Part shown: piece by piece, positions 1 through 64,000 of the stretch
Numbering within the stretch: the stretch's first letter is position 1
How the letters are laid out: every line of letters starts with the position of its first letter
Assembly: GCA_964016885.1 (NCBI GenBank)
Contig: OZ024742.1
Location: forward strand, 307,148,001 to 307,212,000
DNA: 64,000 nucleotides
Reading direction: 5' to 3'
DNA from: Eledone cirrhosa
Lineage: Eukaryota
The notes under the pieces: generated by a model
Databases searched by the model: none
Seen by the model: the letters and a program-made list of their open reading frames with translations, nothing else
What the model was told of the DNA's origin: nothing
Translations under genes and position numbers: made by a program

Positions 1-657
1 ATAAACATATATATATATATATATACAGTCATTATCGCCTGAATTTGATCATTCTATTGCAGGCGTTAGAAAGAATATTGCCAATCAAGTAACCTTAATG
101 TGTCATGCATGACCTTTTAATTTCACGACAATAAAATTTGAAGCGAGTGAACAGTATATCATATAATCATCTGCTAATTATTTATAGGAAATTCCGTGAA
201 GATGGAACGGTGATACATAAGACTATTGTAGTGGTCAAGAATTTGAAAGCATTGCTATTGTTATACGTGACATTGTGTTCTTTAATTGTGGATTTATATC
301 ATTGATTTACTGTTCTTAAATTTAAAATATATATTTCAGTTTATAATTTTAAAAAATACTTAATATTATATACGTTGATTTACTCTTCTTAATATAGGAG
401 ATATTAAAATTTTATTTATAATATATTCATCGTTATAAAGTGGACATAAACAATTGAAACTTATATATATGTATATACTTCAAGAAGATAAGCGTATTCA
501 ATATGCAAAGCTAATCAAGAACATAAGTTTTCCATAATGAAAGTATGTCATAATTGAGTTGGTTATCCAATATTACCAACAATGTTAAAGGGTTGCCTAT
601 ATTTTATTGCCTTTTTTCGGAAGTCGATGAAATAAATTCCGTAAATTTTGTACACTT

Positions 658-877
<220 letters not shown>

Positions 878-891
878 GTAGAGAAATTAAT

Positions 892-1077
892 TGTTTCTAC
901 TTTTGGCACAAGGCCAGCAATTATCCAGTGCATTACTGGTACTTTATTTTATCGACCCCGTAAGGATGAAAGGCAAAGTTAACCTCGGCGGGATTTGAAC
1001 TCAGAATGGCAAGGACCGTAACTCTATACGTCAAAGCATGGCGTCCGACCCTCTACCGATACTGCCAATCCACCGCC
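892..1077 (-). mobile_element. tRNA-derived SINE with Meta-domain-like core, full length
   Basis: A box TGGCAGTATCGG, B box GAGTTCAAATCC, core GCCTTTCATCCTTACGGGGTCGATAAA; 19-bp TSD TGAAAGTAGAGAAATTAAT at 873-891 and 1085-1103. Confidence 0.92.
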
Positions 1078-1745
1078 GTTGGATTGAAAGTAGAGAAATT
1101 AATGTGAACAAGAAGCCAACAGTATATATATATATATATATATTGTATATATTATGATTATCCGAAACCTTTCCCTTTCTTATTAGTGAAGGCACGTGGG
1201 TTAGGGGTTTGGATGTTCAGGTCACGGTCGCAATATTTTTAGACTGCCACATTTTTAGAGAATGTATTTTATCAGCATCCGCGCCCCGTAAATATTTTTT
1301 TTATATTTAACAATTTATTGTATAACCAAATATATAATTGTTCAAATTATTTTAAATAATTTGGCTAGATAATGTAAAGAACGAAACTATTGTGGTGAAA
1401 CTAACATTTCCATGTCTTTCTCTATATTACTAAGCAGCACGTTTGACACTTAATGTCTTGAAACAACATTAGGAATGCATTCTTGGAATGTACAGAACAT
1501 GACTATGAATGCATTCAATTATTGGGTCGTCAGGTATGAAATTTGTAGTGAGGCATATGGTCAACTGTTTTTATTTTTCCTCAAATTTCATTCTTGACGA
1601 TCCAATAAATATCCAAGTATTTATTTTAGTTTACTGGAAATATTCATAACGATCTGTCCACTAGTAAATATAACATTTGAATTAACAAACCCATTTTCAG
1701 CCAAATCCTTGTAGGATATTAAGTGTTATATCATTCATTTCACCT

Positions 1746-1829
<84 letters not shown>

Positions 1830-1944
1830 TATGTTTTACTTTTGTAGAACAGTACTTAATATAATGTTTGAGGTGACTTTTTCATGCTAATTTTACAGCC
1901 TACTAGTTATGTTATATGGTCTTGACTGTGTTAATTGGACGACA

Positions 1945-2320
1945 AGGTAATTTCAGAATCTCTCTACATTCCAGAACCACATCATGAGACTTATGACTGG
2001 CAAGCGGCTCAGCGCCCGTATCTGTATCAGTGAGCTGCTCAACATTACGAAACTTAGACCAATTACATCAATTGTCAAGTCAAGAGTACTCAAACTATAC
2101 GGCCATATAAAAAGATCAACTCAATGTTATGCCTGAAAGCAAGGTTGGCTGGTAAGAGAAACAAAGGCCGGCACCCAAAACGCTGGCTTGACAATGTCAA
2201 CTTATGCATTGGACTTGATCTTTCCTCTTTAAACTCTGCTGGAGATCGAACTTTGTGGAGACGAATATCTCATGTTAATGCGCAGTCTGCATTGGCGGAA
2301 TTTAGCGTCGCACATACCTA
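1945..2320 (+). mobile_element. Decayed RTE LINE 3' fragment
   Basis: LKLYGHIKR...AGKRNKGRHPKRWLDNV...DRTLWR, typical of the RTE ORF C-terminus. Confidence 0.75.
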
Positions 2321-2769
2321 ATATTAAAATAAAGAGAAAATGTGATATAAACTGTACAATTTAAATGACAATAAAGAAACTAAACTAAAAGAGGGGAAAA
2401 GAAATTAAGTAATGAGAGAAAAAGAAAACGGAGCGGAGTGATACATTCTACACCTGTGAGGTATGTCTCAGCTTCTCAGACAAAATACCGAAACCATTGC
2501 CGCGTAAAATGGCTAGCGAAACTCGCTGTAACAGCCACCCCACTTCCTAAGGCTCCCTCCTCGAGGGCTCCTTCCTAAGGCTGTCTTCCTGCTGTCTTTC
2601 TGATTTTACGGAGGTAAAATCAGTTTGGGGACCCGGGACACGAGGACACGAGGACACGAGGACACGAGGACACATGAAGTCTCGACGGCGACCGGCGTGA
2701 GATGCAGTCAAGTGACAATTTTACAAATAAATGCTATTTTGTATTCTTTACCTCTTTCCACTTTCAACA

Positions 2770-3578
2770 AACATTCCATTCCAACGCTGACCCCACAGCC
2801 CCTTTCACATGCAACGCTACCTCTTCTGCGGTACCTCACCACTCCCACATCATATTTGATGTCCAACTCTACCTACCACGGCCACCCTCCTTTCCAAAGC
2901 TACCCTAACACCAACTTGCCTTCCAACGTTACCCCTATTACAACCTAAACCGACCAGCGCTTGCCTTCACCACCATCTTGTCATGCAACGCTACTCCCAC
3001 TGCCAACTTCCTATTGAACGCTTGCTTCCGCCACCACCATGCCGCCCAATGCTATCCCCACCACGATCTTGCCAACCAATGCTTGCCCCACCACCACCTT
3101 ACCTTCCAACGTTTTCCCCACCACTACATTGACTTTCAACACCACTTTTCTTTCCAAGCCTACCTCTACCACCTCCTTGCCGTCCAATGCGATTCCCACC
3201 ACCTCTTTAACGTCCAACGCTACCCTCACAGCATCCTTGCCTTCCAACGTGACCACATCACCACCTCCACCTTACACTCTTGAATTTGCCGGCACCCTGG
3301 GTGGAGTGGCGCCATCCAGTTTTGGAATCAATAACATAGTTGGCTCTTCCAGCGCATCTGCCTTACCATCCTCCGGGGAAATGCCTTCTTCATTCTGTCC
3401 GCCGGGGCTGTGGAGAGGCCAACAGTGGGGCCCCATTTGCTCACTATACAGAGAAATGGGGAGGGCGAGAGAGATGGGGGCGATGGCGGTGGGAGTTCGA
3501 CTCTTCCGTGTTCGGACACATTGCACCTGTCAAGAGTGTATGTTCATATTTACTGCTATGACTAGTATTACACTGTAA
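2770..3578 (+). pseudogene. Thr/Pro/Ser-rich 30-bp-repeat ORF with frameshifted 5' part; product unknown
   Basis: 10-aa repeats (LPSNAIPTTT-like) in ORF 3039-3578; the same repeat continues upstream in shifted frames. Confidence 0.4.
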
Positions 3579-3837
3579 ATGAATACCTACTACTGTTGCT
3601 CTATTGTTAGTTCGAGAAGTAAACAGGAAAGAAAGAGAAGAGGAAAGGAGTCAGAAAAGAAAGGAGACAGTGGGAGATACGAAGAAAATAGAGAAAAGAG
3701 AGTGAGAGAGAATAGAGAGAAGGATGTGAGAGCGAGTGAAAAATAAAGGGTTAAAATGACGGTAGAGAAATAAAGAGAAATGGAGAGAAGGAGAAACGGG
3801 AAAGAAAGAAAATACTGAGTGATATCAGTGATGCACA

Positions 3838-4015
3838 TAATTGTTTCTACTTTTGGCACAAGGTCAACAACGACTCCAATGCATTACTGGTACTTTATTT
3901 TATCGACCCCGTAAGGATGAAAGACAAAGTTAACCTCGGCGGGATTTGAACTAAAAACGTAAAGGGCCATAACTCTATGCTACAAAGCATGGTGTCTGAC
4001 ACTCTACCGATACTG
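3838..4015 (-). mobile_element. SINE, same family, slightly 5' truncated
   Basis: High similarity to 892-1077. Confidence 0.88.
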
Positions 4016-4949
4016 GTAGATAATATTGATTGTGAGAGTCTGACGAAAAATGTTTCAGAAAAGAACTTGTCCAAGACATGAACGTCACAACCGCTACTGA
4101 TTTTGTTTCTAATAACCTCTAATTTTCTGCCTACCTCGATAAGACGATAAGCCACAAATGTGATGTATTCTTCCTCTATCATTCTGGCATAATGTCTCCT
4201 AAAGTATACTAGGAATCGGAACTGTTTTATTTCATTTAATGGAAGATAGTTCAAAATATAGTCTAAGGTAGATAACTCTAATATAGTTTCAGCAGGGGAA
4301 ATAACTGTATGTGTTTTGCGACACATTTTTCTACGTTATCTTAAAAAACAATTATATCTCACTCGAATCAAAACTTACTATATTTTAAAAAATAGAGCAA
4401 CACATTTCACATTAAACAACATTGGCCTAGATACACAATGCCTAACAAAAATACGAAATGAATAGAATTTGTAGATCAAACTTTACTTGGGCTCACACGA
4501 CAACAATTTCTAGCTTTTTTTTTTTTTTTAGGAAATATCTTATAATTTTAACCCTAGGTCAACCATGGTGCAGCAGACATATGATCAAATAGGTCAATCT
4601 GTGGCCAGTTAGTCTTTCTCTTAGACAATGTATCTAGAACAATATTATCCAGTGGACGCTGCATAGTTGAATGGTTATGACATTCGCTTCATAATTATTA
4701 GTTCCAGAGTTTGAGCCCACTGTTTGGCTACTTCACAAAGTGTCACTTACAAAACAACCTAGGGTTGACCCATGTCTCACAGAGTAGAAAGAGATGTAGA
4801 GAAAAAAGATGCTAGCAAGGTGATTAATATCAGTACATAAAAAGTATGGCTCTATACGAATATTCAAATCCACAGAAATCTCATAAATTTACTGTTTTAC
4901 CATTTTAATATTCGAGTTAGTTTTATGAGTTGAATAATAATAGAATTTT

Positions 4950-5155
4950 ATTCGGTAGGGCGTTGAACATCCTGCTTCGCAGAATAGATTTACGGCCCTT
5001 TACGTTCTGAGTTCAAATCTCGCCGGGGTTAGCTTAGCCTTTCGTCCTTACGGTGTCGATAAAATAAAGCACCAGTAATCAACTGGGGTCGATTTAATTC
5101 GACTTTGCCCTTCCCCAAAATTGCTGGCCTTGTGCCTATAGTAGAAATCCTTATT
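4950..5155 (+). mobile_element. SINE, related subfamily
   Basis: GAGTTCAAATCT B box, GTCGATAAAATAAAG core, GGCCTTGTGCCTA tail. Confidence 0.85.
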
Positions 5156-5259
5156 AAACAGAAGTATATTTCTGTTTAACAATAAAGCTCTATTATTATT
5201 TTATGAGCTGGTATTCTCCAGCCTGAAAGCGTCTGTGTTTACTCCATGTACGCGAGACG

Positions 5260-5490
5260 TGTGAATAAGTGATCAGGGATGTTCGGCTTACTTTCTCAAT
5301 ATCGTGCGTTTAAATTCCCGAGAGCGCATTGTGTCCTTCAGCAAGATTCTCCATTTACGGTTCTCTAGTCCACTCAGCTGGAAAAATGAGTTGTACCTCT
5401 TATTCGAAAGCCAGTCTTGTCACAGTCTGTGTAACACTGAATCTCTCTGAAAGATATGTTAAGTGTACTCGTGTCTGTGAAATATTCATA
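5260..5490 (+). mobile_element. Decayed SINE of a different core type
   Basis: GTGTCCTTCAGCAAGA...AGTCCACTCAGCTGG, resembling CORE/V-type SINE cores. Confidence 0.5.
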
Positions 5491-6000
5491 GTAAAATGTG
5501 AAGTCATGTGGTGCAACTGTTAGAATGTGCCTCTTCAAATCAGCCAAAGATTTGTATTCTGTGATGCATTCACGAATAAAACTAGTAAAAGAATATGTGT
5601 ATGCGGGGCAGAAAATTTTACTTGAAAAAATTATATGGAAAATGTGTTTTGTTTATTATATATGTTTGGTGTTGAACAATAAAGTCCCTATGTACATCAA
5701 CGTTTCTGGACTTTCTTGTCCTTATCTTCTTTAGGGGAGTGAGTTGTTAATGGAATTTCTGAAAACCGCCTTTTTATAGTTTACAGGAAGAATCGTGTCT
5801 ATGTTGATATTACTGATGATATCGTTTTCGCGAATTTAAATTTTAGCCTTTAACTCCAAGATAATTTTAATCATCAATTCTTAGTTTATGATCTGAGGGC
5901 TGTTACAGTCTGTTTCTTTGTTATTCGTAGTAAACTTACCATTCCTAACCGTCTAGATTTTTGTGAAATTCCATACAATATGGTTGTTATCAACTAACAT

Positions 6001-6168
6001 GTGCTTGCCAACTGTCATCACCCACGGAAGTGGGTGATGGCAGTTGACCTGGAGAAGTGGCTGAAAATTCCATCACATATCACTGTTTATGGTGAGACCA
6101 GATATCATCTTGGTTTGCGTGCTGACACAACACAACAGCTCATTCTACTGGAGCTAACTACTACCTTG
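6001..6168 (+). mobile_element. Fragment of an RLE-endonuclease LINE (HERO/R2-group like)
   Basis: WVMAVDLEKWLKIPSHIT / RPDIIL / QLILLELT across frameshifts, a PD-(D/E)xK-type signature. Confidence 0.7.
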
Positions 6169-6184
6169 GGGGGGGGAGGGAGGT

Positions 6185-6307
6185 ACAGGAAAGGGAAATG
6201 TAGTGTTTTGCTCAAGAACACAACACACAACCCAGTTTAAGAATCGAACCCGTGATATTATGATCGTAACTCTTAGGCCTCACGTAACCACTAGGCCACA
6301 CGTCTTC
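6185..6307 (-). mobile_element. CORE-type SINE head fragment
   Basis: Reverse strand GTGGCCTAGTGGTTA (A box), GGTTCGATTC (B box), GTGTTCTTGAGCAAAACAC. Confidence 0.65.
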
Positions 6308-6739
6308 AATTATATTTCCGTTGCTGATACTATTTTCCAGTTGTAACTCATAACAATGGTGATACTACTTTTTCGGTGATAGGACGTGTGATTTGAACTC
6401 AGGATACACAAAAGCTGAACAGTATTTTATTCCTCGAGGTCCAAAACGTGGAAAGTCAGGACTTTCTTCTTCTTCTTCTTCTTCTTCTTCTTCTTTGGAG
6501 GGTCGAAGGGACAGAGCCCTCAATCACCCCTTCAAGAGGTCCTATCAAACCGTAAGACTTTGTACTTAATACCTTTAAGCTTTGTCAAAATATAGTTTGG
6601 TTAATAACTAGAGATTTGTGCTTGCTTAATTATTAGACAGGGACTTTGAACTTAGTTAAAATATAGTACGTTATGGCTAGTCAAGTTATAGCACGTTTAT
6701 GCCTGGTTAAAATATAACTTCTTTGTGTTTTGTTAATAC

Positions 6740-7225
6740 ATAAATAAAAATTGGATACAGCAAATAAAAAATGGATCTATCAAGTAAAAAAATGGATCAC
6801 CCAAATAAAAAATGGATTCGCCCAAATAAAATAATGTATTCACCCAACTAAAAACTGAATCCATCAAATAAAAAATTGATTCACCCAAATAAAAAATGGA
6901 TCACCCAAATAAAAAAATGGATCCATCAAATAAAAAATGGATCACCCAAATAAAACATGGATCCATCAAATAAAAAATGGATCGCCCAAATAAAAAACGG
7001 ACCATCAAATAAAAAACGGACCCATTAAAAAATGGATCACCCAAATAAAAAATGAATCCATCAAATAAAAAATGGATCCTCAAATAAAAAATGGATACCC
7101 CAGTAAAAAATGGATCACCCAAATAAAAAATGGATCATCAAATAAAAAATGGATTCACCCAAATAAAAAAAATGTATTCATCCAAATAAAAACTGAATCC
7201 ATTAAATAAAAAATGGATTCACCTG
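6740..7225. repeat. Minisatellite of a 19-21 bp unit (CAAATAAAAAATGGATC[ACC/CAT]), about 24 copies
   Basis: Directly visible. Confidence 0.95.
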
Positions 7226-7834
7226 TATTTTTATGTGTGTGTTTGTGTGACTGAATATTCATGTGTGTGTGAGAGAGAAGGGGGAGGAGAGTGAGACGGT
7301 TTAGTTGCATATCTGTGTATATGTTACTTAACTTAGCAGTTCGACTGAAAGAAATCGATAAAATATGTACCAGACTTGAAAAACATTAGTACTGAAATTG
7401 ATATAACCGATTGAATTCCTTACGGCGGGTCACCAGAATGGCCTTTGTCTAATGATAATAACCGATATCAGTAGAAGAGGAGAGTATGCGTGTTAAAATT
7501 TTAGATATGATAGAATTTTAATGAGTTTGCAAGGAAACAGTAACGTTGAAACATATTTATGGTAGCGTTCGTTACTACTTTTTATCCATATTATTATTTT
7601 GCAGCCATAACCTTCGACAATTATGACTGCAGTATTCAGTTTATAGTCAACGTGTTATGACTCCAATATTCAGTTTATAGTCAATGTATTATGGATTAAT
7701 TTATAGAATCTTAGACACCAGTGAGTTGCCTCCCTTGTATCAACCTAAAATTTATACATTATTTCAAATTTACAAATTTACAAATTATTTCAAATTTACA
7801 AATTATTTCAAATTTACAAATTTCAAATTTACGA

Positions 7835-8022
7835 GGGCGGTGGATTGGCAGTATCGGTAGAGGGTCGGACGCCATGCTTTCCAGCATAGTTACGTCCCTT
7901 TACGATCTGAGTTCAAATCCCGCCGAGGTTGACTTTGCCTTTCATCCTTACGGGGTCGATAAAATAAAGTACCAGTAATGCACTGGGTAATTGCTGGCCT
8001 TGTGCCTAAAGTAGAAACAATT
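7835..8022 (+). mobile_element. SINE, young full-length copy
   Basis: Near-identical to 12619-12798; 15-bp TSD ATTTCAAATTTACGA at 7820-7834 and 8023-8037. Confidence 0.93.
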
Positions 8023-8547
8023 ATTTCAAATTTACGAATACACGACAGAATTTCTCTCTCTCTCTCTCTCTCTCTCCCTCTCTCTCTTTCGGTATACGAA
8101 TATGTGCGTGTGTATGTCAAATTATTATATTTTTTCTTCCGCCAACAAACCACGTATGGACATGAATGAAAAAAATAAATCACTACATCCCTTAGCGATC
8201 ACAGTAATTACTTCCCAAACTCTATAAACAAAAATATACACACAGATTTATATATACATACATACCACACACGCATATACACACAAAGTGAAAAGAAACC
8301 AGACTATTTCGTGTGAGAGACTATACCGGCCAATCTTACGTACATTATAAAACCATTCTGAACATTGACTTCGTTTCAAATCCACGTACACCTTTTAATT
8401 GTATATAGGTGTGCAGATCTTTTTGCATACACGCACAATACATAGAAAAACAGAAACAAAATTGAAAAAACAAAACATAAACAAACATTTTATTAATCTC
8501 GTTAACAAATGTGCTATTTTTGTTTACATTTTGTTCTACTGTACAGA

Positions 8548-8990
8548 TGGACAGACAGAACAAGATTACGATTGTGATATCCATGGATGAAGTCTGTGAT
8601 AAAACTTGGGGATGTTCCAAAATAGAACATTGCTCAGAAAATCACGCCTGTCATCTATGTACAGAACCAGAGAACTCCTTCCGAAATCGATGGGTTGAAT
8701 GTGGCAAATGTCGTGTATCTGTTTGCCTTTAATGTGCCACAAACTTTCGAAAGATCCTAGGTCAGAAAAAGAGACACCATATTTCTATGGTGGATGGACT
8801 CTGGGAAATGGTCCAGCTACCAAATTGATCCTGACCTGTGTGTCTGCTTCTACCATTGCTGTTGAACAATAACAACAAAAACCGACGATCGTGTCTTCCT
8901 CTACCATTGTTCCTGAACAACGGCAAAAACCAACGACCGTAGCCTCCACTACTACTCCTGTTGAAGGACATCATCAACAATATATATAAC
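8548..8990 (+). pseudogene. Decayed Cys-rich (PHD/RING-like) coding sequence followed by 16-17 aa repeats
   Basis: CHLC...WVECGKC...C(L*)C with an in-frame stop; VSxSTIxxEQxQKPT repeats. Confidence 0.4.
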
Positions 8991-10524
8991 TTGACGTAAC
9001 TATGATCTATATATGAGAAAGAATGCTTTATATATCAGTGGGAATGCTCTATATCAAAGGTTCTCAACGGGGGGGCATATGTTTTTGTGATGTTTTTAAA
9101 TAATATTTTTGAATGTATTTTTTGTGATGGCTTTAATGATGTTTTCGAATATACTTTTGATGTCTATAGAATTTCTTTCTAATAGACTCTATAGGCATTG
9201 TAAATCCTTACATACAAATACTTAATACCACTAACCTTTGCATAGACATAAGAAATGCTATCAAAATACATATATAAATTTTTATCTTAGAAAATATTAT
9301 ATAATAGTATAAAATCATATATAAAATAATTTTTCCATATATCATAATTAGAATTTTTTTTAAAGTAAATTCTAGAATTAACAGTAAATATAACTTAACT
9401 ATTTTAACTAAGAAATGTTAGAGTTATCTTTTCCTTTGAAATGTAACACGCTTACACGTTTTTTCTAAGTAACAGCTAAACTTTACATAAATATTAAAAT
9501 TTATTATAATTTCGTAAATTTATTCCTATCTTGATGCAACTATTGAATGTACAAAATAATCTTCTATAATAAAATAGAACTACTTCCTGTTTTCTTAAAA
9601 CATATATTGAAAATGTAAACAAACATTTATCGTAACTCTTCACATATAAAAGATATTTAAATTATCTATTTATTAATAAAAACAACATATATACTCACCA
9701 AAATTATTTATATATAAATAACCTGTCGTAATATAATAAAATAAAATATGCTTACAACTCTAATTTTCATAAAATATACTTTCAAATATTATCTCTATAA
9801 TATTAAAACACCATTAGAATTGATCCAATCGTATATATGAATACAACATATCTCTCACTTTTTAAATTAATATTCTCCCACTTTAACACATTTATAATTC
9901 TCACATTATATTATAGATACTCCCCAAACATATAATTAAATAATTAAATATAATTATTTCACTTTCTCTACGCCCTCACAAATGTGTTCCATACAATATG
10001 TTCCACACAAATATGTTCCATACATATATTAATATAAATTGTATATTTCTAACTCTAATATACTTTTTTCTTATATTCTTTTAAATTTATTCCATCCTAA
10101 TATTAACCTCTATCTCCTCTTCCCTTAAAAAATAATCCTAATAATTATTTAAATTTACCTAGCGTCTAAATATAACGATCTTTTTCAATTTTAACGTTAT
10201 CCTTTTAGCAGTATTAGTTGTAGATGTTATCGAGATACGAGTGACATAATAACAGCAGAAATTAGAGATGAAATATACGTTTATTTTTTGATGTAGCGCA
10301 AACAATGGTGTTGTACAGAGGCTGGTATCTGGCGTGTGATCCGTCGGCTTTCCAGTGGCTGTCTGTCTTTTCTTTCTGGCGTTCTCAACCGGCGTTGTTC
10401 TATCAAGGAGCGTGAGGCGTCTTACTACATCCTCATTAGTATATTCATCCAAAGATTTGAAATTCTTTTTCACTATTCAAAAGTTCTTGTTTTGAATATG
10501 TCACTGCCTGTAAAACAACTTTTA

Positions 10525-10586
10525 TATTTTATCTGATGAGCGCGTACCAAAAATGTTGGTACCCTTGAAATATATATAATAAAATA
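10525..10586 (+). ncRNA. Minimal type I hammerhead ribozyme motif (Penelope-type)
   Basis: Stem I TATTTTAT/ATAAAATA, CTGATGA core, stem II with GTACCAA/TTGGTAC, GAAA, palindromic TATATA stem III, AUA cleavage triplet. Confidence 0.7.
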
Positions 10587-10718
10587 AGTATGGTTTTATA
10601 AAGATAATTTCCATTTATTAATACTTTTGATATTATACTCCAGAAGAAATCTGTAGAGTACTTCTAATCTGTTATAAACTAATTTTGTTGAATAACCAAC
10701 AAATTAAATAACTCATTG

Positions 10719-10753
<35 letters not shown>

Positions 10754-11120
10754 CATTTAGCTTCTCACCCCGTTCTTTGGTAGAACGAAAACCTGTTGAT
10801 GAACTGAATCCTCTGTTCGATCACGAATACCACGAGCTTGCTAGTTACGTAAGTCTGATATTTGATTTCGGATTCATAGAAACACTTTAAACGTATAACG
10901 TTTGATTTGTCCAGGTGTATTTTTCTCAACCTGTTAGTTCTTTCGTTACTTTGGTATATTGTGTGTTAGATTTTGCCTACCACAATGTTCAATTTGTCAA
11001 GCTATTTAAACGTATGTTATTACTCTGAGGACCTACCTTGTCGAGTGCTTTACTAACTCATTCTCATAGTAGGCCGAATTTGCTTGCACACCGCCAGAGA
11101 TTCGATTTTACTAAGTATCC

Positions 11121-11174
<54 letters not shown>

Positions 11175-11178
<4 letters not shown>

Positions 11179-11420
11179 AGTTTGACAAGAAGCTTGCTTC
11201 CCAACCACATGTTTCCAGGTTCAGTCCCACTGCCCGGGCCGACCAAAGCCCTGTGTGTGGATTTGATAGACCCAAACTAAAAGAAGCGCGTCCTATATGT
11301 GTATATATGTCTGTGTGTGTCTTTGCGTTTGTGTTTGCCCTCCCACCAATGCTTGTTAGTTTGTTGACGTCCCCATAACTTACCAAGGTGATGCTCCAGC
11401 ATGGGCGTAGTCCAGAGACA
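11175..11420 (+). mobile_element. Decayed tRNA-derived SINE of another family
   Basis: CCCAACCACATG...GGTTCAGTCCCACTG head, CCGACCAAAGCC...GGATTTG body, GGTGATGCTCCAGCATGG tail. Confidence 0.6.
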
Positions 11421-12597
11421 GAAAAAAAAAGTAAAGCGTATATATATATATGTGTGTGTGTAGAAGAGGGGTCTCAAACTCAAAGACATAAAAGGGCCAT
11501 TACGTCCTGGAGGAGAGGCACAATGGGCCAGGCGTGGTGGTGAGCGATGATTTTCACCAGTTATAATCATTTCTACTATAGGCACAAGGCATGAAAAAGG
11601 GGGAATTTGGCCGAAATAGGTTGAAAACATGTGCTCTATATCGATGACAGCATTTTGCATTAATATTATGATTCTGCATATTCCTATAGTATATATGGCG
11701 TTGTTATTTGACCTTGTTGAAAAGAGCAGTGGCCTTTGACCCGGCAATAAAAACTGGAGACAAAATTCTTTCTGTACCCAAAACAAGACACACACACACA
11801 AGTTTGTGTGTGTGTGCACGCGTTTAAGTGTGTGTATCTATCTATGTATATATATATATATATATATATATAGGGGATACAGATATTGTTTGCTCACTGT
11901 CACTAAGCATCTCAATTCATTCGTTGCAACTAAGTTTGTGATCGAGGCACTTTATTTTGCAAGGTACTATTTTCCCCTCGAGTTTGTGATTCCAGAGAAA
12001 GGTAGAACATTTTTCATATTTTGCATCTTTTGTATTTTGGCTTTACAGTTTGAATTGTAGAATTGTCTATCCACTTAAAATATTGCAACAGCTAACAGTG
12101 AAATATAGAATTTAAAAAAAGCTTTTTCGACTGAGATCAAGTCTTTAAGAACATTCACGTCTATTTTTAATATAATTTGAAATAGTTTGCTTTTGTTTTG
12201 GACTGAAACTTTTTTGTATTTAATTCGTACGAGTATTTTTTAAAGAATTTTTTAAATATTCTAACATAACTTGATTTGGCCCAGTAATCAGATATCAAAA
12301 TCAGTAGTATATTGAAAAATGGAAAAATAGGGTAAGGGGGCGTTTCGTGATTTCGATGGGCAAAATGGGAAATTTGGCCGAAATGGGTTGAGAACCTGTG
12401 CTCTATATCGATGACAGCATTTTGCATTAATATGATTCTGCATATTCCTATAGTATATATGTAAATAGCAATGGAAACAGCGGAGGGTAGTCGTTCCTGA
12501 TTTGTGGACGTATATCTATGATCACATTATTCGGTGTCGTGATCGGGTTCAGTGGTCAGGTAGAAGACCTACCTTCATATGTATGTATGTATATAAG

Positions 12598-13176
12598 TAC
12601 ACTCGGGTCTCAAATAATTGTTTCTACTTTAGGCACAAGGCCAGCAATTACCCAGTGCATTACTGGTACTTTATTTTATCTACCCCGTAAGGATGAAAGG
12701 CAAAGTCAACCTCGGCGGGATTTGAACTCAGATCGTAAAGGGACGTAACTATGCTGGAAAGCATGGCGTCCGACCCTCTACCAATACTGCCAATCCACCG
12801 GGTCTCAAATAATGGTGGGGGGAATAAGCGGTGGGATTGGAATCAAAGGAAAATCGGCAATTGTTCTAGGTTCTGTCCGTTGATTTTTTTTAAATACCAG
12901 AATTAGTTGTTTTGTTTACATATTGAGAGCCCAACCCATCCTATTTATTTTATAAAGAATGGGATTTCTAGTAATGTTCTTTTTTGTCAAGTACAATGTT
13001 TTTTAATGCCTAAAGAAAATTAATTGTTGCAGGAATGCTACCACTTAAAATAAAATTTCGCCAGACATAGAGTAGCAAAATTTAATAAACAGTGGTAAGG
13101 GCGGGCGCTTGGTAAAATAGATGAAAAATTAATAAGCGAGATTGGGGGGGGGGGGGGTATTCGAGATCCGAGAGTA
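12598..13176. mobile_element. TA-flanked MITE (Tc1/mariner/pogo type)
   Basis: Imperfect TIRs TACACTCGGGTCTCAAATA and TATTCGAGATCCGAGAGTA; no ORF. Confidence 0.7.
12619..12798 (-). mobile_element. SINE inserted in a MITE
   Basis: 15-bp TSD CGGGTCTCAAATAAT at 12604-12618 and 12799-12813. Confidence 0.92.
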
Positions 13177-13374
13177 CCTACTTACGTTTTGTTTCTTTCT
13201 TTTAATTTTGAGTTTATTTTTTAGCAATGTTGGTTGGACGAGACTTTTTGAGGCAATATTTTACAACCTGGCACCCTTCCTGACATTAACCCTTTTAGTC
13301 GTTCTTACGACACACAGGAAAACGATGTTCCTATTCTAAACAGGACACATGATAATTCACTCGATCTGTATGTA

Positions 13375-14045
13375 TGTATAACGGAATACTCCTATATTTT
13401 ACCGACGAAGATTCGAAACCGAATCTGAGTTTTCCCGCCTCTGGGACACTCAATGGTTGGAGGTTCTCGCCTTTGTCCTGTCCGCGATGATGGATGACAT
13501 TCTATTTGACCTGTGACCCCAACCCTTTGGGAGATGCTAACCACAGGTCAGATCATATATCCATCCTTCTAACTTTAGCACCTATTATAAATACAAGGAC
13601 TGAGGGAACAAAGGGAGAAGAATCGAAGCAGCCATCAAGAAGATAACTATGTGGAGTCAGTAGATCTTTCACGCTATCTTTCTCCTGGCCCTCACTGGCT
13701 TACCTTCTCAGCCAGACAGCCAGTCATGCCTGCCTGACAGATTATCTTATTCTCATAGTAGTAATGGTCAAACTAAGTATAGACACACACGCATAGTAAG
13801 TTCATATTGTTATATTATACTCTCATCCTGCCATATTGTATCTGCAAGACACAACCCAACATATATTATATCGTCTTCTCTGACATACATTTACGTAGCT
13901 CGTAGCAGCTACCAATTTATTGTACGGATATGTTTGTGTCATAAATTCTATCATTTGATGTTCAAATCGAATATTATTATAAAATAAACAGTTAACTCAA
14001 TCATGGCATTATTCTTTTCATCCGAACACTCATCGAATCAACACA
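13375..14045 (+). mobile_element. Possible solo LTR
   Basis: TG...CA ends, TATAAATA near 13585, AATAAA near 13983, GC higher than flanks; no clear TSD. Confidence 0.35.
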
Positions 14046-14063
14046 ACTATTTATATATGTATG

Positions 14064-14812
14064 TACGAGGTTTGTCCCCAAAGTAAGCGTATAGATTTTC
14101 CTATGCACGATCTGGTAATGCAGCACCACTTTGATGTATATAAGTGTTTTGATTATGACCTTGGCTGCACGTATATACTTGTTTAAATATGATCGATCGA
14201 GCCAGTCGTGAGTTATTGTTGTTTATGTACATTTTTATAACCTCAGTTATGCTTGTTATACAGGAAAATATCGAACAACTGTATGCGATCAAATTCTGTG
14301 TGAAACTCTGCCACTGAAACTTTTAATACATTAATGGTTTCTTATATAGGCACAGGGCCAGTAATTTGGGGGGAGGGCAAAGTCGATTAAATCGACCCCA
14401 GTGCGTGACTGGTACTTTATTTTATCGACCCCATAAGGATGAAAGGCAAAGTTAACCTCAGCGGGATTTGAGCTCAAATCATAAAGAGCCGTAACTCTAT
14501 GCTGCAAAGCATGGCGTCCGACCCTCTACCGATACTGCCAATCCACCGCCCTCGAAACTTTTAATTCATTAATACAAGCTATGGAGATGCCACTCTATCG
14601 AGAAATAAGGTTTCTAAATGGCACAAAGCTTTCAAAGAGAACTTCATTCTGGAAGGCAATCTCGTCAACAAACGAAGAAAATGTGGAAGTAGTGTAAGCG
14701 GTGATGGCGAAAGATTGCCGATGAATTGTTAGGATGATTGCAGCAGAAATGAGCTTGGATAAAAATGTAGTTCACGGAATTTTAGCAAATCATTTGCACA
14801 TGTGAAAAAATA
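14064..14812 (+). mobile_element. Truncated mariner transposon (HTH region) interrupted by a SINE
   Basis: TACGAGG start; EQLYAIKFCVKL, YGDATLSRNKVSKWHKAFKE, IVRMIAAEMSLDKNVVHGIL. Confidence 0.85.
14336..14551 (-). mobile_element. SINE inserted in mariner
   Basis: 20-bp TSD GAAACTTTTAAT(A/T)CATTAAT at 14316-14335 and 14554-14573. Confidence 0.92.
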
Positions 14813-15019
14813 AAAGAATATATTCTAAATACATAAATTCCTTTATTGAGCTGTGGTAGGGAAGACTCTTTACTACTGCTGGTGCCACGATAAAATTCAC
14901 TCAGAATAGTGCAGGATCGTTTGTTGTGTCTTCAGCCCACCTGGACATCAATGGTTCCTGTTGAGTACTGACTAGTCCACCACAATACTCTTGCTAGCAG
15001 TGAAAACTGATTATATATA

Positions 15020-15498
15020 CAAGCAGAAAAACCACCCTCGGGTGGTTTTCTGCTAGCATGTGTAGTGTGTATATTGATATTATGCGCAAGTATATATGCA
15101 TGTAAATATGATAAAATAAAATCGTAATTGACAATATACACAGAAATTGAACGAAGACTGCTTTACATTGTCTTATGTAATCAGTAACGTAATCCATGAT
15201 ACATTAAAAAAAGACGATATTATATATAAACTGCATTAGGAGAAAATTAGTGACAGAAATATATGAATATTTATTCAAGCGGGCGCTAAACGGAGGTGTT
15301 GACATTTGAAAATTTTAAAGAAGTGAATCTTTAAATAAGTAATAAAATATATTTAATGAACAGCCACGAAATTTAGTAGATAAATTATGTAGTATTCATT
15401 CATTATTTATTCAAAGTAATCCAACTTATTTTACTAATGGGATAAAAAAATTATAAACCGTATGCAGTCACGCGCTCCTTACTTTATTATAGTTTAGA
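15020..15498 (-). mobile_element. Non-autonomous Helitron-like element
   Basis: 5' TCTAAACTATAATAAAG, GC-cored 3' hairpin, CTTG end (variant of CTAG), sitting between A and T. Confidence 0.55.
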
Positions 15499-15534
15499 TA
15501 TATATATATATATATATATATATAATAAGATCGA

Positions 15535-15915
15535 CTGGCCATATCCTACGAATGACTCAGTACATGAGGTAGTCAACTTCATAATGGTACTCGTAACGTA
15601 GATGTAAATACAAACTGATGTACAATCTTAAATCTGTGAACATATCTTCTACTTCTTTTGAAGCCCTAGCTGCTGACTGCAGAAAATGGAGAACTCTCTA
15701 CAATGAAGGTATAAGGAACTTTGAAAAACCTCATCTGGCCCACCTTCATGATCTAAGATCTAACACCAAAATCTGATCAAACCATCCATCCTGCTCCACT
15801 CAAAATCCTGTCATCTGCACGAAATGCAACTTCATGTGTAAATCAGGCATAACCATAAAAATTGAACTGAGAAAACTAATGAACCCTCATGCATCAACGT
15901 ACAATGAGACTCCAT
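15535..15915 (+). mobile_element. Decayed RTE/BovB-like LINE 3' fragment
   Basis: FEALAADCRKWR...EGIRNFE and a terminal CxxC (CTKCNFMCKS). Confidence 0.6.
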
Positions 15916-16080
15916 CATATATCTATATATATATATATATTTTTTTTTCAGTGTGGTCTACCTTTGGTGGTAGGGTCCATACTGTAGATAGAACTCAATG
16001 TAATCCAATGACGAGTAATCCAGTGAAATCCATAGAGAAGTTCAGTCTTCCGCTGAGTTAATTCTTTAAAGATTCTAACT

Positions 16081-16210
16081 TCATTATTTCCGAAGAAGAC
16101 GGCCTGATCGAACCTATATATGAGATCTGATAGTATACAGTTATATAACTGTTATAGATCAGACAATATGTCAATATGATCAAGCCTCCGAAACGATCGT
16201 AAAACAATGA
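16081..16210 (+). ncRNA. Mutated type I hammerhead ribozyme with long stem II
   Basis: Stem I TCATTATTT/AAACAATGA, CCGAAGA (U4 changed to C), GGCCTGATC/GATCAAGCC, GAAA-CGATCG-TA. Confidence 0.65.
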
Positions 16211-17300
16211 TATGAATAGGTAAAATAACTTGATTTTGTTGTTTTTATTTTCATTGTTAATTTAATACCTAATAATATATATATATATATATAAAAGAAG
16301 GAAGAAAAAGGAATAATTTTTTTCATTAATTGTTTTTTTAATATTCATCCTCAAAAATATATTAACAACATTTTACAGATTTGTGAAAGAAAAAGAGAAA
16401 AAACTTCATTCAACATAAAGAATAAACAATAATTCTTGTTTTCTCATGTTCTTTCAATTTTCTTTCATAAGTAGAAAATTTTCAATAATTTTGATAATTT
16501 TTAATATGAAAGATAAAGAGAAAACTTTAAAGAGAACAAATGAAACATTTTTTTTTTTTTTATATTTTTAAATTTCTGCTTCATATGGAATGTTTCTAAG
16601 TATTTATTTTTATATCTCTTTTTTTTATTTTTCAGATGAGTCTTTGAAAATAAGGAATATTTAATTAATCAATGTAAAACAATCAACGCTAATGAACACC
16701 AAACAGTTCTGTAGTCATTAATGTAGCTTTGTTGATATGCTAGTTTTTCCAATGAGTGAAATGTTTCGTTGAAATATTTTTTATGTATTCCTATATGTGA
16801 CAAATGACAAATCTAGTGAAATACTAACTTTAGATGTCAACTAATTATAGTTGTATTATCGAACTACTATTCAAATCAATGCTAATATATACATTTATAT
16901 ATTTAATAAATTTAAACATCCGTATAAGCTAGTAAGCCATGACAGATTAAAGAGGTATATAATACCCCCTTATAATTAAGAAACAAATTTAAAAGAGAGA
17001 AAAAAACAAATGCAAATCAACAGTATTTTCAAACTGAAGTAATTAATATCCATCAAACTAAACCCAACCTGACTCACTAGATACATATCTCATTAGACAT
17101 AAAATAAATCTAATCACACCCTTTAGATCAACATCCCAAAACATTCCCAGCATAACAACCAAATATGGTTACTGGTAGGGTGTGACAGACATTCTCAGGT
17201 TGCAGCCATTGTATTACATGGTTTCTATATAACTTCATAGCAAGGACCACAATATATATGTGAATGTGTGTGTATAGATATATAGATATATATTTATATA

Positions 17301-18031
17301 TACAAGGGGCATTCAAAAGGTTAGTGGAAAATGTCTTTTAAAGGAACTCTATGCAAATATTTTGCTACTTGCTTGCAGCAACTTAAACATGTACATATCT
17401 GTTTTAACATGTATCTGGAAAACATTTGAAGCAATAAATTGAAATTTATGCAATTTTAAATGTAAAACTTGGTTGGAAGACAAAGGACATTTTCGAAGCT
17501 TGGAGAAATGTTTATGACGATACTTCCCCTAAATTATCAACAATTTACAAATTGATAGTTTCAAAGAAGGATGAGATGGAGTTGAAAATGATGAATGGAC
17601 AAGCAAGCCATCAACATCAGTTTCTGAAGAAAGGAGCAATGCTGTTCGAGATTTAAGGAAAGTGCCCTGGAAAACTTCATCAGGGAGTTCTTTTCTACCA
17701 TGACAATGCCCCTGCCTAATCTTCTTGTCAAACAAGGGGAACCTTGCGGGAATATTTGTGGTAAATTGTTAAACATCCATCCTACAGTCCTGATTTAGAA
17801 CCTTTTGATTTTTTTTTTTTACTTCCTAAATATTAAAAGAAAATTAAAAAGTACCCAAATTGAGACCATTAATGATGGAAAACCCTCAGTTCTATCAAGG
17901 TAGTATAAATGGCTGGTATCATTGCTTACAAAACTGCCTTGATGTTGATGGAGAAATAAAACTTTTACATAAAATAGTTTGTTTTCTTTTTTTATTTTAT
18001 TTTTCCACGAAATTTTCGAATGCTCCACGTA
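17301..18031 (+). mobile_element. Internally deleted mariner element
   Basis: ~30-bp TIRs with TA ends; HDNAPA and HPSYSPDL motifs. Confidence 0.88.
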
Positions 18032-20599
18032 TAACAACAAGTGGACAATAATGATGATAAAAGTGAATCAGAAAAATCGCCTTAATATAAAAAGTGTGTG
18101 TGCATCATCATCTGTCTGTGTGTGAGAGTGAGAGTGAGCAAGAGAGAGACTAAGCAATCTTTGTGATTCATTGTTATTGTTATGAGCCACTTGCTTTATC
18201 AAATAAAATATTTAACTTGTTTCTATACAAAAGTAATTATGATATTTTTGAGATCATATTAGGTTGAGCATATTGATTTCTTACTTTCACATAAACACAA
18301 AGCTTTAAAAGAAGGGAGCAAACATGATGCTCATACATGTACATGATGTTCATACATGTACAAAGATAATAGATGTATTTCACAATAGAAACAGTACAAG
18401 TGGAGTAAAATGGATTCAGCTGGAACTAGCTCAAAGTGTTAGTTTTGACTTACCAGACACTTATACTGTATATATATAAATGTATAATTCTACTTCACAT
18501 ATAAAGTGATCCTTGATTTTCATATTGTCTGCACTATGTGCCATACATATTCATCTATAATATGACAATGATTTTCAGATTTTCTACACTATGTATGGTA
18601 GAAACTCATATAAAATGTAGGCCCTGATTTTTTCATAGATTTCATGTATAATATGAACCTTGCTTTTGAACAATACTGGTTGGCCTATCATTGTAGAACA
18701 CATCAGTGCTGGATAAAATCTTAGATATGTTTTTGAACAAATAAATATCAGTAATGAGGCAGATTATCTGACTAAAACTTTTCAGCTGTACAACGCAGTA
18801 TCCTTAGTTTCCATGTTATTTTATATATAGCTACTTAAATATATATTTATACAAATGAATTAAAACCCCCGAGAGTAGGAAATCGGCAGAAATATTTGCT
18901 GTCGTTCATGTCTGACTACAGTGGTGATAGCACTGTTATTTATAGGCTATCTATGAAAAGTTGTCAATACTACTAAGGTTAGTGACCCTGGTAGGTGATG
19001 GTCAATGAGCATGCATTAATACCAACCCCTTCTCCTAACAAATACCTGCTAACCTTTATTTTTTACATAAAAGTTTGATCATTAAAACTCACACTATTCT
19101 CAAGTATATATGATAGGGTATATAACTCTACATTGCTTTCTTGTGTACAGTGACCAACAAACTGCAGTTATTTATTGTGTCTAAGGTAGAAGACACTTTA
19201 CAGGACACTGGTGTATTTTTAGTGCTCACTTTATCATATTTATAATACCATAATTTTATGGAACTTATTTGTTTTATATTAGCCATGTGCTAAACTGAGA
19301 AATCAATTTAATATTGTAAAAACAAAATAAAAGAAGAAAAAATGGTTATGAGTTGCTGTTGTTTAGTCCTATATCAGCTTTTATTCTGTAGACATAAAAC
19401 TAAAGGGAGCCAAGACTTTCTCATCTTTTTATATATCTCACACTAAACTAGTTAATATGTCCTTTTTGTTAAACATATAGGGCATAATTTGAAGGAGTTT
19501 GGATGCTATTTATAGTAAGTCAAGTAGTTATATAAAGGTTCTTTCATTGGCTTGAAACAGTGAGTTGATAGAATGGTAAATCAGTAGACTAAATATCTTA
19601 CAGCATTTAGTTTTGACCTCCTGTATGTTAAGTTTTATCCTATGTGTATCAATATTACATCAAGCTTAATACAATTGGCTGTTCCCTCTGGTTTTTGAAA
19701 AACTGACCTTATAATAAGGTCAAAATAAACTACTATTTAACTGCTAAAACATTTGATCATGTCAGAAATTATATAAGCAACATAACCAGAGAAATACACA
19801 ATTAAAACCTCAATATGGATGTAGTTTATTAAATATCATTCCATAAATCTTATCAATTCTATGATAATACCACAGACATATATAGCTGAATCACTATAAC
19901 AAAAAAACTACAGCAGAACAGTTAATAGTTCTACAATGTGTATTTACATAATCTATATGTACACAGTTAAGTAAGTATACTGGACTAATTACTGTAGAAA
20001 TATATACATAGTTATGAATATACAATATATAAAAAACCAGAAAAAATATATCTCCATCATATGAAAAAAAAATGTACTACTTCAGAAATATGCTATTGTA
20101 TCTCACTAAGACATATGTGGCTAACCCGAGTCAGTATTTTGTCATACAATAACTCGGAGATATAAAATGTGTGTCATATTAAAATATTTAGCTAAGTCAG
20201 CAGTATAATAGAATACTATATTTACATTATAGCTTTGAAGTTAGTGGTTAGTGTGTAACAGAGAAAATTGCACTGCTACAGACACACCATATATAGAGAT
20301 GAGGAGGAACTCTAGATGGAGGGAAGATGAAATAGATGCAAGCCAAGAAAGACTTGGGAAGAAGTCATAAAAGTGAATCTCAAGATGCTGAATCTCAAAG
20401 ATGAGAAAGGAATATGGGAAGGGGAATTCATCCAACACATGCCAGCATGGAAAAAAGAAGTAAAAAATGATGGTGAGGATGATCATATATAGATAGATAT
20501 ATAACCAGCATGTTTACTTATGTTATATATATATATATATATACATATATCATGATGACAGTGATAATAAATATATATATTATTATTATTATTATTATT

Positions 20600-20822
20600 T
20601 ATCCTTACAGGGTCAATAAAATAAAACACCTGTAATGCACTGGGGTTGATTTAATCGACTTTTCCCTCCCCTCAAATTGTTGACCATGTGCCTAAATCAG
20701 AAATCCTATTATTATTATTATTAACTTTGCCTTTCACCCTTACAGGGTCGATGCCATAAAGTACCAGTAATACACTGAGATAATTGCTGGCCTTGTGCCA
20801 AAAGTAGAAACAATTATTATTA
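20600..20822 (+). mobile_element. Two tandem 5'-truncated SINE 3' halves with (ATT)n tails
   Basis: Both carry the CCTTACAGGGTC core and a TGTGCC...AGAAA tail. Confidence 0.8.
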
Positions 20823-21029
20823 TTATTTCATTAGTTCTATTTTCATTGCACTCTTTCACTGCACTACAGAATGCAGCTGTTTTGTCTGAGTTAATCAGAT
20901 GGAGGAAGACCACTCTTGACACATTTTATGGCCCTTGAGTCTGGAGGTAAGAAGGAAGGAAGTTATCCTTAGATTGAAGGACTGGTTTGAATGCTTGCAA
21001 CAGAGTCAGATTCTATTAAAGGCACACAT

Positions 21030-21337
21030 GGCCCAGATAGTAGTCATGTATATTGTGATGGAGAAGACTTAACTAAACATTATCCCAGATAGTAGTGGAG
21101 TGTATTGTAAATGGGAGGTTTCAACTAAACATTGCTCAGATAATAGTCATTTATATGATAAAGCAGGGGTGTCTTCACTAAACAGGACACAGATAGTGAT
21201 GGTTTACATCATGAAAAAGAGGCCTGAACTAAACACCACCAAAACAGTTGTAATATATACTGCAAAGGGGAGATCTGAACTAAACACCACCAAAACAGTT
21301 GTAATATATACTGCAAAGGGGAGATCTGAACTAAACA
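21030..21337. repeat. Degenerate ~51-bp tandem repeat, about 6 copies, last two identical
   Basis: AACTAAACA anchors at about 51-54 bp spacing. Confidence 0.75.
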
Positions 21338-22056
21338 AAATAAACATCATATCATATATGTAAACAAATCATAATTAATATTCCAAAATGATCAAATATA
21401 ATGGAAGAAGCAGAAGAAACACAAAAAGAAATCTGTTGATTATTTCTGCAGTTTAAACATTCTAGATGAAAAATAGTTAAGTGAATGGTTAGCTTTGCTT
21501 GGAGGTGACAGGGTAAACTAATTAAGATATTAGAAGCCTTTTTTTCTGTTGCTTAGCCCCAGGTCAACCATGGTTAAACAGTCCTATGGTCAAAGGCATT
21601 CAAATGGAGATGAGTATATTTATAGACAATAAAACCTTAAATGGGATACTATCAATTTAACATTTAACAACAGATTATATACCAATCATTTGACAAGATC
21701 CCAGGCATCATTCACTTCCCAAATGGGGTGGAATTCATCAAATCGGATCAAGGAAACAATGTTTCCATTGGTCTTTCCATTGCTGATACCATCTACCAGG
21801 CACAGCACCTAGCAGAAAGGGCAATGGTCCAGGAATCAAAGTTGCAACCTCACCATTGCAAATCTAATTCTCTAACCACTAGACCACATGGGTAACAACA
21901 GATTTTTTTTTTTTTTCAATCCAGGGCCTTTTCACTCCTACCGGAGGAATCCCTCCCTGATTGACTTCCACCATTTTCTGTTTTGGTTTGGGTCATGTCA
22001 GGTGTGTAGCTGTACTCACCACACTTGGCCAATTAAGGGTTGGTGAGGAACAACAG

Positions 22057-22150
22057 ATTACACAGGTAATATTAATAAAATTACACAGATAATATTATTA
22101 ACACTACACAGGTAATATTAATAAGATTACACAGGGAATATATTAATAAG
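22057..22150. repeat. ~23-bp tandem repeat, 4 copies (ATTACACAGGTAATATTAATAAG)
   Basis: Directly visible. Confidence 0.85.
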
Positions 22151-22606
22151 GTATCATTTAATTCATTTCACAGTGTTAGCTTTCGCTAAGTAATCAGAAA
22201 GCCAATTCATTCACAACTCTGACCCACAAGGAATTTCAACACTGGTCTTTAATGGGGAACTCATCACAGTATTTATATGTGAGCAAGGCATGATCATCTG
22301 GCATGTCTGGCATCATAATGTGACAGCCCATACAAACATGGAAAATAGATATTAAAAGGTGGTGTTGATGGTGTTGATGATGATAATGATGGTCATGATG
22401 ATGCTACCAACATCTGTATTTGATTTGATTTTTTTTTTTTTTTTTTGCTTTGTTTTGTCCCACACCCAATAGATCTGGAAACTACAACAGAAATGTATTA
22501 ACAATTCTAACAGAAATCAACAATAATTTAACTATAAAGTTTGTTATTTAATAAAAATTAAATAATTCTTTCAGATGAAGGTATTGAGTCATGTATGTAT
22601 GTATTT

Positions 22607-22637
<31 letters not shown>

Positions 22638-22699
22638 TATATATATATATGCACACACATAAAAAAAAAAGTGTGTGTGAGAGAGAGAGCGAGAGAGAA

Positions 22700-23277
22700 G
22701 GATGGCAGCTATATAAAAGGTGCAAAGTGATCAAAGTCAATGGAAGATGTGGAGTAGGGAGACCCAAGAAGAATTGGGATGAGGTGATAAAAGCTGACCT
22801 TGCCTAATTGCACCTCTCAAAGGCGATGACACAGGAGCGACTTCCAAGGGCACAGGCCAAAGCTGAACCATATATATATATAGTATGCACCACTGCATTC
22901 CACCCACTCCCATACATCTCCCATGAGGACAAGCTGAAGTATACATCCAGTGAAGCCTCCAGCCCACACTGAAAAGTGGTCATGATGGTGTCACGACAAA
23001 AAGAGCCCAGCCAACATTGTAAAGTGGTCATGATGGCGACACAGTAAAAAGCACCCAGCCCACACTGTAAAGTGATAGTGTAGGCATCACAACAAAGAGC
23101 ACCCAGAACTCACTGAAAATGAGGTTGGCACTAGGAAGGGCATTCAGCTGTAGAAACCAAGCCAAAGTCGATTCTGCATGAGCAAGACATGGTCACTTGA
23201 CCTGGCATTGCTTACAACAGGATAACTCTTCTAACCCATGCCAACATGACAAATGGACATTAAGCAGTGATGATGAT
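22700..23277 (+). mobile_element. 3' end of an RTE LINE of the same family as 61080-63591
   Basis: GRCGVGRPKKNWDEVIKADL followed by the same repeated AAAAAGCACCCAGCCCACACTG 3' UTR and a GAT tail. Confidence 0.88.
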
Positions 23278-25121
23278 ATACACACACACATGCACACAAA
23301 CACACAACTTGGTGCTAAATTGATTAATCTTTTGAAACTGCGGTATATCCACACTTATATGAGATTCAAATGGTAGTAAAGGTTATTCATTCAGGAAACA
23401 AAAATGGGAGCTGAGTGTCAGTTAATATTGTATATCAATGAGATCAATTTTCATTGTTTGACAACAAACATGTGACAGACTGCAACCAGTGCTAGTTAAG
23501 TTATGATGATGGACTTACCTGGCCTATGAGGCCCTGTGCTTAAGCACACCTAAGCACAATGGTAAATCCAGTACTGTTTACAACATTCCCAATCTGGACC
23601 ATTTGGTAATTGGAGTAAACTGAGGTATTATATTGTCTGTGGTAGGGGAAGCAATTACTAGCATGGATGGGGAAGTGGATTAAGATGAGGTCAACAGGCT
23701 GCCTTCTAATGAGTTATTACACAGGAAGCTACTTTGTCAAGATAATATTATTCTAATAATTAGACAATATTTTTGGATTTCTAATTCAGTAGTCTGCCTG
23801 GCTATGTAAAAATATGGAATTCCCCAGTTAGTCATAATGTGTATTTTCTTGTTCCCTTAATTGTTACTCTTGGTTAATCCTAGATCACTCACCCCTGATG
23901 AACTCAACCTATGATCAAAAGGACTCCAGCCATGACCATTTTCCTGATGAAGGCTAGAAGAGGTAACTAGCCTAAACCACCAAGATCACGAGAGATCATC
24001 TAGTTTCACTAATATACACACTCTGCATCTTACCATGTATTGGGTACTTCTTTGATTTGTGGTCTTCCCGGTCCCAGTACCACAGACTATCTATATATAT
24101 ATATATATCTATCTATCTATCTAAGGCGGGTAAAATTCCCGAGATCCATGGACGAGTTCTCTCCAGCGGTCTCTGTCCCTCATTATCGCTGCCATATCCT
24201 GCATCTCCAACAGACCAGTGTCTGTCCTTATATATATATTGATGTTTAATATACATTATTCCAAGCTTTTATGGCTGGCATAAGTTTATTCTTTGTTTTT
24301 AAGAGCATCTGATATTTACAGAAGGATGCCTTTTCTGTTATTAACTACTTGACAATAAAGGAGGGGACATCATGTTTAACTGACAGATTATTAACTATCA
24401 AAGTCTTTCATTGCACAAGTTGTATTTTCTAACAGTACCATATAGGATTAAGTGTCAAATGTTATTCAGCAGTCATCAATCAAAGACATCATCATAAGGT
24501 CAATGGGAGCCAATTAGCCCTGCCAAGAACATAACCTCCTCTGGTGCTGGTGGTGCCATTATAAAATACATCCAGTACACAGTAAAGTAGTTGGCATTAG
24601 AAACAGCATCCAGTCATAGAAATCATACCAAAAATGGGACATTTTCGAGCAACCTCTCCAACCAATCTACCAGAGTGGTAACTCTAAAGAAGAACTGACT
24701 CAAAACTATAACAACCCATACAAACTATGCCTATGTGGGAGGTAAACATATGATGATGATGATGTTACAAAATACAACAAAGTGAATCTAACAGTATATG
24801 TGTGTGTATGCGTGTGGATATGTTTGGATATGTTTGTGCGTATGTGTGTGTTTTAATTTTACATTAGAATTCTGCCACAATGTAAATGCTTCAGTTTCAA
24901 CGTATCTTTCCAAATACATAGTATGTACAACTTTTTAAAATAACGGTCTGAAACTTCAATATCATTCTAAGTAAGAATTACCCCATAAAATTTCAAGAAA
25001 TTAAATATGAATGACATAAAATATATGAGAAGAAAACAGAATGTAAATGATTTATAGTTAAGTAAAAATGGTTTCCTTTCAGCATTAATGAATAATGTAT
25101 CATATCACAGCAGCAAAATCT

Positions 25122-25275
25122 TTAGATGATTCTTTCCAAACCCACATTCTTGGTCTTGTAGCCAAACAGCATTTTAATGAAACGAATACAATATTTAATC
25201 TCAAATTTCTGGCGATTCTTGCTGTAAACATTCATTAGGATTCCTAACACCACGATTAAACCAGACCAGAGGTAA
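25122..25275 (-). CDS. SLC35B3: SLC35B3 last coding exon
   Basis: TTTTATCTAG acceptor; split codon CA|T continues the frame into YLWSGLIVVLGILMNVYSKNRQK...LERII then TAA; resembles recalled vertebrate YVWSGLLVVLGIFLNVYSKN. Confidence 0.92.
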
Positions 25276-25297
25276 CTAGATAAAATAAATAAAAATA

Positions 25298-28200
25298 GGG
25301 TTAACAGAGTGTAAGATTTCACTAATAGTGTATAATGTGTTGATGACAGAGTATTATGTATTATTAACAGGATATTATGTATAGTTCACAGAGAGTTATG
25401 TATAGTTAACAGAGTTATTTATAGTTAACAGAGAGTTATATATAGTTAACAGAGTGTTATGTATAGTTAACAGGGTGTTATGTATAGTTAACAGTGTTAT
25501 GTATGTTAACTATACATAACACCTTGTTGACTATACATAACACTTAACTATACATAACACCCTGTTACCTATACATAACACCCTGTTAACTATACATAAC
25601 ACCCTGTTAACTATACATAACACTGTTAACTATACATAACACCGTTAACTATACATAACACCCTGTTAAATATACATAACACTGTTAACTATACATAACA
25701 CTGTTAACTATACATAACACCCTGTTAAATATACGTAACACCCTGTTAACTATACGTAACACCCTGTTAAATATACATAACACTGTTAACATACATAACA
25801 CTGTTAACTATACATAACACCGTTAACTATACATAACACCCTGTTAACTATCCATAACACTGTTAACTATACATAACTCTGTTAACTATACATAACACCT
25901 TGTTAACTAGAGTGTTATGTATAGTTAACAGTGGTATGTATAGTTAACAGGGTGTTATGTATAGTTAACAGAGTGTTATGTATAGTTAACAGTGTTATAT
26001 ATAGTTAACAGAGTGTTATGTATAGTTAACAGAGTTTTATGTATAGTTTTCAGTGTTATGTAAAGTTAACAGTGTTATGTATAGTTAACAGTGTTATGTA
26101 TAGTTAACAGTGTTATGTATAGTTAACAGAGTTATGTATAGTTAACAGAGCTATGTATAGTTAACAGTGCTATGTATAGTTAACAGTGTTATGTATAGTT
26201 AACAGTGTTATATATAGTTAACAGAGTTATTTATAGTTAACAGTGCTATGTATAGTTAACAGTGTTATGTATAGTTAACAGTGTTATGTATAGTTAACAG
26301 TGCTATGTATAGTTAACAGTGTTATGTATAGTTAACAGGGTGTTATGTATAGTTAACAGGGTGTTATGTATAGTTAACAGTGTTATGTATATTTAACAGG
26401 GTGTTATGTATAGGTAACAGGGTGTTATGTATAGTTAACAGAGTGTTATGTATAGTTAATAGTGTCATGTATAGTTAACAGTGTTATGTATAGTTAACAG
26501 TGTTATGTATAGTTAACAGTGCTATGTATAGTTAACAGTGTTATGTATAGTTAACAGGGTGTTATGTATAGTTAACAGTGTTACGTATAGTTAACAGTGT
26601 TATGTATAGTTAACAGGGTGTTACGTATAGTTAACGGTGTTATGTATAGTTTACAGTGTTATGTAAAGTTAACAGTGGTAAGTATAGTTAACAGTGTTAT
26701 GTATAGTTAACAGTGTTATGTATAGTTAACAGTGCTATGTATAGTTAACAGGGTGTTATGTACAGTTAACAGTGTTATGTATAGTTAACAGGGTGTTAAG
26801 TATAGTTAACAGTGTTATGTATAGTTAACAGTGCTATGTATAGTTTACAGTGTTATGTAAAGTTAACAGTGGTAAGTATAGTTAACAGTGTTATGTATAG
26901 TTAACAGTGTTATGTATAGTTAACAGTGTTATGTATAGTTAACAGTGCTATGTATAGTTAACAGTGTTACGTTTAGTTCACAGTGTTATGTATAGTTAAC
27001 AGTGCTATGTATAGTTAACAGGGTGTTATGTATAGTTAACAGTGTTATGTATAGTTAACAGGGTGTTATGTATAGTTAACAGGGTGTTATGTATAGTTAA
27101 CAGTGTTATGTATATTTAACAGGGTGTTATGTATAGTTAACAGGGTGTTATGTATAGTTAACAGAGTGTTATGTATAGTTAATAGTGTTATGTATAGTTA
27201 ACAGTGTTATGTATAGTTAACAGTGTTATGTATAGTTAACAGTGTTATGTATAGTTAACAGGGTGTTATGTATAGTTAACAGTGTTATGTATAGTTAACA
27301 GTGTTATGTATAGTTAACAGGGTGTTATGTATAGTTAACAGTGTTATGTATAGTTAACAGGGTGTTATGTATAGTTAACAGTGTTATGTATAGTTGACAG
27401 TGCTATGTATAGTTAACAGTGTTATGTATAGTTAACAGTGTTATGTATAGTTAACAGTGCTATGTATAGTTAACAGTGCTATGTATAGTTAACAGTGCTA
27501 TGTATAGTTAACAGGGTGTTATGTATAGTTAACAGGGTGTTATGTATAGTTAACAGTGTTATGTATAGTTAACAGTGTTACGTATAGTTAACAGTGTTAT
27601 GTATAGTTAACAGGGTGTTACGTATAGTTTACAGTGTTATGTATAGTTAACAGTGGTAAGTATAGTTAACAGTGTTATGTATAGTTAACAGTGTTATGTA
27701 TAGTCAACAGTGTTATGTATAGTTAACAGTGCTATGTATAGTTAACAGGGTGTTATGTATAGTTAACAGTGTTATGTATAGTTAACAGGGTGTTATGTAT
27801 AGTTAACAGTGTTATGTATAGTTAACAGTGTTATGTATAGTTAACAGTGTTATGTATAGTTAACGGTGTTATGTATAGTTAACAGTGTTATGTATAGTTA
27901 ACAGTGTTATGTAGAGTTAACAGTGTTATGAATAGTTAACAGTGGTATGTATAGTTAACAATGTTATGTATAGTTAACAGTGTTATGTATGTTAACTATA
28001 CATAACACCTTGTTAACTATACATAACACTTAACTATACATAACACTGTTAACTATACATAACACTCTGTTAACTATACATAACACCGTTAATTATACAT
28101 AACACTGTTAACTATACATAACACTGTTAACTATACATAACGCTGTTAACTATACATAACACTGTTAACTATACATAACACCGTTAACTATACATAACGT

Positions 28201-31200
28201 CCTGTTAACTATCCATAACACTTCGTTAACTATACATAACTCTCTGTTAACTATACATAACACTCTGTTAACTAGAGTGTTATGTATAGTTAATAGGGTT
28301 ATGTATAGTTAACAGTGTTATGTATAGTTAACAGTGCTATGTATAGTTAACAGGGTGTTATGTATAGTTAACAGTGTTATGTATAGTTAACAGTGCTATG
28401 TATAGTTAACAGTGCTATGTATAGTTAACAGGGTGTTATGTATAGTTAACAGGGTGTTATGTATGTTAACTATACATAACATCTTGTTGACTATACATAA
28501 CACTGTTAACTATACATAACACCCTGTTAACTATACATAACACCGTTAACTATACATAACACCCTGTTAACTATACATAATACTGTTAACTATACATAAC
28601 ACCCTGTTAACTATACATAACACCCTGTTAAATATACATAACACTCTGTTAACTATACATAACTCTCTGTTAACTATACATAACACCTTGTTAATTAGAA
28701 TGTTATGTATAGTTAACAGTGTTATGTATAGTTAATAGAGTTATGTATAGTTAACAGGGTGTTATGTATAGTTAACAGAGTGTTATGTATAGCTAAAAGA
28801 GTGTTATGTATAGTTAACAGTGTTATATATAGTTAACAGAGTGTTATGTATAGTTAACAGTGTTTTGTATAGTTAACAGTGTTATGTATATTTAACAGGG
28901 TGTTACGTATAGTTAACAGAGTTTTATGTATAGTTTACAGTGTTATGTAAAGTTAACAGTGGTAAGTATAGTTAACAGTGTTATGTATAGTTAACAGTGT
29001 TATGTATAGTTAATAGTGTTATGTATAGTTAACAGTTCTATGTATAGTTAACAGTGTTATGCATAGTTAACAGTGTTATGTAGAGTTAACAGTGCTATGT
29101 ATAGTTAACAGGGTGTTATGTATGGTTAACAGTGTTATGTATAGTTAACAGTGTTATGTATAGTTAAAAGGGTGTTATGTATAGTTAACAGGGTGTTATG
29201 TATACTTAACAGTGTTATGTATATTTAACAGGGTGTTATGTATAGTTAACGGTGTTATGTATAGTTTACAGTGTTATGTAAAGTTAACAGTGGTAAGTAT
29301 AGTTAAGAGTGTTATGTATAGTTAACAGTGTTATGTATAGTTAACAGTGTTATGTATAGTTAACAGTGCTATGTATAGTTAACAGGGTGTAATGTATAGT
29401 TAACAGTGTTATGTATAGTTAACAGTGTTATGTATAGTTAATAGTGTTATGTATAGTTAACAGTTCTATGTATAGTTAACAGTGTTATGCATAGTTAACA
29501 GTGTTATGTAGAGTTAACAGTGCTATGTATAGTTAACAGGGTGTTATGTATGGTTAACAGTGTTATGTATAGTTAACAGTGTTATGTATAGTTAAAAGGG
29601 TGTTATGTATAGTTAACAGGGTGTTATGTATACTTAACAGTGTTATGTATATTTAACAGGGTGTTATGTATAGTTAACGGTGTTATGTATAGTTTACAGT
29701 GTTATGTAAAGTTAACAGTGGTAAGTATAGTTAAGAGTGTTATGTATAGTTAACAGTGTTATGTATAGTTAACAGTGTTATGTATAGTTAACAGTGCTAT
29801 GTATAGTTAACAGGGTGTAATGTATAGTTAACAGTGTTATGTATAGTTAACAGTGTTATGTATAGTTAACAGTGTTATGTATAGTTAACAGTGTTATGTA
29901 TAGTTAACAGTGTTATGTATAGTTAACAGTGTTATGTATAGTTAACAGTGTTATTTATAGTTAACAGTGTTATGAATAGTTAACAATGTTATGTATAGTT
30001 AACATGGTGTTATGTATAGTTAACAGTGTTATGTATGTTAACTATACATAACACCTTGTTGACTATACATAACACTTAACTATACATAACACTGTTAACT
30101 ATACATAACACCCTGTTAACTATACATAACACCCTGTTAACTATACATAACACGCCGTTAACTATACATAACACTCTGTTAACTATACATAACACATTGT
30201 TAACTAGAGTGTTATGTATAGTTAACAGTGTTATATATAGTTGATAGGGTTATGTATAGTTAACAGTGTTATGTATAGTTAACAGTGCTATGTATAGTTA
30301 ACAGGGTGTTATGTATAGTTAACAGTGTTATGTATATTTAACAGGCTGTTATGTATAGGTAACAGGGTGTTATGTATAGTTAACAGTGTTATGTATAGTT
30401 AACAGTGTTATGTATAGTTAACAGTGTTATGTATAGTTAACAGAGGTTATGTATAGTTAACAGGGTGTTACATATAGTTAACGGTGTTATGTATAGTTAA
30501 CAGAGTTATGTATAGTTAACAGTGCTATGTATAGTTAACAGTGTTATGTATAGTTAACAGTGTTATGTATAGTTAACAGTGCTATGTATAGTTAACAGGG
30601 TGTTATGTATAGTTAACAGTGTTATGTATAGTTAACAGGGTGTTATGTATAGTTAACAGTGTTATGTATATTTAACAGGGTGTTATGTGTAGGTAACAGG
30701 GTGTTATGTATAGTTAACAGAGTGTTATGTATAGTTAATCGTGTTATGTATAGTTAACAGTGTTATGTATAGTTAACAGTGCTATGTATAGTTAGCAGTG
30801 TGTTATGTATAGTTAACAGTGTTATGTATAGTTAACAGTGTTATGTATAGTTAACAGGGTGTTACGTATAGTTAACAGGGTGTTACGTATAGTTAACGGT
30901 GTTATGTATAGTTTACAGTGTTATGTAAAGTTAACAGTGGTAAGTATAGTTAACAGTGTTATGTATAATTAACAGTGTTATGTATAGTTAACAGTGTTAT
31001 GTATAGTTAACAGTGCTATGTATAGTTAACAGGGTGTTATGTACAGTTAACAGTGTTATGTATAGTTAACAGGGTGTTATGTATAGTTAACAGTGTTATG
31101 TATAGTTAACAGGGTGTTATGTATAGTTAACAGTGTTATGTATAGTTAACAGTGTTATGTATAGTTAACAGGGTGTTATGTATAGTTAACAGGGTGTTAT

Positions 31201-34200
31201 GTATAGTTAACAGTGTTATGTATATTTAACAGGGTGTTATGTATAGTTAACAGGGTGTTATGTATAGTTAACAGAGTGTTATGTATAGTTAATAGTGTTA
31301 TGTATAGTTAACAGTGTTATGTATAGTTAACAGTGTTATGTATAGTTAACAGTGTTATGTATAGTTAACAGTGCTATGTATAGTTAACAGGGTGTTATGT
31401 ATAGTTAACAGGGTGTTACGTATAGTTAACGGTGTTATGTATAGTTTACAGTGTTATGTAAAGTTAACAGTGATACGTATAGTTAACAGTGTTATGTATA
31501 GATAACAGTGTTATGTATAGTTAACAGTGTTATGTATAGTTAACAGTGTTATGTATAGTTAACAGGGTGTTACGTATAGTTAACGGTGTTATGTATAGTT
31601 TAAAGTGTTATGTAAAGTTAACAGTGGTAAGTATAGTTAACAGTGTTATGTATAGTTAACAGTGTTATGTATAGTTAACAGTGCTATGTATCGGTAACAG
31701 GGTGTCATGTATAGTTAACAGTGTTATGTATAGTTAACAGGGTGTTATGTATAGTTAACAGTGTTATGTATAGTTAACAGTGTTATGTATAGTTAACAAT
31801 GCTATGTATAGTTTACAGTGTTATGTAAAGTTAACAGTGGTAAGTATAGTTAACAGTGTTATGTATAGTTAACAGTGTTATGTATAGTTAACAGTGTTAT
31901 GTATAGTTAACAGTGCTATGTATAGTTAACAGTGCTATGTATAGTTAACAGTGTTACGTATAGTTAACAGAGTTATGTATAGTTAACAGTGCTATGTATA
32001 GTTAACAGGGTGTTATGTATAGTTAACAGTGTTATGTATAGTTAACAGGGTGTTATGTATAGTTAACAGGGTGTTATGTATAGTTAACAGGGTGTTATGT
32101 ATAGTTAACAGTGTTATGTATAATTAACAGGGTGTTATGTATAGTTAACAGGGTGTTATGTATAGTTAACAGAGTGTTATGTATAGTTAATAGTGTTATG
32201 TATAGTTAACAGTGTTATGTATAGTTAACAGTGTTATGTATAGTTAAGAGGGTGTTATGTATAGTTAACAGTGGTAAGTATAGTTAACAGTGTTATGTAT
32301 AGTTAACAGTGTTATGTATAGTCAACAGTGTTATGTACAGTTAACAGTGCTATGTATAGTTAACAGGGTGTTATGTATAGTTAACAGTGTTATGTATAGT
32401 TAACAGGGTGTTATGTAAAGTTAAGTGTTATGTATAGTTAACAGTGTTATGTATAGTTAACAGTGCTATGTATAGTTTACAGTGTTATGTAAAGTTAACA
32501 GTGGTAAGTATATTTAACAGTGTTATGTATAGTTAACAGTGTTATGTATAGTTAACAGTGTTATGTATAGTTAACAGTGTTATGTATATTTAACAGGGTG
32601 TTATGTATATTTAACAGGGTGTTATGTATAGTTAACAGGGTGTTATGTATAGTTAACAGTGTTATGTATAGTTAACAGGGTGTTATGTATAGTTAACAGG
32701 GTGTTATGTATAGTTAACAGTGTTATGTATATTTAACAGGGTGTTATGTATAGTTAACAGGGTGTTACGTATAGTTAACGGTGTTATGTATAGTTTACAG
32801 TGTTATGTATAGTTAACAGTGGTAAGTATAGTTAACAGGGTGTTATGTATAGTTAACAGGGTGTTATGTATAGTTAACAGTGTTATGTATAGTCAACAGT
32901 GTTATGTATAGTTATCAGTGCTATGTATAGTTAACAGGGTGCTATGTATAGTTAACAGTGTTATGTATAGTTAACAGGGTGTTATGTATAGTTAACAGTG
33001 TTATGTATAGTTAACAGAGTTATGTATAGTTAACAGTGTTATGTATAGTTAACAGTGGTATGTATAGTTAACAGTGGTATGTATAGTTAACAGTGTTATG
33101 TATAGTTAACAGTGTTATGTAAAGTTAACAGTGTTATGAATAGTTAACAATGTTATGTATAGTTAACAATGTTATGTATAGTTAACAGTGTTATGTATGT
33201 TAACTATACATAACACCTTGTTGACTATACATAACACTTAACTATACATAACACTGTTAACTATACATAACACTCTGTTAACTATACATAACACCCTGTT
33301 AACTATACATAACACCGTTAACTATACATAACACCGTTAACTATACATAACACTGTTAACTATACATAACACTGTTAACTATACATAACACTGTTAACTA
33401 TACATATCACTGTTAACTATACATAACACTGTTAACTATACTTAACACTGTTAACTATACATAACACTGTTAACTATACATAACACCGTTAACTATAGGT
33501 AACACCCTGTTAACTATACGTAACACCCTGTTAACTATACATAACACTGTTAACTATACATAACACGGTTAACTATACATAACACCCTGTTAACTATCCA
33601 TAACACTCCGTTAACTATACATAACTCTCTGTTAACTATACATAACACCCTGTTAACTAGAGTGTTATGTATAGTTAATAGGGTTATGTATAGTTAACAG
33701 TGTTATGTATAGTTAACAGTGCTATGTATAGTTAACAGGGTGTTATGTATAGTTAACAGTGTTATGTATAGTTAAGAGGGTGTTATGTATAGTTAACAGG
33801 GTGTTATGTATAGTTAACAGGGTGTTATGTATAGTTAACAGGGTGTTATGTATAGTTAACAGTGTTATGTATAGTGAAGAGGGTGTTATGTATAGTTAAC
33901 AGTGTTATGTATGTTAACTATACATAACACCTTGTTGACTATACATAACACTGTTATGTATAGTTAACAGTGTTATGTATAGTTAACAGGGTGTTATGTA
34001 TAGTTAACAGTGTTATGTATAGTTAACAGTGTTATGAATAGTTAACAATGTTATGTATAGTTAACAATGTTATGTATAGTTAACAATGTTATGTATAGTT
34101 AACAATGTTATGTATAGTTAACAGGGTGTTATGTATAGTTAACAGTGTTATGTATGTTAACTATACATAACACTTAACTATACATAACACTGTTAACTAT

Positions 34201-37200
34201 ACATAACACTCTGTTAACTATACATAACACCCTGTTAACTATACATAACACCCTGTTAACTATACATAACACCCCGTTAACTATACATAACACCCTGTTA
34301 ACTATACATAACCCTGTTACCTATACATAACACTGTTAACTATACATAACCCTATTAACTATACATAACACCGTTAACTATACATAACACCCTGTTAACT
34401 ATCCATAACACTGTTAACTATACATAACCCTATTAACTATACATAACACCGTTAACTATACATAACACCCTGTTAACTATCCATAACACTGTTAACTATA
34501 CATAACTCTCTGTTAACTATACATAACACTCTGTTAACTATACATAACACATTGTTAACTAGAGTGTTATGTGTAGTTAACAGTGTTATGTATAGTTAAT
34601 AGGGTTATGTATAGTTAACAGTGTTATGTATAGTTAACAGTGCTATGTATAGTTAACAGTGCTATGTATAGTTAACAGGGTGTTATGTATAATTAACAGG
34701 GTGTTATGTATAGTTAACAGAGTGTTAAGTATAGTTAACAGTGTTATGTGTAGTTAACAGTGTTATGTATAGTTAACAGTGTTATGTATAGTTAACATAG
34801 TGTTATGTATAGTTAACAGTGTTATGTATAGTTAACAGTGTTATGTATAGTTAACAGGGTGTTATGTATAGTTAACAGGGTGTTACATATAGTTAACGGT
34901 GTTATGTATAGTTTACAGTGTTATGTAAAGTTAACAGTGGTAAGTATAGTTAACAGTGTTATGTATAGTTAACAGTGTTATGTATATTTAACAGTTATAT
35001 ATATAGTTAACAGGGTGTTATGTATAGTTAACAGTGTTATGTATAGTTAACAGGGTATTATGTATAGTTAACAGTGTTATGTACAGTTAACAGTGTTATG
35101 TATAGTTAACAGTGTTATGTATAGTTAACAGTGTTATGTATAGTTAACAGTGTTATGAATAGTTAACAATGTTATGTATAGTTAACAGTGTTATGTATAG
35201 TTAACAGTGTTATGTATAGTTAACAGTGTTATGTATAGTTAACAGTGTTATGAATAGTTAACAGTGTTATGAATAGTTAACAATGTTATGTATAGTTAAC
35301 AGTGTTATGTATGTTAACTATACATAACACCTTGTTGACTATACATAACACTGTTAACTATACATAACACTCTGTTAACTATACATAACACCCTGTTAAC
35401 TATACATAACACACTGTTAACTATACATAACACCCTGTTAACTATACATAACACGCCGTTAACTATACATAACACCCTGTTAACTATACATAAACCTGTT
35501 ACCTATACATAACACTGTTAACTATACATAACACTGTTAACTATACATAACACCGTTAACTATACATAACACCCTGTTAACTATCCATAACACTGTTAAC
35601 TATACATAACACCGTTAACTATACATAACACCCTGTTAACTATCCATAACACTGTTAACTATACATAACTCTCTGTTAACTATACATAACACTCTGTTAA
35701 CTATACATAACACATTGTTAACTAGAGTGTTATGTATAGTTAACAGTGTTATATATAGTTGATAGGGTTATGTATAGTTAACAGTGTTATGTATAGTTAA
35801 CAGTGCTATGTATAGTTAACAGGGTGTTATGTATAGTTAACAGGGTGTTATGTATAGTTAACAGTGTTATGTATATTTAACAGGCTGTTATGTATAGTTA
35901 ACAGGGTGTTATGTATAGTTAACAGAGTGTTATGTATAGTTAATAGTGTTATGTATAGTTAACAGTGTTATGTATAGTTAACAGTGTTATGTATAGTTAA
36001 CAGGGTGTTATGTATAGTTAACAGGGTGTTATGTATAGTTAACAGTGTTATGTATAGTTAACAGTGTTATGTATAGTTAACAGTGTTATGTATAGTTAAC
36101 AGAGGTTATGTATAGTTAACAGGGTGTTACATATAGTTAACGGTGTTATGTATAGTTAACAGAGTTATGTATAGTTAACAGTGCTATGTATAGTTAACAG
36201 TGTTATGTATAGTTAACAGTGTTATGTATAGTTAACAGTGCTATGTATAGTTAACAGGGTGTTATGTATAGTTAACAGTGTTATGTATAGTTAACAGGGT
36301 GTTATGTATAGTTACAGTGTTATGTATATTTAACAGGGTGTTATGTATAGGTAACAGGGTGTTATGTATAGTTAACAGAGTGTTATGTATAGTTAATAGT
36401 GTTATGTATAGTTAACAGTGTTATGTATAGTTAACAGTGTTATGTATAGTTAACAGTGTTATGTATAGTTAACAGTGTTATGTATAGTTAACAGGGTGTT
36501 ATGTATAGTTAACAGTGTTATGTATAGTTAACAGTGTTATGTATAGTTAACAGTGTTATGTATAGTTAACAGGGTGTTACGTATAGTTAACGGTGTTATG
36601 TATAGTTTACAGTGTTATGTAAAGTTAACAGTGGTAAGTATAGTTAACAGTGTTATGTATATTTAACAGTGTTATGTATAGTTAACAGTGTTATGTATAG
36701 TTAACAGTGTTATGTATATTTAACAGTGCTATATATAGTTAACAGGGTGTTATGTATAGTTAACAGTGTTATGTATAGTTAACAGGGTATTATGTATAGT
36801 TAACAGTGTTATGTACAGTTAACAGTGTTATGTATAGCTAACAGTGTTATGTATAGTTAACAGTGTTATGTATAGTTAACAGTGTTATGAATAGTTAACA
36901 GTGTTATGTATAGTTAACAGTGTTATGTATAGTTAACAGTGTTATGTATAGTTAACAGTGTTATGTATAGTTAACAGTGTTATGAATAGTTAACAATGTT
37001 ATGTATAGTTAACATGGTGTTATGTATAGTTAACAGTGTTATGTATGTTAACTATACATAACACCTTGTTGACTATACATAACACTGTTTACTATACATA
37101 ACACTCTGTTAACTATACATAACACCCTATTAACTATACATAACACCCTGTTAACTATACATAACACTGTTAACATACATAACACTGTTAACTATACATA

Positions 37201-40200
37201 ACACCCTGCTAACTATACACAACACCCTGTTAACTATCCATAACACTCTGTTAACTATACATAACTCTCTGTTAACTATACATAACACCTTGTTAACTAG
37301 AGTGTTATGTATAGTTAACAGTGTTATGTATAGTTAATAGGGTTATGTATAGTAAACAGGGTGTTATGTATAGTAAACAGAGTGTTATGTATAGTTAACA
37401 GAGTGTTATGTATAGTTAACAGTGTTATGTATAGTTAACAGGGTATTATGTATAGTTAACAGTGTTATGTACAGTTAACAGTGTTATATATAGTTAACAG
37501 TGTTATGTATAGTTAACAGTGTTATGTATAGTTAACAGTGTTATGAATAGTTAACAGTGTTATGTATAGTTAACAGAGTGTTATGTATAGTTAATAGTGT
37601 TATGTATAGTTAACAGTGTTATGTATAGTTAACGGTGCTATGTATAGTTAACAGTGTTATGTATAGTTAACAGGGTGTTATGTATAGTTAACAGTGTTAT
37701 GTATAGTTAACAGTGTTATGTATAGTTAACAGGGTGTTACGTATAGTTAACGGTGTTATGTATAGTTTACAGTGTTACGTAAAGTTAACAGTGGTAAGTA
37801 TAGTTAACAGTGTTATGTATATTTAACAGTGTTATGTATAGTTAACAGTGTTATGTATAGTTAACAGTGTTATGTATAGTTAACAGTGCTATGTATAGTT
37901 AACAGGGTGTTATGTACAGTTAACAGTGTTATGTATAGTTAACAGGGTGTTATGTATAGTTAACAGTGTTATGTATAGTTAACAGGGTGTTATGTATAGT
38001 TAACAGTGTTATGTATAGTTAACAGTGTTATGTATAGTTAACAGGGTGTTATGTATAGTTAACAGGGTGTTATGTATAGTTAACAGTGTTATGTACATTT
38101 AACAGGGTGTTATGTATAGTTAACAGGGTGTTATGTATAGTTAACAGAGTGTTATGTATAGTTAATAGTGTTATGTATAGTTAACAGTGTTATGTATAGT
38201 TAACAGTGTTATGTATAGTTAACAGTGTTATGTATAGTTAACAGTGCTATGTATAGTTAACAGGGTGTTATGTATAGTTAACAGGGTGTTACGTATAGTT
38301 AACGGTGTTATGTATAGTTTACAGTGTTATGTAAAGTTAACAGTGATACGTATAGTTAACAGTGTTATGTATAGATAACAGTGTTATGTATAGTTAACAG
38401 TGTTATGTATAGTTAACAGTGTTATGTATAGTTAACAGGGTGTTACGTATAGTTAACGGTGTTATGTATAGTTTACAGTGTTATGTAAAGTTAACAGTGG
38501 TAAGTATAGTTAACAGTGTTATGTATAGTTAACAGTGTTATGTATAGTTAACAGTGCTATGTATAGGTAACAGGGTGTCATGTATAGTTAACAGTGTTAT
38601 GTATAGTTAACAGGGTGTTATGTATAGTTAACAGTGTTATGTATAGTTAACAGTGTTATGTATAGTTAACAATGCTATGTATAGTTTACAGTGTTATGTA
38701 AAGTTAACAGTGGTAAGTATAGTTAACAGTGTTATGTATAGTTAACAGTGTTATGTATAGTTAACAGTGTTATGTATAGTTAACAGTGCTATGTATAGTT
38801 AACAGTGCTATGTATAGTTAACAGTGTTACGTATAGTTAACAGTGTTATGTATAGTTAACAGGGTGTTATGTATAGTTAACAGTGTTATGTATAGTTAAC
38901 AGGGTGTTATGTATAGTTAACAGGGTGTTATGTATAGTTAACAGGGTGTTATGTATAGTTAACAGTGTTATGTATAATTAACAGGGTGTTATGTATAGTT
39001 AACAGGGTGTTATGTATAGTTAACAGAGTGTTATGTATAGTTAATAGTGTTATGTATAGTTAATAGTGTTATGTATAGTTAACAGTGTTATGTATAGTTA
39101 ACAGTGTTATGTATAGTTAAGAGGGTGTTATGTATAGTTAACAGTGTTATGTATAGTTAACAGTGTTATGTATAGTTAACAGTGTTATGTATAGTTAACA
39201 GGGTGTTACGTATAGTTAACGGTGTTATGTATAGTTTACAGTGTTATGTATAGTTAACAGTGGTAAGTATAGTTAACAGTGTTATGTATAGTTAACAGTG
39301 TTATGTATAGTCAACAGTGTTATGTATAGTTAACAGTGCTATGTATAGTTAACAGGGTGTTATGTATAGTTAACAGTGTTATGTATAGTTAACAGGGTGT
39401 TATGTAAAGTTAACAGTGTTATGTATAGTTAACAGTGTTATGTATAGTTAACAGTGCTATGTATAGTTTACAGTGTTATGTAAAGTTAACAGTGGTAAGT
39501 ATATTTAACAGTGTTATGTATAGTTAACAGTGTTATGTATAGTTAACAGTGTTATGTATAGCTAACAGTGTTATGTATAGTTAACAGTGTTATGTATAGT
39601 TAACAGTGCTATGTATAGTTAACAGTGGTATGTATAGTTAACAGTGCTATGTATAGTTAACAGGGTGTTATGTATAGTTAACAGTGTTATGTATAGTTAA
39701 CAGGGTGTTATCTATAGTTAACAGGGTGTTATGTATAGTTAACAGTGTTATGTATATTTAACAGGGTGTTATGTATAGTTAACAGGGTGTTACGTATAGT
39801 TAACGGTGTTATGTATAGTTTACAGTGTTATGTATAGTTAACAGTGGTAAGTATAGTTAAAAGTGTTATGTATAGTTAACAGTGTTATGTATAGTCAACA
39901 GTGTTATGTATAGTTATCAGTGCTATGTATAGTTAACAGGGTGCTATGTATAGTTAACAGTGTTATGTATAGTTAACAGGGTGTTATGTATAGTTAACAG
40001 GGTGTTATGTATAGTTAACAGTGCTATGTATAGTTAACAGTGTTATGTATAGTTAACAGTGTTATGTATAGTTAACAGTGTTATGTATAGTTAACAGTGG
40101 TATGTATAGTTAACAGTGGTATGTATAGTTAAAAGTGTTATGTATAGTTAACAGTGTTATGTAGAGTTAACAGTGTTATGAATAGTTAACAATGTTATGT

Positions 40201-43200
40201 ATAGTTAACAATGTTATGTATAGTTAACAATGTTATGTATAGTTAACAGGGTGTTATGTATAGTTAACAGTGTTATGTATGTTAACTATACATAACACCC
40301 TGTTAACTATACATAACACTGAACTATACATAACACCGTTAACTATACATAACACCGTTAACTATACATAACACCGTTAACTATACATAACACTGTTAAC
40401 TATACATATCACTGTTAACTATACATAACACTGTTAACTATACATAACACCCTGTTAACTATCCATAACACTCCGTTAACTATACATAACTCTCTGTTAA
40501 CTATACATAACACCCTGTTAACTAGAGTGTTATGTATAGTTAATAGGGTTATGTATAGTTAACAGTGTTATGTATAGTTAACAGTGATATGTATAGTTAA
40601 CAGGGTGTTATGTATAGTTAACAGTGTTATGTATAGTTAACAGTGTTATGTATAGTTAAGAGGGTGTTATGTATAGTTAACAGGGTGTTATGTATAGTTA
40701 ACAGGGTGTTATGTATAGTTAACAGTGTTATGTATAGTTAACAGTGTTATGTATAATTAAGAGGGTGTTATGTATAGTTAACAGTGTTACGTATAGTTAA
40801 CAGTGTTATGTATGTTAACTATACATAACACCTTGTTGACTATACATAACACTGTTATGTATAGTTAACAGTGTTATGTATAGTTAACAGTGTTATGTAT
40901 AGTTAACAGGGTGTTATGTATAGTTAACAGTGTTATGTATAGTTAACAGTGTTATGAATAGTTAACAATGTTATGTATAGTTAACAATGTTATGTATAGT
41001 TAACAATGTTATGTATAGTTAACAATGTTATGTATAGTTAACAGGGTTTTATGTATAGTTAACAGTGTTATGTATGTTAACTATACATAACACCTTGTTG
41101 ACTATACATAACACTTAACTATACATAACACTGTTAACTATACATAACACTCTGTTAACTATACATAACACCCTGTTAACTATACATAACACTGTTAACT
41201 ATACATAACACCCTGTTAACTATACATAACACCCCGTTAACTATACATAACACCCTGTTAACTATACATAACCCTGTTACCTATACATAACCCTGTTACC
41301 TATACATAACACTGTTAACTATACATAACACTGTTAACTATACATAACACCGTTAACTATACATAACACCCTGTTAACTATCCATAACACTGTTAACTAT
41401 ACATAACTCTCTGTTAACTATACATAACTCTCTGTTAACTATACATAACACTCTGTTAACTATACATAACACATTGTTAACTAGAGTGTTATGTGTAGTT
41501 AACAGTGTTATGTATAGTTAATAGGGTTATGTATAGTTAACAGTGTTATGTATAGTTAACAGTGCTATGTATAGTTAACAGAGCTATGTATAGTTAACAG
41601 GGTGTTATGTATAGTTAACAGAGTGTTATGTATAGTTAACGGTGTTATGTATAGTTAACAGTGTTATGTATAGTTAACAGTGTTATGTATAGTTAACAGA
41701 GGTTATGTATAGTTAACAGGGTGTTACATATAGTTAACGGTGTTATGTATAGTTTACAGTGTTATGTAAAGTTAACAGTGGTAAGTAAAGTTAACAGTGG
41801 TAAATATAGTTAACAGTGTTATGTATAGTTAACAGTGCTATATATAGTTAACAGGGTGTTATGTATAGTTAACAGTGTTATGTATAGTTAACAGGGTATT
41901 ATGTATAGTTAACAGTGTTATGTACAGTTAACAGTGTTATGTATAGTTAACAGTGTTATGTATAGTTAACAGTGTTATGTATAGTTAACAGTGTTATGAA
42001 TAGTTAACAATGTTATGTATAGTTAACAGTATTATGAATAGTTAACAATGTTATGTATAGTTAACAATGTTATGTATAGTTAACAGGGTGTTATGTATAG
42101 TTAACAGTGTTATGTATGTTAACTATACATAACACCTTGTTGACTATACATAACACTGTTAACTATACATAACACTGTTAACTATACATAACACTGTTAA
42201 CTATACATAACACCGTTAACTATACATGACACCGTTAACTATACATAACACCGTTAACTATACATAACACTGTTAACTATACATAACACTGTTAACTATA
42301 CATAACACTGTTAACTATACATAACACCCTGTTAACTATACATAGCACTGTTAACTATACATAACACCCTGTTAACTATACATAACACCCTGTTAACTAT
42401 ACATAACACCCTGTTAACTATCCATAACACTGTTAACTATACATAACACCTTGTTAATTAGAGTGTTATGTATAGTTAACAGAGTGTTATGTATAGTTAA
42501 CAGAGTGTTATGTATAGTTAACAGTGTTATATATAGTTAACAGAGTGTTATGTATAGTTAACAGTGTTATGTATAGTTAACAGAGTTTTATGTATAGTTT
42601 ACAGTGTTATGTAAAGTTAACAGTGGTAAGTATAGTTAACAGTGTTATGTATAGTTAACAGTGTTATGTATAGTTAACAGTGTTATGTATAGTTAACAGT
42701 GTTATGTATAGTTAACAGTGTTGTGTATAGTTAACAGTGTTATGTATAGTTAACAGGAGGTTATGTATAGTTAACAGTGTTATGTATATTTAACAGTGTG
42801 TTATGTATAGTTAACAGGGTGTTATGTATAGTTAACAGAGTGTTATGTATAGTTAATAGTGTTATGTATAGTTAACAGTGTTATGTATAGTTAACAGTGT
42901 TATGTATAGTTAACAGTGCTATGTATAGTTAACAGTGTTATGTAAAGTTAACAGTGGTAAGTATAGTTAACAGGGTGTTATGTATAGTTAACAGTGTTAT
43001 CTATAGTTAACAGGGTGTTATGTATAGTTAACAGTGTTATGTATAGTTAACAGAGCGTTATGTATAGTTAACAGAGTGTTATGTATAGTTAACAGAGTGT
43101 TATGTATAGTTACCAGGGTGTTATGTATAGTTAACAGAGTGTTATGTATAGTTAACAGTGTTATGTATAGTTAACAGTGTTATGTATAGTTAACAGTGCT

Positions 43201-46200
43201 ATGTATAGTTAACAGTGCTATGTATAGTTAACAGTGTTATGTATAGTTAACAGGGTGTTATGTATAGTTAACAGTGTTATGTATAGTTAACAGTGTTATG
43301 TATAGTTAACAGTGTTATGTATAGTTAACAGTGTTATGTATAGTTAACAGTGTTATGTATAGTTAACAGTGTTATGTATAGTCAACAGGGTGTTATGTAT
43401 AGTTAACAGTGTTATGTATAGTTAACAGTGTTATGTATAGTTAACAGTGTGATGTATAGTTAACAGGGTGTTACGTATAGTTAACGGTGTTATGTATAGT
43501 TACCAGTGTTATGTATAGTTAACAGTGGTACGTATAGTTAACAGGGTGTTATGTATAGTTAACAGTGTTATGTATAGTTAACAGTGTTATGTATAGTTAA
43601 CAGTGTTATGTATAGTTAACAGTGTTATGTATAGTTAACAGTGCTATGTATAGTTAACAGGGTGTTATGTATAGTTAACAGTGTTATGTATAGTTACCAG
43701 GGTGTTATGTATAGTTAACAGTGTTATGTATAGTTAACAGGGTGTTATGTATAGTTAACAGTGTTATGTATAGTTAACATAGTGTTATGTATAGTTAACA
43801 GAGTGTTATGTATAGTTAACAGTGTTACGTATAGTTAACAGTGTTATGTATAGTTAACAGTGTTATGTATAGTTAACAGGGTGTTACGTATAGTTAACAG
43901 TGTTATGTATAGTTTACAGTGTTATGTAAAGTTAACAGTGGTAAGTATAGTTAACAGGGTGTTATGTAAAGTTAACAGTGGTAAGTCTAGTTAACAGTGT
44001 TATGTATAGTTAAGAGTGTTATGTATAGTTAAGAGTGTTATGTATAGTTAAGAGTGTTATGTATAGTTAACAGTGTTATGTATAGTTAACAGTGCTATGT
44101 ATAGTTAACAGTGTTATGTATAGTTAACAGTGCTATGTATAGTTAACAGGGTGTTATGTAAAGTTAACAGTGTTATGTATAGTTAACAGGGTGTTATGTA
44201 TAGTTAACAGTGTTATGTATATTTAACAGGGTGTTATGTATAGTTAACAGGGTGTTATGTATAGTTAACAGGGTGTTATGTATAGTTAACAGAGTGTTAT
44301 GTATAGTTAATAGTGTTATGTATAGTTAACAGTGTTATGTATAGTTAACAGTGCTATGTATAGTTAACTCTGTTAACTATATATAACACCCTGTTAACTA
44401 TACATATCACTGTTAACTATACATAGCACTGTTAATTATACATAACACTGTTAACTATACATAACACTGTTAACTATACATAACACTGTTAACTATACAT
44501 AACACTATTAACTATACATAACACTATTAACTATACATAACACTCTGTTAACTATACATAACACCCTGTTAACTATACATAACACCCTGTTAACTATACA
44601 TAACACCCTGTTATGTATATTTAACAGGGTGTTATGTATAGTTAACAGGGTGTTATGTATAGTTAACAGGGTGTTATGTATAGTTAACAGGGTGTTATGT
44701 ATAGTTAACAGTGTTATGTATAGTTAACAGTGTTATGTATAGTTAAGAGGGTGTTATGTATAGTTAACAGTGTTACGTATAGTTAACAGTGTTATGTATG
44801 TTAACTATACATAACACCTTGTTGACTATACATAACAGTGTTATGTATAGTTAACAGTGTTATGTATAGTTAACAGTGTTATGTATAGTTAACAGTGTTA
44901 TGAATAGTTAACAGTGTTATGTATAGTTAACAATGTTATGTATAGTTAACAATGTTATGTATAGTTAACAATGTTATGTATAGTTAACAATGTTATGTAT
45001 AGTTAACAATGTTATGTATAGTTAACAGGGTTTTATGTATAGTTAACAGTGTTATGTATGTTAACTATACATAACACCTTGTTGACTATACATAACACTT
45101 AACTATACATAACACTGTTAACTATACATAACACTCTGTTAACTATACATAACACCCTGTTAACTATACATAACACTGTTAACTATACATAACACCCTGT
45201 TAACTATACATAACACCCCGTTAACTATACATAACACCCTGTTAACTATACATAACCCTGTTACCTATACATAACCCTGTTACCTATACATAACACTGTT
45301 AACTATACATAACACTGTTAACTATACATAACACCGTTAACTATACATAACACCCTGTTAACTATCCATAACACTGTTAACTATACATAACTCTCTGTTA
45401 ACTATACATAACACTCTGTTAACTATACATAACACATTGTTAACTAGAGTGTTATGTGTAGTTAACAGTGTTATGTATAGTTAATAGGGTTATGTATAGT
45501 TAACAGTGTTATGTATAGTTAACAGAGCTATGTATAGTTAACAGGGTGTTATGTATAGTTAACAGGGTGTTATGTATAGTTAACAGAGTGTTATGTATAG
45601 TTAACAGTGTTATGTATAGTTAACAGTGTTATGTATAGTTAACATAGTGTTATGTATAGTTAAGAGTGTTATGTATAGTTAACAGGGTGTTATGTATAGT
45701 TAACAGGCTGTTATGTATAGTTAACAGTGTTATGTATAGTTAACAGTGTTATGTATAGTTAACAGAGGTTATGTATAGTTAACAGGGTGTTACATATAGT
45801 TAACGGTGTTATGTATAGTTTACAGTGTTATGTAAAGTTAACAGTGGTAAGTAAAGTTAACAGTGGTAAATATAGTTAACAGTGTTATGTATAGTTAACA
45901 GTGTTATGTATATTTAACAGTGCTATATATAGTTAACAGGGTGTTATGTATAGTTAACAGTGTTATGTATAGTTAACAGGGTATTATGTATAGTTAACAG
46001 TGTTATGTACAGTTAACAGTGTTATGTATAGTTAACAGTGTTATGTATAGTTAACAGTGTTATGTATAGTTAACAGTGTTATGAATAGTTAACAATGTTA
46101 TGTATAGTTAACAGTATTATGAATAGTTAACAATGTTATGTATAGTTAACAATGTTATGTATAGTTAACAGGGTGTTATGTATAGTTAACAGTGTTATGT

Positions 46201-49200
46201 ATGTTAACTATACATAACACCTTGTTGACTATACATAACACTGTTAACTATACATAACACTGTTAACTATACATAACACTGTTAACTATACATAACACTG
46301 TTAACTATACATAACACCGTTAACTATACATAACACCGTTAACTATACATAACACCGTTAACTATACATAACACTGTTAACTATACATAACACTGTTAAC
46401 TATACATAACACTGTTAACTATACATAACACCCTGTTAACTATACATAGCACTGTTAACTATACATAACACCCTGTTAACTATACATAACACCCTGTTAA
46501 TTATACATAACACCCTGTTAACTATCCATAACACTGTTAACTATACATAACACCTTGTTAACTAGAGTGTTATGTATAGTTAACAGTATTATATATAGTT
46601 AACAGAGTGTTATGTATAGTTAACAGTGTTATGTATAGTTAACAGAGTTTTATGTATAGTTTACAGTGTTATGTAAAGTTAACAGTGGTAAGTATAGTTA
46701 ACAGTGTCATGTATAGTTAACAGTGTTATGTATAGTTAACAGTGTTATGTATAGTTAACAGTGTTATGCATAGTTAACAGTGTTATGTATAGCTAACAGT
46801 GTTATGTATAGTTAACAGGGTGTTATGTATAGTTAACAGTGTTATGTATATTTAACAGTGTGTTATGTATAGTTAACAGGGTGTTATGTATAGTTAACAG
46901 AGTGTTATGTATAGTTAATAGTGTTATGTATAGTTAACAGTGTTATGTATAGTTAACAGTGTTATGTATAGTTAACAGTGCTATGTATAGTTAACAGTGT
47001 TATGTAAAGTTAACAGTGGTAAGTATAGTTAACAGGGTGTTATGTATAGTTAACAGTGTTATCTATAGTTAACAGGGTGTTATGTATAGTTAACAGTGTT
47101 ATGTATAGTTAACAGAGCGTTATGTATAGTTAACAGAGTGTTATGTATAGTTAACAGAGTGTTATGTATAGTTACCAGGGTGTTATGTATAGTTAACAGA
47201 GTGTTATGTATAGTTAACAGTGTTATGTATAGTTAACAGTGTTATGTATAGTTAACAGTGCTATGTATAGTTAACAGTGTTATGTATAGTTAACAGGGTG
47301 TTATGTATAGTTAACAGTGTTATGTATAGTTAACAGTGTTATGTATAGTTAACAGTGTTATGTATAGTTAACAGTGTTATGTATAGTTAACAGTGTTATG
47401 TATAGTTAACAGTGTTATGTATAGTCAACAGGGTGTTATGTATAGTTAACAGTGTTATGTATAGTTAACAGTGTGATGTATAGTTAACAGGGTGTTACGT
47501 ATAGTTAACGGTGTTATGTATAGTTACCAGTGTTATGTATAGTTAACAGTGGTACGTATAGTTAACAGGGTGTTATGTATAGTTAACAGTGTTATGTATA
47601 GTTAACAGTGTTATGTATAGTTAACAGTGTTATGTATAGTTAACAGTGCTATGTATAGTTAACAGGGTGTTATGTATAGTTAACAGTGTTATGTATAGTT
47701 ACCAGGGTGTTATGTATAGTTAACAGTGTTATGTATAGTTAACAGTGTTATGTATAGTTAACATAGTGTTATGTATAGTTAACAGAGTGTTATGTATAGT
47801 TAACAGTGTTACGCATAGTTAACAGTGTTATGTATAGTTAACAGTGTTATGTATAGTTAACAGTGTTATGTATAGTTAACAGGGTGTTACGTATAGTTAA
47901 CAGTGTTATGTATAGTTTACAGTGTTATGTAAAGTTAACAGTGGTAAGTATAGTTAACAGGGTGTTATGTAAAGTTAACAGTGGTAAGTATAGTTAACAG
48001 TGTTATGTATAGTTAAGAGTGTTATGTATAGTTAAGAGTGTTATGTATAGTTAAGAGTGTTATGTATAGTTAACAGTGTTATGTATAGTTAACAGTGCTA
48101 TGTATAGTTAACAGTGCTATGTATAGTTAACAGGGTGTTATGTAAAGTTAACAGTGTTATGTATAGTTAACAGGGTGTTATGTATAGTTAACAGTGTTAT
48201 GTATATTTAACAGGGTGTTATGTATAGTTAACAGGGTGTTATGTATAGTTAACAGGGTGTTATGTATAGTTAACAGAGTGTTATGTATAGTTAATAGTGT
48301 TATGTATAGTTAACAGTGTTATGTATAGTTAACAGTGCTATGTATAGTTAACTCTGTTAACTATATATAACACCCTGTTAACTATACATATCACTGTTAA
48401 CTATACATAGCACTGTTAACTATACATAACACTGTTAACTATACATAACACTATTAACTATACATAACACTATTAACTATACATAACACCCTGTTAACTA
48501 TACATAACACCCTGTTAACTATACATAACACCCTGTTAACTATACATAACTCTGTTAACTATACATAACACCCTGTTATGTATATTTAACAGGGTGTTAT
48601 GTATAGTTAACAGGGTGTTATGTATAGTTAACAGGGTGTTATGTATAGTTAATAGTGTTATGTATAGTTAACAGTGTTATGTATAGTTAACAGTGTTATG
48701 TATAGTTAACAGTGCTATGTATAGTTAACAGTGATATGTATAGTTAACAGGGTGTTATATATAGTTAACAGTGTTATGTATAGTTTAGAGTGTTATGTAA
48801 AGTTAACAGTGGTAAGTATAGTTAACAGTGTTATGTATAGTTAACAGTGTTATGTATAGTTAACAGTGCTATGTATAGTTAACAGTGTTATGTATAGTTA
48901 ATAGTGTTATGTATAGTTAACAGTGTTATGTATAGTTAACAGTGTTATGTATAGTTAACAGTGCTATGTATAGTTAACAGTGCTATGTATAGTTAACAGT
49001 GTTACATATAGTTAACAGTGCTATATATAGTTTACAGTGTTATGTAAAGTTAACAGTGGTAAGTATCGTTAACAGTGTTATGTATAGTTAACAGTGTTAT
49101 GTATAGTTAACAGTGTTATGTATAGTTAACAGTGCTATGTATAGTTAACAGGGAGTTATGTATAGTTAACAGTGTTATGTATAGTTAACAGGGTGTTATG

Positions 49201-52200
49201 TATAGTTAACAGGGTGTTATGTATAGTTAACAGGGTGTTATGTATAGTTAACAGTGTTATGTATATTTAACAGGGTATTATGTATAGTTAACAGGGTGTT
49301 ATGTATAGTTAACAGAGTGTTATGTATAGTTAACAGTGTTATGTATAGTTAACAGGGTGTTATGTATAGTTAACAGTGTTATGTATAGTTAACAGTGTTA
49401 TGTATAGTTAACGGGGTGTTACGTATAGTTAACGGTGTTATGTATAGTTTACAGTGTTATGTAAAGTTAACAGTGGTAAGTATAGTTAACAGTGTTATGT
49501 ATAGTTAACAGTGTTACGTATAGTCAACAGTGTTATGTATAGTTAACAGTGCTATGTATAGTTAATAGGGTGTTATGTATAGTTAACAGTGTTATGTATA
49601 GTTAACAGGGTGTTATGTATAGTTAACAGGGTGTTATGTATAGTTAACAGGGTGTTATGTATAGTTAACAGTGTTATGTATAGTTAACAGTGTTATGTAT
49701 AGTTAACAGTGTTATGTAGAGTTAACAGTGTTATGTAGAGTTAACAGTGTTATGAATAGTTAACAATGTTAAGCATACTTAACAATGTTAAGCATAGTTA
49801 ACAGTGTTATGTATAGTTAACAGGGTGTTATGTATAGTTAACAGTGTTATGTATGTTAACTATACAAACACCTTGTTGACTATACATAACACAACTATAC
49901 ATAACACTGTTAACTATACATAACACTCTGTTAACTATACATAACACCCTGTTAACTATACATAACACCCTGTTAACTATACATAACACCGTTAACTATA
50001 CATAACACCCTGTTAACTATACATAACCCTGTTAACTATACATAACACTGTTAACTATACATAACACTGTTAACTATACATAACACTGTTAACTATACAT
50101 AACACCGTTAACTATACATAACACCCTGTTAACTATCCATAACACTCCGTTAACTATACATAACACTGTTAACTATACATAACACATTGTTAACTAGAGT
50201 GTTATGTATAGTTAACAGTGTTATGTATAGTTAATAGGGTTATGTATAGTTAACAGTGTTATGTATAGTTAACAGGGTGTTATGTATAGTTAACAGTGTT
50301 ATGTATAGTTAACAGTGTTATGTATAGTTAAGAGGGTGTTATGTATAGTTAACAGTGTTATGTATAGTTAACAGGGTGTTATGTATAGTTAACAGTGTTA
50401 TGTATAGTTAACAGGGTGTTATGTATAGTTAACAGTGTTATGTATGTTAACTATACATAACACCTTGTTGACTATACATAACACTTAACTATACATAACA
50501 CTGTTAACTATACATAACACTCTGTTAACTATACATAACACCCTGTTAACTATACATAACACCCTGTTAACTATACATAACACCCTGTTAACTATACATA
50601 ACACTGTTAACTATACATAACACCGTTAACTATACATAACACCCTGTTAAATATACATAACACTGTTAACTATACATAACACTGTTAACTATACATAACA
50701 CTGTTAACTATACATAACACTGTTAACTATACATAACACCCTGTTAACTATACATAACACTGTTAACATACATAACACTGTTAACTATACATAACACCCT
50801 GCTAACTATACACAACACCCTGTTAACTATCCATAACACTCTGTTAACTATACATAACTCTCTGTTAACTATACATAACACCTTGTTAACTAGAGTGTTA
50901 TGTATAGTTAACAGTGTTATGTATAGTTAATAGGGTTATGTATAGTAAACAGGGTGTTATGTATAGTAAACAGAGTGTTATGTATAGTTAACAGAGTGTT
51001 ATGTATAGTTAACAGTGTTATATATAGTTAACAGAGTGTTATGTATAGTTAACAGTGTTATGTATATTTAACAGGGTGTTACATATAGTTAACAGAGTTT
51101 TATGTATAGTTTACAGTGTTATGTATAGTTAACAGTGGTAAGTATAGTTAACAGTGTTATGTATAGTTAACAGTGTTATGTATAGTTAACAGTGTTATGT
51201 ATAGTTAACAGTGTTATGTATAGTTAACAGTGATATGTATAGTTAACAGTGTTATGTATAGTTAACAGTGTTATGTATAGTTAACAGTGCTATGTATAGT
51301 TAACAGGGAGTTATGTATAGTTAACAGTGTTATGTATAGTTAACAGGGTGTTATGTATAGTTAACAGGGTGTTATGTATAGTTAACAGGGTGTTATGTAT
51401 AGTTAACAGTGTTATGTATATTTAACAGGGTATTATGTATAGTTAACAGTGTTATGTATAGTTAACAGGGTGTTATGTATAGTTAACAGTGTTATGTATA
51501 GTTAACAGTGTTATGTATAGTTAACGGGGTGTTACGTATAGTTAACGGTGTTATGTATAGTTTACAGTGTTATGTAAAGTTAACAGTGGTAAGTATAGTT
51601 ATTCAGTGTTATGTATAGTTAACAGTGTTACGTATAGTCAACAGTGTTATGTATAGTTAACAGTGCTATGTATAGTTAATAGGGTGTTATGTATAGTTAA
51701 CAGTGTTATGTATAGTTAACAGGGTGTTATGTATAGTTAACAGGGTGTTATGTATAGTTAACAGGGTGTTATGTATAGTTAACAGTGTTATGTATAGTTA
51801 ACAGTGTTATGTATAGTTAACATTGTTATGTAGAGTTAACAGTGTTATGTAGAGTTAACAGTGTTATGAATAGTTAACAATGTTAAGCATAGTTAACAAT
51901 GTTATGTATAGTTAACAGGGTGTTATGTATAGTTAACAGTGTTATGTATGTTAACTATACAAACACCTTGTTGACTATACATAACACAACTATACATAAC
52001 ACTGTTAACTATACATAACACTCTGTTAACTATACATAACACCCTGTTAACTATACATAACACCCTGTTAACTATACATAACACCGTTAACTATACATAA
52101 CACCCTGTTAACTATACATAACCCTGTTAACTATACATAACACTGTTAACTATACATAACACTGTTAACTATACATAACACTGTTAACTATACATAACAC

Positions 52201-53325
52201 TGTTAACTATACATAACACCCTGTTAACTATCCATAACACTCCGTTAACTATACATAACACTCTGTTAACTATACATAACACATTGTTAACTAGAGTGTT
52301 ATGTATAGTTAACAGTGTTATGTATAGTTAATAGGGTTATGTATAGTTAACAGTGTTATGTATAGTTAACAGGGTGTTATGTATAGTTAACAGTGTTATG
52401 TATAGTTAACAGTGTTATGTATAGTTAAGAGGGTGTTATGTATAGTTAACAGTGTTATGTATAGTTAACAGGGTGTTATGTATAGTTAACAGTGTTATGT
52501 ATGTTAACTATACATAACACCTTGTTGACTATACATAACACTTAACTATACATAACACTGTTAACTATACATAACACTCTGTTAACTATACATAACACCC
52601 TGTTAACTATACATAACACCCTGTTAACTATACATAACACTGTTAACTATACATAACACCGTTAACTATACATAACACCCTGTTAAATATACATAACACT
52701 GTTAACTATACATAACACCCTGTTAACTATACATAACACTGTTAACATACATAACACTGTTAACTATACATAACACCCTGCTAACTATACACAACACCCT
52801 GTTAACTATCCATAACACTCTGTTAACTATACATAACTCTCTGTTAACTATACATAACACCTTGTTAACTAGAGTGTTATGTATAGTTAACAGTGTTATG
52901 TATAGTTAATAGGGTTATGTATAGTAAACAGGGTGTTATGTATAGTTAACAGAGTGTTATGTATAGTTAACAGTGTTATATATAGTTAACAGAGTGTTAT
53001 GTATAGTTAACAGTGTTATGTATATTTAACGGTGTTACGTATAGTTAACAGAGTTTTATGTATAGTTTACAGTGTTATGTAAAGTTAACAGTGGTAAGTA
53101 TAGTTAACAGTGTTATGTATAGTTAACAGTGTTATGTATAGTTAACAGTGTTATGTATAGTTAACAGTGTTATGTATAGTTAACAGTGTTATGTATAGTT
53201 AACAGTGTTATGTATAGTTAACAGTGTTATGTATTATTAACATGGTGTTATTTATTATTAACATCGTGTCATGTATAATTAACAGGTAGTTATATATTAA
53301 TAACAGTGTTATGTATAATTAACAG
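25298..53325. repeat. ~28 kb tandem satellite of a 19-21 bp unit (GTGTTATGTATAGTTAACA plus GG/GA variants) with internal inverted blocks
   Basis: Directly visible; nearly every unit carries palindromic GTTAAC; no ORF in the track between 25322 and 53306; about 22 reverse-oriented blocks. Confidence 0.99.
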
Positions 53326-55170
53326 AATGTCAGTACAAAACAGGATGTTGTTGGAGATGAGAGTGTCCCGAATAAATTTAAAAAAGGAGGCCTGGAAATT
53401 TCATTATCAGAGACTGATGAATGTGGAGAACGAATGGGACAGAGTGAAATTACCCCCAGTAGACCCAACAGAGGGACCAGCTATTGACATTGACGAATAT
53501 AGGGTACAAGAGGCAATTAAGGAAATGAAAAATGGTAAGGCTGCTGGACTGTCAGGGATAGTTGCTGAGATGCTGAAGGCATCAGGAAAAGTAGGCACTA
53601 AACTAGTTACACGCATCATTAATCAAGCTATATATGGTGGTATCATACCCAAAGACTGGTGCAGCAGTATTCTCATAAATTGCTACAAAGGTAAAGGGGA
53701 TGCTCTAGAGAGGAGCAATTATAGGGGCATAAAGCTGATGGATCAGGTTATGAAAGTGGCAGAGAGAATATTAGTGAAAGGGTCAATTTAGATGAGATGC
53801 ATGTGTGGTTTTGTGCCTCGGAAAAGTACACCAGATACCCTCTTCATAGTGAGGCAACTACAAGAGAGGTTCTTAGAGAAGAATAAGTCACTATACTTAG
53901 CTTTTGTTGACCTAGAGAAGGCCTTTGAAAGGGTACCCCGATCTGTCATCTAGTGGTCCCTAAGGAAACTAGGTGTAGAGAAATGGCTTGTGAGGACAGT
54001 GCAAGCTATGTACAGGGGTGCTGTCAGTAAAGTGAGAATAGGAAGGGAGTTTAGTGAGGAATTCCAGATACAAGTAGGTGTACATCAGGGTTCGGTCCTC
54101 AGCCCGCTCTTGTTCATTATAGTCCTCCAAGCAATAACAGAGGAGTTTAAGACTGGCTGCCCATGGGAACTTCTCTATGTTGATGATCTGGTTCTTATAG
54201 CAGAATCAGTAGAGGAGCTAGAGAATAAATTCTGGCTATGGAAACAGTAGTTGGAATCAAGAGGCCCGAGAGTGAACATAGCTAAAACAAAAGTGTTGAT
54301 AAGTAGAAGAGAGGATAATACTCTGATTCCATCGGAGAAATGGCCATGCTCGATATGTAGGAAAGGAACTGGCATAAATTCCATAAAATGTTTACAATGC
54401 AGATCTTGGGTACACAAGAGATGTAGTGGTATAGCAGGCAAACTAACAGGTAGGAAAAACTACGTATGCAGTAGATGTACAAGGAAAATTGGCAGTAGTA
54501 ATCGCAGTGATAAACACATTTTTCCAATGCAGATGGGTCCTATAGAAGTGGTTGATAGTTTCCGGTACCTAGGTGATCAGATTAGCATGGGAGGGGGTGT
54601 TCCGAGGCCATAGTATCTAGAATAAGGACGGGTTCAAAGAAGTTTAGGGAGCTGCTTCCTCTGTTGACTAAGAAAGGTTTCTCTCTGCGTACGAAAGGAT
54701 GGTTATATGATGCCTGTGTGAGATGTGCGATGTTGCATGGTAGTGAGACATGGGCAGCAACTGCAGAAGATATGCGATGGCTGGAGAGAAATGAAGCAAG
54801 TATGCTCCGTTGGATGTGCAATGCCAATGAGCATGAACGACCAAGCATAGACGAGTTGAGAAAGAAACTGGGTATAAGAGGGATAAGTTGTTGTGTGCAG
54901 GAGAGAAGGCTGAGATGGTATGGACATGTGATGCGCATGGAGGATTACCGCTGGGTAAAAAAGTGCCAAGAAATCCCAGTAGACAGAAGACGCAGTAGAA
55001 GTAGACCACATAAAACATGGGCGGAGGTGGTGAGAGCAGTCCTCAGATCACTGAAACTCACCGAGGAGATGAGGAAGGACCGTGACAAGTGGAGAGATGC
55101 TATGCTAAATAGGACCTGTCCAACCCTTGCAAGCAGGGAAAAGCGGACGTATGATGATGATGATGATGAT
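53326..55170 (+). mobile_element. 5'-truncated RTE-clade LINE with stops and frameshifts
   Basis: RT motifs NYRGIKL, FVDLEKAF, GVHQGSVLSPLLF, LYVDDL, FRYLG, RLRWYGHV; (GAT)n tail at about 55153-55170. Confidence 0.95.
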
Positions 55171-55452
55171 GGTATATTTAATTAACAGGGAGTTATGTAT
55201 TGCTAACAAAGTGTTATGTATTGTTAATGGGGAGTTATTTATTAACAGGGTATTGTGTATTGTTTACAGGGTTAAAGGCTGTTATGTATTGTCAACAGGA
55301 TGTTATGTATTAACAGAGTGGTATGTATTAATAACAGGGTGTTATGTATTAACAGGATGTAATGTATTAAAAGGGTGTTATGTATTAATAACAGGGTGTT
55401 ATGTATTGTTAGCAGTGTGTTATGTATTGATAACAAGATGTTATGTATTAAA
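55171..55452 (+). repeat. Degenerate continuation of the satellite beyond the LINE
   Basis: Diverged GGGTGTTATGTATT(AA)TAACA-like units. Confidence 0.85.
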
Positions 55453-55738
55453 AGGAAAGAAATTGAATGAATAATATGTCTGAATTAATGTTGGAATAGT
55501 CAAAGATGGAATGTCTTTGATCATAAGTTTGTAGATGAATCTGAACTGCAGTTTACTTTGTCTTTTGTGTGTTTGTGTACGTGTGTCAATGTGCATGTGT
55601 GTATGTGTGCATGTATGTCTGTGTTTGTGTACATGTTGTGTGCATGCATATGAGTTATGATGTAAACCCTAGAAGACATTGCCACAGCATGGCCACAGTT
55701 CAATGGCTCAAAACAATGAATAAATGAGTAATACTTAC

Positions 55739-55808
55739 TGAGTGGTGAAAGGTTTTGTGAAAAATATAAATGACAAGACAATGGTTATGGCTTTCCGACA
55801 TGTGGTCA
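55739..55808 (-). CDS. SLC35B3: SLC35B3 penultimate coding exon
   Basis: TTTTTCTTTAAG acceptor, GTAAGT donor, 70 bp; (V)TTCRKAITIVLSFIFFTKPFTT(H), the TTxRK motif of UAA-family nucleotide-sugar transporters. Confidence 0.94.
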
Positions 55809-57358
55809 CTTAAAGAAAAAGAAAATATGTAAAATTGAAAAATGAGAGAAAAATACATCTTACTTTTATATCCTACACTGGCAAAAATAAATTTCAGGAT
55901 TACAGCAAGCATTTTATTCAGAAGATATTTATCCCCTTTTTTTTTTTACCATATTTTTACTGTATTTCAATAAATTATGAATTTTAATAGAATTACTAAA
56001 ATTATTAATTATTTCATTATTAAGATAGTTTTTTTTTAAATAATTTAGCTAAACGTTCTTATATCAAATTATGTTGGAAGATTTTGATTTATCCCGGAAA
56101 CCTTTAAAATGGGTGAGTTTATATCATAGAAGCAGAGCTGACTTGGGGCAGGTTGGTATCAAAAGGTCTAATTCTTTAAAGCAAGAAAAATTAGAATGCC
56201 AAAAGAGCAAAAATCTGTTTCAAATAGAGAAGGGGGATGTAAGGATGAAAAAAATAGCAGACAAATTGCCATGTTTAATAAAACTAAGATGGATTTTTAT
56301 AGCCACAGTTCTATATTAATATTATCAATATTATATATTATGTTATATAACTCTTTCAATTCATAAAGAAGCGAGGTCTTTGGTGAGGGAAAATGTATTA
56401 GTTTGAGAACTGCTGGCTTAAATTATCTTACAGGAAGTGATAATGTTGCAATAAGCCAACAGAGAAGCTGCTACATAGTCACATGATGCGTTAAAAATAA
56501 GACCCCACTCCTATAAAACAGTGAAAGTCATATTGAATAATATAGTCATAGATATCTCAAAGATATGGAATGGTAACGTAGGAATGTCTTTCTTTATACG
56601 TTTATTTTATTAGGGTTGATCTGTGTCTAAATGAAACCAAGAACATCAATGGTATTGCTAAATTCTCTCCAGTCAGGTCTACTAAGACCTGTGATATGGA
56701 AGTTGCAATATCTTGCCATTTTACTTTTAATAGTCATAGGGACACTTTTATGATACCTGGCATGTCTTGGAAATGTTTAACCTGGCAGAGGTCAGACTAC
56801 AACCGATTTCTTATAGAGAGAGAGAAAGAGAAACAATTGATTCCAATACTGGATAGGTACCTAATTTATTGAGCTCAAAAGAATGAAAGCCAAAGTTGGC
56901 CTTGTCAGTGTTTAAACTCAGAGCTCAGAGAGCCAGCACAAATACCACAAAGTATTCTATCAAACGTTCAGATAGAAATTGTCAGGGCTTACCTGCAGAT
57001 ATTTTACAGAGAGTCCACACAGTTACAATGCAGTATAGCGCAGTGCAATACACATCTGTACAATGTATTTTTCTATGTCATCTTTACAATGTACTTTGCT
57101 ATGTCAGATGTGATCCAGCAGTTTGTCAACCAAGCAACTAGCTCTACTGTTCAAACCATAAAATTTATCTGCCTAGCTAATGACTCGACTAAATACTTCA
57201 ACATTCAGTGACTGGTTAATCCTATGTTATGTAAAGTGTAGTATAACAGTGTGGACATGCTGAATTCTCTATTATTCATTCTATTTCTGAATGTCCTGAG
57301 GTTTCCATAATGGTTATTGGTCAAATACCAGTAAAATAAAAAGGTAAAGTTAACTCAC

Positions 57359-57470
57359 CAGTGACAGCAACTAAAGCGCCAAAGGTCTTAACAAGGGTCA
57401 AAACACTAATAAGTCCCAGGTATCCAGCAACGGAAAAGATGAATGAGTAACCATATGTTACTGTAGGATG
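57359..57470 (-). CDS. SLC35B3: SLC35B3 internal exon
   Basis: TTTCCAG acceptor, GTGAGT donor, 112 bp; HPTVTYGYSFIFSVAGYLGLISVLTLVKTFGALVAVT; phases fit both neighbours. Confidence 0.94.
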
Positions 57471-57561
57471 CTGGAAATAAAAGAATTTTAAATGGTTAGT
57501 TTCATTTTTTTATATTTCTTTTTTATTCAAGTTTTTGTATGTATGATGCATCCTCATCATT

Positions 57562-57697
57562 GAGGTTAGCTTCACCTTTCATCCTTATGGGGTCGATAAA
57601 ATAAAGTAGCAGTCACGCACTGGGGTCGATTTAATCAACTTTCCCCTCCCCCAAAATTGCTGGCCTTGTGACTATATCAGAAACCATTATCATTATT
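57562..57697 (+). mobile_element. SINE 3' half (intronic)
   Basis: CCTTTCATCCTTATGGGGTCGATAAAATAAAG core. Confidence 0.85.
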
Positions 57698-58431
57698 TAA
57701 TATCTATTTCCCTGCTAGCAAATTTTGAAAGGGCCATCAGAGACAAAGTCAGTACTTAATAGAAACTACTAATCTCTCAGACAGACTGGGGGTGCATTTC
57801 CCACTTACATATGTTCCTACATTCTACAAAGTACACTGGGTGCATTTTATCATGGCACCACCACTAGGAAGATTGCCATGCCTTTGACACAGTTAAAGAG
57901 TTCTTCCAACTCTTGATTGGCAATTTTTCTACTATTTTACAGAGAGTACTAAGTGCATTTATCATGTAGATTGCAAACACTAGAGATGCTGTTGTGCCCT
58001 TGACAAAAGCGAAAAGTTCTCTCAACCCTTTTTGTCATCGTTTTTACATTTTAGCAACTACCTTACAGGATGCATTAGTTGAATGAATTTTCATGGCACC
58101 AGCACTAGAGAGGTTGCTGTGTCATGATTAAAGGGTCTTTTCAACCCTATTTGACATGGTTTCTACATGGTTTTAAACTACTGACCCCAAATATAAGTCG
58201 ACTTTTTGGTCACATATTCCTCGCCTTATATTCAAGTATATACGATAAATATTCTTTTACTATAAACCTCTTAATTTTATATGGGTGCCACCACAAAAGC
58301 TTTGTTTGAAACTCGAATAATACTGTCATCCACCATCATTTAGATTTAGTTTAACAATGCATTTTAAGAGAATAATTTAAGAAAATGTGTAAAGTTATTG
58401 TTTTCTCAGGTGAAAAAATTTATTGACTTAC

Positions 58432-58524
58432 CTCATAACAAAAATTAACTGCAGGTAAGAGGTTGCCAGTTAATATTAATCCCACAAGGATGTAAAGAAA
58501 ACCAATGGAACAGGAATACAAAAC
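58432..58524 (-). CDS. SLC35B3: SLC35B3 internal exon
   Basis: CCATAG acceptor, GTAAGT donor, 93 bp phase 0/0; VLYSCSIGFLYILVGLILTGNLLPAVNFCYE. Confidence 0.93.
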
Positions 58525-59324
58525 CTATGGTGGAAATAAAGAAAAGGTTGTTAGTGGTTTATCAACTTAGACCGACAGGCAAGCAAGTAGATATGCATAT
58601 TGGCAGAGAGGAAGGTACATAGAAAAAACCAAATAGATATAAATATAGGCAGATTAAAAGACTGATGGATAAATAGATGGATAAATAGATACAAAAAAAG
58701 ACAGACTAACAGACAGATTGGTTTGGCACACATCTGTTTTTTCTGACTATGCAGGGGCAGCATCCTTCATTAAAAGTCAGTAATGTGATTGCTGGCTGAA
58801 ATGAGGTGATGTTAATCATAGCCATGATTCATTTATCTCATCTAAGGTTGTTTTCCTGCACTTATCATGGGTCTGCTTGGGTCACAGAAAAAGCAAGGTC
58901 AGTCAATACATGTAAGAGAGATAACTGGGTGTTAGGATTACCAAGAGAATCAACAAAGCTAGACTCAAAAGCTTTACCCCTTTTGTGGTTATGTTTCTAA
59001 TGAAATATATTTTATTTCAATTAATTAATGAAGACTGCATTGCTGGGTATGAGCTGTCCAGTTTGTTGGGATATGGTTTTTTCTCTCAAGTTGTGTAAAC
59101 TATGTTTATTACCTAAACTGTTACAGCACAGTTATGACTTTGGACTGTGAATTTTTGTTGTATGTGGAGTGCGAAGGTACATGCTTAACATGTTGGCTAC
59201 CACACAACATACCAAAGGGTCATGGTGGTTTATCTGCATGAGCATTTGGTAGGTCATTCTGTTATATCTCTAAGATTTTATGGCTGACACTCAGACGGAC
59301 TATGACCCACCAGTAAGTTGAGGA

Positions 59325-60378
59325 TAAGCAGTCTCTGTCCCTCATTATTGCTGCCATGTCCTGCGTCTTCAACAGACCAGTGTCTGTCCTTAGGGCATCA
59401 AGATACGTTAACCTTGGTCTTCCAGTGTGGCCATGCAGGGACTCCCACAGGAGCACTGAGTGCAGTGTCAACTCTGGATGTCGGTGAGCATGTCCAACTA
59501 ACCTCAGTCTCCCCTGTGTCATTTTTGAGCTGACTTTTGGGAGGCACCCATACAGCTCTGAGTTTTTCATCCCCAGTGTATACTGATTAATGTTCAGCAC
59601 CATCGCCAGGATTCTCGTGTAGCACCCATCCACCATCTGAGTGAGTTTCTTGGTCAGTGTCCAAGTCTCAGACTCGTACAGCAGCACAGACTCCACTACA
59701 GCAATGAAGAGGCGGATTTTCAGGTCTTTACGAAGGTCTGACTTCCACACCGATGTCAAGCTGTGTCACGCCGCCCAGGCTTTGCTCTTCCTCTCAACCA
59801 CATCATCTTCCGTATTCCCAATCTTTGCTCCAAAATACAGGAAGTCCTCAACCAATTCTAGCGACTTCCCACCTACATTAGTAATCCCCTCTGGCTTCTC
59901 AACATTCTCTACCAGACATTTTGTCTTAGTCTTATTCATTCTCAGCCCCACACTCATCGACACAGTCTCAACCTCCTGCATCAAATCCTCTGCCACCTTC
60001 ACTGTATTTGTCACCAAAACTATGTCGTCGGCAAATTCAGCATCCAATATCTTTTTCGCTTTAACTCTCCTGCTCTGAGCTGGTGTTACAGTAAAGCCAG
60101 AGTCCTGGTGTTTCTCCAGTGCAAGGCGCATACAATAGTCCACTACGATGATAAAAAGGTAGAGAGCCAATGTATCTCCCTGGAGCACTCCAGCTAGTAT
60201 CTCAAAGAACTCTGTCATCCCATCAGCTTTGGTGTTGGTCATGGTTTTCATTGACTTTAGGAAGGCCTTTGATTCTGTGGACCGTCACTGCCTGATGAAA
60301 ATCTTACAGGCTTATGGAATCCCCAAGAAGATAGTGGACCCGATATCACTGCTCTACACCAACACCAAAGCCCAAGTA
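59325..60378 (-). mobile_element. RTE-like LINE fragment with inverted 5' segment
   Basis: Minus strand gives GVLQGDTLA, FADDI, DFLYFG, VESVLLY; plus strand 60241-60378 gives the upstream RT part FIDFRKAFDSV...YTNTKAQV. Confidence 0.9.
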
Positions 60379-60386
60379 TAATATAG

Positions 60387-60417
<31 letters not shown>

Positions 60418-60862
60418 GCAAGCATGGAAAAGCGGATGTAAAATGAAATGATGATAAAATGAAATGATATTATGCTGCTTATATTAAAATAAACTATGGA
60501 ATGATATTTAGATTCAGAGATTTGTGATGAATCTGAAGTGAAGAATGTGTACTGCCAGCAATGGGTATCATAGAACTGGGGGATCTTTGATTAATCAGCA
60601 GACATGATGTGTCATTGAATCCAGGAGGTGGAGCAAATAGTGTAGTATGTTGGTGCGTAGTAGGTAGTTACAATAAAGCAGTAGAATTTCCCATTGGTGC
60701 AGGAAGAATTCTGGAATTCTGGAATTCTGGATCAACCACACCTTAAAATAGGATGAGGCAATATAAGCATGAACAACTTTGGTCCTAGATCTGCTCAATC
60801 AGAGTTGATATAGAGTAAGTAACAACAAAATCAATCAAATGTTTATGAAATAATATTTTTAC

Positions 60863-60960
60863 CATTTCTATATTGCTACAATTGAACTTCTTCAATACTT
60901 TCTCTTGCACATTTCCAATCACAGCATCTGCACACAATGCTAACAGTATTAAAAATATTC
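60863..60960 (-). CDS. SLC35B3: SLC35B3/PAPST2 internal exon (first exon visible in window; upstream exons lie beyond 64000)
   Basis: TTCTTGCAG acceptor and GTAAAA donor; encodes (G)IFLILLALCADAVIGNVQEKVLKKFNCSNIEM, matching the LALCADAVIGNVQEK motif recalled for SLC35B3. Confidence 0.93.
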
Positions 60961-61079
60961 CTGCAAGAAATTGTTGAAAAAGAAACTACATTATTCTTTA
61001 ATATTGATATCTAGCTCTGGTACAAGGAAACACATGTTGAAGGGGGAGCAAGCAACAGCTGATTAAATTGACTGTGGTA

Positions 61080-63591
61080 TCCTCAACCAGTAACAGATTT
61101 AAAGATATTTTACTCAACACCTACGACAGTAAAGAAGAACAGATAGAGACATTCAATGTAGAAGAGAACTGGGAGTTCCTAAAAAATAACTTACTAGAGG
61201 CGACGTAAGACCTCAAGCAGGAGGAGAGTAACTTGGTGGTGGAACAATAAGGTAGATGAGGCAGTTAAGGCCAAGAGACAGGCATGGAAAGAATGGAAGA
61301 ATGGGGGAACAGGGTACATTACATAGAGACCACGAGGGAAGCTAGGCGACAAGTATACTTAGCTAGGAGGGAAGCAGAGGATAGAAAATTCAAGCATGTT
61401 TTGCAACGTGAGGACCAGAAACAGGTGTTCAAGATTGCGAGGCAGTGTGTCAGAGAGAGTTGTGATGTCATTGGAGAGAAGTGTATCCGGAATGATAAAG
61501 GTGAGCTTGCCCTCACAAGTGCTGAGAAGAAAGATGCATGGAAGAGTCATTATGATAGATTACTAAATGAGGAGAATGCATGGGAAGAAGAGACCCTACC
61601 CCAAGTAGACCCTATAGAGGGGCCAGCAGTACAAGTCAGCAGCAACGTAGTAAGTAAGGCAATCAAAGATATGAAGATGGGGAAGGCAATCGGTCCATCG
61701 GGTATAGCTGCCAAGATGCTGAAGGCATCTGGGTCTGTAGGTCACACTATAACCACACGTATTGTTAACCAGGTAATACTAGAGGTGTCATACCAAAAGA
61801 TTGGTGCAGTAGCATCATTGTCAACTGCTACAAAGGTAAAGGTGATGCAGTAGATAGAGGAAACTATAGAGGTATAAAGCTGATGGACCAGGTCATGAAA
61901 GTAACAGAAAGAGTTATAGCACAGTTGATTAGGGACCGGGTGAAACTAGACAAGATGCAATTTGGGTTTGTACCAGGAAGAGGCACCACTGATGCCCTCT
62001 TCCTTGTCAGGCAGTTACAGGAAAAGTACCTAGCTAAAAGTAAACCACTCTATCTGGCATTTGTCAACCTTGAAAAAGCCTTTGACAGAGTTCCACATGC
62101 TGTAATCTGGTGGGCTCTTAGAAAACTAAGAGTAGATGAATGGCTTGTGAAAGCGGTACAAGCCATCTATAGGGGAGCAGTCAGCAAAGTTAGGATTAGC
62201 AATGAGTATGGCGAGGAATTTAGCGTACAGGTTGGGGTCCACCAAGGCTCTGTTCTTAGCCCCTGTTCATCATAGTTCTGCAGGCAATAACGGAGGAGTT
62301 TAAGACCGGATGCCCATGGGAACTCTTGTATGCTGATGACCTCGCACTTATAGCTGAATCTATGGTAGAACTAGAGAAGAAATTCCAAACTTGGAAGCAG
62401 GGACTAGAAAGAAAGGGTCTCAAAGTCAACATGACAAAGACTAAGGTCCTTGTAAATAGACGAGAAAACAGAACCCAGATCCCCTCAGGGAAATGGCCTT
62501 GCTCAGTATGTAGGAAAGGTGTAGGTAGGAACTCCATTCTCTGCCCCAAATGCAAACAATGGGTACACAAGAGATGTAGCGGGATCTCAGGAAGCTTAAT
62601 TAAGAATGTAGGCTTCACATGCAGCAGCTGTGCTGGGACAGCAAGCAGCAAACAGCCACAGGAAACAAGTACCACCAATCTCTGGGAGGGCTCTGTAGAA
62701 ACAGTAGACAGCTTCTGCTACCTAGGTGACCGAATTAGCAGCGGAGGTGGGTGTTCAGAAAGTACAATAACTAGGATAAGAACGGGATGGAAAAAGTTTA
62801 GGGAACTACTACCACTGCTAGCTGCAAAAGGCTTCTCCCTCAAAATGAAAGGCAGAATGTATGATGCGTGTATCCGAACAGCGATGTTGCATCGTAGTGA
62901 GACCTGGGCGCTGAAGGTAGAAGACTTACGCAGATTAGAGAGAAACGAAGCCTGCATGCTCCGATGGATGTGTAACAGTAATATACGCAAACGACAAAGC
63001 ATAAATGAATTGAGAGAGAGACTGAGCATAAGAGGAATCAAATGCTGTGTGCAGGAGAGGCGGTTGCGCTGGTATGGACATATGCGTATGAAGGATGACA
63101 GCTGCATAAAAAGGTGCAGAGCACTAGAAGTCGATGGAAACCGCGGAGTGGGGAGACCCAAGATGACCTGGGATGAGGTGATAAAAGCCGACCTTACCCA
63201 ATTACACCTCTCAAAGGCACGACCGTGACCTCTGGCGTCACGCAGTAATACAGAGTACCCGACCTCCCATGGGTACAAGCTGAAGCATATAGACAATATG
63301 CCCCCACACCCCCCACCGCAAGGTGGTCGTGGAGGTGCCACGGCAAAAAAGCACCCAGCCCACACTGTAAAGTGGACGTGTAGGCGCCACGAAAAAGCAC
63401 CCAGCACTCACTGTAAATGAGGTTGGTGTTATGAAGGGCATCCAGCTGTAGAAATCAAGCCAAATCAGTTCCTGTATGAGCAAGGCATGGTCAGCCGACC
63501 AGACATTGCCCACAACAGGACAACCCGTCTAACCCATGCTAGCGTGGAAGAACGGACGTAAAACGGTGATGATGAGGATGATGATGATGAT
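61080..63591 (+). mobile_element. 5'-truncated RTE-clade LINE with long 3' UTR
   Basis: QFGFVPGRGTTDA, LEKAFDRV, GVHQGSVLSP, YADDL, FCYLG, RLRWYGH; frameshifted; (GAT)n tail. Confidence 0.95.
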
Positions 63592-63687
63592 CCTACTGGT
63601 TCACATTTTAGTGAACCCAGAACAATGACATGTAAACATTGACCTCAATAGAATTTGAACTCATGACAAAAAAAGGTGTATCTAAAT

Positions 63688-63896
63688 ATTGGTTTCTGAT
63701 TTAGGCACAAAGCCAACAATTTTTGGGGAAGGGAAAGTCAACTAAATCCAAACCAGTGCATTACTAGTATTTTATTTTATCGACCCCCGTAAGGATGAAT
63801 TCAAAGCTAATCTCGGCAAGAATTGAACTCAAGTTGTAAAGGGCCATAACTCTGTGCCATAAATCATGATGTCCGACGCTCCACTGACACTGCCAA
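63688..63896 (-). mobile_element. SINE, diverged copy
   Basis: TTTTATCGACCCCCGTAAGGATGAA...TTGAACTC...CTGCCAA. Confidence 0.8.
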
Positions 63897-64000
63897 AATA
63901 TTGCAAGGCATTTTGTTCCCTACTTAACTGCTCATTGTCCATTGATTCAATGTTGATGATGCTTTGCTTCATGAGATATCTCAACCATACCTTTGATGAG

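Follow-up and report, generated by a model that had tools for sequence, protein, structure and literature searches.

A locus-private intronic minisatellite in an octopod SLC35B3 gene, with 22 inverted blocks that likely descend from about three old rearrangement events

The last intron of SLC35B3 in the octopod Eledone cirrhosa holds a long tandem repeat interrupted by many inverted blocks, which raises the question of how the blocks arose and whether the double-stranded RNA (dsRNA) that they could form serves the gene. An earlier note, made from the letters of the sequence, saw here a possible built-in giant dsRNA. We analyzed the window, i.e., the whole stretch of 64,000 nucleotides that contains this intron. 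The reading that we favor, at a probability of roughly 0.7, is that of a locus-private intronic minisatellite in which later kilobase duplications multiplied the products of about three replication template switches; the resulting local hairpins may be edited by ADAR and would likely be a neutral by-product.

The host gene, SLC35B3/PAPST2, lies on the minus strand and encodes a transporter of the sulfate donor PAPS. Our gene model has nine exons, GT-AG boundaries at all 8 introns, and an open frame of 461 amino acids with 82% identity to P0001, and the last-exon peptide matches PAPS transporter 2 of Octopus vulgaris (74%) and Argonauta (64%). The array does lie inside the last intron of this gene, as had been proposed (Table 1). 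SLC35B3 is single-copy and intact; a pseudogene or a second copy was rejected, since the frame is open, there is one locus, and the sole other match is a 23%-identity paralog.

The array was said to fill this intron, and it lies wholly within it; of the 30.5 kb of the intron, the array covers 28.0 kb, and a 1.85-kb LINE fragment, a degenerate array remnant, and short unique ends make up what is left. The LINE fragment, which we take to be of the RTE clade, is bounded by a candidate 10-bp target-site duplication (53316-53325 and 55179-55188). Tandem Repeats Finder resolved 25911-53325 as 1,409 copies of a 19-bp unit, with two flanking rows, and tokenizing divided the array into 1,418 monomers, of which 898 measure 19 bp and 487 measure 21 bp. 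The expectation that each full pre-mRNA carries about 1,400 units in both orientations was thus borne out, with the qualification that the orientations are split 77:23. Units at the array ends are degenerate (72 to 87% identity to the consensus), and those of the interior are homogeneous (95%). The array has the features of a minisatellite with higher-order repeats: its unit falls in the range of ~10 to 60 bp, it is specific to one locus, and multi-unit blocks are duplicated as larger units. The predicted branch point of the intron, which we presume from the consensus, falls within a degenerate, unit-like element at the end of the array.

Table 1. Coordinates of the array, its inverted blocks, and the host gene features in the window
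Feature	Position	Strand	Remarks
Minisatellite array, unit 19/21 bp, ~1,420 units	25298..53325	.	Locus-private, 77% one orientation
Inverted block, type 1 (J1/J2 junction pair), 406 bp	25504..25909	-	
Inverted block, type 1, 285 bp	27990..28274	-	
Inverted block, type 1, 234 bp	28464..28697	-	
Inverted block, type 1, 171 bp	30036..30206	-	
Inverted block, type 1, 462 bp	33198..33659	-	
Inverted block, truncated type 1 (J1/J2b), 45 bp	33912..33956	-	
Inverted block, type 1, 407 bp	34155..34561	-	
Inverted block, type 1, 413 bp	35312..35724	-	
Inverted block, type 1, 254 bp	37046..37299	-	
Inverted block, type 1, 245 bp	40280..40524	-	
Inverted block, truncated type 1, 45 bp	40813..40857	-	
Inverted block, type 1, 409 bp	41075..41483	-	
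Inverted block, type 1, 344 bp	42117..42460	-	
Inverted block, type 2 (J1b/J2c; inverted-triplication middle copy), 249 bp	44365..44613	-	
Inverted block, truncated type 1, 45 bp	44799..44843	-	
Inverted block, type 1, 388 bp	45059..45446	-	
Inverted block, type 1, 363 bp	46202..46564	-	
Inverted block, type 2, 230 bp	48349..48578	-	Mirrors following forward run 48579-48771
Inverted block, type 1, 343 bp	49854..50196	-	
Inverted block, type 1, 448 bp	50445..50892	-	
Inverted block, type 1, 345 bp	51949..52293	-	
Inverted block, type 1, 370 bp	52502..52871	-	
Broken LINE fragment	53326..55170	+	RVT_1 match, ATG-repeat tail; sits in degenerate array end; presumably RTE clade
Degenerate remnant of same minisatellite, 75% to consensus	55176..55455	+	Beyond LINE
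SLC35B3 exon 9, coding part and stop	25122..25275	-	
SLC35B3 intron 8 (last), 30,463 bp, GT-AG, phase 2	25276..55738	-	
Predicted branch point TTAAC, adenosine 26 nt from intron 3' end	25300..25304	-	Presumed from consensus
SLC35B3 exon 8	55739..55808	-	
SLC35B3 exon 7	57359..57470	-	
SLC35B3 exon 6	58432..58524	-	
SLC35B3 exon 5	60863..60960	-	Exons 1-4 beyond window

The repeat is found nowhere else in the assembly. Counts of three unit patterns in the genome equaled those in the window (212/36; 601/166; 746/137 with 3 mismatches), all 17 exact matches to the junction 29-mer lay inside the window, and an assembly-wide search for the array unit outside the window returned no exact 18-mer and no 30-mer with ≤3 mismatches. 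A dispersed satellite family was rejected on the equality of the three pattern counts and the confinement of the junction 29-mer. This genome routinely carries giant arrays, which occupied 23 of the 179 10-kb stretches that were sampled, and giant arrays with inversions are uncommon: inversions were seen in 0 of the 23 sampled arrays (≥9 kb). We regard the locus as an uncommon and mechanistically readable array architecture.

Calling of reversed blocks by strand-specific cores gave 26 calls, 4 of which were single-motif false calls. The remaining 22 agree exactly with the earlier count of about 22, and their starts fall within 0 to 3 bp of all 22 earlier positions. The blocks are 45 to 462 bp long and total 6,501 bp (23% of the array); when all were flipped back in silico, 0 reversed cores were left. 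Their junctions fall into few classes, two on the left (20 and 2 blocks) and three on the right (17, 3, and 2), such that 17 blocks share one common junction pair (type 1), 3 are truncated versions of the same, and 2 belong to an inverted triplication (type 2). Once the full type-1 blocks were flipped back, all 17 had normal units again at their two ends, and the best alignment of each full type-1 block was to another inverted block (17/17; the three 45-bp blocks were unscored). The common junction classes, the restoration of units, and the block-to-block alignments rule out 22 independent inversions. Judged from these sequence comparisons, the 22 blocks likely descend from about three old rearrangement events.

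The junctions also bear on whether the inversions could be assembly or read artifacts, such as fold-back chimeras or a collapsed or duplicated repeat. Repeats are hard to assemble, the inversions are known here from the assembly alone, and one 428-bp duplication is exact. However, the junctions are stereotyped rather than random, the blocks carry their own diverging variants, the longest exact repeat in the array is just 476 bp, and the window is free of N and lies on a 379-Mb contig; we consider an artifact very improbable.

The main junction pair, present in 17 full and 3 truncated copies, behaves as a clean reciprocal inversion. Under that reading its junction has only 1 bp of microhomology, which leaves more doubt about its mechanism than about that of the type-2 event. 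The second pair, present in 2 copies, is a direct-inverted-direct triplication. Both type-2 blocks (2/2) aligned best to a forward segment, their layout is direct-inverted-direct with 4 to 5 bp of inverted microhomology, and a rare variant pair found in both of them has forward copies only directly after block 48349. The signature of a small inverted triplication, considered for the type-2 blocks only, is clear at 48349 and partly retained at 44365. Short inversions (PMC5453318) and small inverted triplications (PMC13334657) from template switching are described. The type-2 blocks share the duplicate/inverted/duplicate layout, with an inverted portion of 230 to 249 bp versus a reported median of 160 bp and reverse-complementary junctions of 4 to 5 bp versus a reported mode of 6 bp; the events described there are single ones in unique DNA of yeast mutants, cancers, and humans, whereas here they are fixed and amplified in a satellite (PMC13334657; PMC5453318). 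No link was established between palindromes in the unit and inversion, and arrays with 6- to 8-bp self-complementary words also occur without inversions.

Later duplications appear to account for the spread of the blocks. The offsets between long exact direct repeats concentrate around 428, 2,100, 4,000, and 6,870 bp, with substitutions of 0, 1.84, 0.86, and 1.03%, respectively. Nested duplications of ~6.9, 4.0, 2.1, and 0.43 kb, with 0 to 1.8% substitutions, carry blocks along. Type-1 blocks lie near both ends of the array, which would date the first inversion to a small-array stage, and an inversion that early would be copied by almost any later expansion. Among 11 point-variant markers tested, 7 had 17 to 36 copies and the other 4 had 9 to 13; the main junction, with 20 copies, falls within this bracket, and the nested 2- to 7-kb duplications spread blocks in the same way as neighboring point variants. 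The term “built-in” implies selection, and this part of the earlier proposal fared poorly, the block count being that of passenger point variants. We suggest that 22 blocks have few fixed junctions likely because about three template switches were copied by later kilobase duplications. Neutrality is argued here from copy numbers in one haplotype, and the by-product is probably harmless.

Alternatively, inversion itself might have driven array growth, with junction hairpins or cruciforms stalling replication and leading to duplications and new template switches in a selfish spread at the DNA level. All large higher-order units contain blocks, a second and recent inverted triplication arose within the same array, and in Tribolium inversions are more frequent in longer arrays (PMC13081366), as such growth would have it. 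However, the 23 sampled arrays reached 9 kb or more with no inversion in them, only forward sequence is involved in the 428-bp duplication and in several marker expansions, and the junction is not overrepresented relative to point variants. We therefore find this unlikely and retain passive copying of about three events as the preferred reading.

Predicted folding supported strong hairpins but not a single giant duplex. In 20 of 20 block-containing 900-nt windows, folding energies were −0.28 to −0.63 kcal/mol per nt, compared to −0.16 to −0.19 with the blocks flipped back, and uninterrupted helices were 32 to 62 bp in native sequence and 5 to 6 bp after flipping (8/8 windows). Uninterrupted helix length replaced a gap-tolerant “longest duplex” measure that did not separate native sequence from the flipped-back control. 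The longest perfect inverted match in the array is 143 bp, and for 19 of the 22 blocks, a perfect inverted match of 45 to 106 bp lies within 1 kb, so that near-identical inverted arms lie close together in one pre-mRNA, as in intronic inverted repeats that are ADAR substrates. During transcription, each block is predicted to pair with neighboring forward units, forming imperfect stems of ~150 to 450 bp. Because orientation is split 77:23, pairing would be capped at 6.5 kb overall. The long near-perfect hairpins foreseen earlier would thus take the form of a string of local stems.

Even so, pairable bases per 10-kb piece of the array (2,075 to 2,877) exceeded the maximum of 1,889 among the 179 background stretches. 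This measure replaced a BLAST-based inverted-coverage measure, which failed to detect this very array in three positive controls (0, 173, and 0 bases). The hairpins could then be a selected cis-regulatory element, in which ADAR, dsRNA-binding proteins, or locus-specific small RNAs tune last-intron splicing or nuclear retention and hence SLC35B3 dose. Besides having the densest local duplex potential seen, the array is the only one with inversions against 0/23 other giant arrays, any small interfering RNA (siRNA) from it would be locus-specific, and in the centroid fold the first stem ends ~75 nt from the 3' splice site. We consider such selection unlikely; as a regulatory element, the array is unproven and probably unimportant. 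Still more doubtful is an elaborate version in which a hairpin cassette with ~1,250 branch-point-like motifs, self-amplifying after one early inversion, would let tissue- and temperature-dependent ADAR loading in coleoids set the rate of last-intron splicing, making array length a heritable dial on Golgi sulfation.

The specific functions offered for the locus fit less well than the neutral reading of local stems. Most octopus editing falls in introns and 3' untranslated regions (PMC9699675), hyper-editing tracks long near-perfect dsRNA, and the octopus hyper-editing signal is very high (PMC5625713); by analogy, ADAR editing of the predicted stems is likely. A global hyper-editing sink is unlikely because the array makes up ~0.01% of the locally pairable sequence of the genome. 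An endogenous siRNA source acting in trans is also unlikely because the unit is found nowhere else: complementary targets elsewhere were lacking at the level of exact 18-mers and of 30-mers with ≤3 mismatches. No Rfam family was found in 24000-56500. The idea of a brake on terminal splicing drew little support, given that the predicted fold leaves the last ~75 nt of the intron unpaired. Cryptic sense-strand splice sites were rejected as well: the array has no GT[AG]AG donor, and at most 6 T occur in the 15 nt before any YAG, compared to 11 at the true acceptor. We envisage that ADAR would edit and loosen the stems, that the free splice sites would join exons 8 and 9, and that the intron would be degraded.

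Little dsRNA would form if most transcripts never carried the full array, through a poly(A) signal near the intron start or piecewise removal of the intron. Early ends would be permitted by the sense-strand hexamers AATAAA (55243 and 53256) and ATTAAA (55182), but hexamers of this kind occur commonly in AT-rich introns; the intact and conserved exon 9 encodes the end of the transporter domain in the only SLC35B3 copy found, and local stems would still be transcribed under piecewise removal. This, too, seems highly improbable, and we keep to a fully transcribed array with local stems. Since the unit is private to one intron, any edited read or small RNA would map to the SLC35B3 locus alone, and the array could therefore serve as a clean natural reporter of coleoid ADAR and Dicer action on repeat-derived dsRNA.

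Among the closest known counterparts are the satellite macro-dyads of Tribolium, documented in Tribolium only (PMC13081366). In both systems, orientation switches at a small number of highly conserved inversion junctions that recur in many copies (here, 2 left and 3 right classes for 22 blocks) without foreign junction sequence (PMC13081366; bioRxiv 10.1101/2024.12.02.626372). Macro-dyads are multikilobase, near-symmetric subarrays of 110- to 700-bp satellites, abundant at the (peri)centromeres of many chromosomes, whereas the octopod array occupies one intronic locus, has a 19/21-bp unit, and shows no multikilobase inverted subarrays tending to symmetry, its 45- to 462-bp blocks making up 23%. 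As a compact, readable record of how satellite inversions originate and spread, in which three events and a few duplications would yield 22 fixed-junction blocks, it offers a neutral explanation for “conserved inversion sites” that were read as functional in beetle centromeres. Like the ADAR-edited inverted Alu pairs and frog Harbinger palindromes (PMC5625713), it places both orientations close together in one pre-mRNA, with long near-perfect stems that are predicted here; unlike them, its arms come from a tandem minisatellite with inversions rather than from transposon copies, any one block could pair with hundreds of partners, and editing is a prediction.

Two systems from flies resemble the array in other respects. 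Drosophila hairpin RNA (hpRNA) loci produce transcripts of their own, and the siRNAs from these act in trans to silence complementary genes; the octopod array shares long imperfect hairpins of repeated units, as predicted, but it lies in an intron, and the assembly has no sequence complementary to it at other loci. Drosophila Y-linked genes reportedly have satellite-filled giant introns of hundreds of kilobases to megabases, and in both cases satellite DNA enlarges an intron through which transcription of a protein-coding gene has to pass; the octopod intron is 30 kb, belongs to a housekeeping gene, and is of mixed orientation.

The window, which contains no N and corresponds to G000:C3:307148001-307212000 in the 3.0-Gb assembly, holds the array in the last intron of SLC35B3. 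The peptide adjoining the array matched two of seven candidates (Octopus vulgaris, 74%; Argonauta hians, 64%), both of which carry the name PAPS transporter 2; this homology marks the source organism as an octopod. From the window plus a further 40 kb of sequence outside it, we modeled SLC35B3 as nine minus-strand exons with an open frame of 461 amino acids, 82% identical to the PAPS transporter P0001 (Pfam domain UAA); all eight introns are GT-AG. A genome search for the gene returned nine matches, eight at the locus and one to a paralog of 23% identity on contig C14.

Features in and around SLC35B3 (window coordinates unless prefixed; L002 and L004 are DNA adjoining the window)
Feature	Coordinates	Strand	Remarks
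Intron 8 (last)	25276-55738 (30,463 bp)	minus	phase 2, GT-AG
Tandem array, 19/21-bp unit	25298-53325		in intron 8
Broken LINE fragment	53326-55170		in intron 8; RVT_1 match; candidate target-site duplication
Degenerate array remnant	55176-55455		in intron 8, beyond LINE fragment
Broken LINE	61527-63117		in intron 4; 69% identical to intron 8 fragment, orientation shared
Further broken LINE copy	about 59300-60330		in intron 5; judged by eye from sequence
20-bp minisatellite, 24 copies	6742-7223		separate; downstream of SLC35B3
Inverted LINE pair	53362-55170 and L002:3463-5283		88% over 1.8 kb; introns 8 and 2, flanking exons 3-8
Second inverted pair	62619-63578 and L004:5709-6675		94.9% over 971 bp; introns 4 and 1, flanking exons 2-4

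Tokenizing the array yielded 1,418 monomers, most of them either 19 bp (898) or 21 bp (487) long. Strand-specific cores gave 26 reversed calls, four of them false calls from single motifs and the other 22 real inverted blocks, each starting within 3 bp of the position assigned to it in the earlier note. Measured between exact junctions, the blocks are 45 to 462 bp long and sum to 6,501 bp, which amounts to 23% of the array or 21% of intron 8, and zero reversed cores remained once all 22 had been re-oriented computationally. Identity of units to the consensus was 95% in the interior and 72 to 87% at the ends, as expected of an array homogenized from within. The unit is private to this locus. 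Genome-wide counts equaled window counts for a 38-mer (212 forward, 36 reverse), an 18-mer (601 and 166), and a 30-mer allowing up to 3 mismatches (746 and 137), and all 17 exact matches of a genome search with a junction 29-mer were inside the window.

By left junction the blocks fall into two classes (20 and 2), by right junction into three (17, 3, and 2). Judging from the sequences, the 22 blocks probably descend from about three events; 22 independent inversions are ruled out by the small number of junction classes together with block-to-block alignments. When the type 1 blocks were re-oriented, all 17 regained normal units at their two ends, which points to a clean reciprocal inversion with a microhomology of 1 bp. 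The best-aligning partner of every type 1 block was itself an inverted block, and private variants are common to most of these blocks. Three truncated blocks of 45 bp kept the type 1 left junction and regained forward sequence via a 5-bp shared word. Both type 2 blocks (starting at 44365 and 48349) aligned best to forward sequence; a rare pair of variants is present in forward sequence at one place alone, immediately after block 48349, and the forward run upstream of that block is a truncated copy of the segment that follows it. Type 2 is thus a direct-inverted-direct triplication with junction homology of 4 to 5 bp, resembling the small inverted triplications described in PMC13334657; short inversions via template switching are also on record (PMC5453318). 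Long exact direct repeats in the array have offsets clustering near 0.43, 2.1, 4.0, and 6.9 kb, with 0, 1.84, 0.86, and 1.03% substitutions between the respective aligned copies, and the first and last inverted blocks differ by 2.5%. Type 1 blocks lie near both array ends (8 units from the left, 20 from the right), which suggests that the first inversion preceded expansion of the array. Main-orientation copies of 11 point-variant markers numbered 17 to 36 for seven markers and about 9 to 12 for four, bracketing the 20 copies of the main junction, so no selection is needed to account for the junction count.

Inversions within satellite arrays are also known in other animals. Architecturally, the nearest counterpart is the Tribolium macro-dyad, in which a few conserved inversion junctions have been copied thousands of times (PMC13081366; bioRxiv 10.1101/2024.12.02.626372); the latter source also cites a mouse case of inversions inside satellite arrays. 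The SLC35B3 array shares the junction stereotypy but lacks the multi-kb near-symmetric arms and the abundant centromeric location, and since these are two defining features, we regard it as miniature-like rather than as a member. A literature search turned up neither a description of the locus nor one of any inverted intronic minisatellite in cephalopods, with one query matching animal names only, and a repeat annotation of O. vulgaris (PMC13282606) yielded no passage that deals with satellites.

We folded the transcribed strand in 900-nt windows, with flipped-back windows (blocks re-oriented) and neighboring introns as controls. Predicted folds of all 20 block-containing windows had energies of -0.28 to -0.63 kcal/mol per nt, compared with -0.16 to -0.19 for flipped-back windows and -0.19 to -0.31 for neighboring-intron windows (n = 8). 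In each of eight block windows re-examined, uninterrupted predicted helices reached 32 to 62 bp, versus 5 to 6 bp in flipped-back controls, and 183 to 265 bp lay in predicted helices of at least 20 bp, versus none in those controls. The region adjoining the 3' splice site of intron 8 gave a z score of -30 (20 shuffles), and the last ~75 bases of the intron were unpaired in the centroid fold. Perfect inverted matches of 45 to 106 bp occur within 1 kb for 19 of the 22 blocks. The earlier proposal of a giant intronic dsRNA therefore holds as to strong predicted hairpins but not as to scale, as the stems are local and the longest perfect inverted match in the array is 143 bp; on these folds, the pre-mRNA is likely to form a series of local imperfect stems totaling at most 6.5 kb of pairs.

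For a background, we sampled 20 large contigs, with more weight on C1-C4, at even spacing; of 180 intended 10-kb stretches, 179 were obtained (L006-L184), one contig being too short. Locally pairable arms averaged 219 bases per stretch (median, 105; maximum, 1,889) and exceeded 1,000 bases in 7 of 179; pieces of the SLC35B3 array had 2,075 to 2,877 pairable bases, and the flipped-back control had 0. By extrapolation, sequence with a local inverted partner would add up to about 65 Mb genome-wide, counting DNA whether transcribed or not, and the array makes up about 0.01% of it. With the figure of Porath et al. for O. bimaculoides (4.4e-3 of loci under stricter rules; PMC5625713), the share of the locus would still be near 0.05%. 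The idea that the locus serves as a hyper-editing sink thus fails on proportion, and a trans-acting siRNA source fails because the unit has no targets elsewhere in the genome, even at up to 3 mismatches. Proximity is the one point that would favor the third suggestion, a splicing brake exerted by the hairpins. In O. vulgaris, introns and 3'UTRs receive most of the editing, and splice sites are very rarely altered by it (PMC9699675). In squid, the ubiquitous editing is directed at intronic and UTR repeats (PMC9068888), and PMC9989829 agrees that repeats are the main targets; hyper-editing follows near-perfect dsRNA, with unwinding of the duplex as its presumed effect (PMC5625713). On these grounds, editing of the array stems is likely, and the array is a strong predicted ADAR substrate. 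We consider it fairly probable (about 0.7) that the array RNA would be an edited, neutral by-product. Sequence-level analyses gave no sign of a selected role for the inverted array, which is real, uncommon, and well explained at the DNA level.

Giant tandem arrays (at least 9 kb of 10 kb) filled 23 of the 179 stretches (13%; among them L007, L018, L031, L047, L059, L067, L124, and L182), with differing units of 16 to 180 bp where measured, so private minisatellites of giant size are nothing unusual in this genome. None of the 23 contained inverted 20-mers; by the rule of three, about 12% of giant arrays at most would then be densely inverted. Giant private minisatellites seem to number in the thousands across the genome and to take up hundreds of Mb, a feature perhaps more remarkable than the SLC35B3 array itself. 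Two pairs of sampled arrays (L075/L156 and L055/L095), on different contigs or far apart, seem to have related units, so some satellites are dispersed families, unlike the SLC35B3 array. A 6.2-kb array at L103:1269-7466, with AT dinucleotide runs and interspersed GC, is self-complementary by composition, and 2- to 4-kb AT-rich arrays in several other samples would also form dsRNA if transcribed.

Beside the array, the SLC35B3 pre-mRNA carries ordinary inverted repeat pairs, including the two in the table, of which the LINE pair is a conventional lead for editing or back-splicing (circular RNA). Neither a GT[AG]AG donor nor a strong acceptor is present on the array sense strand. A unit variant reading as a consensus splice donor has 36 copies (26673-53089), all antisense to SLC35B3 and none inside inverted blocks; selection against cryptic donors could produce this bias, but with so few inversion events the bias is uninformative. 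Branch-point-like motifs number 1,257 on the array sense strand. In the 80 nt nearest the 3' splice site there is just one, TTAAC at 25300-25304, and it belongs to the degenerate unit that terminates the array; the branch-point region of the intron may itself have been the source from which the satellite grew.
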